Assembly (NCBI GenBank): GCA_023205875.1
Contig: CP060763.1
Location: 124,001-188,000, forward strand
Direction: 5' to 3'
Length of the DNA stretch: 64,000 nucleotides
Origin: Chloropicon primus
Taxonomy: Eukaryota
In this document: positions 1 to 64,000 of the stretch, piece after piece
Numbering within the stretch: the first letter of the stretch is position 1
How the letters are laid out: each line of letters begins with the position of its first letter
Program-made: the position numbers and the translations under genes
Notes under the pieces: generated by a model
The model's input: only the letters and a program-made list of their open reading frames with translations
The model's database searches: none
Told to the model about the DNA's origin: nothing

Positions 1-892
1 GTGGCCGCGTGCGGGGCTCCGAGAACCTCTCCAGCAGCCAACATCGACGCCGCCATCCCGTAAAGCGCTCCCCTTCTCGTCGGTTGGCCCGAGCCACCAC
101 CACCACCACGAGTCGTCGTCGTCGTCGTCGAGCAGCTGCTCGAGTCCTCCCTCCTCCCGTCGTCGTTCGGGGATCGACCCAAAGCGAGGACTCGAGTGGC
201 TCTGCCTCTGGACCTCGATGCCCTCCCCCTCGACCCCTGCGCTCTCGCCTGGGTCCTGCTCACTCGCTGCTGCTTCATCATCATCAGGACTCTCTCTCTC
301 TCTCTCTCTCTCTCGAACGTTGTTTTGGATGCCACGCGCACGCACGACCTCAAGCGAGGTATCGATGGAAAGATCTCGAAGAGCTCTGGATGAAGCACGG
401 TTCCGTCCCCTCGGAGCTCCTCGGACCCGCCTGCTCTGTCCCCGAAAACATGGGTTGCGAGCCAAAAAAAATAAAAAAGAGAAAGAAAGAAAGAAAGAAT
501 CAGTCCTGGATTCCTCCCCAGCGCTCCAATCCTTTCGAGCGACGGCTTGAAAGAAAGAGCAAGAGATGAGGAACACAGCCTGCTCGCCTTCCTCGTCTCC
601 ACCCTCCCTCCCCACCCTCCCCACCGCCTCAAACCCACCTGTCTCTTGTGGTCGATCACAGGGATAAGGCGCCTTATCCTCAAATCTCTCTCTCTCTCTC
701 TCTTGAAATTTACTCACGAATTCGAAAGTAGAGGCCGTCTCAAAAAGTAACGGCTGAAAACTGAAACCGTCGAGGCAGGCGTTACGAGAAAGAAGGCTTG
801 ACCATGACGACGATCATCGACATCAGCGGGGTGAACAATGGTGCGTGGTGAGGACGAGAGTGTTGCCCAAGCCGATGCCGATGCCGATGCTG

Positions 893-928
<36 letters not shown>

Positions 929-1172
929 GAGATGGAGATGGAGATGGAGATGAAGGTTTCTCCTGAGGACGCTCTCGCTCTCCGGGAAAGCGGTTGCTAC
1001 CCCTCGGCCTCGGCTGCGTGTGGCCTGACCTGACCCTTGGCCTGACGCGTGACTGGCTTCGCTGTTCTTCATCTTCATCTCTCCTCCCATCTCTTTTTTG
1101 TTTGTTTGTTTGTTTGTTTGTTTGTTTGTTTGGTGTGTTTGGACAAAGTTTGCCAAAACTTGTTGACGTACG

Positions 1173-1526
1173 GTGAGTTGGGTCCTCTCCCTCGACGAGG
1201 CACGCAAACTGACCGCCCGTTCTCTCCTCTCCTCCTCCTCCTCCACTCCTCCTCCATCTTCTTCTTCTTCTTCTCTTCACCCGGTGGGTGGCAAAGACCT
1301 GCACGGCGGCGAGAGGATCAGCGCGCTGCAGACGGACTACGCGGACCAGGACAGGGACACTTACAAGGCCAAGGCTTCGAACATCGCACCGAGGCCAAAG
1401 GGCTGGAAGCCCACCAAGTCCAACACCCAGATGCCTCCCGTCCAGGGCAAGGGGTCGGATGAGGTGCCCGAGGCAAAGACCAGGAGAGGCCCAAAGTACT
1501 ATGGAAAGTTGAGCAAAATCTTGTAG
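1173..1526 (+). CDS. Small hypothetical basic protein, probably a last exon; 5' structure unresolved
   Basis: Coding-like composition from ~1300 (LHGGERISALQTDYADQ...KYYGKLSKIL*); converges on the PPAT 3' end; no recognisable domain. Confidence 0.35.
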   Translation: MSWVLSLDEARKLTARSLLSSSSSTPPPSSSSSSLHPVGGKDLHGGERISALQTDYADQDRDTYKAKASNIAPRPKGWKPTKSNTQMPPVQGKGSDEVPEAKTRRGPKYYGKLSKIL

Positions 1527-1601
1527 AGCGAGCGGACGCTCCCGGAAAGCAAAGCTGTAAAACCCGAACACTCTGCATCAACAAAAACAACGACATTCTT
1601 T

Positions 1602-1897
1602 TTAAGGTTTCGCTTTCTTGCTCTTCGCCACTCCGGCCGCGGCGTCCAACTCCCTGAGGTCGCTCGAGCTGAGTTTCTTTGCGTCCGTGTTCTGGCGGGT
1701 GGCGCCAACCAGATTGACGGAGATGACGACGAGGGGCTCGTACCCCAAGGTCGCCCTCTCGTCGTTGATGGCCGTGGCTCCAGACACGGTCTCCCTGGAC
1801 ACGACAATGCCGTCCATGCTCTCGCTGGTGATGGCGAGGGGCTTGCCCGCGTTCAACTCACCGCTGTCGACCTGCACGCGGCGGACGGAAGGGTCAG

Positions 1898-1938
<41 letters not shown>

Positions 1939-2857
1939 GGAGGGAGGAAGAGCGAGTCAGTTTTGTGGCGGCCAGCCAACCAAAAAAATCTTCTCCGAGA
2001 GAGCGTCTTCGCAGACTGCGCCAGGTACCTGCATCACGAATTCTTGTGGCATCGGGGCCCGTGACACGTCGCCGAGAACGCCAATGGCTACCTGTAGCAG
2101 GGGTGACGAGCCGTTGTCGTCATCGTCGTCGTCGTCGTCGTCATGAAGGAACCGGGCGAATACGTATGAGTAAAGTGCGTAATCGAGCAGGAAAGGGATC
2201 GAGAAGAGCGGCACTAACCTGGAGGCTCGGGTTCATGCACCGTATGAATTCTTCCACGCGGTCCTTCCTCGTGTCAAAAGTCTCCAAGAGCTCCCTGTTC
2301 CTCTTCTTCAAGAGCAACGCATCCGAGGTGATTCCAACGAAGATCGTCTTCGAGCAGACGGCTACCGTGGAAGCCAGCAGCAGCCTGTGGCCCGCGTGGA
2401 GCCTATCGAAAGTCCCGCCAACGCACACCTCGTCCATGGAGCCGTAAGAGGTGCTGCACGTCTCCACCTCGGGCTCGACGACGCAGGAGGAGAGAAGCGA
2501 ACTTTCTCTGCCCCCATCAGCCTCGCCAACCCGGACGTCCTCCACCTCCTGGTACCGGGACACGTTGAACCGCTCGGCAATGGAACGCCGCGTCCAGCCG
2601 CAGAACTGGAAGAGCGGGACGACTTCCCACCTCGGCGCCGCAAAGGCCGCTGCCTCGTACAACGCCGTGAGTATCCTCACGACGTCTTCCTTCCTCCCTC
2701 CGTTCCCTGAAACTCTCTCCCCTCGGAAGAACACGAGGAGAGGTCTCGGACACTTCGCCTCGGACCCATCCCGGCCCAACGATGTCACGCACTGCGTCCA
2801 TTTGCTCCTCTTGTCCAAGTCCACGCACAAAACATTAGCAGGTTCCGTGAACTTCAT
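1602..2857 (-). CDS. Phosphopantetheine adenylyltransferase (CoaD/PPAT-type nucleotidyltransferase), spliced
   Basis: VCVGGTFDRLHAGHRLLL (HxGH), GIVVSRET, KLSSSDLR motifs. Exon 2857-2219, possible 63-nt exon 2091-2029, last exon 1871-1602 with a CTGAC branch site upstream. Confidence 0.85.
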
Positions 2858-3312
2858 CCCTCCCTTCTACGCTTCAGCCGTTACAAAAACTTTGCCCGCG
2901 ACCGCAAAATCAAAAGCCAACAGGACGAAGCTTTCATCGGCGAAGGCTGCTGCCGCTTCCCTCCGGTCCCTCGGCGACGATGGCTCGCCTAACACCCGGC
3001 ACCACCAAGGGCAAGAGAAAGAATGGCGTGCGTTTTTTAGACAAGCGTCGTCATCCCTTGGACATTTCGTGCAAGAGACCGCTCATTCGAAAGAAAAGAA
3101 GACGAAGATTTCATCAGCGTCGACGACTGACGCATCCATCCCCCCCTCCGCTCACAGAACTCACCTCAACCTGGAAGCCGATTCCCTCTCCTCCCCTTTT
3201 CCTCCTGTGTTCTTTCGGTTTTTTTTCCCTTTTCTCCCAGTTCTTCCTACTTTTTGAAGGGGGGGGTGGATGCCAGGCAAAGGCAGAGTCTTGATCGAGA
3301 GAGTGCCCGTCG

Positions 3313-3650
3313 TTGGTCCGTAGGAAGGGCGACAAGCTGTAGTGCTGCTCTTGGGCATTCCAAAGACCTCTCACTTGTGCCCAAAATCGTTGTACAACTC
3401 CGTTGAAGCGCGAAAGTTTGGCTGTTGAGCCTATTGGTTGGACACCTGTCACAAGAGTAGAAAGGTTTGGAGTCCTGGACGACGAAAGGGGCGACCTTTG
3501 GTCCGTGGGAAGGCAATAAGGGGGCAGGACGGCTCTCCGGTCCCTCCAAAGACCTCTCACCTCGTGTCTGAACCGTTGCACCAACTCAAGTGAGGAGAGT
3601 TTGGCTGCTGTGCTACTGGTTTGACCTGCCAGAGTATAAAGGTTGGGAAG
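3313..3650. repeat. Diverged tandem duplication, ~186-bp period
   Basis: ttggtccgt.ggaagg...ccaaagacctctcac...gtttggctg...aaaggtt at ~3313-3470 and ~3498-3650. Confidence 0.75.
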
Positions 3651-4045
3651 GGGGTTAAGCGAGGGTGGTGTGTGAAGACGAGGGGCAGACCAGACCCATC
3701 GTCAGTGTCTGGAGCATCGAACAAGGAGGTCTGATTTCCACTGAGGTTGCGACGGACTCGGCCAAGCACTTGGCTTTCGTCTATCACTGCTTGTCTGGAC
3801 AGACTTTTGGTGGTTGGAGAGCCAACTTGCTGTGAGACGAGCGTCTCCGTTGCCGTGTCTCTGCTGACCGCTTTGGGCTCTCTTCCCCCAAGGGCCTGGC
3901 CTTGCTTGCCGCGGGAACCAGCACGATGGTCTGGGTGGAGGGTTGACTGTGGGGCCAACACTTGGAGCACCGCACGACGGAGACGCGGCGGTCGAGAGAG
4001 ACACAGTAGCCGGCGGGAGGGACAAGGCGTGTGAAAGGCAGAATC

Positions 4046-5824
4046 ATGGAAGAGGTGGATCTGGGGCAAAGCTTTGCGGATGAGAAGGCCGCGCTCCGGT
4101 CGAGGCCGGAGCATCCTGACGGCGTCGTCCTGGACCAGAGGTTCGGGGTCTCCGCAGAGAGGCTCAGGGACATGGTCTTCATGGACAGCAGGGAGGGGAG
4201 CGTCTACCACAGCTTCCTGAAGCAGATGACGTACTTCGATGTGCAAGTTGGGGAGTTTCGTTCGGGGGCCGGCGGGGGTAAGGAGAGGGTCGTGTCGTTC
4301 AAGATATCGTCTCCGATGGGGAGAACCGGACCGAAGGAGGTGGACGCCGAGGACAGCCAAGTCATCGTGCTGGAGAATTCTTGCGGACTGGTAATGGAGT
4401 CCTCGTGCAAGACGAGCAAGGTGATGTACTCCAACTCGTTTACAGTGGACGTCCAGCACAAGATCATCGCGGACTCGCCTTCCGCAAACGAATGCGTCTT
4501 GCACTGCACGGTAAAGGTCAACTTCGTCAAGTCGGTGATGGGAATGATCAAGAAGCAGATTCGAGCGGAATCCGTGAAGCAGATGCACAAAAAGTACTCG
4601 ACACTGGGCCAGTGCATCGCCCAAGCGCTCCAGGCATCGCCCTCTAGTGCTGCAGCTGAAAACAGCGACAAGTTGGAACCCTTGTTAGACATAGGTCTGA
4701 CGATAGAAGGGCAAAGCCAGAATGGGCATCTCTCGTCGAGTGAGACGGAGCCCGTCCCACTGATGCACAGGAGGAACGACAGCGGGACGGACCTGAAGAG
4801 GGACACGGCGAAGAGCGACTCAAAAGTGAGTGGCTGGCTTTTGAAGCGGTCCGACAAGCTCCGGAAATGGAACACGCGGTACTGCGAGTTCGACTTTGTG
4901 TCCGGAAGGTTTGAGTGGAGAAAGAGACCAGACGACCCGACTCCGAATGGCTTCATGATGATCAACATCTTCACCGAGGTCCAGAACAAGGACATCCAAC
5001 GCGGAGTGCACCCGCAGGGAATGGAGGAGTGCAGCTTCCTGATCGTGTACGAGAAGAAGAAGTATTATTTCAGCGCAGATACGGACAGGGCGATGGATAT
5101 GTGGTGCACCGCGATGAAGGAATACATCCAGAGCTGCTCGAGCAAGGTCATGATGACGAACACGAGCTTCGACGACTCCCCGACGATGGTCGCGATGTTC
5201 TCGATCGGGCAGGTCACGGACATGGACCACCTTGACTCCGAGAAGAAGCCCGACAGGATGGCCTACTTCAGGATGAGCGTGGGCAATCACGTGAAGAGGA
5301 GCAAAACGATCAAGACCAGCACTAGCGGGACGTGGAACCAAACGTTCAGCTTCCCCATCCTGATGGGGGAGAATCCTGAGATCATTCTGTACGGGGAGGA
5401 GTGCTACAGCGACAGCAAGTACGCCCAGGGGAAAACGATCGGGATGTGCTCCTTGCCGCTGTGGGCCTTTCCTCCCAACGAGGCTGTGAAATTCTGGGCA
5501 TGCCTTCGAAGCAGCGCGCATATGTCTTCCCCGATCTCAGGCAAAGTGCAAGTCCACCTCATCATCAAGAACAAGTACGATGTAGAAAACTTGGACACGG
5601 AGGACGGCATCACAATCTTCGAAGAGGAGGGGAAGGGGAATCATGCAGGGGAGGACGTCCGGGCAGAGAGCTCCAGAAAAGCCGAAGGCGGTGCCGGTGA
5701 GAACTCTTTCTGGACGAGAGAGTACTCCTTGCTCGACCTCCTTTGTTGTGGCCTGGTCAACCGAGGCAGGAAGCCAAAGGCATCGTCGCAGTACCAGCTG
5801 TTGCAGGAGATGGATGATTTGTAA
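4046..5824 (+). CDS. VASt/StART-like + PH + C2 domain lipid-binding/transfer protein
   Basis: N-terminal KVMYSNSFTV...VNFVKSVMGMIKKQI (VASt-like); SGWLLKRSDKLRKWNTRY...YYFSADT...MDMW (PH); KRSKTIKT...WNQTFSF (C2). Confidence 0.7.
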   Translation: MEEVDLGQSFADEKAALRSRPEHPDGVVLDQRFGVSAERLRDMVFMDSREGSVYHSFLKQMTYFDVQVGEFRSGAGGGKERVVSFKISSPMGRTGPKEVDAEDSQVIVLENSCGLVMESSCKTSKVMYSNSFTVDVQHKIIADSPSANECVLHCTVKVNFVKSVMGMIKKQIRAESVKQMHKKYSTLGQCIAQALQASPSSAAAENSDKLEPLLDIGLTIEGQSQNGHLSSSETEPVPLMHRRNDSGTDLKRDTAKSDSKVSGWLLKRSDKLRKWNTRYCEFDFVSGRFEWRKRPDDPTPNGFMMINIFTEVQNKDIQRGVHPQGMEECSFLIVYEKKKYYFSADTDRAMDMWCTAMKEYIQSCSSKVMMTNTSFDDSPTMVAMFSIGQVTDMDHLDSEKKPDRMAYFRMSVGNHVKRSKTIKTSTSGTWNQTFSFPILMGENPEIILYGEECYSDSKYAQGKTIGMCSLPLWAFPPNEAVKFWACLRSSAHMSSPISGKVQVHLIIKNKYDVENLDTEDGITIFEEEGKGNHAGEDVRAESSRKAEGGAGENSFWTREYSLLDLLCCGLVNRGRKPKASSQYQLLQEMDDL

Positions 5825-5928
5825 ACATCACTTTGGCAAGACATGAAATGACGTGTACCAGTACGAGACACGCGCGGCGGCGTGTGCCCTTTTTTATTAC
5901 AATCATATGAAAGTCTCGACCCGCGGGC

Positions 5929-6455
5929 TTACTTTTTCGTCTCCTTCGCCGCGTCCTTCCCCCCTTTGCTGACTTTCTTCTTGTTCCCTATGTTGAGATG
6001 CTCGATCAGAGGTGATCTGGATATGGCGGCAGACTGCACAGAGTTTGACTTCACTTTCGAGTAGATGCTCGCCAGCGTCCTTGAGTTCAGCATCGGGTCC
6101 CCCTCGTTCTTCAGGGCGTACAGCTCCCTGACAGAGTAATTCGTGGGATCCCTTTTCAGCTCGTTCCTTCTGGCGGCCATGTTGAAATACTTTGTCCTGA
6201 AGATTCTCCCGAGTTCTATCTCAATCGAGTTCGTCTTCTTCTGCCCCACGAAGACCTCCTGAAGCACCTGGTCGCTCGCGTCGTACAATGTTTCCCAGAA
6301 CATCCTGTCCTGCTGGATGTGCGTTACCTCTCCAGACTGCGTCAAGATGATCTGCGCATAGATGCTTCCAAGAGTTGAGAACTTGTTCTGAACCTCCTTG
6401 GCGCACTCGTCTGTCGTCGTTCAAGGTCGATGGGTCAGGCCTGAGAGCTCAGCTC

Positions 6456-6494
<39 letters not shown>

Positions 6495-6822
6495 TTTTGA
6501 AGTTCATCTGCCGCGTTCTTCTCTTACCTATGAGTGTCTGAGCCTCATTGCCCAACGAGTCCTTCTTCACTTGCAGGTTCTGCAGTTTGAAGAAGTTGAC
6601 GAAGTAGTGTATCAAGGCGTGAAGGAACTTGTCGTACTTGGAGGACTTGAAAAAAGTTCTGAATTTCGTTGGAGTAGTCTCCTCAAACGTCCTGAAAACT
6701 CTGTTCTTCACCTCATCCAAGTTCTGCAACAAGTCCTCCGCCGAGGACCCGTGGTTATTCTTACGGCCCCCATAACTGTAGCTCGAGGCCTTCTGACCGC
6801 CTCCTCCCCCTTTCTCGTCCAT
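5929..6822 (-). CDS. PPP1R36-like (protein phosphatase 1 inhibitor family) protein, 2 exons
   Basis: Exons 6822-6528 and 6410-5929 join in frame (QTLI/DECAKEVQ...YAQIIL); DRMFWETLY and IEIELGRIFRTKYFN resemble the PPPI_inhib family from memory. Confidence 0.55.
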
Positions 6823-7092
6823 GCCTTCCTTTCAAAAGTCCCCTCCGACTCCCAAGCTCCCAGCCTTGTCAATGCTCGCGACCCGCACAGCCTTCCCTTG
6901 CGACCCTGCCTTGTCTCCTCTCCTCTCCCCTCCCTCCTGGTGGCCACCACCACGCTGCTGGGAGACTGGGTGACTTTGACTTCCTCCACACCTACCCTTG
7001 GGACCAACGCACCCAAAGTCAAAGAGAGTGGGTCGACCACCTCTCTCAATCAGATTTGCCAGGGACTCAAGGGGCACCAAACTCAGCACCTC

Positions 7093-7314
7093 ACCCTCCC
7101 TTGCGACAACACTCGAGACTCTACAAAGCTTTGTGTCCTGCTCCTGGTGGACCTTCAAAGCAACAGGAAGGTGTTTGACCCAAAAGCTTGACCCAAAACC
7201 AGAAAGGGAAGGACAAAAGATGACCCAGCTCAAGAATCTTTGAAGGTCCTCCGACACGTGTGTGACCCAAAGACCCTCCCTTGCGACAACACTCGAGACT
7301 CTGCAAAGCTTTGT
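7093..7314. repeat. 42-bp direct repeat at exactly 180-bp offset
   Basis: accctcccttgcgacaacactcgagactctRcaaagctttgt at 7093-7134 and 7273-7314, one mismatch. Confidence 0.9.
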
Positions 7315-7354
7315 CCTCCTCTCCTCCTCTGGGCCTTTGACTGGAAAACTTTTT

Positions 7355-7391
7355 TTAGGTTTTTTAGGGTTTTAGGGTTTTAGGTTTTTAG
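7355..7391 (+). repeat. Interstitial telomere-like / telo-box run (TTTTAGGG x2 plus degenerate TTTTAGG)
   Basis: ttttttaggttttttagggttttagggttttaggtttttag between divergent genes. Confidence 0.7.
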
Positions 7392-7816
7392 ATTCTCTGC
7401 TCAGCACGCGGGCACAGGAGCGGGGGAACGAGGACGGCGTTTGTGGAACGAGGACGGCGCAGACGTGGGGTGAAGGGGGTGAGGTGTGGCTCATCGGAAA
7501 GCTTATCTCGCGAGCTTTCTGTAGAGCCCTCGCTTGACCCGTTTGGATTCCTGAGCGAGGCGCTAGGGACTTGGACGTAAGGAGGAACACTCGAGGCGAC
7601 GGTGGTGGACATCCGACACGTTTATCCTTCGAAAGAGAGCGCTGTAACGGAAGGTGATCCGTTCGAGGAAGACGTCAGTGGAAAGATCATCTCACGGGCT
7701 TTCGAAAGAGCCGTCGCACGCCTGATTTGGTCCGCGGAGGGAGGAGAGAAGGCCGTGCGGGAACGAATCTGGTGTGAAGTGGAGAGCATCCAAGGCACTC
7801 GGCAAGGAGGAGGCCG

Positions 7817-8566
7817 ATGAAGGCGAATCGCAAACATTTGCCTCACAATCTTTCGATTGGTGCTTCTCTCGACCCGCTACGACACGGAAGGGGCACAAAG
7901 CGTTACGAGGTGCCTGCAAAGTCTGCGAGGTTTGCTTGCATTGTAGACGGCAGCCGAAGGAGGGAGCTGATGGCAGCCGTGCTTGTCCTGAGTGGATGGG
8001 GCATCGGCAAGGCAAGGGCGGAGGACCTCGAGGCGACGAGCGATCCGTACAAGCAAGGCCAAGGGAACGTGAGTCTTGGGCTGCTCAAGGGAAGGGTAAG
8101 AGGGTGCCCGACGAACGTGAACCCCAACTGCGTGAGCACGAGTTCGCTGTCGACGTCGTACCAGACGCCGTGGAAGGCACCGGAGGGGATGAGCATGAAG
8201 GAAGCGTGCGAGCTGATCAAGGACACCCTGCTGGGGAAGGGTGCTGTGCTCAGGGAGTACGGGGAGGTCAGCGAAACCGACCCGGAGCTCGGAACGTACC
8301 TGAGGTTCGACTTGGAGGGGAACTTCGGTAGGGAGAAGCCGGACCACGTCGAGTTTCTCGTGCGCAAGACGGATCCCGTGAACTGGGAAGGGGAGTCCTC
8401 TGGCCTTTCCGTCTTCTTTCGCTCCATCGCTGGCGGCGTGAGGTACATCTATCCAATCCAGCAACCCATCACAGACTTTTCGAAGCAGAGGAAGCGGATG
8501 GAGGGGATAAGGAACGACCTTGGGTGGCGGCTCAGCGGGTGCGAGCTGATCGAGTGCTATGAGTGA
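7817..8566 (+). CDS. DUF1499-family thylakoid lumen protein
   Basis: RRRELMAAVL...KARA twin-arginine lumenal signal; GRVRGCPTNVNPNCVSTSS; QRKRMEGIRNDLGW. Confidence 0.75.
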   Translation: MKANRKHLPHNLSIGASLDPLRHGRGTKRYEVPAKSARFACIVDGSRRRELMAAVLVLSGWGIGKARAEDLEATSDPYKQGQGNVSLGLLKGRVRGCPTNVNPNCVSTSSLSTSYQTPWKAPEGMSMKEACELIKDTLLGKGAVLREYGEVSETDPELGTYLRFDLEGNFGREKPDHVEFLVRKTDPVNWEGESSGLSVFFRSIAGGVRYIYPIQQPITDFSKQRKRMEGIRNDLGWRLSGCELIECYE

Positions 8567-8599
8567 TAACGCGCGCGTGAAACGTGAACTGGTCCCTCT

Positions 8600-9595
8600 T
8601 TATTGCAACTTCTTGGAGGGCTTCTTCTTCCCCCTCAGATTATCGGGAACGAATCCCGGAGCGGATTCAAAGTCGTTGTTCGCCTTGAGCTGAAACGAGT
8701 GCAGGATATGAAGCAAGCGCTCCCTGTCCTTCGGGTAGTCTTCCTTGCTGCACTGGATCCTGAGCACCAGGAGCCTCTCCCCTTGGATGCCCACGGTGGT
8801 CAAGAAGTAGCGGTCCCACTCCTTGGACTGCTTCCTCTCCCCGCTCGTGATCCCGTACTGATTCCTCGCGGCGTACGAGTCGATGTTGATCAAAAAGTCG
8901 TAAAACAGTCGACCCCCGTCCTCCGCCTTTGTCCTCTCCGCCGCGGCGACCACCCGACCCTGCCTCGTGATGCCGAGCCTCGTCGACACGAACTCGTCCA
9001 TGTACTTGCTCAAGAAGGTCTCCGCGCACTGGCTCGGCGAGCCAAAGTCGTCGGGCAGGCTCTTGTACTTGGAGAAAGACTTGCTCGAGAGCTCCACGAA
9101 AAGGTTCTGCTCCACATTCTCCGTGTTCTTGTAGAACATGTCCGCCCCGGACGTCGTCACCACGTTCCACTCCGGCGGAAGGGAAACGAAATAGTTGTCG
9201 TAGATGTCCTCGAACCCGTACCAGTCCTCGGGCTCGGGCGTCTTCGTGATGAAGTCTTCCTCCGCTGGGGGTGAGGACGGAGCGCCCACGGTGGCGGTGG
9301 TGGCCTCCCCCTCCACCGTAGCGCCCTCCTTCTCGACGGCCAACGCGGTGCTCGCTCCCCTCTCGGCCCTGCCCAGCACGAGGAGGCTCGACGCGCCCAA
9401 CACCGCAGCCTTTCGGACCAACGCCTCCCTCCTTCCCACGCTAACCACTGCCCCGGATTCCTCTCCAGGCGTCCTGTCTGATCCAAGGCCTTCCTCTCGG
9501 CACGAGGCCAGCGCCCTCGCCCCCGGCCTCGCCCTCCCCGGCGTCCCTTCCCTTCCCAGCCACCTCGCCGTCGTCGTCGCCGTCGTCGTCCTCAT
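8600..9595 (-). CDS. PsbP-domain (PPD-type) thylakoid lumen protein
   Basis: Transit peptide, GRREAL twin-arginine motif and ALA cleavage site; PPEW..SGADMFY, DFGSP, EFVSTRLG, EWDRYFLTTVGI. ORF is open upstream to 9730. Confidence 0.8.
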   Translation of the reverse strand: MRTTTATTTARWLGREGTPGRARPGARALASCREEGLGSDRTPGEESGAVVSVGRREALVRKAAVLGASSLLVLGRAERGASTALAVEKEGATVEGEATTATVGAPSSPPAEEDFITKTPEPEDWYGFEDIYDNYFVSLPPEWNVVTTSGADMFYKNTENVEQNLFVELSSKSFSKYKSLPDDFGSPSQCAETFLSKYMDEFVSTRLGITRQGRVVAAAERTKAEDGGRLFYDFLINIDSYAARNQYGITSGERKQSKEWDRYFLTTVGIQGERLLVLRIQCSKEDYPKDRERLLHILHSFQLKANNDFESAPGFVPDNLRGKKKPSKKLQ

Positions 9596-9619
9596 CACCT
9601 TGCTCAGCCACTCCGCTCG

Positions 9620-10445
9620 CCAAACGCTTCGACCAATGGATGAATGGAAAGCTCGCGAGACAACGAATCTTCGAGCGGTTCCCGCTTCCGCCAGAAAACG
9701 CTTCCCCTCCGACGCAGCCAGCGCAATCAATCAATGGTTTGGATCCACAGCCTCCCAGTTCTGCGTCACACAGAAAGCCTCTCCCAAATCCTCCTCACAG
9801 CACCGATTCTTTCGTGCGAGCGGTCTACGGCAAGATCACGAGATGAATCTTCCGTCCCTTCTGCGCTCCCCCCCCCTCTCTCGCGCCTCAACGCCTCTGC
9901 CTCGGCGTCCCTCTCGCTCGCTCGATCCCTTCTCCCGATGCCGATGCCTCGCCCTCCTTCCCGTCCTCAAATCTTCCTCACTGGACCGATTCTTTCGTGC
10001 GAGCGCTCGTTTGAAAGATCACGAGACGCTCCTTGCGATTATGCTCTCCCCTTCTACGCCGCCTCCCTTCTGCGATCTCAATACCTCGTCCTTTCTCTCC
10101 CTCTCTCTCCCCTCTTGTGGCAACGGAGAACCTCCAGTTCTGGATAAGGTTTGAAGGTAGGAGAGTCCATCAGTGAACTGGAGCGAGGGATTGAGGTGTC
10201 AAGGCGAAGAGCGGAGGATTTGAGAGTGGTATCTAGCGAAAGGAGGTTTCAAGAGCTTTCGAACGAACCCTCGCTCGACTCGTTTGAGTCCCAGAGTGAT
10301 ACGTAACAGGGATTGAGCACGACCAGCACCAGCAGCAGGTGGCCTCAAGGGCGAGGAGGAGAGGGGAAGGGAAGGGCGGCAGGGGGGGGAACGAGGGGGT
10401 GAGGTGTTCAGAGGGAATCTTCATGCTCTGATCTTTCGTTTGATT
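9620..10445. promoter_or_regulatory. Divergent promoter with phased copies of the recurrent TCGAGCGAGGGCTCGTTCGAAAG element
   Basis: + copies with GAAAG core at 9647, 9830 and 10013 (183-bp steps); - copies at 10256 and, weaker, 10433. Confidence 0.65.
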
Positions 10446-10540
10446 GTTTACTGGAGAGAAGTGTCGGGATCTGGAGGGAGCTTGTGGATCATTGGGTGAC
10501 AGAGAGGAGTCGTGCTGAGGAGCAAGAGGGGTTGGTGAGG

Positions 10541-11147
10541 ATGGGGCTTGTGGCTGTGAGGTGGAGGGCAGGGGCGGGGAGGACGGCCAGAGGTGGAGGA
10601 GGGGCGGAACGGATCCCCTGGAGGCGGAGGGGGTGGTGCCATGGTGGATGCAACAGCACCGCTGTCGCGTCCACGAGGTTCGAGGACGTCGCCGAGACCC
10701 TCGAAAGGGAGTGCGGGATATCGAAGAGGAGGGAGGTGGAGATCGTCGTGGACGTGCTGACGAATCCAGCGAGCGGATTTCTTGACCGCGGTCTCGCGAA
10801 TAAGTTCAGGTCCTTTCAAGTGAAGGAGGTCGACACCGACATTCATATCAAGCCAGGTGAGAGCAACTTTGGTGAAGGCGAACGAAACGACTGCTGACTT
10901 TAGGATGGGTCCTCTGTCTCCTCCATCTCTCGTCTCTCGGCCCCCAATCGCCAGTCGCTTCTTTCCTGAAGGAGTTGGGCGCCACGCCGGAGCAAATAAG
11001 GCGCATGGTGATCGTGCACCCTCCTGTGGTGGTGTACGACGTGGAGACCCACCTCAGGCCCCTGATCGCTTACCTGAACGAAGTCGGAGTGGAGGTAAGG
11101 GCAAAGTCATTTGTCGAATCCTTTCCTTCGATTCCGACGTCTGACTC

Positions 11148-11186
<39 letters not shown>

Positions 11187-11372
11187 CGTGTCCCTGTCTC
11201 TCTCCTCGTCCTCGTCCGCGTCGTCGTCAAGGACGTGGTGAGCGTGCTGGCGAGCCGGCCCTCCCTGTTTGGTCTGAGGGCGGAGAAAAACTTGATGAAG
11301 ATTGTCGAGTGGCTCCAGTCGGACGGGTACAGCAAAGATCAGATTGTGGAATATCTCTGCAAAAGCTTGTGA
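10541..11372 (+). CDS. mTERF-repeat-like organellar protein, 3 exons
   Basis: Exons ~10541-10856, 10955-11094, 11232-11372 join in frame: IKP/VASFLKELG..QIRRMVIVHPPVVVYDVETHLRPLIAYLNEVGVE/DVVSVLASRPSLFGL. Confidence 0.65.
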
Positions 11373-11448
11373 ACCTTTTTTGTTATCAATAATATACATA
11401 ACATATATATATAGAGAGAGAGTGTGAAGGGCAAATGAGGGCACTCTC

Positions 11449-12096
11449 TCAGAGAATTTCGTCCGAGCAGTAGGGGATCAACCTGTGCGAGTGCGCCATC
11501 CCGTGCCTCTGTCGCGGTGGAACCTCCTTGACGCTGGCTCCGCCGCAGAATTCCAAGCCCCTGCCTCGGACTTCCTGCTCCTTGGCCCACCTCATGACGC
11601 CCAAATACCGAAAGGCGGTGCTGTCCTCCTCCTCCAGGTCGCGCGGACTCCGCTCCGCGTAGCCCTTGCAGGCCTCCTCGTACGCTCCCGCCGAGCAACA
11701 CCCCTTCCCCCTGAGGTACTGCAAGACCTCCAGGTGACCGCCCCGCGCGGCGAGGTCCGCAGCCTCGTCGGCGAATGGACAGCCCTTGAGCCTCAGCCAG
11801 GACAGGGCCTCGACATTCCCTTGGCTCGCCGCCAGTGAAGTGAACCCGCACCTGCCGTCCAAGTCGTTCTCTCCCGTCCGGAATGCAAACCTGTACCAGT
11901 CCATGGTCAGCTCCGGAGCCCTCGCATCTCTCGCCAGCCTCCTCAAGTTCGTCTCCACTGCCAGCGACGGAGCGACGAGGGCCTCCCGCGCGGTCTTGCA
12001 CGTCAGCATGAAGCTCAAGCGATCCACGCCGTGCAAAAGCTCCGCTATTCTCCGAAGCACCTCCGGAGGGAGAAGATCCTCCATCACGACGCTCAT
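11449..12096 (-). CDS. F-box-like + ankyrin-like repeat protein (short, divergent paralog)
   Basis: LLPPEVLRRIAELL...LSFMLTCK (F-box-like), then AASQGNVEALSWLR and AARGGHLEVLQYLR repeats. Confidence 0.7.
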   Translation of the reverse strand: MSVVMEDLLPPEVLRRIAELLHGVDRLSFMLTCKTAREALVAPSLAVETNLRRLARDARAPELTMDWYRFAFRTGENDLDGRCGFTSLAASQGNVEALSWLRLKGCPFADEAADLAARGGHLEVLQYLRGKGCCSAGAYEEACKGYAERSPRDLEEEDSTAFRYLGVMRWAKEQEVRGRGLEFCGGASVKEVPPRQRHGMAHSHRLIPYCSDEIL

Positions 12097-12543
12097 CCCT
12101 CTCTCCACGACTGTCGGGTGTGCCTTTGCTGCATGCAGGTTTGACCAATCTCTCGCTCGATCCTTTCGGAGCGACGACGCACAACGAGGACGGCAACGAG
12201 GAGAGCAAGAGACCGCAATGATGAATCGAGTTGGATGCCCTGACGCCTTCCTCTTGTCGCCTCGACTCGAACTTTGCTTTTCTTCCGTTTCGGTTTCGTC
12301 CATCTCGAGCGTTACGGAATGGATGATCTCGGCTGCCCTGCGAGCCGCACAAATCACACCGGTTTTGCCGGTCAAATGATTTTGGGGAGATGAGATGGAG
12401 GGGTGACCTGAACCGACGACGATGACCCAACAACCTGGTTTGGGCTTGTAAGGGGCTTCTTGGTGGACTTGTTTGAGGAACGGAACGGAACGGAACGTCC
12501 TCTTCTTCTCCCTCTCTCATCACAATTCTGGTTCGTGAGATTA

Positions 12544-14133
12544 TTATTGTTCTTGATAAAAATTGGCCTCGATCCACTCGACGACGTGTTGGTCACGTCT
12601 CTCCACCGCATATTCTATGCAATCCTCTGGGATCCAATCACAAGGCGGATCCTGACTTCGAGCCCACTGCAGAACGTGAAGGTGACCTCCTTCAGCTGCA
12701 CAAGAACAAGTCCCCTCGTCCCAATCACAAGGCGGATCCTGGCTTCGAAGCCACTGCAGAACATGAAGGTGACCTCCAAGAGCTGCCCTCCTACAAGTCC
12801 ACACGTCCCAGAGACAAGGCGGATCCTGACTTCGAGCCCACTGCAGAACGTGAAGGTGACCTTCTCGAGCTGCACAAGAACAAGTCCCCTCGTCCCAATC
12901 ACAAGGCGGGTCCTGGCTTCGAAGCCACTGCAGAACATGAAGGTGACCTCCTTCAGCTGCATCAGAACAAGTGTCCTCTGGGTCCCAAGGGCAAGGCGGA
13001 TCCTGGCTTCGAGCCCACTGCAGAACATCAAGGTGACCTCCTCCAGCTGCTAAAGAACAAGTCATCTCGTCCCAAGGGCAAGGCGGATCCTGGCTTCGAA
13101 CCCACTGCAGAAGGTGAAGGCGACCTCCAAAAGCTGCCTGTTTACAAGTCTCGTCGTCCCAAGGGCAAGGTGGATCCTGACTTCGGAGCCACTGCAGAAC
13201 ACCAAGCTGACCTCCTGCAGCTGCCTCTTCACAAGTCTCCTGGTCCCAAGGGCAAGGCGGGTCCTGGCTTCGAGCCCACTGCAGAACGTGAAGGCGACCT
13301 GGCCTAGCTGCAAAAGAACAAGTCCTCTCGTCCCAAGGGCAAGGCGGATTCTGGCTTCGAAGCCACTGCAGAACATCAAGGTGACCTCCTCCAGCTGCCC
13401 CAAAACAAGTCTCCCTGCCCCAATAACAAGGCGGATCCTGGCTTCGAGCCCACTTCAGAACTTCGAGGTGACCTCCGGAAGCTGCCATATCACAAGTCCT
13501 CTCGTCCCAATCACAAGGCGGATCCTGGCTTCGAAGCCACTGCAGAACGTGAAGGTGACCTCCCATAGCTGCAAAATTACAAGTCGACTCATCAAACTCG
13601 CAACCCTTGCTCCTCAACCATTCGAGCACCGCAATATGACCTCCTGCAGCAGCGCCTCCAACTGCTACCACTTCATTATTACCGCTTTCAGAATACTTGC
13701 GCTTGATCTTCAAAGGTATCCCTTGGCTCACCAACCACTCCATCGCCTTCTTGCTGCCCTGGAAAGCGGCGAGCTTCATCAGGTCAGAGTCGTACAAGTG
13801 GCCATAGGACTCTTCCTCTTCATCTCTCCACGTTTTCGGCCCTCCCTTCCTCCTTTCGAACGACCGAAGCACCCACTGGAACCAACCCATGCTGAAGCAA
13901 GGCATCTGCTCGCACAACTTGTCGTCCGTCAAGTCCGTCTTCAGCTTCTTCTTAGGGTTCACCTCCCTCACCGCCTCGAGGAACGTCCTGCAGGTCAACC
14001 CAAAAGCGAGGTGGTCGTAGGGACTCATCTTCCTCAAGACCAAGAGCCACGCCCACTTCGGAAGCACGTCCAACGCATGCTTGGCCTCCCTCCTCTGCTT
14101 CTTGCTCGCTCCCCTCGTCTCCTCCATCTTCAC
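12544..14133 (-). CDS. F-box-like + tandem 29-aa ankyrin-like (DPPCPWD..TC..AA.GGHL.VLQW.RSQ) repeat protein
   Basis: LDVLPKWAWLLVL...FGLTCRTF N-terminus; 10 internal 87-bp repeats; C-terminal cap. Confidence 0.85.
   Translation of the reverse strand: MKMEETRGASKKQRREAKHALDVLPKWAWLLVLRKMSPYDHLAFGLTCRTFLEAVREVNPKKKLKTDLTDDKLCEQMPCFSMGWFQWVLRSFERRKGGPKTWRDEEEESYGHLYDSDLMKLAAFQGSKKAMEWLVSQGIPLKIKRKYSESGNNEVVAVGGAAAGGHIAVLEWLRSKGCEFDESTCNFAAMGGHLHVLQWLRSQDPPCDWDERTCDMAASGGHLEVLKWARSQDPPCYWGRETCFGAAGGGHLDVLQWLRSQNPPCPWDERTCSFAARPGRLHVLQWARSQDPPCPWDQETCEEAAAGGQLGVLQWLRSQDPPCPWDDETCKQAAFGGRLHLLQWVRSQDPPCPWDEMTCSLAAGGGHLDVLQWARSQDPPCPWDPEDTCSDAAEGGHLHVLQWLRSQDPPCDWDEGTCSCAAREGHLHVLQWARSQDPPCLWDVWTCRRAALGGHLHVLQWLRSQDPPCDWDEGTCSCAAEGGHLHVLQWARSQDPPCDWIPEDCIEYAVERRDQHVVEWIEANFYQEQ
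12640..13600 (-). repeat. Coding tandem array, 87-bp period, ~11 units
   Basis: caaggcggatcctg recurs at 12641, 12728 and onward; one unit is 90 bp. Confidence 0.9.
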
Positions 14134-14595
14134 GCCCGTGCTCCTCAGATGATCCTCACCACAGGGTCCTTCTTGTCGCGCGAGGGCTCGTTCGAAAGGG
14201 CAAGAAACGCTCCTTCCGCTCGTCTATCACTCCAAAAAACTCCGGCACAAACTCCCGCCCTCGTCGTCGCCTCCCTTCCTCGGTGATCTACTCCTCGATT
14301 TCTTTCTGCCTCTCTTTTTCGTGTTTCGTGTCGCCAGATCCTCACCACTGGGTCGTTTCTTTCGTACGAGAGCTCGTTCGAAAGAGCACGAGACGACGCT
14401 TCCTTCTTTCCTGTCCTCCGCTTCACTCTCTTCCTCCTCCGCGCGCTTTTGTCCTCTTCGTTTCTCTCTCGTGGCCTCGGGCCGTTATGATGGTTCAGCG
14501 GAAGGGAGAAAATGAAGAGAAAGAAACAAAGAGAGGAGGAGGAATAAGAGGAAGCGAAGGTCGATGACAGGTTCGTCGTGAGGCATTGTTCTTGG

Positions 14596-15354
14596 TTAAA
14601 AATGAGCAGTGACCATCCAATCGATGACGTGCTGGTGATTGTAGTACTTCGCCTCTCTTCTGCAATCCTCTGGGTTCCAAGGGCAAGGCGGGTCCTGGCT
14701 TCGCAACGATTGCAGAACCTCAAGGTGACCTCCTTGAGCTGCACCAGAACAAGTCCTCTCATCAAACCCGTACCCCTCGCTCCTCAACCATTCGAGCAAC
14801 TCAATGTGGCCTCCGCAAGCAGCACCTACAACTGCGTCCATTCCACAATGCTTTTGCTTGATCTTCAAAGGTATCCCTTGACTCACCAACCACTTGATCA
14901 CCTTCTTGCTGCCCTGGAAAGCGGCGAGCTCCATCAGTTCATAGTCGTACAGGTGGTCGTAGTAGTCTTCACTTCTTCTCCAGTCTCCACTTCTTTTCCG
15001 GTCATCCGGTGCTCCCTTCTTCCTTTCAAACGACCGAAACACCCACTGGAACCAACTCAAAGTGAAGCAAGGCATCTGCTTGAACAACGTATCCCTTCCC
15101 AGGTTCGTCTTCAGACGAGTCTTCTGCTTCTCCTTCTGAAGGTGGTCAGAACGGTTCGCCGCCGTCGTCACCGCCTCGAGGAACGCCCTGCAGGTCAAAC
15201 CAAAAGCGAGGTGGTCGTACTCATCCAGCTGCTTCAAGACCAGGAGCCACGCCCACTCCGGAAGCACGTCCAACGCATCCCTGCCCTCCCGCCTCGGCCT
15301 TTGGTCCCTTCGTCGCCTTTGCCCTCCCCCTGGGTTCAAGAAGCCCGCCTGCAT
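14596..15354 (-). CDS. F-box-like + ankyrin-like protein, tandem paralog without the internal repeat array
   Basis: Same N-terminal domain (LDVLPEWAWLLVL...FGLTCRAF...QMPCF...LAAFQGSKK) and C-cap as 12544-14133. Confidence 0.8.
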   Translation of the reverse strand: MQAGFLNPGGGQRRRRDQRPRREGRDALDVLPEWAWLLVLKQLDEYDHLAFGLTCRAFLEAVTTAANRSDHLQKEKQKTRLKTNLGRDTLFKQMPCFTLSWFQWVFRSFERKKGAPDDRKRSGDWRRSEDYYDHLYDYELMELAAFQGSKKVIKWLVSQGIPLKIKQKHCGMDAVVGAACGGHIELLEWLRSEGYGFDERTCSGAAQGGHLEVLQSLRSQDPPCPWNPEDCRREAKYYNHQHVIDWMVTAHF

Positions 15355-15872
15355 GATCACGATCTAGGTTTCTTTTTCTTTCGTTCGCCCTCGACACAAC
15401 GTCGTTCCTTTCGAGCGACGGCTCTTTCGAAAGAGCAAGATGCGACGCTTCTGTCTGACCTGTCCCCAGTCTCTCCCTCTTTCTCCGCTGCGCGTTCCCG
15501 TCCTCTTCTTTTCTCTCTCTCTCGTGCTCGTTCGCCCTCGTGCTCGGCCGTTATGATTCAGCGGAAGGGAGAAATCCACCAGAAGAGAAAGAGCAAAGGG
15601 TCGCCTCAAGAGAAGGCAGAGAGAGAACAGAGAGAGAGGAGAGAGAGAGAAGGAGGGAGAAGGAGGGAAGGAGGACGGCGGAAGAGCACGGTACACCTCG
15701 CGGGCTTTCGATTGATACCTCGTTCGGGGTCCCTCGGCCATGATATAGGCGCATGAAGGTAAGGAGGGAAGGGCTCTGGTTGCTGGCCATCGAATCGAGG
15801 AGGAGCTGACTTGGGTTCCTTCCTCGTCTCGCCTCAGCGTTTTGGTTTGGAGGAGTGAAACGTACGAGAGCC

Positions 15873-16955
15873 ATGCAGTGGTTCAACGACTTTGTGGGTA
15901 ACGCAGCAGACCTCCTAATCCGTCCGGCTAGGGCCAAGTACATCCTCGACCAGCTCCTCGGTGGCAAGTCAGGGTCCTTCGTGATGAACAGGAAAAGGAT
16001 GAAGCGCTTGGATTTCGTGCTCCCCAACTGCCAGGGCCACCAAATCCAGGCGAGTTTGTACCTGCAGGGAGAGCGCATGGAGGACGCCGCCGGAAAGAAT
16101 TGCGTGGTTTACCTTCACGGGAACTGCGGTTGCCGATTGGATGGTACGGCGAGGATAGAGAGGGATCTCTTCACACCGAGCGAGTCCTGACACCCCCTTG
16201 CGTTGTTCTTTTCTTCCTTGTTACTGCAAGCCAACGACGTGGTGCGCCTGCTGCTGCCCGAGAACATCTGCGTCTGCTGCTTGGACTTCAGCGGCAGCGG
16301 CCAGAGCGGCGGCGATTACATCACTCTGGGCGTGAGGGAGCCCTCGGATCTGAAGATCATCGTCACTTTCCTGCGCACCATCGGGATCGAGATGATCGGC
16401 TTGTGGGGGCGGTCGATGGGAGCGGTTACCGCGTTGCGGTACTTGCACATGGAGAGAGACCTTAGCATATCAGGAATACTCGTGGACTCCCCTTTCACGA
16501 CCCTGGTGAACCTGATTCACCACCTCGTCAGCCAGAAGAACGTCCCCAAGTTTGCCACCAACGCCGCACTGTATTTTATCAACAAGACCGTCAAGGAGAA
16601 GGCCAAGTTTGACATCCACGAGGTGAACACGGTGGAGTCAGCGAGGGAGTGCTACGTGCCGGCGCTTTTGGCCCACGGGGAGAAAGACAGCTTGATTCCA
16701 GCGTTTCACAGCCACGAGATTGCTGAAAACTACAGCGGCGACTGCCATCTCATGTTGCTGGAGAACCAGGACCACAACGACCTCCGCCCGCTGCATTTTC
16801 TGAGGGCGGCGCGAGGCTACTTCAAGACTCTGCTCAAGGGGGGGATCAAGCAACCCAAAGAGCTCTTCAAGTGGGCCCAGGCACCAGCTCCACGCCGAGA
16901 AACGAGTCCGGGATCATCAAATGGAATGAGGCTCGCTTCAACTGCCTTCGATTAA
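15873..16955 (+). CDS. Alpha/beta hydrolase (YqkD/ABHD-like), 2 coding exons
   Basis: IRPARAKY, VYLHGNCGCRLD/A, DFSGSGQSGG, GRSMG nucleophile motif, HGEKD, DHND; intron ~16144-16230. Confidence 0.85.
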
Positions 16956-17338
16956 AGCAAGCGTTATGATTGCAATTTGCCACCAATCCCCTCGCAGGGA
17001 ATTCTTTGCAGCGGCAGAGGGAACAAAACCAAATCATAGGAAGAGGTGATGCATCGTACTCAGCGTGGCCCCTCCCTCCTCTGCTCCCTCCCACTCCAAA
17101 GGACGACCCTCTCACGCTCTCTTCAGAATTCTGATCCAGGAGAGGAAGAGGAGAGCAAAGCGCGTTTGGGTAAGGGATAGGTCGACCGTGTCGGTGAAGC
17201 CGAGGCTCAGCGGCGGGCGTTAGAGAGGGTTCCCGTGTCGGTTACACCTTCGTCCATCCTCGTGCCGCTTCCTGTCCCGTTCTTCGTCTCATCGTGGACG
17301 CCAGAGCGGAAAAGAGAGAGAGAGAGAGAGCAAGACGG

Positions 17339-18853
17339 ATGGTGAAGCTGGGGATGCAGTGCGTTGCTGGAGGGCGAGGAGGGGCCTCGGCGAAGTGGTA
17401 TGGACGGGAACGGAAGCTCCAAGGAGTCTCGATCACGAGTGACAGGGGCAGGTGCGGCGGAGTTACGGTGTCGTGCCGTTCGTCGACCCCAAGCGGAAGG
17501 CGAGCCATGCACGAGGAGAGGCGAGGCCGAGGCCATTCGAGGAGGATGGGCCAGAGGTGCTGGGCAGTGGGTGGCGAGGAGATTGACAATGCGCCAGACT
17601 TTGTTCCGGATGGAAGGTGGAAGGTTTTCCCGGGTCGAGGGGTTACAGCACCAGACGGGTTTCAAGCATCTGGAGTGAGTGCAGGGTTGCGCGCGTCGAG
17701 CAAGCGCCCTGACCTCGCTCTCGTGTACTGCCCCGAGGGCGCCGTGGCGGCGGGCGTCTTCACGAAGAACCTCATGTGCGCCGCTCCAGTGACGTACTGC
17801 AAAGATGTGCTGGAGAAAGGGAAGCCGGTGAAGGCAGTTCTGATAAACGCGGGCCAGGCCAACGCGGCGACGGGCTCCCTGGGGTGGCAGGACGCCCTCG
17901 ACTCGGCGGAAGAGCTCGCGAAGAGCCTCGGCATCGACGCGGACGACGCTCTGCTGCAGTCCACTGGGGTCATCGGGCAGAGGATTAAGATGAAGGAGAT
18001 GCTCTCCTCGATCCCAACCGTCGTGAGCGATCTCTCCGACAGTGATGCTTCGGCCAGAAACTGCGCGACGGCGATCACGACCACCGACCTGGTCTACAAG
18101 TCGGGTGCAATCGAGGTCGAGATCGACAACAGGACCGTGACCCTCGGGGGAATGTGCAAGGGCTCTGGGATGATCCACCCGAACATGGCGACGATGCTCG
18201 GCGTGGTGACCTGTGACGCGGAGGTGGACCAAGCGCTGTGGCAGAAGATGCTGAAGCAGGCCGTGGACGAGAGCTTCAATCAGATTACCGTCGACGGGGA
18301 CACGAGCACGAACGACACCGTTGTGGCTCTCGCCAGTGGCAAGGCCGGGAACGCGAGAATCGAGGAGGAGAACTCCGCGGACGCAAAGCTTTTGCAAAGC
18401 GCTTTGACGGCTCTGTGCCAGGGTCTCGGAAAGAGCATCGCTTGGGACGGGGAGGGCGCCAACGTGCTGCTTGCCGTGAACGTCCAAGGGGCCAAGACGA
18501 AGGAGGACGCAAGGGTTATTGCCAGGAGCGTCACAACGTCGTCCCTGACCAAGTCTGCGATCTTCGGGCAGGATCCCAACTGGGGCAGAATAGCGGCTGC
18601 GGCGGGGTACGCGGGGCCCGAGTTTGACGTGGAGATGCTCGACATAAAGCTCGGGGCGACGAAACTCATGGAAAAGGGCCAGCCCCTCGAGTTTGATGCC
18701 GCGGCTGCAAGCGCCTACTTGAAGAGCCAGATCGATGTCAGGGGAACCGTTGATATCTGTGTCGTCGTGGGAGATGGCCCGGGAAGCGGCGTGGCCTGGG
18801 GCTGCGACCTGTCCTATGACTACGTCAAGATTAACGCCGAGTACACGACCTGA
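17339..18853 (+). CDS. argJ: Glutamate N-acetyltransferase / ornithine acetyltransferase, plastid-targeted
   Basis: [24 protein letters not shown] autoprocessing motif, [31 protein letters not shown]. Confidence 0.95.
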
Positions 18854-18902
18854 GTACCTGAGTTGTTGCTTTACACACACAATGATTATTCCATCCAAAA
18901 CT

Positions 18903-21900
18903 TCAATAAACTCCCATGCCCACCGCAAGGCTTCTCAGGCTGTTCAGCACGGTTTCCCTCCTGGATCCGATCAGCTTGGCGACCTTGTTCTGCTCCTCTA
19001 TCGACAAGTGCAAAAACTTCCAAATCGTTTGTCCATCCAACACCTTGTCAGAGCTTTGGCCCCTCCCCGCTTCAACGTTCTTCGCGTGCCTGAACCTCAG
19101 CGGGTTCAGTCCGGCCACCTGGACCATGGAGGAAACCAGCCTGTCCTGCAAGCTCCTCAAACGCTTGAAGGTGGTCTCATCCAGTGGGAACAGCATCCCG
19201 AGCGAGGCGTCGTAGGTGCTCAGGCAGACCCCAATCCTGTGAGACACCGTCATCGCGGGGGAGTTGCTGCTCGCCTTTGCGGTCATGCGGGTCACCCCGC
19301 TCACCCTGCCCCCCGAGTAGAAGACTGCGCGACTCAGCAGCTTCTTTCCCTTCAAGCTGTCCGGGTCTTTGGGGTCAAACGCGTACATCCTAATGTTCCC
19401 GTGCATGTCCACCCCCATGATGGCCAGGGTGCTGCCATCAATCAGAAACTGGACGTGGTGGATTGGCGGCTTGTCATAGTCGTGAGAGAGGAGCTGCAAG
19501 ACTTTCCTGCTGTCGTTCCCCGCGTCCAGCCAGCGAAGGAAGTGGATGCCCCTCATGCTGTCACCGCTGAGGACGAACTTCTTCACGGTGGCCAGGCTGC
19601 TAGCGAACAGGGTGGAGTCGAAGAATCCACACTGCTCCAGCTGAGGAATCTTTGGGTAGCCAGGCGGCGTCTCGGGGGGGTACTGACCGTTCCATTTGAA
19701 GAGCAAGACTTTGATTCCAATGCCAACCAAGAGATACCCGTCCAAGCAAGTGACGACGTGGACCCCACCTCCCCCTGGAGATCCCCGGAAATCCTTGCTT
19801 GTCACCAAAGACGCGCCCCATTTCACGCTCGGTTGGCCCAGCTCAACGTTCGGGATGTCCTGCTTCTCGATCTTGAACAGGTGGACGTTGCCCCTGCAGG
19901 GGTAATCCTCTCCCCTCGGCGTCGCTGTGCCTACCGCGATGATGGATGAAACGGACTGGTCCGTTTGGTTCTTGACGTAGACCGAGCTGATCGACATCCC
20001 AACCTCGGCTGGGCCAAGGGTATGGCTCCACAGCACTTCCAACGTCTCCGCAGAGATCAGCTGGACTTCGAAGGCTTCTTCCTTGTCCCTTGCAGCTACG
20101 GCGGCCTCTTGGGCCGCGTAGACATTCGTCGCATGGGCATCGCCCCCCCCCTCTTCAGGCTTTCTCTTCCTGTAAGGTATTCCTTTCGAAACCAGCGCTG
20201 CTATCACTCCCGTCTCCGCCGAATACGTAATCTTGTGAACAGTCGCACCCACGGTCTTCACCTCGGCCCACCAGCTGAGGGTGCTCGAGACTCTGTCGTT
20301 GAAGTTGCAGACGTTGAGCTGGCCACTCTCCGTGGCAAACACAAAGCCGTGATTACAATTCACGTTGTGGAAAGGCGTGATGGATGTGATGGGCCCATCC
20401 CTGAACGCGGAGTAGACTCTCACCTGGCCCTGACTCAAGAATACGACGAAAGGCTTGTCTCCCGTGACAAAGTATCCATTATGCTTGCCGACGTTTTCCA
20501 GGCGCATCATTCTCCTCGTAACGTTCGAGGGCGATCCTGAATTCAGCAGAAACTCGTTCAAGACGCTCACTCGCGTGAGATGGTGTCCCCCCACCGGATT
20601 GCCGTCCAGCTTGTACACATACAGGAACCCATCGGATATCATGAGAGACACCCAAAGGTCACGGGTCAGCCTGTCAATCTGGCAGTGAATTTGGCTCACG
20701 GACACGCTCGGCGACGTGGCTTCCATTCCCGCCTCGTTTGCGTTCGACAACTTTGCGTAACCTTGGTACACGCTCGTGGACTTGAAGACCGTGGTAAAGC
20801 TCGGAAGGGACACCACCTCTAAGCCGGCGAGATTGTCGCACATGAAACAGAGGTGGGTGTCAGAGCTGTCTTGGGTTCCAAAATAGCCACAACCGTTTTT
20901 CACAACGTTCATGCATGAGATGTCGCCCCTGCTCTTTCCACCGAATTCGGCAACCTTCCCTTTGCTGTTTCCATCCCCACGAAGCATGCCCAGCGTCCCA
21001 TTGCTCAGCAGCACGAGGACGTAAGGGTCGCAAACGCAAGCGTCCTTTATTTCCAAATCTGATGGGTCCCCTTCCAGCTTTGTGCTGGACAAAATTTCCT
21101 TGCAAGAGATGTCTTGAGCGACCTTTGTGCCTACCATGATTCTTACCCCCTTCTTGTACACTTGGGCGATCCTCTCTCTGGCTTTCAGGTTCCCGACGCA
21201 GATCGTGGGGTGCTCCGTAACAAAGTTGACCTTCTCCGTCACCAGTTCGAGCTCCTCCTTCGTTTCCAATATCATCGTCGACTCACTCGTGCTGAGAACG
21301 AGATATGCGTGGTACGCACTGCCTTGGCTCTTTTTTGCGTCCCCTTCCTCGGAGTAGACAGTCCGAAGAAACTTTATGTCTGCCAAGTCAATTTTCAGCA
21401 GCGACTCGTACCTCCAGTTCTGGGATAAGATTGCAACGCCCCCATGCTTCCCATATCCAACAGCAGCAGCAAGAGCGATGTCTTCCTTCTTCTTTGGGTT
21501 CGTATTGATGTTCACCATGTCTTGAATGGGTCCGAGGTTGCTCAGCCTGTCGCACACCGTCAGGGAGAGAGTGTCAAGATCAACGTCCATCTCGCTAGCG
21601 AAAAGCTCCTTCTCCAGTTCATTATCATCGTCCCCCTCCCCGTCATTCCTGGGCGCGCTCGAATCGTTTTCGACGTTCCCCTCGTCCTCAGGCAAAGCCT
21701 CTTCATTCGGGCTGCTCGAGGACTTGATGGACTTTGACGACGCCATCCTGCACCGCAGGAGGACTGAGCTCCCGAGCTGCGAACCCAAGAAGAGAACGTT
21801 CTCTGACAGGGTCGACACGCAGGAGGGCATGGAAGACGACCCGCATACCTTGAAGTCAAAGAGCTTGGACGAAGACGACCCCCTCATCGACATGGCATCC

Positions 21901-23201
21901 GTCTTAATCGTCACAAGGACCAGCTGGCCGTTTTGAAGGGCCATTATCCCGTGAGCTTTGTTGACGCCGTCGTTCTTGAAGCACTCCAGCCACGCCAGCT
22001 TGCAGCCCGCAAGGTCCATGCCCATGGCAGTCTCGTTTTGGGCGATCTTCTGGATCTGTGGGACCACCTCTGGTATCACCAAGTACGCATTCTTCCTGGC
22101 TTGGTTTACATTCGCCGTGTGCATGGCGTCGCCCCCCGTGGGTTCAGCCATCCTATCCAACGGGATCTCCTTGGCAAATCCAGAGAAACCGAACTTGTTC
22201 ACGGCCACTGCGTTCATGGTCCTGTGGTCCAGCAGCAGGATGTAATCACTGCACATGACGAGGCACTTCCCCCCCACGCCCGGCATGCCCTGGACAGCGA
22301 ACGCGTCGTACGGCAAATTCACCTTCTCCATCAGTTTCGGGTACCTCCTGTGCGTCGTGTTGATGCTGAAGGCCTTGATCCCGCACGTGTCTTTGCACTC
22401 CCTCAGCCTCCCTGGCCAGGTCGGCCCCTTGGAAACGGAAGAGCTGCTCTCGTGAAGCAGGCAAAGGACCGGCTCGTTATAACCGTGCAGGAAGCAGATG
22501 TCCTTCACGTAAGAGACCTTGCAAACCTCGAGCAAACTGATCACGTCGGTTCCCTTATGAAACCGGTTGGCGCCAGAGGTCTTTTGCCTCTTTGGCGCCG
22601 AGTCCTCCTCCTTCTTCACCTCCACCGCATCAGTTATCTGCAACAGCTCATCCAAGTTGTGCTCCCTTGTTGGAATGAGGGCCACGAAATCAGAGTAAAA
22701 CATCATGGCGCACAGCCTCCCCTGCGGATCACACCTGAGCTTTTTCCTCGCCCTCGACTCATTCCTCGCCAGCGTCACCGCGTCGTAGTCCGCGAAGCTG
22801 TGGAGCGAAGTTGTTCGAAAGTCCTCCACGGCGTCCGGTGCTTCCGGGGCATACTCGATCACCGAGACCTGCGCCGACTCCGAAAGCAACACCAAAGCGT
22901 CTCTCTGAGATTTCGTCCGTCCCCTCAGCGTCTCTATCGCGTTCACTATCCCACCCATCGTCACAGTCCTCACCAAGTTGAACTTGAGCTTCTTCTTTCC
23001 CTTGAGCTCGCACTCCACCACCTGATACAGCTCCAGGATGTTGTTCCCCTTCAGGACGAACACCTCCCTCGCCGAGTCCGCCGCCGTTGCCGAGCTCGTC
23101 CCCAAGTCCTTCCTGCACCTCGTGAAGGCACCAGAGGCGCATGCTCGGACACACGTGGGCTCGAACACTTCCTTGTAATACGCGTAACTCATCTCAACCA
23201 C
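18903..23201 (-). CDS. CPSF1: Cleavage and polyadenylation specificity factor 160 kDa subunit
   Basis: 1432-aa beta-propeller protein with FLHGYNEPVL, TWPGR, LFLGSQLGSS, NLGPI, GEDYPCRG, AGLNPLRFR, VLDG motifs. Confidence 0.92.
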   Translation of the reverse strand: MVEMSYAYYKEVFEPTCVRACASGAFTRCRKDLGTSSATAADSAREVFVLKGNNILELYQVVECELKGKKKLKFNLVRTVTMGGIVNAIETLRGRTKSQRDALVLLSESAQVSVIEYAPEAPDAVEDFRTTSLHSFADYDAVTLARNESRARKKLRCDPQGRLCAMMFYSDFVALIPTREHNLDELLQITDAVEVKKEEDSAPKRQKTSGANRFHKGTDVISLLEVCKVSYVKDICFLHGYNEPVLCLLHESSSSVSKGPTWPGRLRECKDTCGIKAFSINTTHRRYPKLMEKVNLPYDAFAVQGMPGVGGKCLVMCSDYILLLDHRTMNAVAVNKFGFSGFAKEIPLDRMAEPTGGDAMHTANVNQARKNAYLVIPEVVPQIQKIAQNETAMGMDLAGCKLAWLECFKNDGVNKAHGIMALQNGQLVLVTIKTDAMSMRGSSSSKLFDFKVCGSSSMPSCVSTLSENVLFLGSQLGSSVLLRCRMASSKSIKSSSSPNEEALPEDEGNVENDSSAPRNDGEGDDDNELEKELFASEMDVDLDTLSLTVCDRLSNLGPIQDMVNINTNPKKKEDIALAAAVGYGKHGGVAILSQNWRYESLLKIDLADIKFLRTVYSEEGDAKKSQGSAYHAYLVLSTSESTMILETKEELELVTEKVNFVTEHPTICVGNLKARERIAQVYKKGVRIMVGTKVAQDISCKEILSSTKLEGDPSDLEIKDACVCDPYVLVLLSNGTLGMLRGDGNSKGKVAEFGGKSRGDISCMNVVKNGCGYFGTQDSSDTHLCFMCDNLAGLEVVSLPSFTTVFKSTSVYQGYAKLSNANEAGMEATSPSVSVSQIHCQIDRLTRDLWVSLMISDGFLYVYKLDGNPVGGHHLTRVSVLNEFLLNSGSPSNVTRRMMRLENVGKHNGYFVTGDKPFVVFLSQGQVRVYSAFRDGPITSITPFHNVNCNHGFVFATESGQLNVCNFNDRVSSTLSWWAEVKTVGATVHKITYSAETGVIAALVSKGIPYRKRKPEEGGGDAHATNVYAAQEAAVAARDKEEAFEVQLISAETLEVLWSHTLGPAEVGMSISSVYVKNQTDQSVSSIIAVGTATPRGEDYPCRGNVHLFKIEKQDIPNVELGQPSVKWGASLVTSKDFRGSPGGGGVHVVTCLDGYLLVGIGIKVLLFKWNGQYPPETPPGYPKIPQLEQCGFFDSTLFASSLATVKKFVLSGDSMRGIHFLRWLDAGNDSRKVLQLLSHDYDKPPIHHVQFLIDGSTLAIMGVDMHGNIRMYAFDPKDPDSLKGKKLLSRAVFYSGGRVSGVTRMTAKASSNSPAMTVSHRIGVCLSTYDASLGMLFPLDETTFKRLRSLQDRLVSSMVQVAGLNPLRFRHAKNVEAGRGQSSDKVLDGQTIWKFLHLSIEEQNKVAKLIGSRRETVLNSLRSLAVGMGVY

Positions 23202-23814
23202 ACACCTTCACTTCCTCAAGCTGCCACGAAGAACAAAGCTGCTGCTTGTGTCTGTCTCCCAAGCACAAAACGTGGCACAGAACGAAACAGGGAGAGAGAG
23301 CAAACGAGGGAAACGAGACACACGGAACGAAGCAATTCACCGATCAAGCCGCTCCTCCTCCTCCTCCTCCTCCTCGTCTTGCCCTCTGCCTCAACCAACC
23401 GCCACCTCCCTCCGCCAAACACTTTGGGCGTCTCGTGACCGAACCGAAGCGCGAATGGGAACAACTTATCGTATCGTTCGAAAGATCTCGACGAGTCCTA
23501 CCCCTTGACGACGATCTCGTTCCAACCCGATCACCTCTAACCACCTCACTGCCCTCGCCCTTCCCCTCCCTCCCTCGCGTGATCGAATCGAATCGAATCG
23601 AATCGATTCCGTTCTCCAATCTTGGTCGTTCCTTTCGAGGGAGGCGTCGATCGAAAGCTCGCGACAAGACGTTTCTCGTGATCGCTTCCCTGTCTCCTCC
23701 TTCCCTCTCCCCTCCCTTCCCTCCTCCGCGTCCTCCTCGACGGTCCGCCGCTTCCGATCGATCGCTCTTTTGATCGATCACTCCGCCACCCTTTGGCTTC
23801 GATCGATCAAACGC

Positions 23815-23848
<34 letters not shown>

Positions 23849-24039
23849 CGCGGCGAGGAGGACGAGAGCGAGGTTGTGAGTCAAGTGGAGCGGTAAGGGT
23901 TGAAGGTGGAAGCGTCTTGTCGCGAGATTTCCGTCGAGTGGTCGCTCGAAAGGAACGGAGGTGTGGTGAGGCGAGAGGGCTGTGATGGAGGGACGGTGAA
24001 GCGACAACGACGACGACGAGAGGAGAGAGGAGAGAGGAG

Positions 24040-26490
24040 ATGAGTGACCCGTGGGGAGGCGGAGGGAACTACAGCCAGTGGACGGGCCAAGGGTACTACG
24101 GGGCGGAGGGGCAGCAGGGCGTTCCCTACGGCGGAGGCTACCACCAGCAGGTAAATCAGGAGAACTACGCCGTGTTTCAACCTCAAACGGGTGTTCCAGT
24201 TCAAGGTCAAGTGGGTCAATATGATCCTTCCGTGTATGGTCATCATCATCATCAGCATCAGCAGCAGTACTACGGCGAGCAGGGTTACGCTTACATGGCT
24301 CAGCCCCAAGCTCAGCAAGTGCAGCAGCAGTGGCCGCAGCAGAACTATTACGGCAACGCCGGCGTTGGGGTGACCACGACGCCGAGCGGGACAGGCGCTG
24401 CGGTGTGGGACTCGTTGGGGAAGGCGGGGAAGAAGAAGAAGAAGAAGCAGGGTGAGCCGGAGGGAGAAAGCCAGTGGCCCCAGAGCCTTCGTGACTTTGT
24501 GGAGAGGGTGTTCCAGTACTGCAGAGGCACCGCGGAGCGGGCGAAGGCTCAGAAATGGATGAAGGGGACTATTGCCAAGTCCAAGGAGAATGGAACGATG
24601 TGGACGAAAGATTGGCAGTCTTGTGCGATACCAAGTTTCACTGACAGCGGCACGATTTCGACGTGCCCCATTTGCACCAGCACTTTTGTTCCGAAGACGC
24701 AGAACGTGACCATACTGAACAAGCAGAGGGCGGCCGCGGGGAAGGCGCCGGTGAAGGTGCCCCGGCGGTGGAGAGACCTGGTTTCCCTTCAGCCAGACCC
24801 CTCCTCCAGCGGGGGCGAGAAGATTGTGGCGTACACCCCCGAAGCAGTGGCAGGGAGGTGGGCCGTGCAGTTCGGCGGCATGCGGTGGGGGGATTGGGTC
24901 CACGAGCAGTGCTGCGATACGATGACGACGAAAGCGAAGGAGTTCCAGGACGTTTCCAAGCTCAAGTATCCTGAAATAACTCGCTCAAAGTGGGTCGAGC
25001 TTCAAAAGTGGGCAAAGCACGTGCTGCAGCAAACCGAGCAGGAACTGAAGGATCTCCTGGTGGAGGGGCGGGACATAGCAAGGAAGAGGCAAAAGTTGGG
25101 AACTACGAGCGAGCGTTCCTTGCACAGATACACTACTAACCAAAACACCGCCAGCACCAGCACCGCGTTTACTAACCAAGCTCTCCACGCAGGACACAAC
25201 ACGTCGAACGGCGACGAGGACGAGGACGAGAACCTGAGGAAGTCCTTGAGAAAGGATCGATTCGGGCAGGGGGGCCTGATGAGCGGGGAGACCCTCGCGT
25301 TCATAAACAAGGAAAAGAAGAAGGCGACGAAAAAATCGCGGTTTGCGACCAAGCAGGGTAAGCTCTCCAAGAAGAAGAAGTCTCTAGAGGAGGGAGCGTC
25401 CGGCGGCCCTGTCGTTGGGACCTGCGATCTGATGTGCCCCATCGCCGAGCTCGAGAAGAGGTTCAGGACGAACGACTTTGACGAGCTGGAGCTCCCGGGC
25501 ACTGGATTCAAGGGAGGCGTCCACGGCTTGGCGGTCAAACGCTTTGCCAGAACGATCACCGAGGAGGACAGGAAGCCCGACAGGCTTCGGACCAAGAGCG
25601 CCCTGCTAAAGACGATGACCCACCTCTCGTCCCTGATGGACAGCAAGCGAACGACTTTTGAGAAGGTCCACAGGTTTCTCTGGGACCGGTACCGGGCCAT
25701 CCGCACTGACCTATCCATTCAGCACATCAAGGACGACTTCGCTGTCCAGTGCTACGAGCAGATGATCCGGTTCCACATCATTGCCGAGCACGAGCTGTGC
25801 GAGGAGACGGCCACGGTGACTAACCCGCACGGCTTCAACTCGCACCTGAACGTGGAGCAAATGTACAAGTGCCTCACCTCTCTGTTTACCCTTTACGACG
25901 ACCTGGCAAAGGCTGGCCAGCCGTGCGCGAACGAGCCAGAGTTCCGTGCGTACAACATCCTACTGACCATGGACACCCACGGCAAGTACAGGAGGGACGA
26001 GGCGGCCCACACCTTCGCTCTGACCAGGATGAGGCCCGAGATTCTGCGTTCCGACTTTGTGCGGTACGCCGTCAAACTGAACTCCTTCTATCACGAGGGG
26101 AACTTTGTGAAATTCTTCAAGATCGTGAGAAGGAGCCCCTACCTCGTGTCCTGCATCTTGCACGCTTACTTCGATCCGGCCAGGGCGAACGCCGTTCGCT
26201 TGTTTTCCCAGGGCATGTACGGAAGGAGCACGACCTTGCCGGTGAGTTTTGTCCGCGACGCCCTGCTGATGGACAACCAAAGGGACGCCAAGGAGCTCCT
26301 GCAGAGTTTTGGGCTCTCCGTCCAGCGGGGCGAGGGCGGTCTCTTGGTCTCCATCGGCGAGAAGAACTTCAAACCTCGCGAGGAAACCTTGAGAAAGCGC
26401 TCGGCTTTCATATCCTCCCTCAAGGGCAAGTCTTCCTACAGGGACCTCTGTCGATCCCAAACAACCCTTGGCACTTTCCAGTTGTTATAA
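24040..26490 (+). CDS. SAC3/GANP domain protein (TREX-2-like mRNA export factor)
   Basis: VVGTCDLMCP, AVKRFAR, FLWDRYRAIRTDLSIQ, NVEQMYKCLTSL, NEPEFRAY; Q/Y-rich N-terminus. Confidence 0.85.
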   Translation: MSDPWGGGGNYSQWTGQGYYGAEGQQGVPYGGGYHQQVNQENYAVFQPQTGVPVQGQVGQYDPSVYGHHHHQHQQQYYGEQGYAYMAQPQAQQVQQQWPQQNYYGNAGVGVTTTPSGTGAAVWDSLGKAGKKKKKKQGEPEGESQWPQSLRDFVERVFQYCRGTAERAKAQKWMKGTIAKSKENGTMWTKDWQSCAIPSFTDSGTISTCPICTSTFVPKTQNVTILNKQRAAAGKAPVKVPRRWRDLVSLQPDPSSSGGEKIVAYTPEAVAGRWAVQFGGMRWGDWVHEQCCDTMTTKAKEFQDVSKLKYPEITRSKWVELQKWAKHVLQQTEQELKDLLVEGRDIARKRQKLGTTSERSLHRYTTNQNTASTSTAFTNQALHAGHNTSNGDEDEDENLRKSLRKDRFGQGGLMSGETLAFINKEKKKATKKSRFATKQGKLSKKKKSLEEGASGGPVVGTCDLMCPIAELEKRFRTNDFDELELPGTGFKGGVHGLAVKRFARTITEEDRKPDRLRTKSALLKTMTHLSSLMDSKRTTFEKVHRFLWDRYRAIRTDLSIQHIKDDFAVQCYEQMIRFHIIAEHELCEETATVTNPHGFNSHLNVEQMYKCLTSLFTLYDDLAKAGQPCANEPEFRAYNILLTMDTHGKYRRDEAAHTFALTRMRPEILRSDFVRYAVKLNSFYHEGNFVKFFKIVRRSPYLVSCILHAYFDPARANAVRLFSQGMYGRSTTLPVSFVRDALLMDNQRDAKELLQSFGLSVQRGEGGLLVSIGEKNFKPREETLRKRSAFISSLKGKSSYRDLCRSQTTLGTFQLL

Positions 26491-26655
26491 AGAAACATAC
26501 CCAGGCTTTGGCTTCATCATCGAGCAGCTCCAAAAAAATTTTCTTCATCAGAAAAAAAAGAAAAACGCTTCCCGCCATAAAATAACGCTTGGCTCTCTCT
26601 CTCCCTCCAAAACCAAAACCCACCGCTGGCCGGCGCGAGGAGCACGGGGGGAAGC

Positions 26656-29600
26656 ATGACGGACGGGAGCGAGGTCAACGGGAGCGATGCCAAGGTAAGT
26701 CCGCGACCCTTGACTCGCATCGTCGTGGAGGATCTCTACTCTCTCTCTCTTTTTTTTTTCCTCTCTCTCTCTCTCTCCGTTTGGCTAGGATTGTTGTCGG
26801 GTACCTCTCTTTCAAGATGCTTCGGCGACTTCGGGAGGTTTGGCCCCGCCTCAACTCGACTCGACTGGGCGACTGACTGACTGACTTGCTTCGCTTTCGC
26901 TTTCGTCGACCGCTAGACGCGGGATCTCGAGTGGCTCAAGGATTGTATCCAGGAGGGTGAGGTGGAGCCAGGCCAAGTGCTGAGGAGGGAGGGAAGGCTC
27001 AAGGATTGCGACAAGCTCTTCGAGGATGGGATGCTGGATGAAGGTGCGGAGGATGGGGAGGGTCTGGGTGAAGCTGACCTCGCATTTGAGAGCGAGAGCG
27101 AGGAGGATTACGGTTTGGATGACTTTGAGCTGGAGGAGGGGACTGACGCGGAGGAGAGGAAGCAACACCTTCGTGGGCAGCTCGTTTACCTTGTCCGAGA
27201 GTTCATGAAGAGGGATCCGGGGTACCTCAGGAAGCCTCTCTCTGCCCTGAACAAGGAGGCTGCACAATTCCAGAAGGGCGGTGACGACATGTCCGCCGTC
27301 GCAGCGTACTCGAAACTCTTCGCAAAAGTTACGAAGAACCGCTTGACCCATCCGGAGCTCTACGTCACTCACTGCAACAGGTAAGGTCTCCGTGCACGAT
27401 CTCTCTCTCTCTCTCTCTCTCTTTCAGTGGCTAACGGCTTGGGATGAACCTTCTTTCCTCAAGAGCGTCCGCGTACCTGAATCTCGGGCTTCACGAGGAG
27501 GCCTTGTGGGACTCGATGAAGTGCATGCAGCTCGCCGAGAAGGCGTTGAACCGAAACGTTGAGCTTGCCTCCCAGATATTTGTCAAGGCCCATGCCAAAA
27601 AGGGATTCGCGCTTTTGGGCATGGAGAGGTACAGGGCCGCCTCCGCCGTGTTCGACAAGGGGCTCAAGATGGACCCCTTCAGCAAGGACATGAAAAGAGG
27701 TCTCGAGGAGGCCCAGAGAATGATTCTAGAGGACTTGTTGAGCGGCAAGAGCCAGAGGGTGAAGGCCCTCCCCAGCAACAGGGACTATCATGCGCAGAAG
27801 ATCACGATGCAGCCCTATTCTGCTCCTCTGCACAAGATCAGGACTGAGGACATGCTTCCTCACCAGCTTTTGACGCCGTTCCAGGCGGAGAACGACTACC
27901 ATGTCAAGGACACTTACAACTACATGACCGTCCAAGGGGACATAAGAATGCCGAAGAGCCACTACACGTACTTGGAGGACGACTACAGGCACGAGATCTA
28001 CAAGGAGGCCATAACAAAAGCGGTCCGAGACATTTCCGTGGACATGGACTGCAGGGTCCTGCATTTGGGAGCCGGCAGCGGCTTGAACACCATGATGTGC
28101 CTCAAAGCAGGTGCCCACCACGTCACCGCGGTGGAGAGGTGGCTTTACTTGGCAATGAGCTCAAAGGAGGTCCTGCTCAGCAACGGCTTCAACGACGACC
28201 AAGTGAAAGTGATCTACAAGAGGCCAACGGACCTCGCTTTGTTGCGGGATGTCCCCGTGGTCTGCAATCTGCTGCTCTGCGATATTCTGGATGACGGGCT
28301 GCTGACCTCTGGAATCATTCCAGCCGTAAAGCATGCTCTTGGGAACATGATGATCGACCAGCCCGTGGTCATCCCGTGCTCGGCCACAGTGTACGTGCAA
28401 GCCGGCCAGGTGTACACGAAAGACGTCTGCGGATTCGACGTGAGCGTTATGAATCGCCACAGGTGGATGCCGGCGTTCACATCAGGGACGCCCTTCAATG
28501 AAGAGAGCTTTGTTCCTCTCTCTGCGCCTATGGAGGTCTGGCAATTCGATATGCTCACCCCTCCAGAGGAAGCAGACCAGCATTCCGTGGACGTTCACTT
28601 CACGAGGCCTGGGGTGTTCAACGCGATTCGGTTCTGGTACGATTTGCATCTGTACGACGGCGTTCACCTTTCCACGGGGCCCGAGACCGTGGAGTTGGGT
28701 CTCAAGTCCCTTCGGCCCGCAGTTCAGTACATGAAGGGGCAGATGCACGTCAAGGAAGGGGACGTCATCCCCTTGACCGCGATGCATAACACCGTGAGGA
28801 TCAAGTTTGACATCGATGACGCAGAGTACGCCAGCATCGCCAGGCCCGACGCTTCCTTCCCCCAGAACCAATTTTCGTTCTTGAGCGACACGACGCGGAA
28901 TGAAGCCTACTATCGTGCCATCGATAGGGTCATCGCCAAGATGAAGAAGCAGGGGAAAGAAGTCCATGCTCTGGACATGGGGTGCGGCAGCGGCTTGTTT
29001 TCGATGATGGCGGCGAGGTGTGGTGCAGACTCTGTAGTTGCAGCAGAGATGCACGATGGCTTGTGCGACACGGCGAGGCACGTCATCGCCCGGAATGGCT
29101 TGTCAGAGAACATCTCCGTCGTGAACAAGGACATTGGTTTGCTGGAGAGGGGAACCCACGTGAGGGCCTACGGCGCCAATCTTGTGATTGCCGACTTCTT
29201 CGATTCTGGCCTGCTGCGGGACAACTTCATGTTTCTGCTTGAGAAGGTGAAGACGAGAGTGCTGCAGGAAGAGTACTCGATCGTGCCAGCGGCGGCCACG
29301 ATCTATTGCATGGGCATCGAGTCTTTCACCAAGAACGTGCAAGGGTTTGATTTCTCCTCGTTCAACAAGTATCGCTGGGACAAGCAGTACGAGACGGCGG
29401 ACCTGGCTTCCTTGCCCCACAGAAAACTGACAAAGCCCAAGAAGGTCTTCGAGTACTTCTTCCAAGGCGATCGAAAGGGCAGAAGCAGGGAAAACGTCCT
29501 GAAGCTCGAGGTCGTGAATCCCGGGCACATGAACGCGATCGTCTTTTGGTTTGATCTCCACCTGGATGAGCACGAGACCATAACGTCTGCACCGCCAGGT

Positions 29601-30299
29601 GTCACATCAGGGGGCGTTGTTTTGAAGAATTATGGCGACGAGAGCTTGCTGAAGGAGGCCGACGCGCCGAAATTCGAGGACGATGACACATTCATCCCGA
29701 GCGAGTCCTTCGAGGGCGAGAGAAAGGGCTACGCGTTCAAAAAGGGAGAGCAAGGTCTGGGTTACTACGTCGATTTCCCTGGGCACTACGCGGCCCAGCA
29801 GAATTACTCGTCCCTGGTGGAGGCGGACGACGACGAAGAGGAGCAGCTGCAGGAGCACCACTGGGGCCAAGCCCTGCAGTACTTGGACAGGGCGGTGCAG
29901 GTTCAACCCAAGAAGAGGATCACCATCTTGGCGAAGAGGGAGGGAAATGCGATCAAGTTCTCGCTCAAGGAGGGAATCGGAAGCAGGGTGGGCAAGTCCC
30001 CGTGGAAGGTCGAATGGGGTGGCGGGGCATCCGTGGAGAACCCTCACTACCAGAGAGTCCACTACTGCCAGCTCCTCGTAAGCGACTTTCTCATGAGGCT
30101 GAGGTCCAAGAGGTTTCCGCCGATAGAGAAGGACATGAAAATGATGCTGGCGAACTGCGGCAACCTGTTCCTGGATCCTGCGGTCATCACAGAAGTCTAC
30201 CACGAGTTTGTCGTCCTGGAGATGATCCACGGCCAGCCTGAGTTCTGCCCTGGCGCATCCCTTGAGGCCCTCACCAAGCCTCCACTCCAGTTCTCCTAA
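26656..30299 (+). CDS. TPR + tandem protein-arginine methyltransferase domains (PRMT7/PRMT9-like), 3 exons
   Basis: Exons ~26656-26693, 26917-27380, 27464-30299; TPR helices (HCNR/ASAYLNLG, KAHAKKGFAL); two SAM motifs VLHLGAGSGL and ALDMGCGSGL; HHWGQ. Confidence 0.85.
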
Positions 30300-30585
30300 C
30301 CTTTAGTAGTAAGTCCCCCCCCTGTTGTGTGGAAATCAATGGATTAGCCCTCACCTTCATCCACCATCATCACCAATGACCACCTTGCTCTTCCCTCCAT
30401 TTTGGTCAAGTGAGGGCTCTTCGGAAAGAGCAAGAGCAAGAGAAAGACGCAGTGCAAGAGATCCTCCTCCCCCTCCCTCCCCCTCTGCCCCATCATCATC
30501 ACCATCATCACCACCACCATGATCGTGATCGTCATCATCTCCCTTCTCCAAGCCAGGCCAAGAGCTTGGCGACCGAGGAGGCAGG

Positions 30586-31701
30586 ATGACGACGAGGAGG
30601 CAGGACCCCGTGGCGGAAGAGATGCGAAGGAAGGACGAGAAGCCGTCGATATCGATTCGGAAAGCACGCGAGCTCGCTCTCGAACACTTCAACCTTCGAG
30701 GACCTCACCCTCTCGACCGCATCTTTCGTTTTGGTCGACAAGCCACGAGGATCATTCCCTTGAACAGCTACGATGACAGGAACTTTTTGTTTTACCGGAA
30801 GCGGATGGTGAAGTTCTACAATGGCGTTGAGAGCGGGCATCCGGCATTCATCGATGCTCAGGGGCGAGCGATGGCGAGGTGCAAAGCTGGAGGGATCTTG
30901 ACAAATGCTCCGGTCTTGGCCAAGGATGGCAAGGACGTTGTGTTTGTGGAACTGGTGAGGAAGGATGAAGGGAGTGGTGAGTTGGTGACGAGGAAGCATG
31001 CGATGCGGGTGCTTGAGTTCATCCCTGGGAAGGTCTTGGGAGACATTGAGCAGACGGATGACTTGCTGGTGCAAGCGGGCGAGCTCATAGGAAGGGTTGA
31101 CGAAGTTTTTCAGAACTTTGATCACATTGGGTTTCACAGGAACCACTTGTGGGATCTCAAGCACTCTCTCAAGCTCCGTGAGTTCGTGGGCCACATCCGT
31201 GGAGGGTCCAGGAAGGAGCTCGTGGTGAGGGTGTTGCAGGAGTTTGAGGACAAGGTCTTGCCTCTATCAGGCAAGCTGAGGGAGTCTGTGATACACAACG
31301 ACGCGAACGACCAGAATATCTTGGCGGACGAGAAGGGCAAGGAGGTGATTGGTATATTGGATTGGGGGGACATGGTCAAGTCTTGGCTCGTGTGCGAGAT
31401 TGCAATCGCGATGGCTTACGTCATGCTGAACAAGGAAGACATCCTGAAGGACGCGTCCTCGTTGCTCAAAGGTTACTGCAAGCGCGTCCAGCTGCGGGAG
31501 TGCGAGGTCAAAGTTCTCAGAACGCTCATCGCTTGCAGGCTCGCGTGCTCGAGCACAATGTCCGCCTATTCTGCCTCCAAGGATCCGGACAACAAGTACT
31601 TGCTCTTGACTCAGGAGCCCGGGTGGAAAGCGCTAGAAGCTTTCATGGCGCTGCCCGAGGACGTCGTGAGCAAAACGTTTGCCCGGGCCGCAACAGCGTG
31701 A
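30586..31701 (+). CDS. Hydroxylysine kinase-like (APH/choline kinase superfamily) phosphotransferase
   Basis: LNSYDDRNF, LEFIPG, LWDL, IHNDANDQNIL, ILDWGD, EIAIAMAY. Confidence 0.8.
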   Translation: MTTRRQDPVAEEMRRKDEKPSISIRKARELALEHFNLRGPHPLDRIFRFGRQATRIIPLNSYDDRNFLFYRKRMVKFYNGVESGHPAFIDAQGRAMARCKAGGILTNAPVLAKDGKDVVFVELVRKDEGSGELVTRKHAMRVLEFIPGKVLGDIEQTDDLLVQAGELIGRVDEVFQNFDHIGFHRNHLWDLKHSLKLREFVGHIRGGSRKELVVRVLQEFEDKVLPLSGKLRESVIHNDANDQNILADEKGKEVIGILDWGDMVKSWLVCEIAIAMAYVMLNKEDILKDASSLLKGYCKRVQLRECEVKVLRTLIACRLACSSTMSAYSASKDPDNKYLLLTQEPGWKALEAFMALPEDVVSKTFARAATA

Positions 31702-31772
31702 AGGGAGGGGGGAGCGAAAATGATTTTTACTGCCCGATTATATTGAATTGCTTATGATATTGTTTTGTTTTA

Positions 31773-32865
31773 CTACGGCCTGCAAGCGCAGGCGCCGTTG
31801 ATGAGCGTGGCCTGGAACGTTCTCTTCCCTCCCTGAGCGCGAAGGATCTCCGGCGGAAAGTCTCGGGCACAACCTCCCCCGCCGTCGCAGGCGCCATCCT
31901 GGAGAGCAGGCAGCAGCATCAGGCTGCATGTGGCGCCCTCCGCCTCGCAAGTCTGGTGAACAGAGTACGTGGAATACCTCAGGCAGGGCTTGCCCGCGTC
32001 CTCCGGTCCGTGACACAATCTGCCCTGCAGCGACGAGGAGTTTCTCAAGGATTCCCTCGGCACAAGGCACATCATCTTGACTTTGGCGGAGCAGAAACCC
32101 GTGAAGACCTCTATGCCGGAATCGAAAGGCTGGACCTCGTTCACCATGACCGTGTTGCCCCTCCCCTTGTAGTAACTGTTCCAGTTCCAGATCAGAAACA
32201 CGATGACGAGGACCATGATGACCGAGAACGCCAACAGGATGCAAGCGTTGATCCACCTGGAGAGGCGCTCGTGCCGCAAGAGGAAATCTTGTGGATGAAA
32301 CAGAGGGATGAGATGACATGGGATAAAGTGAGGTGAAGTGAGGTGAGGTGAGGTGAGAAGAAGTCAGCCTCTCTCTCGTTTGCTCGTGGAAAGGTTTGTT
32401 CGCACACTCACTTCGCAAGTTCCTGCTCCGCTGGCTCATGGCATCCTCCTCGTCCCCGGCGGCGTGTCCCGCCCGAGCCCTTCGCATGGTGAGGGCGTGC
32501 CTGTACGCCAGCGCCTCCTCCGACGTGAGTATCGTCTCGCCCGCCGGCAGCACGAACCTGTCCCCGCATATTTCGCACTCCATGCAGCCCTTCTCCAGCA
32601 CCCAGTGCCTCAGGCAGCTCTTGTGAACCGTCGCGATGGTGCCCCTGCAAGCGCACGGCATCACGAGGGGATCCTCCCGCGTGCCCCCCTCGAAGCAGAA
32701 CCTGCATTCCTCCTCCTTGTCGCCCTCGACCACCACCCCAACCGGCGAGCACTCACCATTCACCTCACCAAGCTCCACCTCTCCCATCCTCGTCGTCCTC
32801 GTCCCGGCCTCGTCCTCGTCCTCATCCCCCCTCCCGCTCGGCGACCTCATCGTTCCGCAGTCCAT
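31773..32865 (-). CDS. RING-CH (RINGv/MARCH-type) membrane E3 ubiquitin ligase, 2 exons
   Basis: CRFC...PCACRGT...VHKSCLRHW...CEIC; intron 32411-32288; one TM helix then a Cys-rich C-terminal domain. Confidence 0.75.
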
Positions 32866-33005
32866 GCCTGCCTGCTGCGCACTCGTAACGGGCGCACTCG
32901 TAACGCACGACGGGACGTCGACGTCGCCTTTTTTTTTTCGAGAGTCCAACGACTGACGCCGTCGAAGTGGGGCGGCTAGGCTACCTCCTGGGGGTGTTGG
33001 TCCCA

Positions 33006-33289
33006 CGGACAAGTCATGAGGACGGAGGCAATGAAGGGTGAGGGTGGGGGTGGAAGGTGGAGGTGGAAGGTGAGGGAGTTGGGATGAATGCCTCCCTCCG
33101 TCTTGCTTCCCATCTGAGGTGATGGCGTCGTGTTGAGTTGAGGGACGTGTTGGTGTCCCATGGACGGACAAGTCATGGAGGCTTGAGGACGGAGGCAATG
33201 ACGAGGGGTGAAGGTGAGGGAGTTGGGATGAATGCCTCCCTCCGTCTTGCTTCCCATCTGAGGTGATGGCGTCGTGTTGAGTTGAGGGA
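33006..33289. repeat. Tandem duplication, ~144-bp offset, 80-bp identical core
   Basis: gaaggtgagggagttgggatg...gagttgaggga at 33066-33145 and 33210-33289. Confidence 0.9.
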
Positions 33290-33540
33290 TGCAGGAACCC
33301 GAGAGCAAAGAGAGAATGAGGGTGAGGGTGAGGGTGAGGGCGAGGAAAGGGACAAGGGATGGAGCAGCGAGATCCTTGCTCCTCTTCTCGGGGATGGAGG
33401 ATGGAGGCTCGTTTACGACTGACCTCAAAGAGGACAGAAAGCCCTACACAAGGGAGACAAGAGGATATTCTAGCAAGCTCTTGAGAGAGGTCACACTCCT
33501 CCTTCGTGATGATGACAACCACGAGAGAGGAAAAAGCGGG

Positions 33541-33863
33541 AGAGCGGAAGATTGGGAGGTCACTCCCTCCATGCTGTTGCCCTGCCCTGCCCTGCCCAGT
33601 CCTCCTCCTCCTCCTCCTCCGTCCGTCCCTTGGTTCCCCTTTAGTCTCAAAAGTGAGCTTACTCGCCTGGATCACACGCCTCCCTTATGCTCACAAACTA
33701 AGGAAAAGGGAAAGAAAGAAAGAGAGGGAGGCAGAGCGGAAGATTGAGAGGTCACTCCCTCCATGCTGTTCCCCTGCCCTGCCCTGCCCAGTCCTCCTCC
33801 TCCTCCTCCTCCGTCCGTCCCTTGGTTCCCCTTTAGTCTCAAAAGTGAGCTTACTCGCCTGGA
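33541..33863. repeat. Tandem duplication, 192-bp offset, ~131-bp near-identical copies
   Basis: agagcggaagattg...cttactcgcctgga at 33541-33671 and 33733-33863. Confidence 0.9.
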
Positions 33864-34400
33864 CACATTTTTCCGGTCAACAAGAGAGAGAGAGAGAGGA
33901 CCAAGCCAAGGTGGGCATCAACATCAAAGGGCAACGCGTGAGGGGGCAAAGGCCAAGCCTTGGAGGATGTTATGATCCTGTGACTGTCTCCTGAATTCCA
34001 TCCATGCTTCCCTCCACCTTCTTACCTCATCTCATGGAGTGAAGCATCGAAGAGACAACGACAACATAACGCAACACCAACACTTTTCGGAGGGACAAAA
34101 GGAATTGCAACACAACAACGAAGGCATCAACCATCAACCCAAACAACACATCTTGTGAACAAAAGAGGAGTTTGCTTCTTCTTGTGTGGAGGAAGGGGAT
34201 TGAGCAGCTTGAGAGAATATTGTCTCCCATTGCCTTGACCTTCCTGCCTCATCCAGTGGAGCAGCTAAGACAAAGCAACAGGAATTGGAGGAAAGGGAAT
34301 TTGGAATCAAGTCAAGTTGTGAGTTGCGGTACTCGACTCGATTCGATTCTGAGTGACTAGCTTGAGTTCAAAGAGGTTTGGTTGTCCTGACCGATTTGTA

Positions 34401-35477
34401 ATGCCGAGTGAGGGTTGCAGGAGCTCGAACACGAGCAGTGCGAGGACGAGGTCCTCGGTGTCGTCGTACAGACAAGTTTCGACTGCACCGAGTCACGGGG
34501 AGTATATCATGACCACGCTCGGTGCCAGCAAGGTCCACTCTTCGAACCTCTTGGCGTCCTCATCCAAGTTGAAAGCACCAACGAAGATGGATGCGGAGAA
34601 GATGCTTCACAGGAGTTTGACATCGAACGCTAGCACGGGAGGGAATGGGATTAGGAGACCGTACGGTCGGTTCATCGCCTCGAGGGGAGGACTGGCGCTG
34701 TCTGTTTGGGAGAGGCAGGCGCCCGGAAGTCAAGTCCCTCATGCTTCAAGTTCCAGAGGGGTGAGGGGGAATGCAAGCCATGCGAATGAGGGAGCGTCGT
34801 CGAGTCTCAGCTTTCCGAGGGTGAAGCCGGCGGGAGGCGTCGGGGCTCCAGCGTCCTCGGGCGGCGGCCGGAACGTCAGCAAATACAACGTGAAGAGGAA
34901 GGCTTACACGTCTCGGAACATGGACATCAGCAGCAAGTCCGTGGAGTCCAAGTACAGCTTCCAGGGGACGGACACGATCAATTACTCGAGCTCGAACGTG
35001 ATTGACTTGCCTCTGTTCTCGCGGCCGAGGCCGGAGGGCATGGCAAGCCTGGGTGGGGAGCGGTCCTCGTCCTCGATGCTCACGTCGGGGAACTCGAGGT
35101 CCACGTCGTTCAAGCAGCTGCCATCCGCCACGTTCTTGACCCACATCCCCACGCTGCCGAGGGCGGTTCGGGTGGACTGCGGCCAGTCGTGCGCCAAGGA
35201 TTTCCTGACGAGGAGCCCGAGCAGTGTGGCAAGGTCGCCGACGGCGGCCTTCCTCGGCGGGGGAGACTCGGCCGTCAACTTGAGTTCCAAGAGCCTCAAG
35301 TCTCTCTCTTCCTTTGGCCTGCCAGAGGTCCTCAGCGGCGCTTTGAGCCTCAACATCAATCAGCTCAACAACTACCAGCAGCAGCAGCAGCGGACAGCGG
35401 CAGCCCAGCAGCACCACTACATGCACGCCCCGACGACCGCCAGGCACCAAGGCTTCTCCATGATGTCCACCATGTAA
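34401..35477 (+). CDS. Ser-rich low-complexity hypothetical protein with poly-Q tail
   Basis: Long ORF with coding-like codon usage, followed by an A-rich 3' region; no recognisable domain. Confidence 0.5.
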   Translation: MPSEGCRSSNTSSARTRSSVSSYRQVSTAPSHGEYIMTTLGASKVHSSNLLASSSKLKAPTKMDAEKMLHRSLTSNASTGGNGIRRPYGRFIASRGGLALSVWERQAPGSQVPHASSSRGVRGNASHANEGASSSLSFPRVKPAGGVGAPASSGGGRNVSKYNVKRKAYTSRNMDISSKSVESKYSFQGTDTINYSSSNVIDLPLFSRPRPEGMASLGGERSSSSMLTSGNSRSTSFKQLPSATFLTHIPTLPRAVRVDCGQSCAKDFLTRSPSSVARSPTAAFLGGGDSAVNLSSKSLKSLSSFGLPEVLSGALSLNINQLNNYQQQQQRTAAAQQHHYMHAPTTARHQGFSMMSTM

Positions 35478-36467
35478 AGGAAAAAAAAACCGTAACGAAG
35501 CGAAGAGCGATCGTCCATCTTGTTTTGTGTTCATACTCTTTTCTTTCATACAATTGTTATCGTAGCAATCATCATCATCATCTTTGCTATATATATAGCA
35601 AGAGGGGTTGCTGGAGCTTGGCCAGTGGCTGGCATGACTCCCTCTCTCCCTCCCCCTCTCTCTCTCTCCCTCCCGTGGTGGTGGTGGTGGTGGAAGCAAA
35701 GGGGAAGCAAAGCAAAGATGGGATCGGGATCAAAGTCAACTTCCATTGGCTCTCCTTGCCATGCATGACTCCCTCTCTCTCCCTCTCTCTCTTTCTCTTG
35801 TTGTGGAGGAGGAGAAGGAGGAGGAGGAAAACAGAGACGCAGAGGAGGAAGCAAAGGGGAAGCAAAAGCAAAAGCAAAAGCAAAAGCAAAAGCAAACGAC
35901 GGGATCGGTGATCGGATTGGATTGGATCGGATCAAAAGTCAACCTCCCTGGGGCTCTGGCTTGAAGATGTGACTTCCTCCTCATCTTTCCTCACCATACG
36001 ACGAGTGACGTTACCTTCATTACTGTGCGTTTTCTACTCCATTTTTTCGCGCCAACGAAAGAGGAAAGAACGTCTCCCTTTCGCGAAGCCGAGCGAGAAG
36101 AGAAAAGGTAAGTTCAACCCCGCCACGGGACGCGAAGGAATGACCTCCGTCAAGGTTCGGCCACGGAAAGTGAATCGTCTCTTCGTGATCTTTCCAACGA
36201 GCCGTCGCTCGAAAGAAATGACGTCCTGCTGAGGATGCCACGACTGAATGACTCTTCTCTTGGGCTCTCTCTTTCATGATGCAAAGAGGTGAGTTTTCCC
36301 TGACGCCTACGCCTCGTGGAAGACGCGCGTTCGCTCCAAAGATCACACCAATCGAAGCGTTACGCTCCCCTCTTTCGAAAGAGCCCTCCGCGGAACGAAG
36401 TAACGCCCGGATGAAAACGTTCTGACCTTGATGTTGATCTTCGGTTTGGCCTCGTAGGGATATTGGG

Positions 36468-36627
36468 ATGATGGAGCACGACGAGCGAGCGCTGGAGGCG
36501 GCGAGGAGCAGCGCGTCGGAGGCGGCGCTGCTGAAGGCTCTTAGGGGTCGGAAGGGAAGGTGGGCTCTGAACGAGCTCCTTTCTCCAGAGAGTATGAACC
36601 CTTCTTCTTCTTCTTCTTCGACGGCGA

Positions 36628-36661
<34 letters not shown>

Positions 36662-38924
36662 GAGGAGGAGCTCTGGGCAATGCCCGATAACCATGAACAA
36701 GGAGGAGGACAAGGTGGATGAGTACGCGGGGTTGAACGCGGGGAGCTTGGAGGACATTCTGAGCAACCTGCCCCCTCCTCCTGAGGGGGCGAACGACAAG
36801 GACTACGCGGCTTACGCGGCAGCGGCAGCGCAATACACGCAGCAGGCAGCGAGCGCGCTGAAGATCGACGTGGAGTCGATCCAGGGGCTGAACCCGAACC
36901 TGAACGGGGTTTACCACCGGGAGGGAGACCGCGGGATGGGGCACTCGGTGGGCTCGACGGCGGCGAGTCTTGGCATGGGCCTCCCGCTCCTGCCCGGGAT
37001 GGAGGAGGCGGCCGCTCTGCTGAGGGCGAGCGGGGCCCACGTGGGCGTGGGGACGAGCTCCTCGGGCAGCGCGCTCGACACGCACTCCCTCCAGGACTCG
37101 CTCCTGGAGGACACTCTCGGGAAATCGGGCGGGGGCGTCCTCCCGGGGTACGGTGGCTGCCCGTTGCCGGGCGGGCCCGGATCTGGGGAGCGAGGAGTGT
37201 ACGGCGGAGGGAAGCACGCCAAGGGAAAGGGTTTCGCGGGAAACAACGGAGCTGGCTCAGGCGGCAGCAACGGGAACAGCATCGTCAGCTTCTGGGACAT
37301 GGACGCGGACAAGACGGAGCAGGAGAAGCTGCGGGCGTTCTGGCTCGGCCTGTCCGAGGCGGAGAGGAGGGACCTGGTGAAGATCGAGAAGCAGGCCATC
37401 CTCAAGGAGATGAAGGGGCAGCAGAAGTACATCTGCTCGTGCAGCGTGTGCGGCAGGAGGAGGGAAGTCCTCGAGGAGGAGCTCGAGATGCTTTACGACG
37501 CCTACTACGCGGAGCTGGCCCTGGACAAGAAGACGAAGGAGCTCGAGGGCAGGAAGGAGCTCGAGGCCGACGGGAAGGAGGCCAGCAACGCGCTGGAGCC
37601 GGGGGCGCGGTCCAGGATCACTGCGGGGGGGCGGCAGTCGTCCGGGAGCCAGGGCGGCGCGAAGAAGTCCAGGCTCAACCCCACGTACGACAGCGGGGGG
37701 GAGGACTCCTCGGAGGACATGACCCTCTCCAACAGCCTGACGGTCAGGGGCGACATGCTCACCGTCTGTGACGACCTGCTGGAGGACGACGGCCAGAGGT
37801 TCTTCGACTTGCTGCTCAAGATCGCAGAGAGCCGGTACCACTACAGGGATGAGCTTAGTGGTCTCGACGCCGCCGAGTTCGACGACGACGACTTCGACGA
37901 CCTCACGGACGACGAGGATGACCTCACGGACGAGGACGACGAGGACACGGACAACGAGGACAGCGACTACTTGGAGGAGCAGAGGATGGAGGAGGGAAGG
38001 CGGATGTTCCAGATGTTTGCCGCCCGAATGATTGAGCAAAGGCTTTTGGTGGCCTACAGGGAGAAGTGCTCGCTGGAGGCCCAGGAGCAGCTGATCAGGG
38101 AGGAGGAAGAGGCGGAGAGGGAAAAGGAGGAGCGGCAGAGACTAAAGAAGGAGAAGGAGAAGGAGAGGAAGAAGAAGCGGAAGGAGCAGAAGAAGGCCCA
38201 GAAGGCCGCGGGGGAGGCAGAGAAGCTTCGGAAGCAGAAACTGGAGGAGGAGGCCAAGCTCGAGGCGAAGAGGAAGAAGGAGGTCTTGGAGAAGAAGCGC
38301 AAGGAGGAGAGGGAGCAGCAGAGGATCAAGGAGGAGAGGGACAGGAACATCGAGCTGGCAAGGAGGAGGGAGGAGCTTCAGAGGATGAAGGAGAAGGAGG
38401 ACCAGGAGCGGAGGAGGGTGGCGGAGATGGTGGCGGAGAGGCAGCAGCAGCAGAGGGCCAAGCAGAACCAGCAGCCGAAGCCTCAGGTCGTCAAGGTCGC
38501 GCAGCCGCCGGCGATGCAGCCGCCGGCTCAGTACCAGCCCCAGCCCCAGCCTCAACTGCAGCCTCAGTTTGTTGAGCCTCAGTTTGTTGAGCCTCAACCC
38601 CAAGTTCAGTTCCACCAGCACCGGCCGCCCATGGTCCAGCCTCACATGGCCCACCCGCACCACCAGCTTCACAACCCTGGTCCACTCGTGCACCAGCAGC
38701 CTCAGCAGCCCATGGTCGCCGTGCAGCCTCACATGGCCCACCAGCTTCAACCTCCACCACCGCATATTCACAACCCTGGTCCACTCGTGCACCAGCAACC
38801 ACCACCTCCACAACCCCAACCACCCCAGCCTCAGCAGCCTCAGCAGCAGCAGCAGCAGCAGGGCGAGAGGAGCGAGATTCTCTCCCTCCTGCCCACGGAC
38901 TTGCTGGACTCGCTGGAACTTTAA
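36468..38924 (+). CDS. Nst1-like protein (salt-tolerance down-regulator domain + E/K coiled coil + Q/P-rich tail)
   Basis: FWLGLSEAERRDLVKIEKQAILKEMK.QQKYICSCSVCGRRR..LEEELEMLYDAYYAEL and EEQRMEEGRRMFQMFAARMIEQRLLVAYREK closely resemble fungal Nst1 blocks from memory. Confidence 0.8.
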
Positions 38925-39266
38925 AAAAAGCAAACAAAACAAGAACTCGTATTTTTTTCGTATTGAATTTTTGCTTTTTCGTTTCCAGGAACACCACCCA
39001 GCAACGCATCACATCCATCCCCATCCCTTCCCTTCCTCCCTTTCCTTGCCTTTGAATCACCCTTCCTGTCACCAAGCGTGGGATCTTTGGAAAGAGGAAG
39101 AGGAAACGGATCCATCCACCCCACATCCCACACCCCATCCCACCCCATCCCTTCCTTTCCCTTCCCCCTTCCTCTTCCCTCCATACCATACCCCTCCCCT
39201 CCCCTCACTCGAAAGAGAAAGAGAAAGATCTCGATCAGAGAGAGAGAGAGAGAGAGGAGGGCGACG

Positions 39267-42245
39267 ATGAGCAGCGCGATCGACATGGAGGAGCGGGCCA
39301 AGGCCAGGATCGAGGCCGAGGTCCAGAACCTCCTCGATCCGGACGCCTTCCAGCTCTCCGAAGGAAACGAGAAAGTTCTCCTCAGACAGAAAAGCGTAAG
39401 TTCATCTTCTTTTGGATGGATGAGAACAATCATCTTCTTCTTCTTTCAACATCACCATAACATCATAAGTGTATCATCCGAGAAAGAGCGAGCGAGAGGG
39501 AGGTTGTTTCGGCTTCATCACGAGGTCCACGCTTTTCCCCTCCCCTTCGCTGACATCGCATCCTCCACGACGCTGACTCCTTTCCAACTTCAACTGCTGA
39601 TGGTGATGATGATGATGGTGGTGTTGGTGATGATGATGGTGGTGGTGGTGTTGGTTCAGTACATTGATGAGCTGGAGATGGACGTGGATGAGGAGCAGGA
39701 GCTGAAGGAGAAGAAGGAGAAGCTGTGGAAGTTGCTCTGCACTTACCTTCCCTGTGACGTCCTTTCTCTGCAAAAATCGATTGTCCAGCACGTGGAGTAC
39801 ACCCTCGCTCGAAGGCGATACAAGAGAGACAAGTGTTCGTTCTACCAGGCCACTGCGATTTCCGTGAGGGATCGGTTGATTGAGAGGTGGACCGATACCC
39901 AGCAGTACCTGAGCTCCAAGGATTCCAAGAGGGTGTACTACCTGTCCCTGGAGTATCTCCTGGGCCGCAACTTGCAGAATGCCATGTCTTGCCTCGCGCT
40001 GAGGAACAGGTACGCCGCAGCGCTCGAGGAGCTCGGGTACAGTCTAGAGGAGCTCACGGAGGAGGAGAGGGATCCTGGATTGGGGAGTGGGGGCCTAGGA
40101 AGGCTTGCATCGTGCTTCCTTGATTCTCTTGCGACCTTGAATTTCGGTGCGTGGGGGTACGGCCTCCGGTACAAGTTTGGTTTGTTCGAGCAGCGGCTGA
40201 TCAGCAAGGCGCAAGCGGAGTTCCCAGACTTTTGGCTCAAGGAGGGGTACCCTTGGGAGGTGGAGCGGCCGGATGTGCAGTATTTAGTCAGGATGTACGG
40301 CGAGGTGGAGGATCGGGTGGATCCGGAGACGGGGGAGGTCAAGGTGGCCTGGAAGGGAGGGGAGGACGTCCTCGCGGAGGGCTTCGACATTCCCGTGCCC
40401 GGCTTTCACACGCTGAACACGAACAACTTAAGGCTCTGGACCAGCAAAGCGAGCTGCGAGTTCGACCTGGGAAGCTTCAACGACGGCCAGTACTACGCAG
40501 CCATCGAGGAGAAGGAGAGGTCCGAGCCCCTGACGAGCGTGCTGTATCCTTGCGACAACAATGCGCCGGGGAAGGAGCTCAGGCTGAGGCAGCAGTACTT
40601 TTTCGTCTCGGCAACTCTACAGGACATCCTCCGGCGGTACAAGAAGAGCCCGAGCCACGGCTTGCTCGATCTACCGAACAAGGTGGCGATACAGCTGAAC
40701 GAGACCCACCCGGCGATCGCAATCCCGGAGCTCATGAGGCTGCTCCTCGACGATGAGAATCTCTGCTGGCAGGACGCTTGGCACATCGTGCACAACACCT
40801 GCGCGTACACGAACCACACCGTGATGCCGGAGGCCCTGGAGATTTGGCCCTTGCCCCTGGTGGAGCAGATCCTGCCCAGGCACCTTCGGATCATTTACGA
40901 GATCAACCACCAGTTCTTGAGCGAGGTCAGGAGGAGGTGGCCCGGGGACCCTCAGAGGGTGGCCAGGATGTCCATCATCGAGGAGAGCGAGCCCAAGATG
41001 GTCAAGATGGCCCACCTTGCGATAATTGGGTGCCACAAGGTCAACGGGGTCGCCCAGGTCCACACCGGCCTGCTCTGCAAGAGCCTGTTCCGGGATTTCT
41101 ACGAGATGTGGCCAGAAAAGTTCGTGAACATCACCAACGGGGTGAACCATCGGCGGTGGATGCTTCAGGCGAATCCGGCGATGAGCGCGGTGATCTCGAA
41201 ATGGCTGGGGACCCACGACTGGGTCCACGACTTGGGGAGGCTGGAGAGGCTCAAGGAGCTGAGCTCGAACCCCGAGTTCCAGAGGGACTGGCAGGAGATG
41301 AAGAGGTACAACAAGCGCAAGCTTGCCGAGTTCATCGAGAGGACGTGCGACGTCGACGTGGATGCGGACGCCATGTTCGACGTCCACGTGAAGAGGATCC
41401 ACGAGTACAAGAGGCAGTTCATGAACATTCTCGGGGTGGCCTACAGGTACTTGAGGATTCTGTCCCTTCTCGCGGAGGAGAAGTTTGATGAGCTCAGGCA
41501 GGTCGTTCCCAAGGTGGTCATCTTCGCGGGCAAGGCGGCGCCGAACTACTCGGTCGCCAAGGACGTGATCAAGCTGATCATCGCGATCGCGGACACGATC
41601 AACAGCGACACGCGGATCGGCGGCTTGCTCAAAGTCGTTTTCATTCCAAACTACAACGTCTCCGTGGCGGAGGTGATCATCCCGGGGAGCGACCTCTCGC
41701 AGCACATCAGCACCGCCGGGTTCGAGGCCTCCGGGACCAGCAACATGAAGTTTTGCATGAACGGGTCCCTCCTCTTGGGATCCAGGGACGGGGCCAACCT
41801 GGAGATCGAGCAGTCCGTCGGGAGGGCGAACATCTTCATGTTCGGGGCGAACACCAAGGAGGTGAGGACCCTCCAGACCACCATGCAGTACAGGAAGCCC
41901 CAGCTGGACGGCAGGCTGGCGCACGTGACGCAGGAGATAAGGTCGGGGAGGTTCGGACCCACCTCCTTTGACTCGTTGGTCGACAGCCTGCTTCCCGAGA
42001 ACGACCGCTACATGGTGGGTCACGACTTTGGGTCCTACCTCGAGGCCCTCGAGGTGAGCGACGCGGCCTTCCGCAAGCCCGAGGAGTGGACCGCGAAAAC
42101 CATCGTGTCGTGCGCCTCCATGAGCCGCTTCTCGTCCGATCGATGCATCAGGGAGTACGCGGAGAAAATTTGGAACGTGGAGCCCCACCAGTTCAGGCCG
42201 CCCAACAAAAACACAAGCAGCAGCAGCAACAACAACAACCCCTAA
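39267..42245 (+). CDS. Alpha-glucan (glycogen/starch) phosphorylase, GT35
   Basis: YYLSLEYL.GR, GGLGRLASCFLDS, KELRLRQQYF, YTNHT, KRIHEYKRQ, EASGTSNMK (PLP lysine); intron 39396-39659. Confidence 0.95.
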   Translation: MSSAIDMEERAKARIEAEVQNLLDPDAFQLSEGNEKVLLRQKSVSSSSFGWMRTIIFFFFQHHHNIISVSSEKERARGRLFRLHHEVHAFPLPFADIASSTTLTPFQLQLLMVMMMMVVLVMMMVVVVLVQYIDELEMDVDEEQELKEKKEKLWKLLCTYLPCDVLSLQKSIVQHVEYTLARRRYKRDKCSFYQATAISVRDRLIERWTDTQQYLSSKDSKRVYYLSLEYLLGRNLQNAMSCLALRNRYAAALEELGYSLEELTEEERDPGLGSGGLGRLASCFLDSLATLNFGAWGYGLRYKFGLFEQRLISKAQAEFPDFWLKEGYPWEVERPDVQYLVRMYGEVEDRVDPETGEVKVAWKGGEDVLAEGFDIPVPGFHTLNTNNLRLWTSKASCEFDLGSFNDGQYYAAIEEKERSEPLTSVLYPCDNNAPGKELRLRQQYFFVSATLQDILRRYKKSPSHGLLDLPNKVAIQLNETHPAIAIPELMRLLLDDENLCWQDAWHIVHNTCAYTNHTVMPEALEIWPLPLVEQILPRHLRIIYEINHQFLSEVRRRWPGDPQRVARMSIIEESEPKMVKMAHLAIIGCHKVNGVAQVHTGLLCKSLFRDFYEMWPEKFVNITNGVNHRRWMLQANPAMSAVISKWLGTHDWVHDLGRLERLKELSSNPEFQRDWQEMKRYNKRKLAEFIERTCDVDVDADAMFDVHVKRIHEYKRQFMNILGVAYRYLRILSLLAEEKFDELRQVVPKVVIFAGKAAPNYSVAKDVIKLIIAIADTINSDTRIGGLLKVVFIPNYNVSVAEVIIPGSDLSQHISTAGFEASGTSNMKFCMNGSLLLGSRDGANLEIEQSVGRANIFMFGANTKEVRTLQTTMQYRKPQLDGRLAHVTQEIRSGRFGPTSFDSLVDSLLPENDRYMVGHDFGSYLEALEVSDAAFRKPEEWTAKTIVSCASMSRFSSDRCIREYAEKIWNVEPHQFRPPNKNTSSSSNNNNP

Positions 42246-42429
42246 TGCCCAAAGGCAAAGGTCCAACCATTGTATACCATCATTGTCCAACATAACCTTT
42301 TTCCACCATCGCTGTCTTCATCGTCGTCCTCGGCCTCGTCGTTTGCGCCAGCCTGTGCACCTTCATCTTCATTTTTCAATCCTTGATGTGCGTTAGGGTT
42401 TCGTTTCGTAACGCTCAAGGGAGGGCACG

Positions 42430-43616
42430 ATGGCGAACTTGGGGTGGGGCGGAGTAGGGAACACGCTTGTGGCGGGTGGGAGCGACGAGGAGAGCACTTC
42501 TGCGACTCCGCCGCAGGCTGCCCCTCCTCAGGCGAAGGGCGGGGAGCCTCCGGTGCCCGCCTGGGCGACGCCGAATGCAGGATCGACCTCCAAGGGCAAG
42601 GGAAAGAAGGACTCGGGGAGGGAGATGTCGAAGGATGACGGGCCTCCCGTGATTCCGGCGGTGGTGGAGTCGCCGAGCGCCAGCGGGATCGAGCCCGTCC
42701 AGTCCAAGAAGCAGATGAACGCCCGGATGGATGACATCTCTCGAAGGGAGTACGCCGTGAAGCAGCGCGAGGAGTACGTCAAGGAGCTGGAGAGCAGGCT
42801 AAAGGAGGGTGGCATCGAGATAAAGCCGAAGAACTGTGAGTATCTCATCCGGGGCACTTCCTCGGTCTTGGCTCTCGCTTTGCGTGCTGACCTTTCTTCT
42901 GCTTCTTCTACTACTACTTCTTCTTCTTCTTCTCTCTCTCCGCCTCGAACGCAGGGCCCAGGTGCAAGCCAATCTTGTACCACGACATAGGCGCAGAGAT
43001 TCCCGTCCCGAACCAGCCGGTCTGCAAGGCTGGGTATTACTGCTGGATGCTGACCGTTTCGGGGTACATCGTGAACTTCCTTGCGGTTGCCATCCAATTC
43101 TTCATGGGCCTGGGAACCCTCGCCTGCTTCTTCTTCGCCGCGCTCGCCACCGTGATCGGAGTCTTCTGTTCCTGGTGGACGGTCTACTCCTCGCTCTACG
43201 CGTGCTTGCAGACGAGGGGATCCACCTACTCGTACGGCAAGTACTTCTTCCACAAGACGATTGCCATCGGTTGGGCCATCTGGGTGATCATCTCGCCCCC
43301 CATAGGCTCCTCGGACTGCTTTGTCGCTGGGTTCTTCGTCATGATCGACCAGTTCAGCGCCAAGGGGGCCAAGGGCACGACGGGAGGCATACTGAGCATA
43401 ATTAACATCGTGATCTGGGGACTGGCCCTGTTTCTCTCCCTGTACGAGATGATCTGGGTGTTCGCCATCTGGAAAAAGGGAGGAGGTCTGGAGGACCTCC
43501 AGACGCAGCAGCAAAACGCTTCGACCGCCGCGATGGTGTTCCAGAACGACACGGTCAGCAGCACGGCGAAGAGGCTCTTCGGTGGGGCTCCTCGCGACAG
43601 TGGCATCAAGTTGTAA
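42430..43616 (+). CDS. Secretory carrier membrane protein (SCAMP)
   Basis: Coiled coil, then KPKN/WPRCKPILYHDIGAEIP across intron 42836-42954; four TM helices. Confidence 0.85.
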
Positions 43617-44053
43617 AGCTGTCATCTCATCCGTCTGTTGGATCCATCCTTCGCCCCCATCACCATCATTCTCTTGCGTGTACAACTCTCTCCCTTCAGC
43701 TTTGCAGTCTCCTGCATCCTCCTCCACGCCTGTCCTCCACCTCTTCCGTCTCCTTGAATCCCCTTCAATCGTGTCAAGCGAGGGCTCTCTGGAAAGGGGA
43801 AGAGACAACGGATCCATCCATCACACCCTCGTCATGCTCCTCCCCTTACCCTCCTCCTCCCCTTCCGATCCCACCATCACCATCACCATCACCACCTCCT
43901 GGTCTGCCAGAGAGAGAGGAGGGGTTGGGGATGCCGACGCCGAGTGGCTTGTCACGAGGAGGACGGTTGGCACGAGGAGGATCGAGGAGGAGGCTCAGCA
44001 TCGAGCACGGCAGGAAGCTTCATCCCCATCGCCCTCATCCTCATCCCGTGGCG

Positions 44054-45265
44054 ATGAGCTCGCCTCTCAAGGAGGAGGAGGAGGAGGAGGAGGAGGATGC
44101 AGGGAGGAGACAGAGGATGGAGAGGTACACGAGCAGAAGCGGTTACGATGGAGGGAGGAAGGGCAACCTCGCGAGTGAGTACCACGATTCAGACTTTGAT
44201 TGGATGGAGTTGAGGGAGGAGGCGGAGAAGATTCTTTCTTCCAAGGAGGAAGGGAATCATGAACGTGAACGTGGTGGTGATGATGAGAAGGATGGTGGCA
44301 TCGAGAAGCTCGGTGACCAGGGCAAAGCGTGGGAGAAGTTCCACAACAAGGTAAGGAGGAGAGATGGTGGTGGCGGGGGAGGGGTTGGAATCTCTTCCTC
44401 TTGCTCTTTCCAAAGAGCCCTCACTTGATTCAGATGGAGGAGGAGGAGGAGGAGGAGGAGGAGGAGGAGGAGGAGGAGGTTGTTGTTGTTGTTGTTGTTG
44501 GTCCTCGTCAAGGGGGGACAGTTTGTGCTGACAGATGGATTTCATCCACCATCGCTTTTTTTTTTGCTTTTTCTCGTTTTCTTGTTTCAGGTGAACAGCA
44601 CAGCAAAGTTCTTCAAGGAGAAGCGATACATCCTGCAGGAGTTCCCTGCCTTGCTGGAGGAAAATGTCCTCGAGGTGTGCGAGTTTGGCTGTGGCAACGG
44701 GAGCACCGTGATCCCGATCCTGAAAGGAAACCCGTTGGCCAGGGTGACGGCCATGGACTTCAGTGAATCTGCGGTGGAGCACACCAGGCAAGCCGTGGAG
44801 AGGGAGGGGTTCGAGTCCGCCAGGTGCACCGTGATGACCCGCGACCTGAGTTCCGGTGTTGTCGTGGAGGAGGAGGGGGGCTCTGGGGAGGAAGGGAAGT
44901 TCGACGCCGTTCTCATGGTCTTCTTCCTCTCTGCGGTTCCCCCGCCAAAGATGGACAAAGCGATTGGGAATGCTCTCCATCTTCTCAAGCCGGGAGGCCG
45001 CGTCTTCTTCAGGGATTATGGCATGTTCGACCTCACTCAGCTCAGGTTCCCTCAGGACCAGAAGCTGGGAAGCAAGCTGTATCACAGGGGTGACAACACC
45101 TTGTCCTACTTTTTCACTCTCGAGGATCTTGCGGCCAAGTTCGAGGGGGAGGGGTTCGAAACGGTAGAGACGGACTACGCCTGCGTGGAGCTGTATAACC
45201 GAAAGAAGGACTTTGAGATGAGGAGGGTGTTCGCTCATGGCGTCTTTCGAAAGCCGCTGCGGTGA
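44054..45265 (+). CDS. tRNA m3C methyltransferase (METTL6/METTL2/Trm140-like), 2 exons
   Basis: AWEKFH/..FFKEKRYI..EFP, EFGCGNGST, FFLSAV, FRDYGMFD, YHRGDNTLSYFF; intron 44351-44590. Confidence 0.88.
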
Positions 45266-45331
45266 AAGGTTGTTGATAGGAAAGCTCGGGACTTGGTCGA
45301 CTGTTGTCCTGGCCATAAATAACAATAACAA

Positions 45332-46516
45332 TTACAAGTCTTCGTCTAATCGAGTGCAAACCGTGTTGGCAAGACCACCTCGATTGCCGACCTCGACGGA
45401 ACCAAAGCGTTCCGCAAAGGCCTTCGGAAGGGCGATGCCGTTGGGTGGGCAGATCCACAGCCGAAGCAGGTGCCTGGGGGGCTCGCCAGCGGCATCGACG
45501 AATTCAGACCGCGAGTGCAGAATGGTGTGGTTGTGAAGGAGCTGCAAGTCCCCGGGCTCGAGCATTTGTTGGAGAGCGTTTTCCTCCGCCTTCCGCTCGA
45601 CCAGGTCCAGCGCCTGCACTTGGAGGGGGTCGAGGGGCGGGACGTCGTCCCAGCGCTGCGCCGCGGTGATGAACGAGCGGTCGAGAATGCAAGCGATCTT
45701 GCCCTGCGGGGTGCGATGGAAGATGGGCATTTCGTAATAGCCTTTTTTCCCCTTCGGGACCTCCCCCTTTCGATCGACGTGGAAGTTCTCCAGCAAGACT
45801 CGCGCCAAGTGCGGGGCCTCCCTCTCAATCTCCTCGTAAATCGTCACGCTGCTCGTGAACGAGCTCAGCCCGCCTTGCTTGGCCTGGTGCAGGCAAAGGA
45901 GTCCCACGATGTCGCAACTGTCGGTGTGGAAAGGCTGGGCCGCGTTCGTGGCGTAGATCCTGGTCGACGGGCTGTTGGGGTCCAGTCCCAAGTTCTTGAC
46001 GTGCCCCAGGATGTGACCCTCCTTGTTCTGGGGCACGAGCGTCCCGAGAGACCTCCCAAGCAGCAGAGCCGCAACCCCCCTCTCCTCTTCGCTCAGCTGG
46101 TCGATGGGAACCCCTCTGATGAGTGCGAACCCCCTTCCCCAAATCAGCGACTCTCGAACGCCCTCAAGCTTGGCAAGGAGGTCACTCGGAAAGAACAATC
46201 GCACGTCCTCGTCCTCGCGCCCGCCCGCCTCTTCCCTCCCTCCTCGAATCCTTTTGAAGTTCGCAACTCCGTCCAAGACCGCCTCTCTCTCCCTCTTGCT
46301 GAGGTGCCACTCCCACTCCCCTCGCGTCCTCAAGGCTTCCTCCGTCGTCCAGTTCGCCCGCCCCGGCTCTCGTCCGCGCATCCTGCTCGACAATGCGACG
46401 AATCGAAAGCCTCGCGAGGGCCGCAGGGCCACGAACCTCCCACCATCACGATGAATCCTTCCCTTTGTCCCGCGATGACTCCTCCCTCTCGCTGCCCTGC
46501 AACCACCAAGGACCAT
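45332..46516 (-). CDS. TauD/TfdA-family Fe(II)/2-oxoglutarate dioxygenase
   Basis: GRGFALIRG, QPFHTDSCDIVGLLC (HxD), PGDLQLLHNHTILHSR, RHLLRLW; basic transit-peptide-like N-terminus. Confidence 0.85.
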   Translation of the reverse strand: MVLGGCRAARGRSHRGTKGRIHRDGGRFVALRPSRGFRFVALSSRMRGREPGRANWTTEEALRTRGEWEWHLSKREREAVLDGVANFKRIRGGREEAGGREDEDVRLFFPSDLLAKLEGVRESLIWGRGFALIRGVPIDQLSEEERGVAALLLGRSLGTLVPQNKEGHILGHVKNLGLDPNSPSTRIYATNAAQPFHTDSCDIVGLLCLHQAKQGGLSSFTSSVTIYEEIEREAPHLARVLLENFHVDRKGEVPKGKKGYYEMPIFHRTPQGKIACILDRSFITAAQRWDDVPPLDPLQVQALDLVERKAEENALQQMLEPGDLQLLHNHTILHSRSEFVDAAGEPPRHLLRLWICPPNGIALPKAFAERFGSVEVGNRGGLANTVCTRLDEDL

Positions 46517-47220
46517 CTTCAAGCCGAAGCAGACCACCAATCCGAGAGATACACCGGTCGTGCGCACCAGCAATCGAAAGATCTCGAGCCAACGCTTCGC
46601 TCCGAACGCCCTCTTCCTCCGGATCCACCTCCCTCGCTCTCCACCGCGTCGCAAAGCACGCGATGAGCCTCCTCCTGGCTGCCCTCAAATGCCTTGATGA
46701 CCAAAGTTGGCGACCATTCCGGTTGCCAAACGAGTCGATCGAGGGCTCGTTCGAAAGAGAAAGAGATATTCTACCGCGATGCGTTGACACCTTTCCCTCT
46801 TACGCTCTTGTTCTCTCCATCTTTCTCTCGTTCTTTCTCCTCCTCCGTCGATCTCTCCTCTCTGAAGATGGGAGTTCACGATAGCGCGTTCAAAACCGCC
46901 ACGAAGAAAACGGAACGAGAGAGAGAGAGGTAAGACCTTCGCGGAGGAAGCGGAGGGGGAAGGAGGGGGCGGAGGGAGGAGGGGGTTGGACCAACGAACG
47001 CTTCGTCTCGCGAGCTTTCGAACGACCCCTCTCACGAACGTTTTCTCAAACGTTGTCCATGTCAAGTGTCGAGAGAGACGTGGTTTTCGCCTCCACGTGA
47101 AGGGATCGAGTGCCCATTGTAGCAACAAGTGCGAACGTTTGGAGGAAGCGGAAGGGGACGGAAGCGGGACAGACGGAAGCGTTACGTCTCGATCTTTCCG
47201 TGGACCTCTCGCACGAAAAT
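46385..47220. promoter_or_regulatory. Divergent promoter with phased copies of the same element
   Basis: + copies at 46405, 46576 and 46753; - copies at 47015 and 47194. Confidence 0.65.
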
Positions 47221-47319
47221 TTTGTCTTCCGTTTGAGGGTGGAACGTCTGATCTTCTTCATTCTTTTGTTTTTGTTTTTTTCCTTGTTTTTGATAACATG
47301 ATATGTATATCATTAGAAG

Positions 47320-49629
47320 ATGCCTCAGCTTCGTTCGAGGAGGAGCGGAGAGGGAGGAGAAGGGGAGGGAGGGAGTCGGCAGCTTCGATCAAGGAGGACG
47401 ACGGCTGGCCAGGGGAAGAAGAAGGGAGGTGCGGGTGCAGGGGAGGGGAAGAACGAGGGAGGGAAGGGGTCGCCCAAGCCGGAGGGAAGGAAGGAGGGTC
47501 AGGTGGCCAAGGCGAAGGCACCTCCTTCGCAGGGCGGTGGTAACTCTGGGAAGACGCCGGTGAGCGGTGACGCGGCGAAGAAGGGGGCACCTTGGTCGGG
47601 AGGTCCCTCGGGGAAGTCGACGCCGGCGAGCGGAGGAGGACAGAAGAGGGCTGCGGCGGCCAAGCGGAACACGCCAGGCGCTGGAGGTTCGGGCAAGAAG
47701 CGGACGTATAACGCCGGGGCGAAGAACAAGAGGAGCGCTCCTGGGGCTGCGGCCGCGGGGAGGAACGTGAACAAGCTCGAGAGGAAGGACACGGAGAGCA
47801 GGGACAAGAGAAACCAGCAGAACAACAACCAGTATGTGAACAACCACAAGCCCGCGAACAACCACGGGGGGGAGGAGGAGGGGTCGACCGCCCCGGTGCC
47901 GGACAAGGCGCAGGTCGGGGGCTCCCCGGCCTACCTGGTGGAGAAGAAGCTAGGCAAAGGAGGCTTCGGCCAGGTCTACACCGGGAGGAGAGTGAACGGA
48001 AGCGAGAGCGTGATCGACGGGGCTCACGCGTACAAGGTTGCCCTCAAGTTCGAGCACAGGAGCAGCAAGGGTTGTGGCTACGGGCCTCCCTACGAGTGGA
48101 GCGTGTATAGCGCTCTGAGCGGCTGCTACGGCATCCCGAGGGTCTCTTACAAGGGGAGGCAGGGAGACTATTACATCATGGTGATGGACCTGCTGGGACC
48201 TTCGTTGTGGGACGTCTGGAACACCCAGAACCAAGTCATGTCCCAGGAGATGGTCGCCTGCATCGCTCTCGAGTCGCTGGTCATCCTCGAGAACTTACAT
48301 TCCAAGGGATACGTCCACGGAGACGTGAAGCCGGAGAACTTCCTTCTCGGCCCTCCTGGCACCCCAAACAGCAACAAGCTTTACTTGGTGGACTTGGGCT
48401 TGGCCACCAGGTGGAGGGACACCGTGTGCAACACTCACATCGAGTATGACCAGAGGCCTGACGTCTTCAGGGGCACGGTGAGGTACGCAAGCGTCCACGC
48501 GCACCTCGGAAGGAACGCGAGCAGGAGAGATGACCTCGAGTCATTGGCTTACACCCTCATGTTCCTCCTCAAGGGGAAGCTTCCCTGGCAGGGCTACCAA
48601 GGGGACAACAAGGGTTTCCTCGTCTGCAAGAAGAAGATGGCCACAAGCGCGGAGCAGATGTGCAAGTACTCCCCCCCAAGCTTCAAGCAGTTCACGGAGT
48701 ACGTCATGAACCTCAAGTACGACGAGGACCCTCGATACAGCTGGATGATCAGCTTGTTCGAGCCCCTCTGCGGCAGTGCGCTGCAGAGGCCAATCAAGAT
48801 CAACGAGTCCACCTTGGCCAAGGTTGGGCAGAAGAGGACGAGGGACATGTTGGATGACCAGGAGGACGAGGAGGCCCCCAAGAAGAAGGTGAGGATCGGC
48901 ATCCCGGCCTTGCAGTGGATCACCGTGTACAACGCCCACAGGCCAATGAAGCAGAGGTATCATTACAACGTGACCTCGATCAGGGTGAGCCAGCACGTCG
49001 AGAAGGGAAATGACGACGGTCTTTTCATCAGCAGCATTGCTTGCTACCAGGAGCTTTGGGCTCTGATCATGGACGCGGGCACGGGGTACACAGAGCAGCT
49101 GTACACTCTGAGCTCGACGTTCCTGCCAAAGGACTGGATCATGGAGCGGTGGGAGGAGGGGTACTACATCACGAGCATCACCGGAAGCAGTGTGGGGCGT
49201 TCCTTCGTGGTCATGAGCAAGGGGACCCCTTACACCCAGCAGTCCTACAAGGTGTCCGACAGCTTCCCCTTCAAGTGGATCAACAAGAAGTGGAAGGAGG
49301 GCTTTTACGTGACGTGCATGGGGACCAGCAACACGAGGTGGGCGGTCGTGATGAGCCGCAACGCAGGCTTTGTCGACCAGGTCGTGGAGTTGGATTTCCA
49401 GTACCCTTCGGAGGGTATCCACAGGAGGTGGGACTCGGGTTTCAGGATAACCTCCTGCGCAGCCACCCCGGATCAGGCCGCCTTTGTCCTGTCGATTCCT
49501 CGCAAGAGGCCAATCGACGAGACGCAGGAGACTCTCCGTACCTCAGCCTTCCCAAGCGCACACGTGAAGGAGAAGTGGGGGAAGAACCTCTACATTGCCA
49601 GCGTGGCGTACGGAAGGACGGTGAGCTGA
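47320..49629 (+). CDS. MUT9-like / photoregulatory casein kinase 1 (MLK/PPK family)
   Basis: [52 protein letters not shown]; family C-terminus [20 protein letters not shown]...YGRTVS. Confidence 0.93.
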
Positions 49630-49719
49630 TTTCAATCAGCCTGGATTTGTGTAACTGTGTGTTCCTTTATCAGAAAACCTTTTATTGTAATACAAGCTTT
49701 TTTCCCCTCTTGCCCTTTC

Positions 49720-51348
49720 TTAGACGAGGAGGAAGTCCTTCTTTATCTCGTCGAAGCTCTTCCCTTTGGTTTCACTGCAGACACGGTTCACGAACACCAG
49801 AGCGCAAAGGCAAGACAGCGCGAAGACGGCGTACAGAGCGCTGACGCCAAACTGGCTTGTGAGCTGCAAGAAATACTGCCCGATCAGGATGTTCATGATC
49901 CAGTGGGTGGTGAAGGCTACGCTGCTCGCTTGGGCCCTGCAATCTCCGCCAATTTCGCTCACGTACATGCCTGGGATGGCACCCGCGCCCAGCGCGAAGC
50001 TGAACATGTAAGCAAGGATGCTGGCCAGGATGACCAGGGGAGCGAAGGGCAAGCTGTGGGAGAGTCCAGAGCTCGAGACCACAGACAGCACGCCCAAGGT
50101 CAGCGCCATACCCCCGTACGAAACTTGCATCAGCTGCTTCCTGCCGGCCCTGTCCACCAGGTAGCCGGTGAACATTGTTCCGACGAGGTTGACGAGCCCC
50201 ACGATGAGCGAGGCCACCGCTGGGTTTTGCACGCCGATGTCGTGAAACATGCTGCTCGAGAAGAAGACGATGCTGTTGATGCCCGACATCTGCTGGAACA
50301 CGAACATGAGCACGGACACGACCAAGACTTTCCTGTAAGCCTTTGAAAAAATGCTCTCCCCCCCTCCCTCGGCAGGCTTAGAGCTCTCCACGTCGTTCAC
50401 CTCCACGTCCCGGGACTCGCCCCAGAGCCTCAGCGCCTGCTTCTCCGCCTCGTCGACCTTCCCCCTGGATGCCAAGAAGGCGGGGGTCTCCGGCAGGAAC
50501 GTGGCCGCAAGAAGGGCAAGCAGGGCACCGGGAACCGCAGCGATCCCGAACATGGCACGCCACTGGTGCGGCGCGTACACCAAGTTCGCGAGCAGCCCAA
50601 GAACGATCCCGAGGCAGATGGTGAGCTGATTGACGCTCCCAAGGCTTCCCCTGAGATTCTTTGGAGACACCTCGCTGATGTAGAGCGGAACGAGGGAGCT
50701 GGCAATCCCAATCCCAACGCCAGTGAGAAAGCGGCCGGCGAGTATCCCAGGCAAGCTCGTCGCCGAGAAGACACAGAGCCCAGGTCCAACCGCAAGAAGG
50801 ACGCCACAATACAATTGACTCATCCTTCTTCCACATGCGTCCACAATCTTGCCAGCAACCAGACTCCCTACCGTGGCGCCCACGAGGAGCGTGCTCACGA
50901 TGCTCCCCTGCGCCGTCAGGTTGTTCGCCACTCCAGTCGCACTCCGAGCAATGGCCTCGAGCGGGCCATTCACAACCGCGAGGTTGTACCCGAAGGCAAA
51001 GGCACCGAGGGCGGACACGAACGCGCAAGCGACGGCAACCGACGACGACGACGATGACGACGACGACAGAGACGAAGCAGCTTCACTCGACGACGACTTT
51101 CCGACGACAATATCCTTATCCCTCGTCGTCGTCGTCGTCGTCGTCATCCCTTTCCCTCTCGCTCGGAACGCCATCCTCTTCGCTGAGGGCTGGGGACACC
51201 CCCGCGTAACGGCCGAGGGGGCACAATTTCGTAACGCTCGCCTTGCAGGTCCCCTGTTCCTGTTCCTGGTGATGGTACTGGTGGTGGTACTGGTGTTGTG
51301 GACGACTCCTCTGTCTTGAGACAGGACAACTCGCGGTGGGCTCCACAT
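49720..51348 (-). CDS. Sugar porter, plastidic glucose translocator (pGlcT)-like
   Basis: Transit-like N-terminus; FGYNLAVVNGPL, GRR, YISEVSP..RG, PETP, QQMSGIN, VDRAGRK, ETKGKS. Confidence 0.88.
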   Translation of the reverse strand: MWSPPRVVLSQDRGVVHNTSTTTSTITRNRNRGPARRALRNCAPSAVTRGCPQPSAKRMAFRARGKGMTTTTTTTRDKDIVVGKSSSSEAASSLSSSSSSSSSVAVACAFVSALGAFAFGYNLAVVNGPLEAIARSATGVANNLTAQGSIVSTLLVGATVGSLVAGKIVDACGRRMSQLYCGVLLAVGPGLCVFSATSLPGILAGRFLTGVGIGIASSLVPLYISEVSPKNLRGSLGSVNQLTICLGIVLGLLANLVYAPHQWRAMFGIAAVPGALLALLAATFLPETPAFLASRGKVDEAEKQALRLWGESRDVEVNDVESSKPAEGGGESIFSKAYRKVLVVSVLMFVFQQMSGINSIVFFSSSMFHDIGVQNPAVASLIVGLVNLVGTMFTGYLVDRAGRKQLMQVSYGGMALTLGVLSVVSSSGLSHSLPFAPLVILASILAYMFSFALGAGAIPGMYVSEIGGDCRAQASSVAFTTHWIMNILIGQYFLQLTSQFGVSALYAVFALSCLCALVFVNRVCSETKGKSFDEIKKDFLLV

Positions 51349-51700
51349 CTTCCTGGAGGTTTGGTGGTGCCAGCTGGAGGGGACAGGAGGAGGGGAGGGA
51401 AAAAACGTGATCAAGGTAGAGCTAGATCACGACTACCGAGGAGGATGGATGGAGAGGGGTGGTGCGGCATCAAGGGAGAGGAAGGAGAAGGAGTGGACTC
51501 TTTCTTTCTTTCTCTGTGTCTCTCTTTGTTTGTCTTTGTCTCTTTCTCTGATGATCTGTGAGTTGAAGGAAGGATCAATCACAAAAGGTGGATGTTGATG
51601 GATGGGTGGACTCTCGTGTTGCGTTGCGCCCACCTCTCCGTGTCTTGGTCTCCCCGTCACCATGGATTGGTTGATTGAAAAGCGCTACTCATTCACTCAC

Positions 51701-52594
51701 TTATTTGGTGGTCGTCATCACCTCGTAAACCACCGGAAGAACGGAAATGGCAACGATGCCGAGGACCACCAGCGTGAAGTTATGCTGGACGAAGGGCAGG
51801 TTGCCGAAGAAGAACCCCAGCAGGGTGAAGCTGGTCGTCCAAGCGATGGCGCCCACGACGTTGTAGATCGAGAACTCTCTCCACTCCATGCTGCCCACGC
51901 CGGCTACAAAGGGAGCGAACGTTCTTACGATCGGCACAAACCTCGCGAGGACGATCGTTTTCGGTCCGTGCTTTCCATAGAATCTCTCCGTTTTCTCGAT
52001 GTTTTTCGAGGAGATCAGGCCGCTCGCCAGGATCCTCCGGCCGACCCACTGGCCCACGCAGTAGTTCACAGCATCGCCCGCGACGGCAGCCACGAGCAAG
52101 ACAAGAATAACAGTCTGCAGCTTGAGGCTGCCGAGGGCAGCAAAGGTCCCGCAAGCGAACAGTAGGCTGTCCCCTGGCAGGAACGGCGTCACAACCAACC
52201 CAGTCTCGCAGAAGACAATGGCTGCGAGAAGACCGTACGTCTGACACACACATGAGCACATGCACGGAGAGAGAGAGAGAGAAGGAGACTCGTCAGTTGT
52301 TGACGGCGACGGTGGCATTTTGTTTTGGGGTCTCACCTTTTGCTCCCCGAACTTGGATATGATTGCCATCAAGTGCTTGTCGAGGTGGAGCATGAAACTG
52401 ATGCACTGCTGGACCAAAGTCACGGACGTTGAGTCCCGGCCAGCAGCAAGAGCGCTCGGCGAGAGCGCCGAACCCCATAAGAGCGTCGCACCAATCACCG
52501 CAAGGGCAAGCATTTTCGCCGCCCTCCGTGAAAGGCGATGCATCCACGCTCCCCTGACCCCGACCACCCCCCGTGGCCAGGACAAATCACGCAA
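51701..52594 (-). CDS. DedA-family membrane protein, 2 exons (start uncertain)
   Basis: FCETGLVVTPFLPGDSLLFACG, GDAVNY, ARFVPIVRTFAPFVAG; intron 52336-52241. Confidence 0.9.
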   Translation of the reverse strand: MRDLSWPRGVVGVRGAWMHRLSRRAAKMLALAVIGATLLWGSALSPSALAAGRDSTSVTLVQQCISFMLHLDKHLMAIISKFGEQKVRPQNKMPPSPSTTDESPSLSLSPCMCSCVCQTYGLLAAIVFCETGLVVTPFLPGDSLLFACGTFAALGSLKLQTVILVLLVAAVAGDAVNYCVGQWVGRRILASGLISSKNIEKTERFYGKHGPKTIVLARFVPIVRTFAPFVAGVGSMEWREFSIYNVVGAIAWTTSFTLLGFFFGNLPFVQHNFTLVVLGIVAISVLPVVYEVMTTTK

Positions 52595-53093
52595 GGAGCA
52601 TGCCGCTTCCCTTCCCTCTTGTGCATCCCAACACAGGCCAGACCTGGCCTTGTCGCGAGACCTCGTCGTCGCTCCAGGTTTTCGTCGCCTGTCCTTGCTG
52701 AATCTGGCCAGGAGGAGGGGCTTGCTCGATGCTGCCCTGCATCCGCTCGCCGATCTCAGCCGCCCTCTTACCCCTCTGCTCCCTGCACCGCCGCTGTCAT
52801 CATTTTATCAACAACATCATCATCAACAACAACAACAACATCAACATCATCATTCATGGATCAGTTTGTTTCATGGTCAAGAGAACTCCGTTCCTTTCGA
52901 GGGAGGTATCGTTGGAAAGATCTCGTCATGAAAGTTTCCATCGTGACTTCTCCACTCCTCGCTGCTTCCTCCCTCGACCGCCAGAGCGTCCACTCACCTC
53001 GGTCTCATGAGACTCCCGCCAAAAAAATGAAGAAAAAAAACCCTCAAAATTTTCCTTTTTTTTAGCGGGAAAAAATTCTCACTTTTAGTTTCA

Positions 53094-53143
<50 letters not shown>
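53094..53143. repeat. (GAC)n microsatellite
   Basis: About 16 perfect units in the DedA divergent intergenic region. Confidence 0.95.
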
Positions 53144-53144
<1 letters not shown>

Positions 53145-53519
53145 CGCCATGTACCTGCTGAAGCCTTACCTCGCCGCAATCGGCGCACTCCTCGTGGTAC
53201 GTTCATGGCGCATCAACGAAACCCTTTGCGTCATCAAAAACACAAAAACTTTTTTTTCACTCTCCAAAAAGAGGATGACCACGTGATGATGATGATCGTT
53301 GGTTTGTTTTTGTTTTGTTTTGTTTTTGGAGCCCTCACTTGAAAGGAACGCCTCACGGATCGGGTGGAAGCAAGGGATCCCATCCCCGACCACGCATTCG
53401 TGCATTCGTGCATACATTCATGCAGGCAGGCAGGCAGCTGCACGTGATGTTGTTCAGGATGAGGATCAACTGACTCGTTGCTGCTTCTTCTTTCTGATTT
53501 TGTTTTTTCTTGTGTCAAG

Positions 53520-53654
53520 ATGACGAGCTTCTACCTCATGACGAGGCCAGATTGTGCAGTGAAGTGTTACTTGAATTTGCTTAGCGCCACGACGGAGGAA
53601 GGTAAGACCAACACCGACCAGTGGGGTTGGTATGTGTTGTGCTGACAAGCTTGT

Positions 53655-53691
<37 letters not shown>

Positions 53692-54083
53692 GTCTCTGTC
53701 TCTGTCTCTGTCTCTGTCTCTGTCTTGGTTGGTCTGCATGTGTAGCGGGCTCCTGGCTCAAGTCCTTCAACGTGGAGGGAGGAAGAAGCAGCATGTGGCA
53801 GTCCCCCATGTACCCGCTGACGATCCACCTTGTGCAGGTGGGAGGCTGTGCGTTCTTCTGCTTGGGCCTTATCCTGTTGGCCTCCACGACCATCGGGAGT
53901 GCGAAGAGGTTCACCGAAGGGTCCTGCCTGCTCCTCGCACTTACTGCGTACTGCTTCCTGTTGAAGGATGACGTGATGAAGTTCCAAAGCAAGCTCAGCG
54001 GTGTCGTCGCCATCAACGTCGTCCTTCTGACGGCCTCTCTCATTGTGAACCGGATGGTAGCGGCAAAGAAAAAGTCGGATTGA
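53520..54083 (+). CDS. Small multi-pass membrane protein with C-terminal KKxx-like motif
   Basis: Exon 53520-53601 joins exon 53746-54083 in frame; about three hydrophobic segments; ends KKKSD. An upstream exon is possible. Confidence 0.55.
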
Positions 54084-54211
54084 AGGACAAAGGAGAAGGA
54101 ACAAGGCATGGCGGTTTTGCGTCCACGGCTTTCGGCTCAAAGACACCAAGAAAAATACCCATCATCTAAAGTGTTTCCATGTAATCTACTATGAACGCAA
54201 CTATGAACGCT

Positions 54212-55603
54212 TCACGCGAGGAGGTCCAGGTCCACGAGCGGATTCTCCGTCAGGAAGTTCTGGTACAACTCGCAGTTCGAGATGGATTTGTGGAGAATCC
54301 TCTTCTGGCACAGCCTCCACTGCACGGCTAGCTTCATCGTCTCGTCCTCCGCTTCGCCGCCGTCGTCGCTGCTGAGGTCGTTCAGGATCTTCTCGTCCTC
54401 CTCGACTCGAGTGGGGAACATCTCAAGCCTCGTTCGCAGGACCTCCTTCAGGAACGCAAAGGCCTTGCTCTCGAGGGCCACCGAGACCGGGCTCCCCTGC
54501 AGAATTCTTTGCTTCCACTTTGCCGAGTCCTTGGCATTCTGGTCGCACGCCACTTTCCACCTCACGAGGCAAAGGAGGTCCCAGCCGGGGAATCCGTTCT
54601 GGTACACCTCGTAGGAAGAGCCCTCCAACTGCAGCGCGGCGTCCTCAAGGACGCTGTCGGGAAGGACGCCGTCAAGCCTGACTGAGTCTTGGGCGTTATC
54701 CTCAATCAGAAACCCATAGATCTCGATCAGCGATCGGTTGTCGTACATGCCGTACGTGACGAAAATTTGTTCCCCCTTCTTGTAGCACCTCTCCCCAGTC
54801 TTGAACACGAAAGACTGGGTCCTCTCGTCGTAGACCCCCGAGCCACTGACTCCCTCAAAGGCGCTTTCCCCCCTCTTCCTCTTCTTCTTCCCTGCCATCA
54901 CCCTCTCCCAGTGGTCGACGAAAGCTTGTGGAAGTCCAGTCGGATCCGGGCCCGCGGGGGGGCAGTAGTTGAAGAGGTCTCCGATGGGGCACAGGCCCCC
55001 CGCCTCGTCCCCCGTGCCCGGAAGGTACACGCTCCTGCTGAGGATTGTTGACGTGGCCCAGAGAAACTCATCGAAGGAGAATCTCGTTGGACACGACAAC
55101 GAAGCCGTTTGTCCTTCCCCTGATCCAAACGCGCACAGCTTCTTGTAGTTCTCCAGAAGCTTGTCCCTCAAATCGGCGTGGTGCTGCTCGAAGCTCCGGT
55201 CCTGCAGCTCCCTCGCCACAGGCTTGCTCCAGTGGCACAGCAGGGCGTACGAGCCGGGCAGACTCCGCACGTACAAGTCGAAGGGCGACTTGTCCTTCCT
55301 TTCCCTTTCCCTCAGCAGGGCAAGGGCGAGAACATCCGTCGAGCTCAATCCCGGTATCTTCCTCTTGCTCCTCATGATCAGACCAAGAGGAATCCGGAGA
55401 ACCTCCGAGTGAGGCTCCAAGTCCCTGGTCGCCACAATACCTCTGCCCCCCTCCTCCACCTTCTCCGCCCTCGCGTTCTTCAGCTCCAGACCTCGAGACC
55501 TCGCCCAATCCAGCAAATCACGCACAGCATCCGAGCAAGGGGAGGAGCACGAAGCCGCCTCCGCAGATGTAACGCCCGCCGTCATCGTCCTCTCCGGCTC
55601 CAT
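54212..55603 (-). CDS. SET-domain non-histone lysine methyltransferase (SETD4/Rubisco LSMT family)
   Basis: GGRGIVAT, WATSTILSR, PIGDLFNY, GEQIFVTYG, LIEIYGF, FPTRVEED. Confidence 0.85.
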   Translation of the reverse strand: MEPERTMTAGVTSAEAASCSSPCSDAVRDLLDWARSRGLELKNARAEKVEEGGRGIVATRDLEPHSEVLRIPLGLIMRSKRKIPGLSSTDVLALALLRERERKDKSPFDLYVRSLPGSYALLCHWSKPVARELQDRSFEQHHADLRDKLLENYKKLCAFGSGEGQTASLSCPTRFSFDEFLWATSTILSRSVYLPGTGDEAGGLCPIGDLFNYCPPAGPDPTGLPQAFVDHWERVMAGKKKRKRGESAFEGVSGSGVYDERTQSFVFKTGERCYKKGEQIFVTYGMYDNRSLIEIYGFLIEDNAQDSVRLDGVLPDSVLEDAALQLEGSSYEVYQNGFPGWDLLCLVRWKVACDQNAKDSAKWKQRILQGSPVSVALESKAFAFLKEVLRTRLEMFPTRVEEDEKILNDLSSDDGGEAEDETMKLAVQWRLCQKRILHKSISNCELYQNFLTENPLVDLDLLA

Positions 55604-55988
55604 GATTGACGTCGTGCTGCATCAATGCACCAAATCCAATCAACCCAATCAATCAATCAATCCAGTGAGAAACCGAAGTGGACCTACCTCGAAGATGAGA
55701 CGTGTGAGGTATCGATGGAAAGCTCTTGAGATGCTCCAGCCCTTCTTGCGGTCCCCTTGAACCCTCGCCTCTCGACCCAATCACGGAATCGACCGGAGCA
55801 AACAAACTGTTTGATCCCATTCCCAAACACACTCGGTGATGATGATGATGTTGTTGTGAAGTTGATCCGAAACCGTTCTCGTCGAGTGAGTGGTTGTTAG
55901 GAAGCTCACGAGACGCTGTATCTCATCGACGAGGCCTCCTCCCCTCCCCACCCCCCTTCCGTCCTCCTCCTTGGCAAAGAGAAGGGAG

Positions 55989-55989
<1 letters not shown>

Positions 55990-56036
<47 letters not shown>

Positions 56037-56038
56037 TA

Positions 56039-56100
<62 letters not shown>
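55990..56100. repeat. (CT)n microsatellite with CTAT interruptions
   Basis: About 110 bp, directly visible. Confidence 0.95.
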
Positions 56101-56647
56101 GTCGTCGAGTGAGGAAAGTGTCCTCATAATGAAGGTCTTTCCTCCTTCCTCCTTCCAGGGCATCGCATCGCATCGTGAATGGACCACCGCCAAGGGATAA
56201 GCTCCTCCTTCCTCCCGGTGCTTCATCTTGTCGACCAGGAGTGCTGCAGCGCAATCAATTGGATACTCAACAACCATCACCAACACCATCACATCACCAA
56301 CACCAACACCAACACCATCAGCATCATCAGCATCGTACTGAGGATACCTCCCTTTTGACCCAGGCGCTTGAGCATCGAGGGCAGGGCATCACCATTGCTT
56401 GGTATTAGCTCCTCATTCGGTGCTGGTGCATCTTGCGTTTGTTTGTTTGTGGACCAGGAGTGCTGCTGCTCCAACATCGTCCCACTACTGCAGCATCCTT
56501 CATCCTCATCCTCATCCTCATCATCAGCTTGCTGGAGGACACGGGAGAAGGCACTCGGACCAGAACAGAGCATCACCATCATTACTTAGTGGTTGGCCAG
56601 CTTCTTTGCTCCCAGCAGTCTCACCTCGCTTGACTTGACTTGACTTG

Positions 56648-57175
56648 ATGGGAAGGCCACTGGATGGAGGTGCCTCCCTGGATGGGGCCAGGATGACGGC
56701 AGGGCAGAGGTTGAGGCACAGCGATTGCATCACTCAAGGTATCCGTGTGAAAGTTAGATCGTACTACGTGCCGAGTCATTCGTCACCCAGCTTGTCTCAA
56801 TTCTTCTTCGCGTACGATGTCAGCATCAGCAACGAGAGCGACAAGACCGTCCAGGTGAGGAGCAGGCACTGGATCATCACCAATGGACAGGGAAGGGTGG
56901 AGGAGGTCAAGGGGCCAGGGGTTGTGGGGGAGCAGCCCATTCTGAGGCCAGGAGAATCCTTCGAGTACACATCGGCTTGCCCGCTGCAGACGAGTTACGG
57001 CACGATGGAGGGGTCTTATGAGACGGCCGTCTTCGACAGGGACGACGGCAACTTGAATGCAGCAGCAGCAGTGCGGAGTGTCCTGTCTCCTCCGCCGAGC
57101 ATCAACGTCAAGATCGGGAGGTTTGCGCTGAATGCGGTGAGGGAGCAGTCCAGCCTCGCGGAGTGCGAGGTTTAA
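56648..57175 (+). CDS. ApaG/DUF525 domain protein
   Basis: FFFAYDVSISN, SRHWIITNG, VKGPGVVGEQP, FEYTSACPL..GTMEG; an upstream exon is possible. Confidence 0.88.
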   Translation: MGRPLDGGASLDGARMTAGQRLRHSDCITQGIRVKVRSYYVPSHSSPSLSQFFFAYDVSISNESDKTVQVRSRHWIITNGQGRVEEVKGPGVVGEQPILRPGESFEYTSACPLQTSYGTMEGSYETAVFDRDDGNLNAAAAVRSVLSPPPSINVKIGRFALNAVREQSSLAECEV

Positions 57176-57231
57176 GTAAGCTGCTGTGGCCACCAAAGGA
57201 GTTTTGAATTAAAAAAACGATCTCTCTCGTT

Positions 57232-58923
57232 TTATAGCACGGAGGACAGGGTTTCATTGATCTTGCCGATGACGTTGACGGGCCGGTTGTCGTACTGCTT
57301 GGAGATCGCTTGCTCCACGGAGCGCTTCAGGAGCTTGGTGTGGTCCACAAGGGCCTTGAGCTTCGGCCTGAGGCCCAGGGACTCCCTCTGCAGGCCCTCT
57401 CTCCTCTTCTCCACCGCTCGGATCATCTCGAGGTACTTGCCCTCCTGGCTCTGCTTCTGCTTCAGGGTCCTCATGATCTTCTCCCTTGTCCGAGAATTCC
57501 TCAAGGAATCGAGCCTCTCCACCTCCTGGCAAGTCAGCTGCCCGGCGATGGAGCCCACCGAGCTCAACAGTTCCTTTGTGTCCACGGAGTCCGCGTCCCT
57601 CCAGAAACCGCTCTGCGACTCCCCCTCCGCCAAACGCTGGCCCAGGAAAGCGCTCAGCTCCCACAGGTCGTCAAGGATTCTCTGCTTGAAGCCGTGGCAG
57701 CAAAGCTTGGACACGTCCCCGTCGACCACGCCCTCCAGCCCCTCCTCCTCCTCCGACGAAGAAGAAGTGGCGTCGGCGTTCACAGCCTCGATTGCCCCTG
57801 CACCCGAGGCCCCGACGTCAATGTCCCAACTCAGCGTGGGCTCTCCCTCTCCCCCTTCCTCGGCCCCGCCCGTCACGTCGATGTCCCAGCTCAGCGTGGG
57901 CTCCTCCTCCTCCGCGGCAGCGTCTCCGATGTCCCAGCTCAGCGTGGGCTCGCCGCTCTCGCCGTTTCCCGGAGCGTCATCCAAGCCCACGATGGCCACT
58001 GCCGCATCAGGAGAGGCGCTCCTTCCGTCCGACGGAAGGACGCTCTCGTAGGCCAACCGCAGCGTCATCTCTTCCCGCGCTCCGCTCAGGAGCTCATCCA
58101 GTGCCTTGAGCGCATCGTCCTCGCCGCCTTGGCCGCTGCTGGACACCTGATCCCTCACAAACTCGGTGAAGGACCGGTAATACTTGATGGCGTCCTGAAC
58201 CTTGCCAGACTTGATCTCCTTGACGCACTTGTCCAACTCCACCGGAAGGCCGCGCAAGTTCTTGCACAGCGCAGCGTCGTCACCCTTCTCCACATCGACG
58301 GGGTCCACACTCCACTCCCTGCAAGCGTCTCTGAAGTTTGAAGCACATGCCTCCATGCTCTTGGCGTACTCCCTCTGCCTCCTCTCCGTGTCATCGACCT
58401 GGGCATAGATCCTGTCCAGCTTGGTTTGCAGCGAAGGGATCTCATAGTCAGTCGCTCTCACCAGAAACTGCGCCGTCTCGACAAGACTCAAGCCATCCCT
58501 GTCATACAACTTGAGGAGCTTGTGGAGGTCACCCGCCAACCCCGATGGACCACCGAAGATCCCTGCCGTCGTCGTCCCCTCCTCCAACAACTTGCTCTTG
58601 AGCTCACAAAGTACGTGGTAACCATTCGGTACGACGGTCTCGTCAGGGAGGTCACCCCTGAGCGTTACGAGGATCTCCTCCGCCAAACGCCTCTCGCCGT
58701 CGAGCTCCTTGTCTTCTTCCTTGTGGTTCGTCGTGTCCAAAGCATGACGAAGTTTGTTGTGCAAAGTCTTCAAACGTTTCCTCCAATCTTGTGGCACCTT
58801 GTTCCGATCGACAAGCCAGTCGATGAGCTTGTCGTAGTGCAAGTCGATCGGAAGGAGGTGGTCTCCTCCTCCGACGACGAGCGGATCCGCCCCGCCTCCG
58901 ACGCTCTCCACCTCGTTCGCCAT
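57232..58923 (-). CDS. CDK5RAP3: CDK5RAP3/C53 (UFMylation-linked ER-phagy receptor)
   Basis: LPIDLHYDKLIDWLVDR..VPQDW, LVETAQFL...YEIP, acidic disordered region with SWD motifs, LSAFLGQR, RPVNVIG.IN. Confidence 0.9.
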   Translation of the reverse strand: MANEVESVGGGADPLVVGGGDHLLPIDLHYDKLIDWLVDRNKVPQDWRKRLKTLHNKLRHALDTTNHKEEDKELDGERRLAEEILVTLRGDLPDETVVPNGYHVLCELKSKLLEEGTTTAGIFGGPSGLAGDLHKLLKLYDRDGLSLVETAQFLVRATDYEIPSLQTKLDRIYAQVDDTERRQREYAKSMEACASNFRDACREWSVDPVDVEKGDDAALCKNLRGLPVELDKCVKEIKSGKVQDAIKYYRSFTEFVRDQVSSSGQGGEDDALKALDELLSGAREEMTLRLAYESVLPSDGRSASPDAAVAIVGLDDAPGNGESGEPTLSWDIGDAAAEEEEPTLSWDIDVTGGAEEGGEGEPTLSWDIDVGASGAGAIEAVNADATSSSSEEEEGLEGVVDGDVSKLCCHGFKQRILDDLWELSAFLGQRLAEGESQSGFWRDADSVDTKELLSSVGSIAGQLTCQEVERLDSLRNSRTREKIMRTLKQKQSQEGKYLEMIRAVEKRREGLQRESLGLRPKLKALVDHTKLLKRSVEQAISKQYDNRPVNVIGKINETLSSVL

Positions 58924-59600
58924 CGCCTCGCTACTTCTTGAGAGGAGAGGGGAGGAGAGGAAGGGGAGTAATGATGGGGGTGATGATGGGGGTGATGATG
59001 ACGGGGAAGGAGGAGGATGGTGGCGGAAGGTGGAAGGACAATGAATTCGTGCTCCTCTCCCTCTTTCCGTAGAACTCTCCCTTGATGGGGTAACCGGGAA
59101 AGAAGGTCATGGATCATCACTGATCAGGCCAAGGGGAGGAGGAGGAGGGGAGGGGAGGTGATCAAGGGGAGGAGAGGAGAGGGGAATGGGGAATGGACAT
59201 CAGGGAAAAAGGGGGTGTGATGATGGAGAGAGAGAGAGAGAGATCAGAGAGAGAGGAAGGACCGTATCACAAAAGGTAACGCACAAGAAACTGCAACAAA
59301 AGAATGAGAATGTTGATGATCAATGAATTAGTGTCTTGGTTGGGGATCCGTTTCTAGTCTCCTTGCTTGAGCATTCTATCTTCTCGGCGTTCGTCTGTAA
59401 AACATATGCATTCTAATGGTGGCTACCACGTCCATTGTGGCATATCTTAACTTGGCTTCCGGGAGAGGCCATAGCCTCCAATTGCTCGTCCGGTTATTTG
59501 CTACAGCTGGCTCATCCAAGAGCATCTAGGCAACAGGAGGAGCACCACCTCACCAGCCCGCTCCCTCGATCAAGCGCATCGTTGATCTGGGTCCCTTGGC

Positions 59601-61203
59601 CTAATCGTACTGCCGCCTGTCGGGAAGGTCGGGCATCAAGCTCGGCACACCGACGAGAATGATCGTTGAAGCGACGATCACGATGACGATCATAACAGCC
59701 AACGATACCATATCGATAATAAAGGGGGCTTTTTGCGATCTCTTTCTCTTCAACACTCTCATGGCAATGCTCATGCTCTCTGGCAAGCCGTCCTCGCTCT
59801 TCGGGGAGGCCATGCCCTCTACCTCTTCCCCGTCCTTGATCGACTTCATCAGCTTGTCCTCCCTGGCTTTCATCGTTGCCTCGAGAGCAAAGACTACAAT
59901 GGATTCGGGAACTCCGAAAGAGACGACGAGGTAGCAGACCAAGATCAGCTCGGTGACCGCCGTGGGATAGCTGGACTTGGGAAGCTGGTCGTTCACCACG
60001 AACTGCAAGGCAGTTAGTGCGAGGAACAGCGTCACATTCAGTCCAATCCTGCTGTCCAGGCTCGACGGAGGGATGATGTAGGTGATGAAAGAGAGTGACA
60101 CCAGCAGCAAGACGGGCACTATCATGTTCAGGACGTAGTACTTGGAGAAGCGGTCTACTCCGATGAAGATGTCGAAACTGACGCGCTCTGCCTGGCCCAG
60201 ATAGCCGGATCTTTAGGTTTTAGAAAGAAAGAAAGAAAAGGAGGGTCAGTTCTGCTGCTCACTCTCATCATCACGATCAGGGGAGAGAGAGAGAGGAGAG
60301 AGAGAGAGAGACAGTAAATACGTACCTCGCTGGCCCGCCCGTTATCTTCACCGGATCATTTGGATTGGATTTCGTCCCATACCCACCGATGAAAAAGTCC
60401 AACTCGTCCTGAAGCGACTCCTTCTTGGCTACAATCTTGATCCCAGCGACCTCAAACCCGCTCAGCGCGTCGCCTTCGCCTCGGATCAAGAAACGGGTAG
60501 AGGTGGCAGACGGAATAAAACGTTTGATGGCTGGATTCACCTCTGGCGTAAAGGAGAACTGCATGTCAAGCTCCTGGTGGTCGAAGGGAAAGCGGCGAAA
60601 ATCCATGGGCGTAAAGTACTTCCCGTGGATGCCCACCCACCAGGCCACCCCAGAGCTTCCCTCGTCCTTTATGATCCCATACGGTTGGAGGCGACCCTCC
60701 GGAAGCTCGTAGACGTTGAGCATCTCAATGGTAGGAAGCCAGATGGTCGAGCAGCACGTGTCATGGTGATGATAGCCGGTACCCCGACGGCTCAGGCTGC
60801 CCTGGGAATCAGAGGAGCAAGGCCTCTCACACTCCTCCAACGTGCCGTTCCTGTACGAGTCCGTCGCATCAATCATCTGCTGGTACGCGCGCTCATCCTC
60901 CCACGAGAGGTATACGTAGACGATATTTTCAAATAAGTAGTTCTTGTCGTCGACTTCCAGCAAGCGTTCCATCATCGCGGAGACATATACCTCCACCGGT
61001 TCTTCCGGCTCATCGCCCTGGCCCGTGAACGGCAGCGACATTTGCGCTTCCAACGGACGCAGCGTTCCGAGGAAGAGGATGACGGCGAGGGTGAAGCCCG
61101 TCGCACCTCCCCCTCCTCCATCTCTTCGTCGTCCCCTCCCTCCCTTCCTCTTCCTCATCCTCTTCCCTCCACCTCCTTCTCTTCGTCCACCGCTCTCCGC
61201 CAT
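59601..61203 (-). CDS. Pentameric ligand-gated ion channel subunit (Cys-less, Pro-loop type), 2 exons
   Basis: Signal peptide; LSWEDER, IWLP, MDFRRFPFDHQ; intron 60325-60211 joins in frame to RFSKYYVLNMIVP (M1), SRIGLNVTLFLAL (M2), LPKSSY, M3 and M4. Confidence 0.88.
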
Positions 61204-61350
61204 CGTAACGCCCGAATGAAGAGAGGAAAGGGAGTGAGGCGGCGAAGAGAAGAGGAAAGGCCCAATCATCATCTTTGGTCTGTCTTTCTGTGAGGTGCTT
61301 CATTAACCTTAATTCATATTTAACAACAACCTCGAGACATGCTTGTGCGC

Positions 61351-64000
61351 TCAGCATACGGCATTCCAAAAGGTTTTGGGGACGTGGTTGAAGGCAGACC
61401 TCTCCAAGGTCCTGTCCAGAAAGGACTTTGCGTGGTGAGCCCCATGATCCTCGAGCTGCTTGGCCCACGCCCTGAGCTGCATGTAGAGCTCGCTTCCGGT
61501 CGAGCCCTCTGAAATCTCGTTGCTCACCCTCATTCTCACACGGTTGGCGACCTGCGTCGGGGTGCCCTGCAAGAGAGTCTCCTCAAAGGGCTTGGCGTTG
61601 ACAGTGGACGACCCGAACGTGGACCCGAACATGGCGTCGTCTTCCCTCGACTCCTGGATGCGCTCCTGGGCAAGGTACTTTGCTCCATCGAGGCCGAGGG
61701 CCTCGGCCACCCTGGCGCTGCTCAGGCCATCAATGCTGTTGGTGAGACGGGAGACGAGGGGCATGATCTGCTGGGAGAGGTAGTAAGCGACGTCAGGCTT
61801 CCTTTCCCCCTCCTTCATCTCGTCCAAGCCGTATGCCCTCTCGGCCAAAGCTCCCCCCTCCCCCTCCTCGCTGGTGCTGATGACGTAGGGGACCGTCTCC
61901 CCCGCGCCCGTTCCCTCCCTGTGCCCCTTGGCTTTCCTCCTCAAGGCGACTTGCACGTGGGGCTGGGACTTGGCATCCGGGTACGCGGAGGGGTCCTTGG
62001 TGAGCTGCTTGGTGATCGCGTACTTGCCGATCCCAAGCTTTCCGTTTCTCACGGCATCGCCGAGCTCCTTGAGCTTTCCAAGGACGGTTTCCACCATGTC
62101 CTCCTGGTCCTTCTCCCCCAAGATGGTGTCCAGGACGGAGCGGCCAATGTCCTTGGCCAGGAGACTCCAGTCCCTCCTGACCAGGTCGAGGCCCTTGAGC
62201 TCAACCACGCGCTGGCCGCCTTCCACCTTCACCGCGGCGTACTTCTTCTTCTTGAGGAGGAGCAGCTTCACGAAGACGGCGTCGATCTCGATCTCCAGGA
62301 GCTTGTAACGCTTGTTCACCGCGAGCCTCAGCTGCCTTCCGATCTTGAGAGCGTCCTCCAGCATGGAGACCTTGGTGTCGATGAAGATGGAATCGGTGTC
62401 CCCGTAGACCACTTCGACGCCGACCTCCTCCTCGGCCACCCTCGCCGTCTGCTGCAAGATCTCCCTGCCCTGGAAAGTGACCAGCTCAGCCAAGGGCCTC
62501 GCGCAGAATCTCGACTGGGAGAATCCCAGGCAGCCGTACATGGAGTTCGCGGTCAGCTTCAAGGCCTGCTGCCTGATGTCCAGCTGCTGCTTCTTCCCCA
62601 CATCAGTCTCCTGCTTCAAGAGCTTCTTGACTTCCCTCCTGCGCTGCACGAGGCCGGAGATCACCGCCGGGAGCACCGCGCCCTCCAGAGCCCCTTCGTC
62701 GGGGAGCTTTGCCATCTCTCCCTCATTCGGCCTCTCCACGGTCGTCCAGCAGATGCCGAATTCCTGAATGATGCTCGGGTACAAGGAATTGAAATCCAAC
62801 ATCATCACAATGTCGTCGTACAGGCCAGACTTGGGGTCCAGGACCAGGCCTCCCGCGTACTTGGCCTTCTTGTCCTTCGCCCCCTGGTCCTTTTGCTGCC
62901 ACTGCTTGTCCGGAACCATGAACTTCCTGCCGTGGAACTCGTGGAGCAAAAGGTACTCGATCCTCTGAGCCCTTCCCCCCCTGAGCACTTTGGTCCACTG
63001 GAAACCGCTCAGGTTGGTCAGCTGCCTCGTCAACGGAAGGACGGAGAGGTGGAACATGAGCCCGAGGGAGAGCCAGGCGTCCTGCTCGGCCAGGGTCACG
63101 AGCTGGAAGAGATCCTTGGACGAGTAGAACACGGAGCTCATGTCCATGGAGGAGCTCATCTCGACCTTGGTCTCCCCCAGCAACTCGCGAGACAGGGCCT
63201 TGAGAGAGTAATCGGACTGCCGGACGAACTCCCTCGCGGACAAGTACGTATCGCAGACCAACCTTCCCGTGCTTATCGTGGATCCAACCAGGGTGTTGCC
63301 AAAGCTCGACGATTTCTTCTTGTCCACTCCATAAGGCAGGCTGGAGCGCTTCATCCTTCCCACCCTGCTCCAGTGGGGGACTTTGAGGTGTATCATCCTC
63401 GCGTAGAGCACGTCGAGGTCGAAGGCAAGGACGTTATGCCCCACGAGGACATCGGGGTCCAGCGCCCTGAGCCTGGCCACCACGTTGCACAGCAGAGCTC
63501 TCTCGGAGTTGAAGTGGGAGATGATGCTGTTGCCATTCAGCTTGCCGACCTTCGAGGCGTTCCTCTGCTGGCACTCCTTCTCGAAACCGACGGGGAAGGG
63601 CTGGCCGTCCAGCCTTCTCACGCAGCTGAAATGCCTGAGCTGCTTCAGGGTGTTCCACTGGTCCTTTGGCGTCGGCAAGTCGGTTTGGACCTGCTTGATG
63701 TACATCACCGTGCAGGAGATGATCTCGGGCGTGGTCTGGTTTGGCGCGACGTGCGTCTTGAGGTTCACGGCGGCCACCGTCAGAGGTGGGTGGCTGACAG
63801 ACCCCTCACTGACAGAGACAAGCTTGGGGGACTCGACCTGGTACTCCTGCTTGCACCAGGTGATCTGGCTCTCCTGCGGCACTCTGGTCGGGTTGCTGAC
63901 CTTGAGCCACCCGGGACCTTTGAGCTTCCTCTTCAGAATGAGGTGCTCGGAGGTGGAAGTCCTCGCTCCGAACATTCCGCAAAAGAATTCCCCGCACTGA
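61351..64000 (-). CDS. POLA1: DNA polymerase alpha catalytic subunit (3' part; gene continues beyond the window)
   Basis: KGPGWL, YAGGLVL, DFNSLYPSIIQE, KLTANSMYGCLG, YGDTDS, KKKYAA, KGLDLVRRDW, QPHVQVA, YYLSQQI.P. Confidence 0.95.
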   Translation of the reverse strand, partial: QCGEFFCGMFGARTSTSEHLILKRKLKGPGWLKVSNPTRVPQESQITWCKQEYQVESPKLVSVSEGSVSHPPLTVAAVNLKTHVAPNQTTPEIISCTVMYIKQVQTDLPTPKDQWNTLKQLRHFSCVRRLDGQPFPVGFEKECQQRNASKVGKLNGNSIISHFNSERALLCNVVARLRALDPDVLVGHNVLAFDLDVLYARMIHLKVPHWSRVGRMKRSSLPYGVDKKKSSSFGNTLVGSTISTGRLVCDTYLSAREFVRQSDYSLKALSRELLGETKVEMSSSMDMSSVFYSSKDLFQLVTLAEQDAWLSLGLMFHLSVLPLTRQLTNLSGFQWTKVLRGGRAQRIEYLLLHEFHGRKFMVPDKQWQQKDQGAKDKKAKYAGGLVLDPKSGLYDDIVMMLDFNSLYPSIIQEFGICWTTVERPNEGEMAKLPDEGALEGAVLPAVISGLVQRRREVKKLLKQETDVGKKQQLDIRQQALKLTANSMYGCLGFSQSRFCARPLAELVTFQGREILQQTARVAEEEVGVEVVYGDTDSIFIDTKVSMLEDALKIGRQLRLAVNKRYKLLEIEIDAVFVKLLLLKKKKYAAVKVEGGQRVVELKGLDLVRRDWSLLAKDIGRSVLDTILGEKDQEDMVETVLGKLKELGDAVRNGKLGIGKYAITKQLTKDPSAYPDAKSQPHVQVALRRKAKGHREGTGAGETVPYVISTSEEGEGGALAERAYGLDEMKEGERKPDVAYYLSQQIMPLVSRLTNSIDGLSSARVAEALGLDGAKYLAQERIQESREDDAMFGSTFGSSTVNAKPFEETLLQGTPTQVANRVRMRVSNEISEGSTGSELYMQLRAWAKQLEDHGAHHAKSFLDRTLERSAFNHVPKTFWNAVC

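What the first reader, a model, noticed from the sequence alone, without database searches (positions are those of the whole stretch)
340..55920. Oriented ~35-60 bp element phased at nucleosome-like spacing around gene starts: candidate DNA-encoded chromatin/promoter code
Seen: a degenerate element, about (ATCCTCAC..)TTCTTTCGAGCGAGGGCTCGTTCGAAAGAKCWCGAGACG, recurs about 30 times, almost only near gene starts. GAAAG-core positions on +: 368, 553, 3089, 7497, 7681, 9647, 9830, 10013, 14194, 14380, 15429, 23480, 23653, 30424, 39090, 43792, 46405, 46576, 46753, 52915, 55717, 55900. On -: 3356, 3542, 7515, 7699, 10256, 15705, 23927, 36190, 36372, 44407, 47015, 47194, ~53325. Adjacent same-strand copies are 171-186 bp apart (185, 186, 184, 183, 183, 186, 173, 182, 171, 177, 179, 183). 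The best copies contain an inverted repeat CTTTCGA-N12-TCGAAAG. It is longer than a typical transcription-factor site and shows no obvious transposon termini. Established: nucleosome repeat lengths fall in this range, and some prasinophytes have Dnmt5-methylated CG-rich linkers. Inference: a sequence-encoded nucleosome-positioning or remodeler/methyltransferase-docking element. I do not recall it being described.
Basis: partly seen in the sequence, partly recalled or inferred. Interest (0 to 1): 0.9.

Follow-up and report, generated by a model that had tools for sequence, protein, structure and literature searches.

The report
Promoter-facing motif marking nucleosome centres
In a tiny marine green alga, a specific 30-50 base DNA motif repeats every ~180 bases on both sides of gene starts and faces the promoter, likely marking the centre of each promoter-flanking nucleosome, which would be an unusually explicit DNA code for where nucleosomes sit.

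Summary
The element is real: 34 copies in 64 kb against 0-2 in simulated sequence. The host is a Chloropicon alga, likely C. primus. 33 of 34 copies lie within 500 bp of a start codon, at 22 of 32 genes. 11 of 12 same-strand neighbours are 173-186 bp apart (null mean 0.7), and all 16 opposite-strand pairs face inward across a pyrimidine-to-purine-switching gap. Copies occur in 5' leaders, in introns and on the upstream side of promoters. New here: outside the motif, the A/T versus G/C dinucleotide pattern oscillates at ~10.3 bp in phase with it, from about -73 to +73 and not beyond. That is a nucleosome-sized footprint centred on the invariant core, so the element likely sits at the dyad, not in the linker. 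No CpG periodicity, ApT enrichment, target-site duplication, indels, conserved RNA fold or Rfam match was found, which argues against Dnmt5 linkers, MITEs and structured RNA. There are no chromatin data, no second window and no second species. I found no description in 10 literature searches.

The parts
342..390 (+). copy 368; in transcribed leader of the minus gene starting near 56
527..575 (+). copy 553 (185 bp from 368)
3063..3111 (+). copy 3089; inner pair with 3360
3338..3386 (-). copy 3360 (no CpG)
3524..3572 (-). sub-threshold partner of 3360 in a 186-bp tandem duplication; not counted among the 34
7832..7880 (-). copy 7854 (new; 151 bp from 7703)
9621..9669 (+). copy 9647; PsbP-family gene leader
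9804..9852 (+). copy 9830
9987..10035 (+). copy 10013; inner pair with 10260
10031..10242 (.). inter-copy gap, pyrimidine-rich left half and purine-rich right half; inferred nucleosome-depleted promoter (same pattern in 5 of 5 inner pairs)
10238..10286 (-). copy 10260
10415..10463 (-). weak copy 10437 (new; 177 bp from 10260)
14168..14216 (+). copy 14194; ankyrin-repeat gene leader
14354..14402 (+). copy 14380
15403..15451 (+). copy 15429; inner pair with 15709
15687..15735 (-). copy 15709
23454..23502 (+). weak copy 23480; upstream of CPSF1-like gene
23627..23675 (+). copy 23653; inner pair with 23931
23909..23957 (-). copy 23931; upstream of SAC3/GANP gene
30398..30446 (+). copy 30424; upstream-side (inferred -1) single copy, CpG-poor
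36172..36220 (-). copy 36194
36354..36402 (-). weak copy 36376
39064..39112 (+). copy 39090; upstream-side copy before phosphorylase gene, CpG-poor
43766..43814 (+). copy 43792; upstream-side copy before methyltransferase gene
44388..44436 (-). copy 44410; inside an inferred intron, at an inner gap plus two repeats from 43792
46550..46598 (+). copy 46576
46727..46775 (+). copy 46753; inner pair with 47019
46997..47045 (-). copy 47019
47176..47224 (-). copy 47198
52889..52937 (+). copy 52915
53302..53350 (-). truncated copy 53324 in an inferred intron; core replaced by a microsatellite
55692..55740 (+). copy 55718
55874..55922 (+). copy 55900
59045..59093 (-). copy 59067 (new); upstream-side copy before CDK5RAP3-like gene, CpG-poor

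Best explanation
The element is an oriented, indel-free 30-50 bp motif repeated at ~180-bp steps and facing the promoter from both sides; it likely occupies the centre (dyad) of the -1 and +1 to +3 nucleosomes and likely fixes their position by being read by a sequence-specific chromatin protein. Shown: the motif, its polarity, its spacing, its presence in leaders, inferred introns and upstream DNA, and a phase-locked ~10.3-bp A/T-versus-G/C oscillation from about -73 to +73 around the five-base core. Inferred: the 147-bp footprint is a rotationally fixed nucleosome whose flanks give bendability and whose centre gives register and direction; the 246-279 bp between inner cores is two half-nucleosomes plus a ~100-130-bp depleted promoter. 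Least certain: that a dedicated factor or remodeller module, rather than histones alone, reads the centre. Twelve near-invariant positions and strand polarity seem more than a two-fold symmetric octamer needs.
For: Spacing 11 of 12 in 170-190 bp, null max 5 of 20,000; 16 of 16 opposite-strand pairs inward, P=3.5e-4; 33 of 34 within 500 bp of an ATG against 47% of the window. Inward distances form a lattice of about 280+178n, including two intronic copies. Flank periodicity with the motif excluded peaks at 10.3-10.6 bp, 7.5x null, p=0.0025 after taking the maximum over 16 periods; phase-free p<=0.005 at -80..-27 and <=0.012 at +23..+70. It holds after dropping 5 related copies (29 left, z 4.1), at 45-73 bp from the core (z 3.7), and in inner (20) and outer (14) copies. 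In 21-bp steps the signal is positive inside -73..+73 and near zero in all 6 steps outside; 174 control anchors on the same 5-mer give z -0.6. Conservation is position-specific (15-33 of 34, chi2 P 7e-25) with no length change in 34 of 34 copies. WW/SS phasing as the nucleosome signature: PMC5807854.
Against: No MNase or chemical map; everything rests on 34 copies in one window. The masked translational scan does not single out +1: z is 4.7-5.8 for centres from -30 to +12. One inside step (+32..+52) is flat, 11 of 34 copies score zero or negative, the promoter-side flank of inner copies alone is marginal (p 0.053), and +80..+125 shows phase-free p 0.02. The template centre and period were chosen. 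10 of 32 genes have no copy, and no phased trace persists in coding DNA. Periodicity could be a mutational by-product of fixed nucleosomes rather than their cause. An ungapped seed biases against finding indel copies. Conservation in other species was not tested. Start codons are my own picks.
Confidence: 0.6

Rival explanations
1. A protein-binding site that fills each linker (and the promoter edge), one per nucleosome repeat, as CENP-B boxes do in satellite arrays (recalled) or as a repeated Phaser-type barrier.
For: The 30-bp conserved core equals 180 minus 147; the phase of the near-flank A/T peaks is also compatible with nucleosomes starting about 18 bp either side; spacing and polarity fit equally.
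Against: A flanking 147-bp nucleosome should keep the phase out to about 165 bp, but amplitude is 0.124 at -75..-27 and 0.045 and 0.025 farther out (coding DNA enters those zones for some copies). One RNA contig starts at 7441, 78 bp before the first core, which suits a +1 nucleosome edge (weak).
Confidence: 0.17
2. Relics or insertion footprints of a small DNA transposon (MITE, Introner-like or Fanzor-carrying TIR element) that inserted at nucleosome-phased sites near promoters.
For: Internal palindromes; algal Introners insert in linkers (PMC9860276); C. primus has TIR/5-bp-TSD Fanzor elements; CpG-poor copies share some extra flank sequence.
Against: Best TSD match 3-4 of 34 for 4-5-mers; no indels and almost no fragments at 55% pairwise identity; strongly uneven conservation; strict inward polarity; palindromes are central, not terminal.
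Confidence: 0.08
3. A non-functional by-product: nucleosome-sized tandem duplication plus gene conversion spreads a seed, and stable nucleosomes imprint the periodicity by mutation bias.
For: Tandem duplications of period 144, 180, 186 and 192 exist in the window; neighbours are slightly more alike just outside the core (p 0.035 and 0.047), e.g. 9830/10013.
Against: Neighbouring cores are no more alike than distant ones (0.64 against 0.63) and spacers are unrelated (p 0.21). It does not explain inward polarity across divergent promoters, lattice-fitting intronic copies or invariant positions.
Confidence: 0.1
4. An RNA element (hairpin or protein site) in 5' leaders.
For: At least 7 of the 15 copies in 1-15,560 lie within listed RNA contigs.
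Against: No consensus fold; 1 of 12 copies reaches z -2; pairing equals the independent-column expectation at all 13 pairs; no Rfam or tRNA hit; copies also lie in introns and, in the opposite sense, upstream of promoters.
Confidence: 0.05

Closest known systems
Nucleosome positioning sequences / nucleosomal signatures (WW/SS 10-bp phasing, PMC5807854; yeast signatures, PMC5088595; purine-run/pyrimidine-run pattern, PMC3097165)
   Same: 10.3-bp WW/SS oscillation over about 147 bp; the core's pyrimidine-to-purine junction resembles the junction of the standard repeat given in PMC3097165 (by eye).
   Different: Those signals are weak, dispersed and compositional; this has a discrete 30-bp motif with 12 positions kept in >=30 of 34 copies, fixed polarity and restriction to promoter-flanking positions.
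Barrier motifs that phase arrays (Drosophila Phaser, bioRxiv 10.1101/093666 abstract; yeast general regulatory factors, recalled)
   Same: Sequence motif tied to phased nucleosome arrays, presumably protein-read.
   Different: A barrier motif occurs once, with nucleosomes flanking it; here the motif recurs at every step, is absent from the promoter gap and appears to be inside the nucleosome.
Prasinophyte linker methylation (Dnmt5 5mC in gene-body linkers, 6mA in first linkers; as summarised in PMC12636532 and PMC12695648)
   Same: Green picoalgae, nucleosome-repeat periodicity, TSS-proximal.
   Different: Those are modifications of dinucleotides in linkers; here a long motif with no ApT enrichment, dispensable CpGs and no coding CpG periodicity.
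CENP-B box in alpha-satellite (recalled, not checked in a call)
   Same: One protein-read box per ~170-180-bp repeat.
   Different: Satellite arrays are homologous throughout and centromeric; here spacers are unrelated and copies are genic.
Introners / MITEs (PMC9860276)
   Same: Dispersed short element with nucleosome-related placement in algae.
   Different: No TSD, no terminal repeats, not itself an intron, no indel decay.

Membership tests
Nucleosome positioning sequence | ~10.3-bp WW/SS periodicity over about 147 bp | tested here: met
   (n=34; exact centre ambiguous by one or more helical turns)
Nucleosome positioning sequence | repeat-length spacing of successive units | tested here: met
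   11 of 12 at 173-186 bp
Nucleosome positioning sequence | nucleosome mapped or reconstituted on it | not testable with these tools
   no chromatin run among the 16 listed
Dnmt5 CG-rich linker system | periodic CpG clusters in gene bodies | tested here: not met
   max power 1.34 against null 1.16+-0.14 (max 1.46), 34.7 kb coding
Dnmt5 CG-rich linker system | Dnmt5 gene and linker 5mC | not tested
   no genome held; no methylome
AMT1 6mA linker system | ApT sites as the marked unit | tested here: not met
   1.65 ApT per 44 bp against 1.56 expected; 7 of 34 have none; methylation itself untested
MITE / Introner / TIR element | target-site duplication | tested here: not met
   best 4 of 34 (4-mer), 3 of 34 (5-mer) over all boundaries; old copies could have lost them
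MITE / Introner / TIR element | terminal inverted repeats | tested here: not met
   symmetry centres are internal and 0.4-0.56 complementary
MITE / Introner / TIR element | match to C. primus Fanzor-element ends | not testable with these tools
   ends are in a figure; the supplement rows seen hold proteins only
SINE / structured ncRNA | Rfam or tRNA homology, conserved fold | tested here: not met
Tandem satellite | homologous spacers between boxes | tested here: not met
   12 adjacent pairs at background; no 170-190 period in TRF; one exception, 3360/3546
Barrier motif (Phaser / GRF type) | single motif in the gap with arrays on both sides | tested here: not met
   motif recurs at each step, none in the five inner gaps

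The most novel reading that the evidence does not exclude
Chloropicon hard-wires its promoter chromatin: several thousand copies (about 9,000 if this window's density holds over 17.4 Mb) of one polar, dyad-centred motif specify the -1 to +3 nucleosomes of most genes, read on the nucleosome by a lineage-specific factor. This would be an explicit, high-information nucleosome address code with no described counterpart.
Probability: 0.4. Interest if true: 0.95.

Novelty: new variant of a known kind. Interest (0 to 1): 0.82.

Why it matters
How far DNA sequence dictates nucleosome position in vivo is a long-standing question, because natural signals are weak and diffuse. A discrete motif that marks individual promoter-flanking nucleosomes and their direction makes it directly testable by mutation, reconstitution and pull-down. 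It would also let promoters and nucleosomes be read from sequence in an abundant oceanic alga, and could point to an unknown nucleosome-binding factor or a natural counterpart to synthetic positioning sequences.

Tried and rejected
No whole genome is held, so no genome-wide test. Degenerate-pattern scans: viral contigs 0 hits; metagenome contigs 12 loci, each with a single PWM hit and no clusters, read as chance or unrelated; prokaryote genomes 2 hits, not examined further. A looser scan of viral contigs was not run, so contaminating algal contigs there are excluded only at the strictness. A CPSF1-like protein query found no locus in viral contigs. No relative's DNA was obtained, so conservation is open. 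Earlier-findings look-ups were empty. Search for weaker phased copies at multiples of 180 bp: mean -23.7 at -180 against background -25.2, one candidate (2912+, 5.2 bits, -177 bp), no general trace. Dinucleotide periodicity at 100-300 bp in coding DNA: nothing clear. RNA contigs were laid on 1-15,560 only, the piece table was cut, and uncovered copies say nothing. A Pol III B-box reading (recalled consensus) was dropped because the base before the core is C in 15 and G in 14 of 33 copies. Huff and Zilberman 2014 is not held.
Full report
Source. The window is a compact, 57% GC eukaryotic region; 28 of 46 ORFs scanned carry Pfam families. Its ArgJ is 78% identical to a cluster holding Chloropicon roscoffensis, and its own unnamed cluster lies on a 770,552-bp contig in NCBI, UniRef and EukProt. 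I infer a Chloropicon species, likely C. primus (20 chromosomes of 0.37-1.88 Mb, PMC6731263). No genome was held, so all statistics are from this window.

The element. A PWM converged on 32 copies at >=14 bits; simulations gave 0-1 at that level. I used 34 copies: those 32 plus weak 36376 and truncated 53324, leaving out the half-site at 7681. Numbering the first base of the five-base core as 0, conservation runs from -18 to +11 with weaker extensions to about -40 and +22. Matches per position range from 15 to 33 of 34 (chi2 186, df 29). Twelve positions are kept in >=30 copies: alternating TC and GA steps about 6 bp apart plus the core. Mean pairwise identity is 55%, yet a gapped HMM aligns all 34 without a length change and finds almost no fragments (the seed was ungapped, which biases this). 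Flanks beyond about -40 and +40 are at compositional background.

Arrangement. Of 12 same-strand neighbours, 11 are 173-186 bp apart and one 151; random placement in the same clusters gives 0.72 on average and at most 5 in 20,000 draws. All 16 opposite-strand pairs within 1 kb face inward (P=3.5e-4 by permutation in the 7 mixed clusters). The five innermost pairs have cores 246-279 bp apart, and two pairs with an intronic partner fit that gap plus one or two repeats. In 5 of 5 inner gaps the + strand switches from purine-poor (0.21-0.29) to purine-rich (0.52-0.85), and the 85 bp inward of 22 innermost copies average 0.75 pyrimidine against 0.50. 33 of 34 copies lie within 500 bp of a start codon (47% of the window qualifies); 22 of 32 genes have a copy within 700 bp and 10 have none. 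Start codons are my first-Met or hand picks. Four single copies sit on the upstream side of tandem genes and two in inferred introns. These six are CpG-poor (0-2 against median 5), but so are their flanks; the class was defined after I noticed this, so the p-values (3e-4) are descriptive. RNA contigs from runs guessed as RNA, with spliced joints, cover 368, 7519, 7703, 7854, 9647, 9830 and part of 10013: 7 of the 15 copies in the stretch laid, from a cut table. Joined pieces show the element in other transcripts, at least ankyrin-family paralogues. So many copies lie downstream of transcription starts, antisense to the mRNA.

Nucleosome footprint. Aligned on the core, the WW-minus-SS profile peaks at -66, -55, -46, -35, -24 and +25, +46, +56, +69, with smaller peaks between. 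With the motif excluded, power peaks at 10.3-10.6 bp (7.5x the jittered-anchor null; p=0.0025 over 16 periods). A template centred at +0.5, chosen after seeing the profile, gives z 4.1; 4.1 with five related copies removed; 3.7 using only 45-73 bp from the core; and -1.0 at 75-120 bp. In 21-bp steps the signal is positive across -73..+73 (z 2.4, 3.5, 1.1, 2.5, 1.2, 0.4, 3.2) and within 0.8 of zero in the six steps outside. The same 5-mer at 174 other sites gives nothing. WW/SS phasing is the established nucleosome signature (PMC5807854). That WW maxima fall at half-turn offsets from the dyad is recalled; with it the dyad falls at about +1, next to the best short symmetry centre at -0.5. Against this: the masked scan cannot separate centres from -30 to +12 by z, 11 of 34 copies do not score positive, the inner copies' promoter-side flank is marginal (p 0.053), and +80..+125 has phase-free p 0.02.

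What it is not. Not Dnmt5-type CG linkers: no CpG periodicity in coding DNA, and CpG-poor copies keep 11-13 of 13 key positions. Not an ApT methylation cluster. Not a structured RNA. Not evidently a MITE: no TSD, no terminal repeats, no decay by indels. Not a satellite: spacers are unrelated and neighbours are no more alike in the core than distant copies, though one pair (3360/3546) arose by a 186-bp duplication, so duplication can add steps.

Mechanism. I commit to a dyad-centred element on the -1 and +1 to +3 nucleosomes (0.6). Flanks would set rotation; the polar centre would set register and direction, likely through a sequence-specific factor or remodeller module. Rivals: linker-filling site 0.17, neutral duplication and mutation by-product 0.10, transposon relic 0.08, RNA element 0.05.

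Literature. Ten searches listed no paper whose title or abstract start describes such a motif in Chloropicon or other algae; the library omits most subscription papers. Seen as passages: PMC6731263 (12 of 15 places; no such motif in them), bioRxiv 2023.08.09.552727, PMC12636532, PMC12695648 (no mention of Chloropicon), PMC9860276, PMC3097165, PMC4797311, PMC5807854. Abstract and outline only: bioRxiv 093666, PMC5088595. Supplement search only: PMC10711439 (2 of 9 rows seen). The supplements of PMC6731263, including any repeat library, were not read and could contain this element as an unclassified repeat. Huff and Zilberman 2014 is known only through. CENP-B boxes, yeast general regulatory factors and the B-box are recalled.

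Verdict. A real, strongly non-random and apparently undescribed promoter-flanking element with independent sequence evidence of a nucleosome centred on it. It is a new variant of sequence-directed nucleosome positioning, pending a genome-wide scan and a chromatin map.

Noticed in passing
window 7353-7391: About five copies of an 8-bp telomere-like repeat inside a divergent promoter, just upstream of the 7519 array; possibly a telomere-box-type site.
   Followed up: no
window 7093-7140 and 7273-7320: A different ~45-bp block repeated at exactly 180 bp with poorly related spacers, on the other side of that promoter; does not match the PWM; could be a second phased motif or a duplication.
   Followed up: partly
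window 33040-33300 and 33530-33870: Recent tandem duplications of period 144 and 192, i.e. nucleosome-sized, at the 5' end of the RINGv gene.
   Followed up: no
window 12544-15363: Two ankyrin-like genes with 87-bp (29-residue) repeats; RNA contigs indicate many expressed paralogues elsewhere that share the element-bearing leader.
   Followed up: partly
window 23572-23606 and 23750-23810: Runs of short self-complementary 4-5-bp repeats beside and within the CPSF1/SAC3 promoter gap.
   Followed up: no
whole window: TpA is strongly depleted (observed/expected 0.35) while TC/GA steps are enriched (1.36); CpG falls mildly from 0.97 at coding starts to about 0.83 deeper in genes.
   Followed up: no
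L003, L005, L009, L011: Four of the 12 metagenome pattern hits share one related sequence in low-GC contigs, probably a repeat family of another organism; single hits, no phasing.
   Followed up: no
window 7964-9867: One RNA contig spans the convergent gene pair ending near 8570-8600, suggesting overlapping 3' ends.
   Followed up: no
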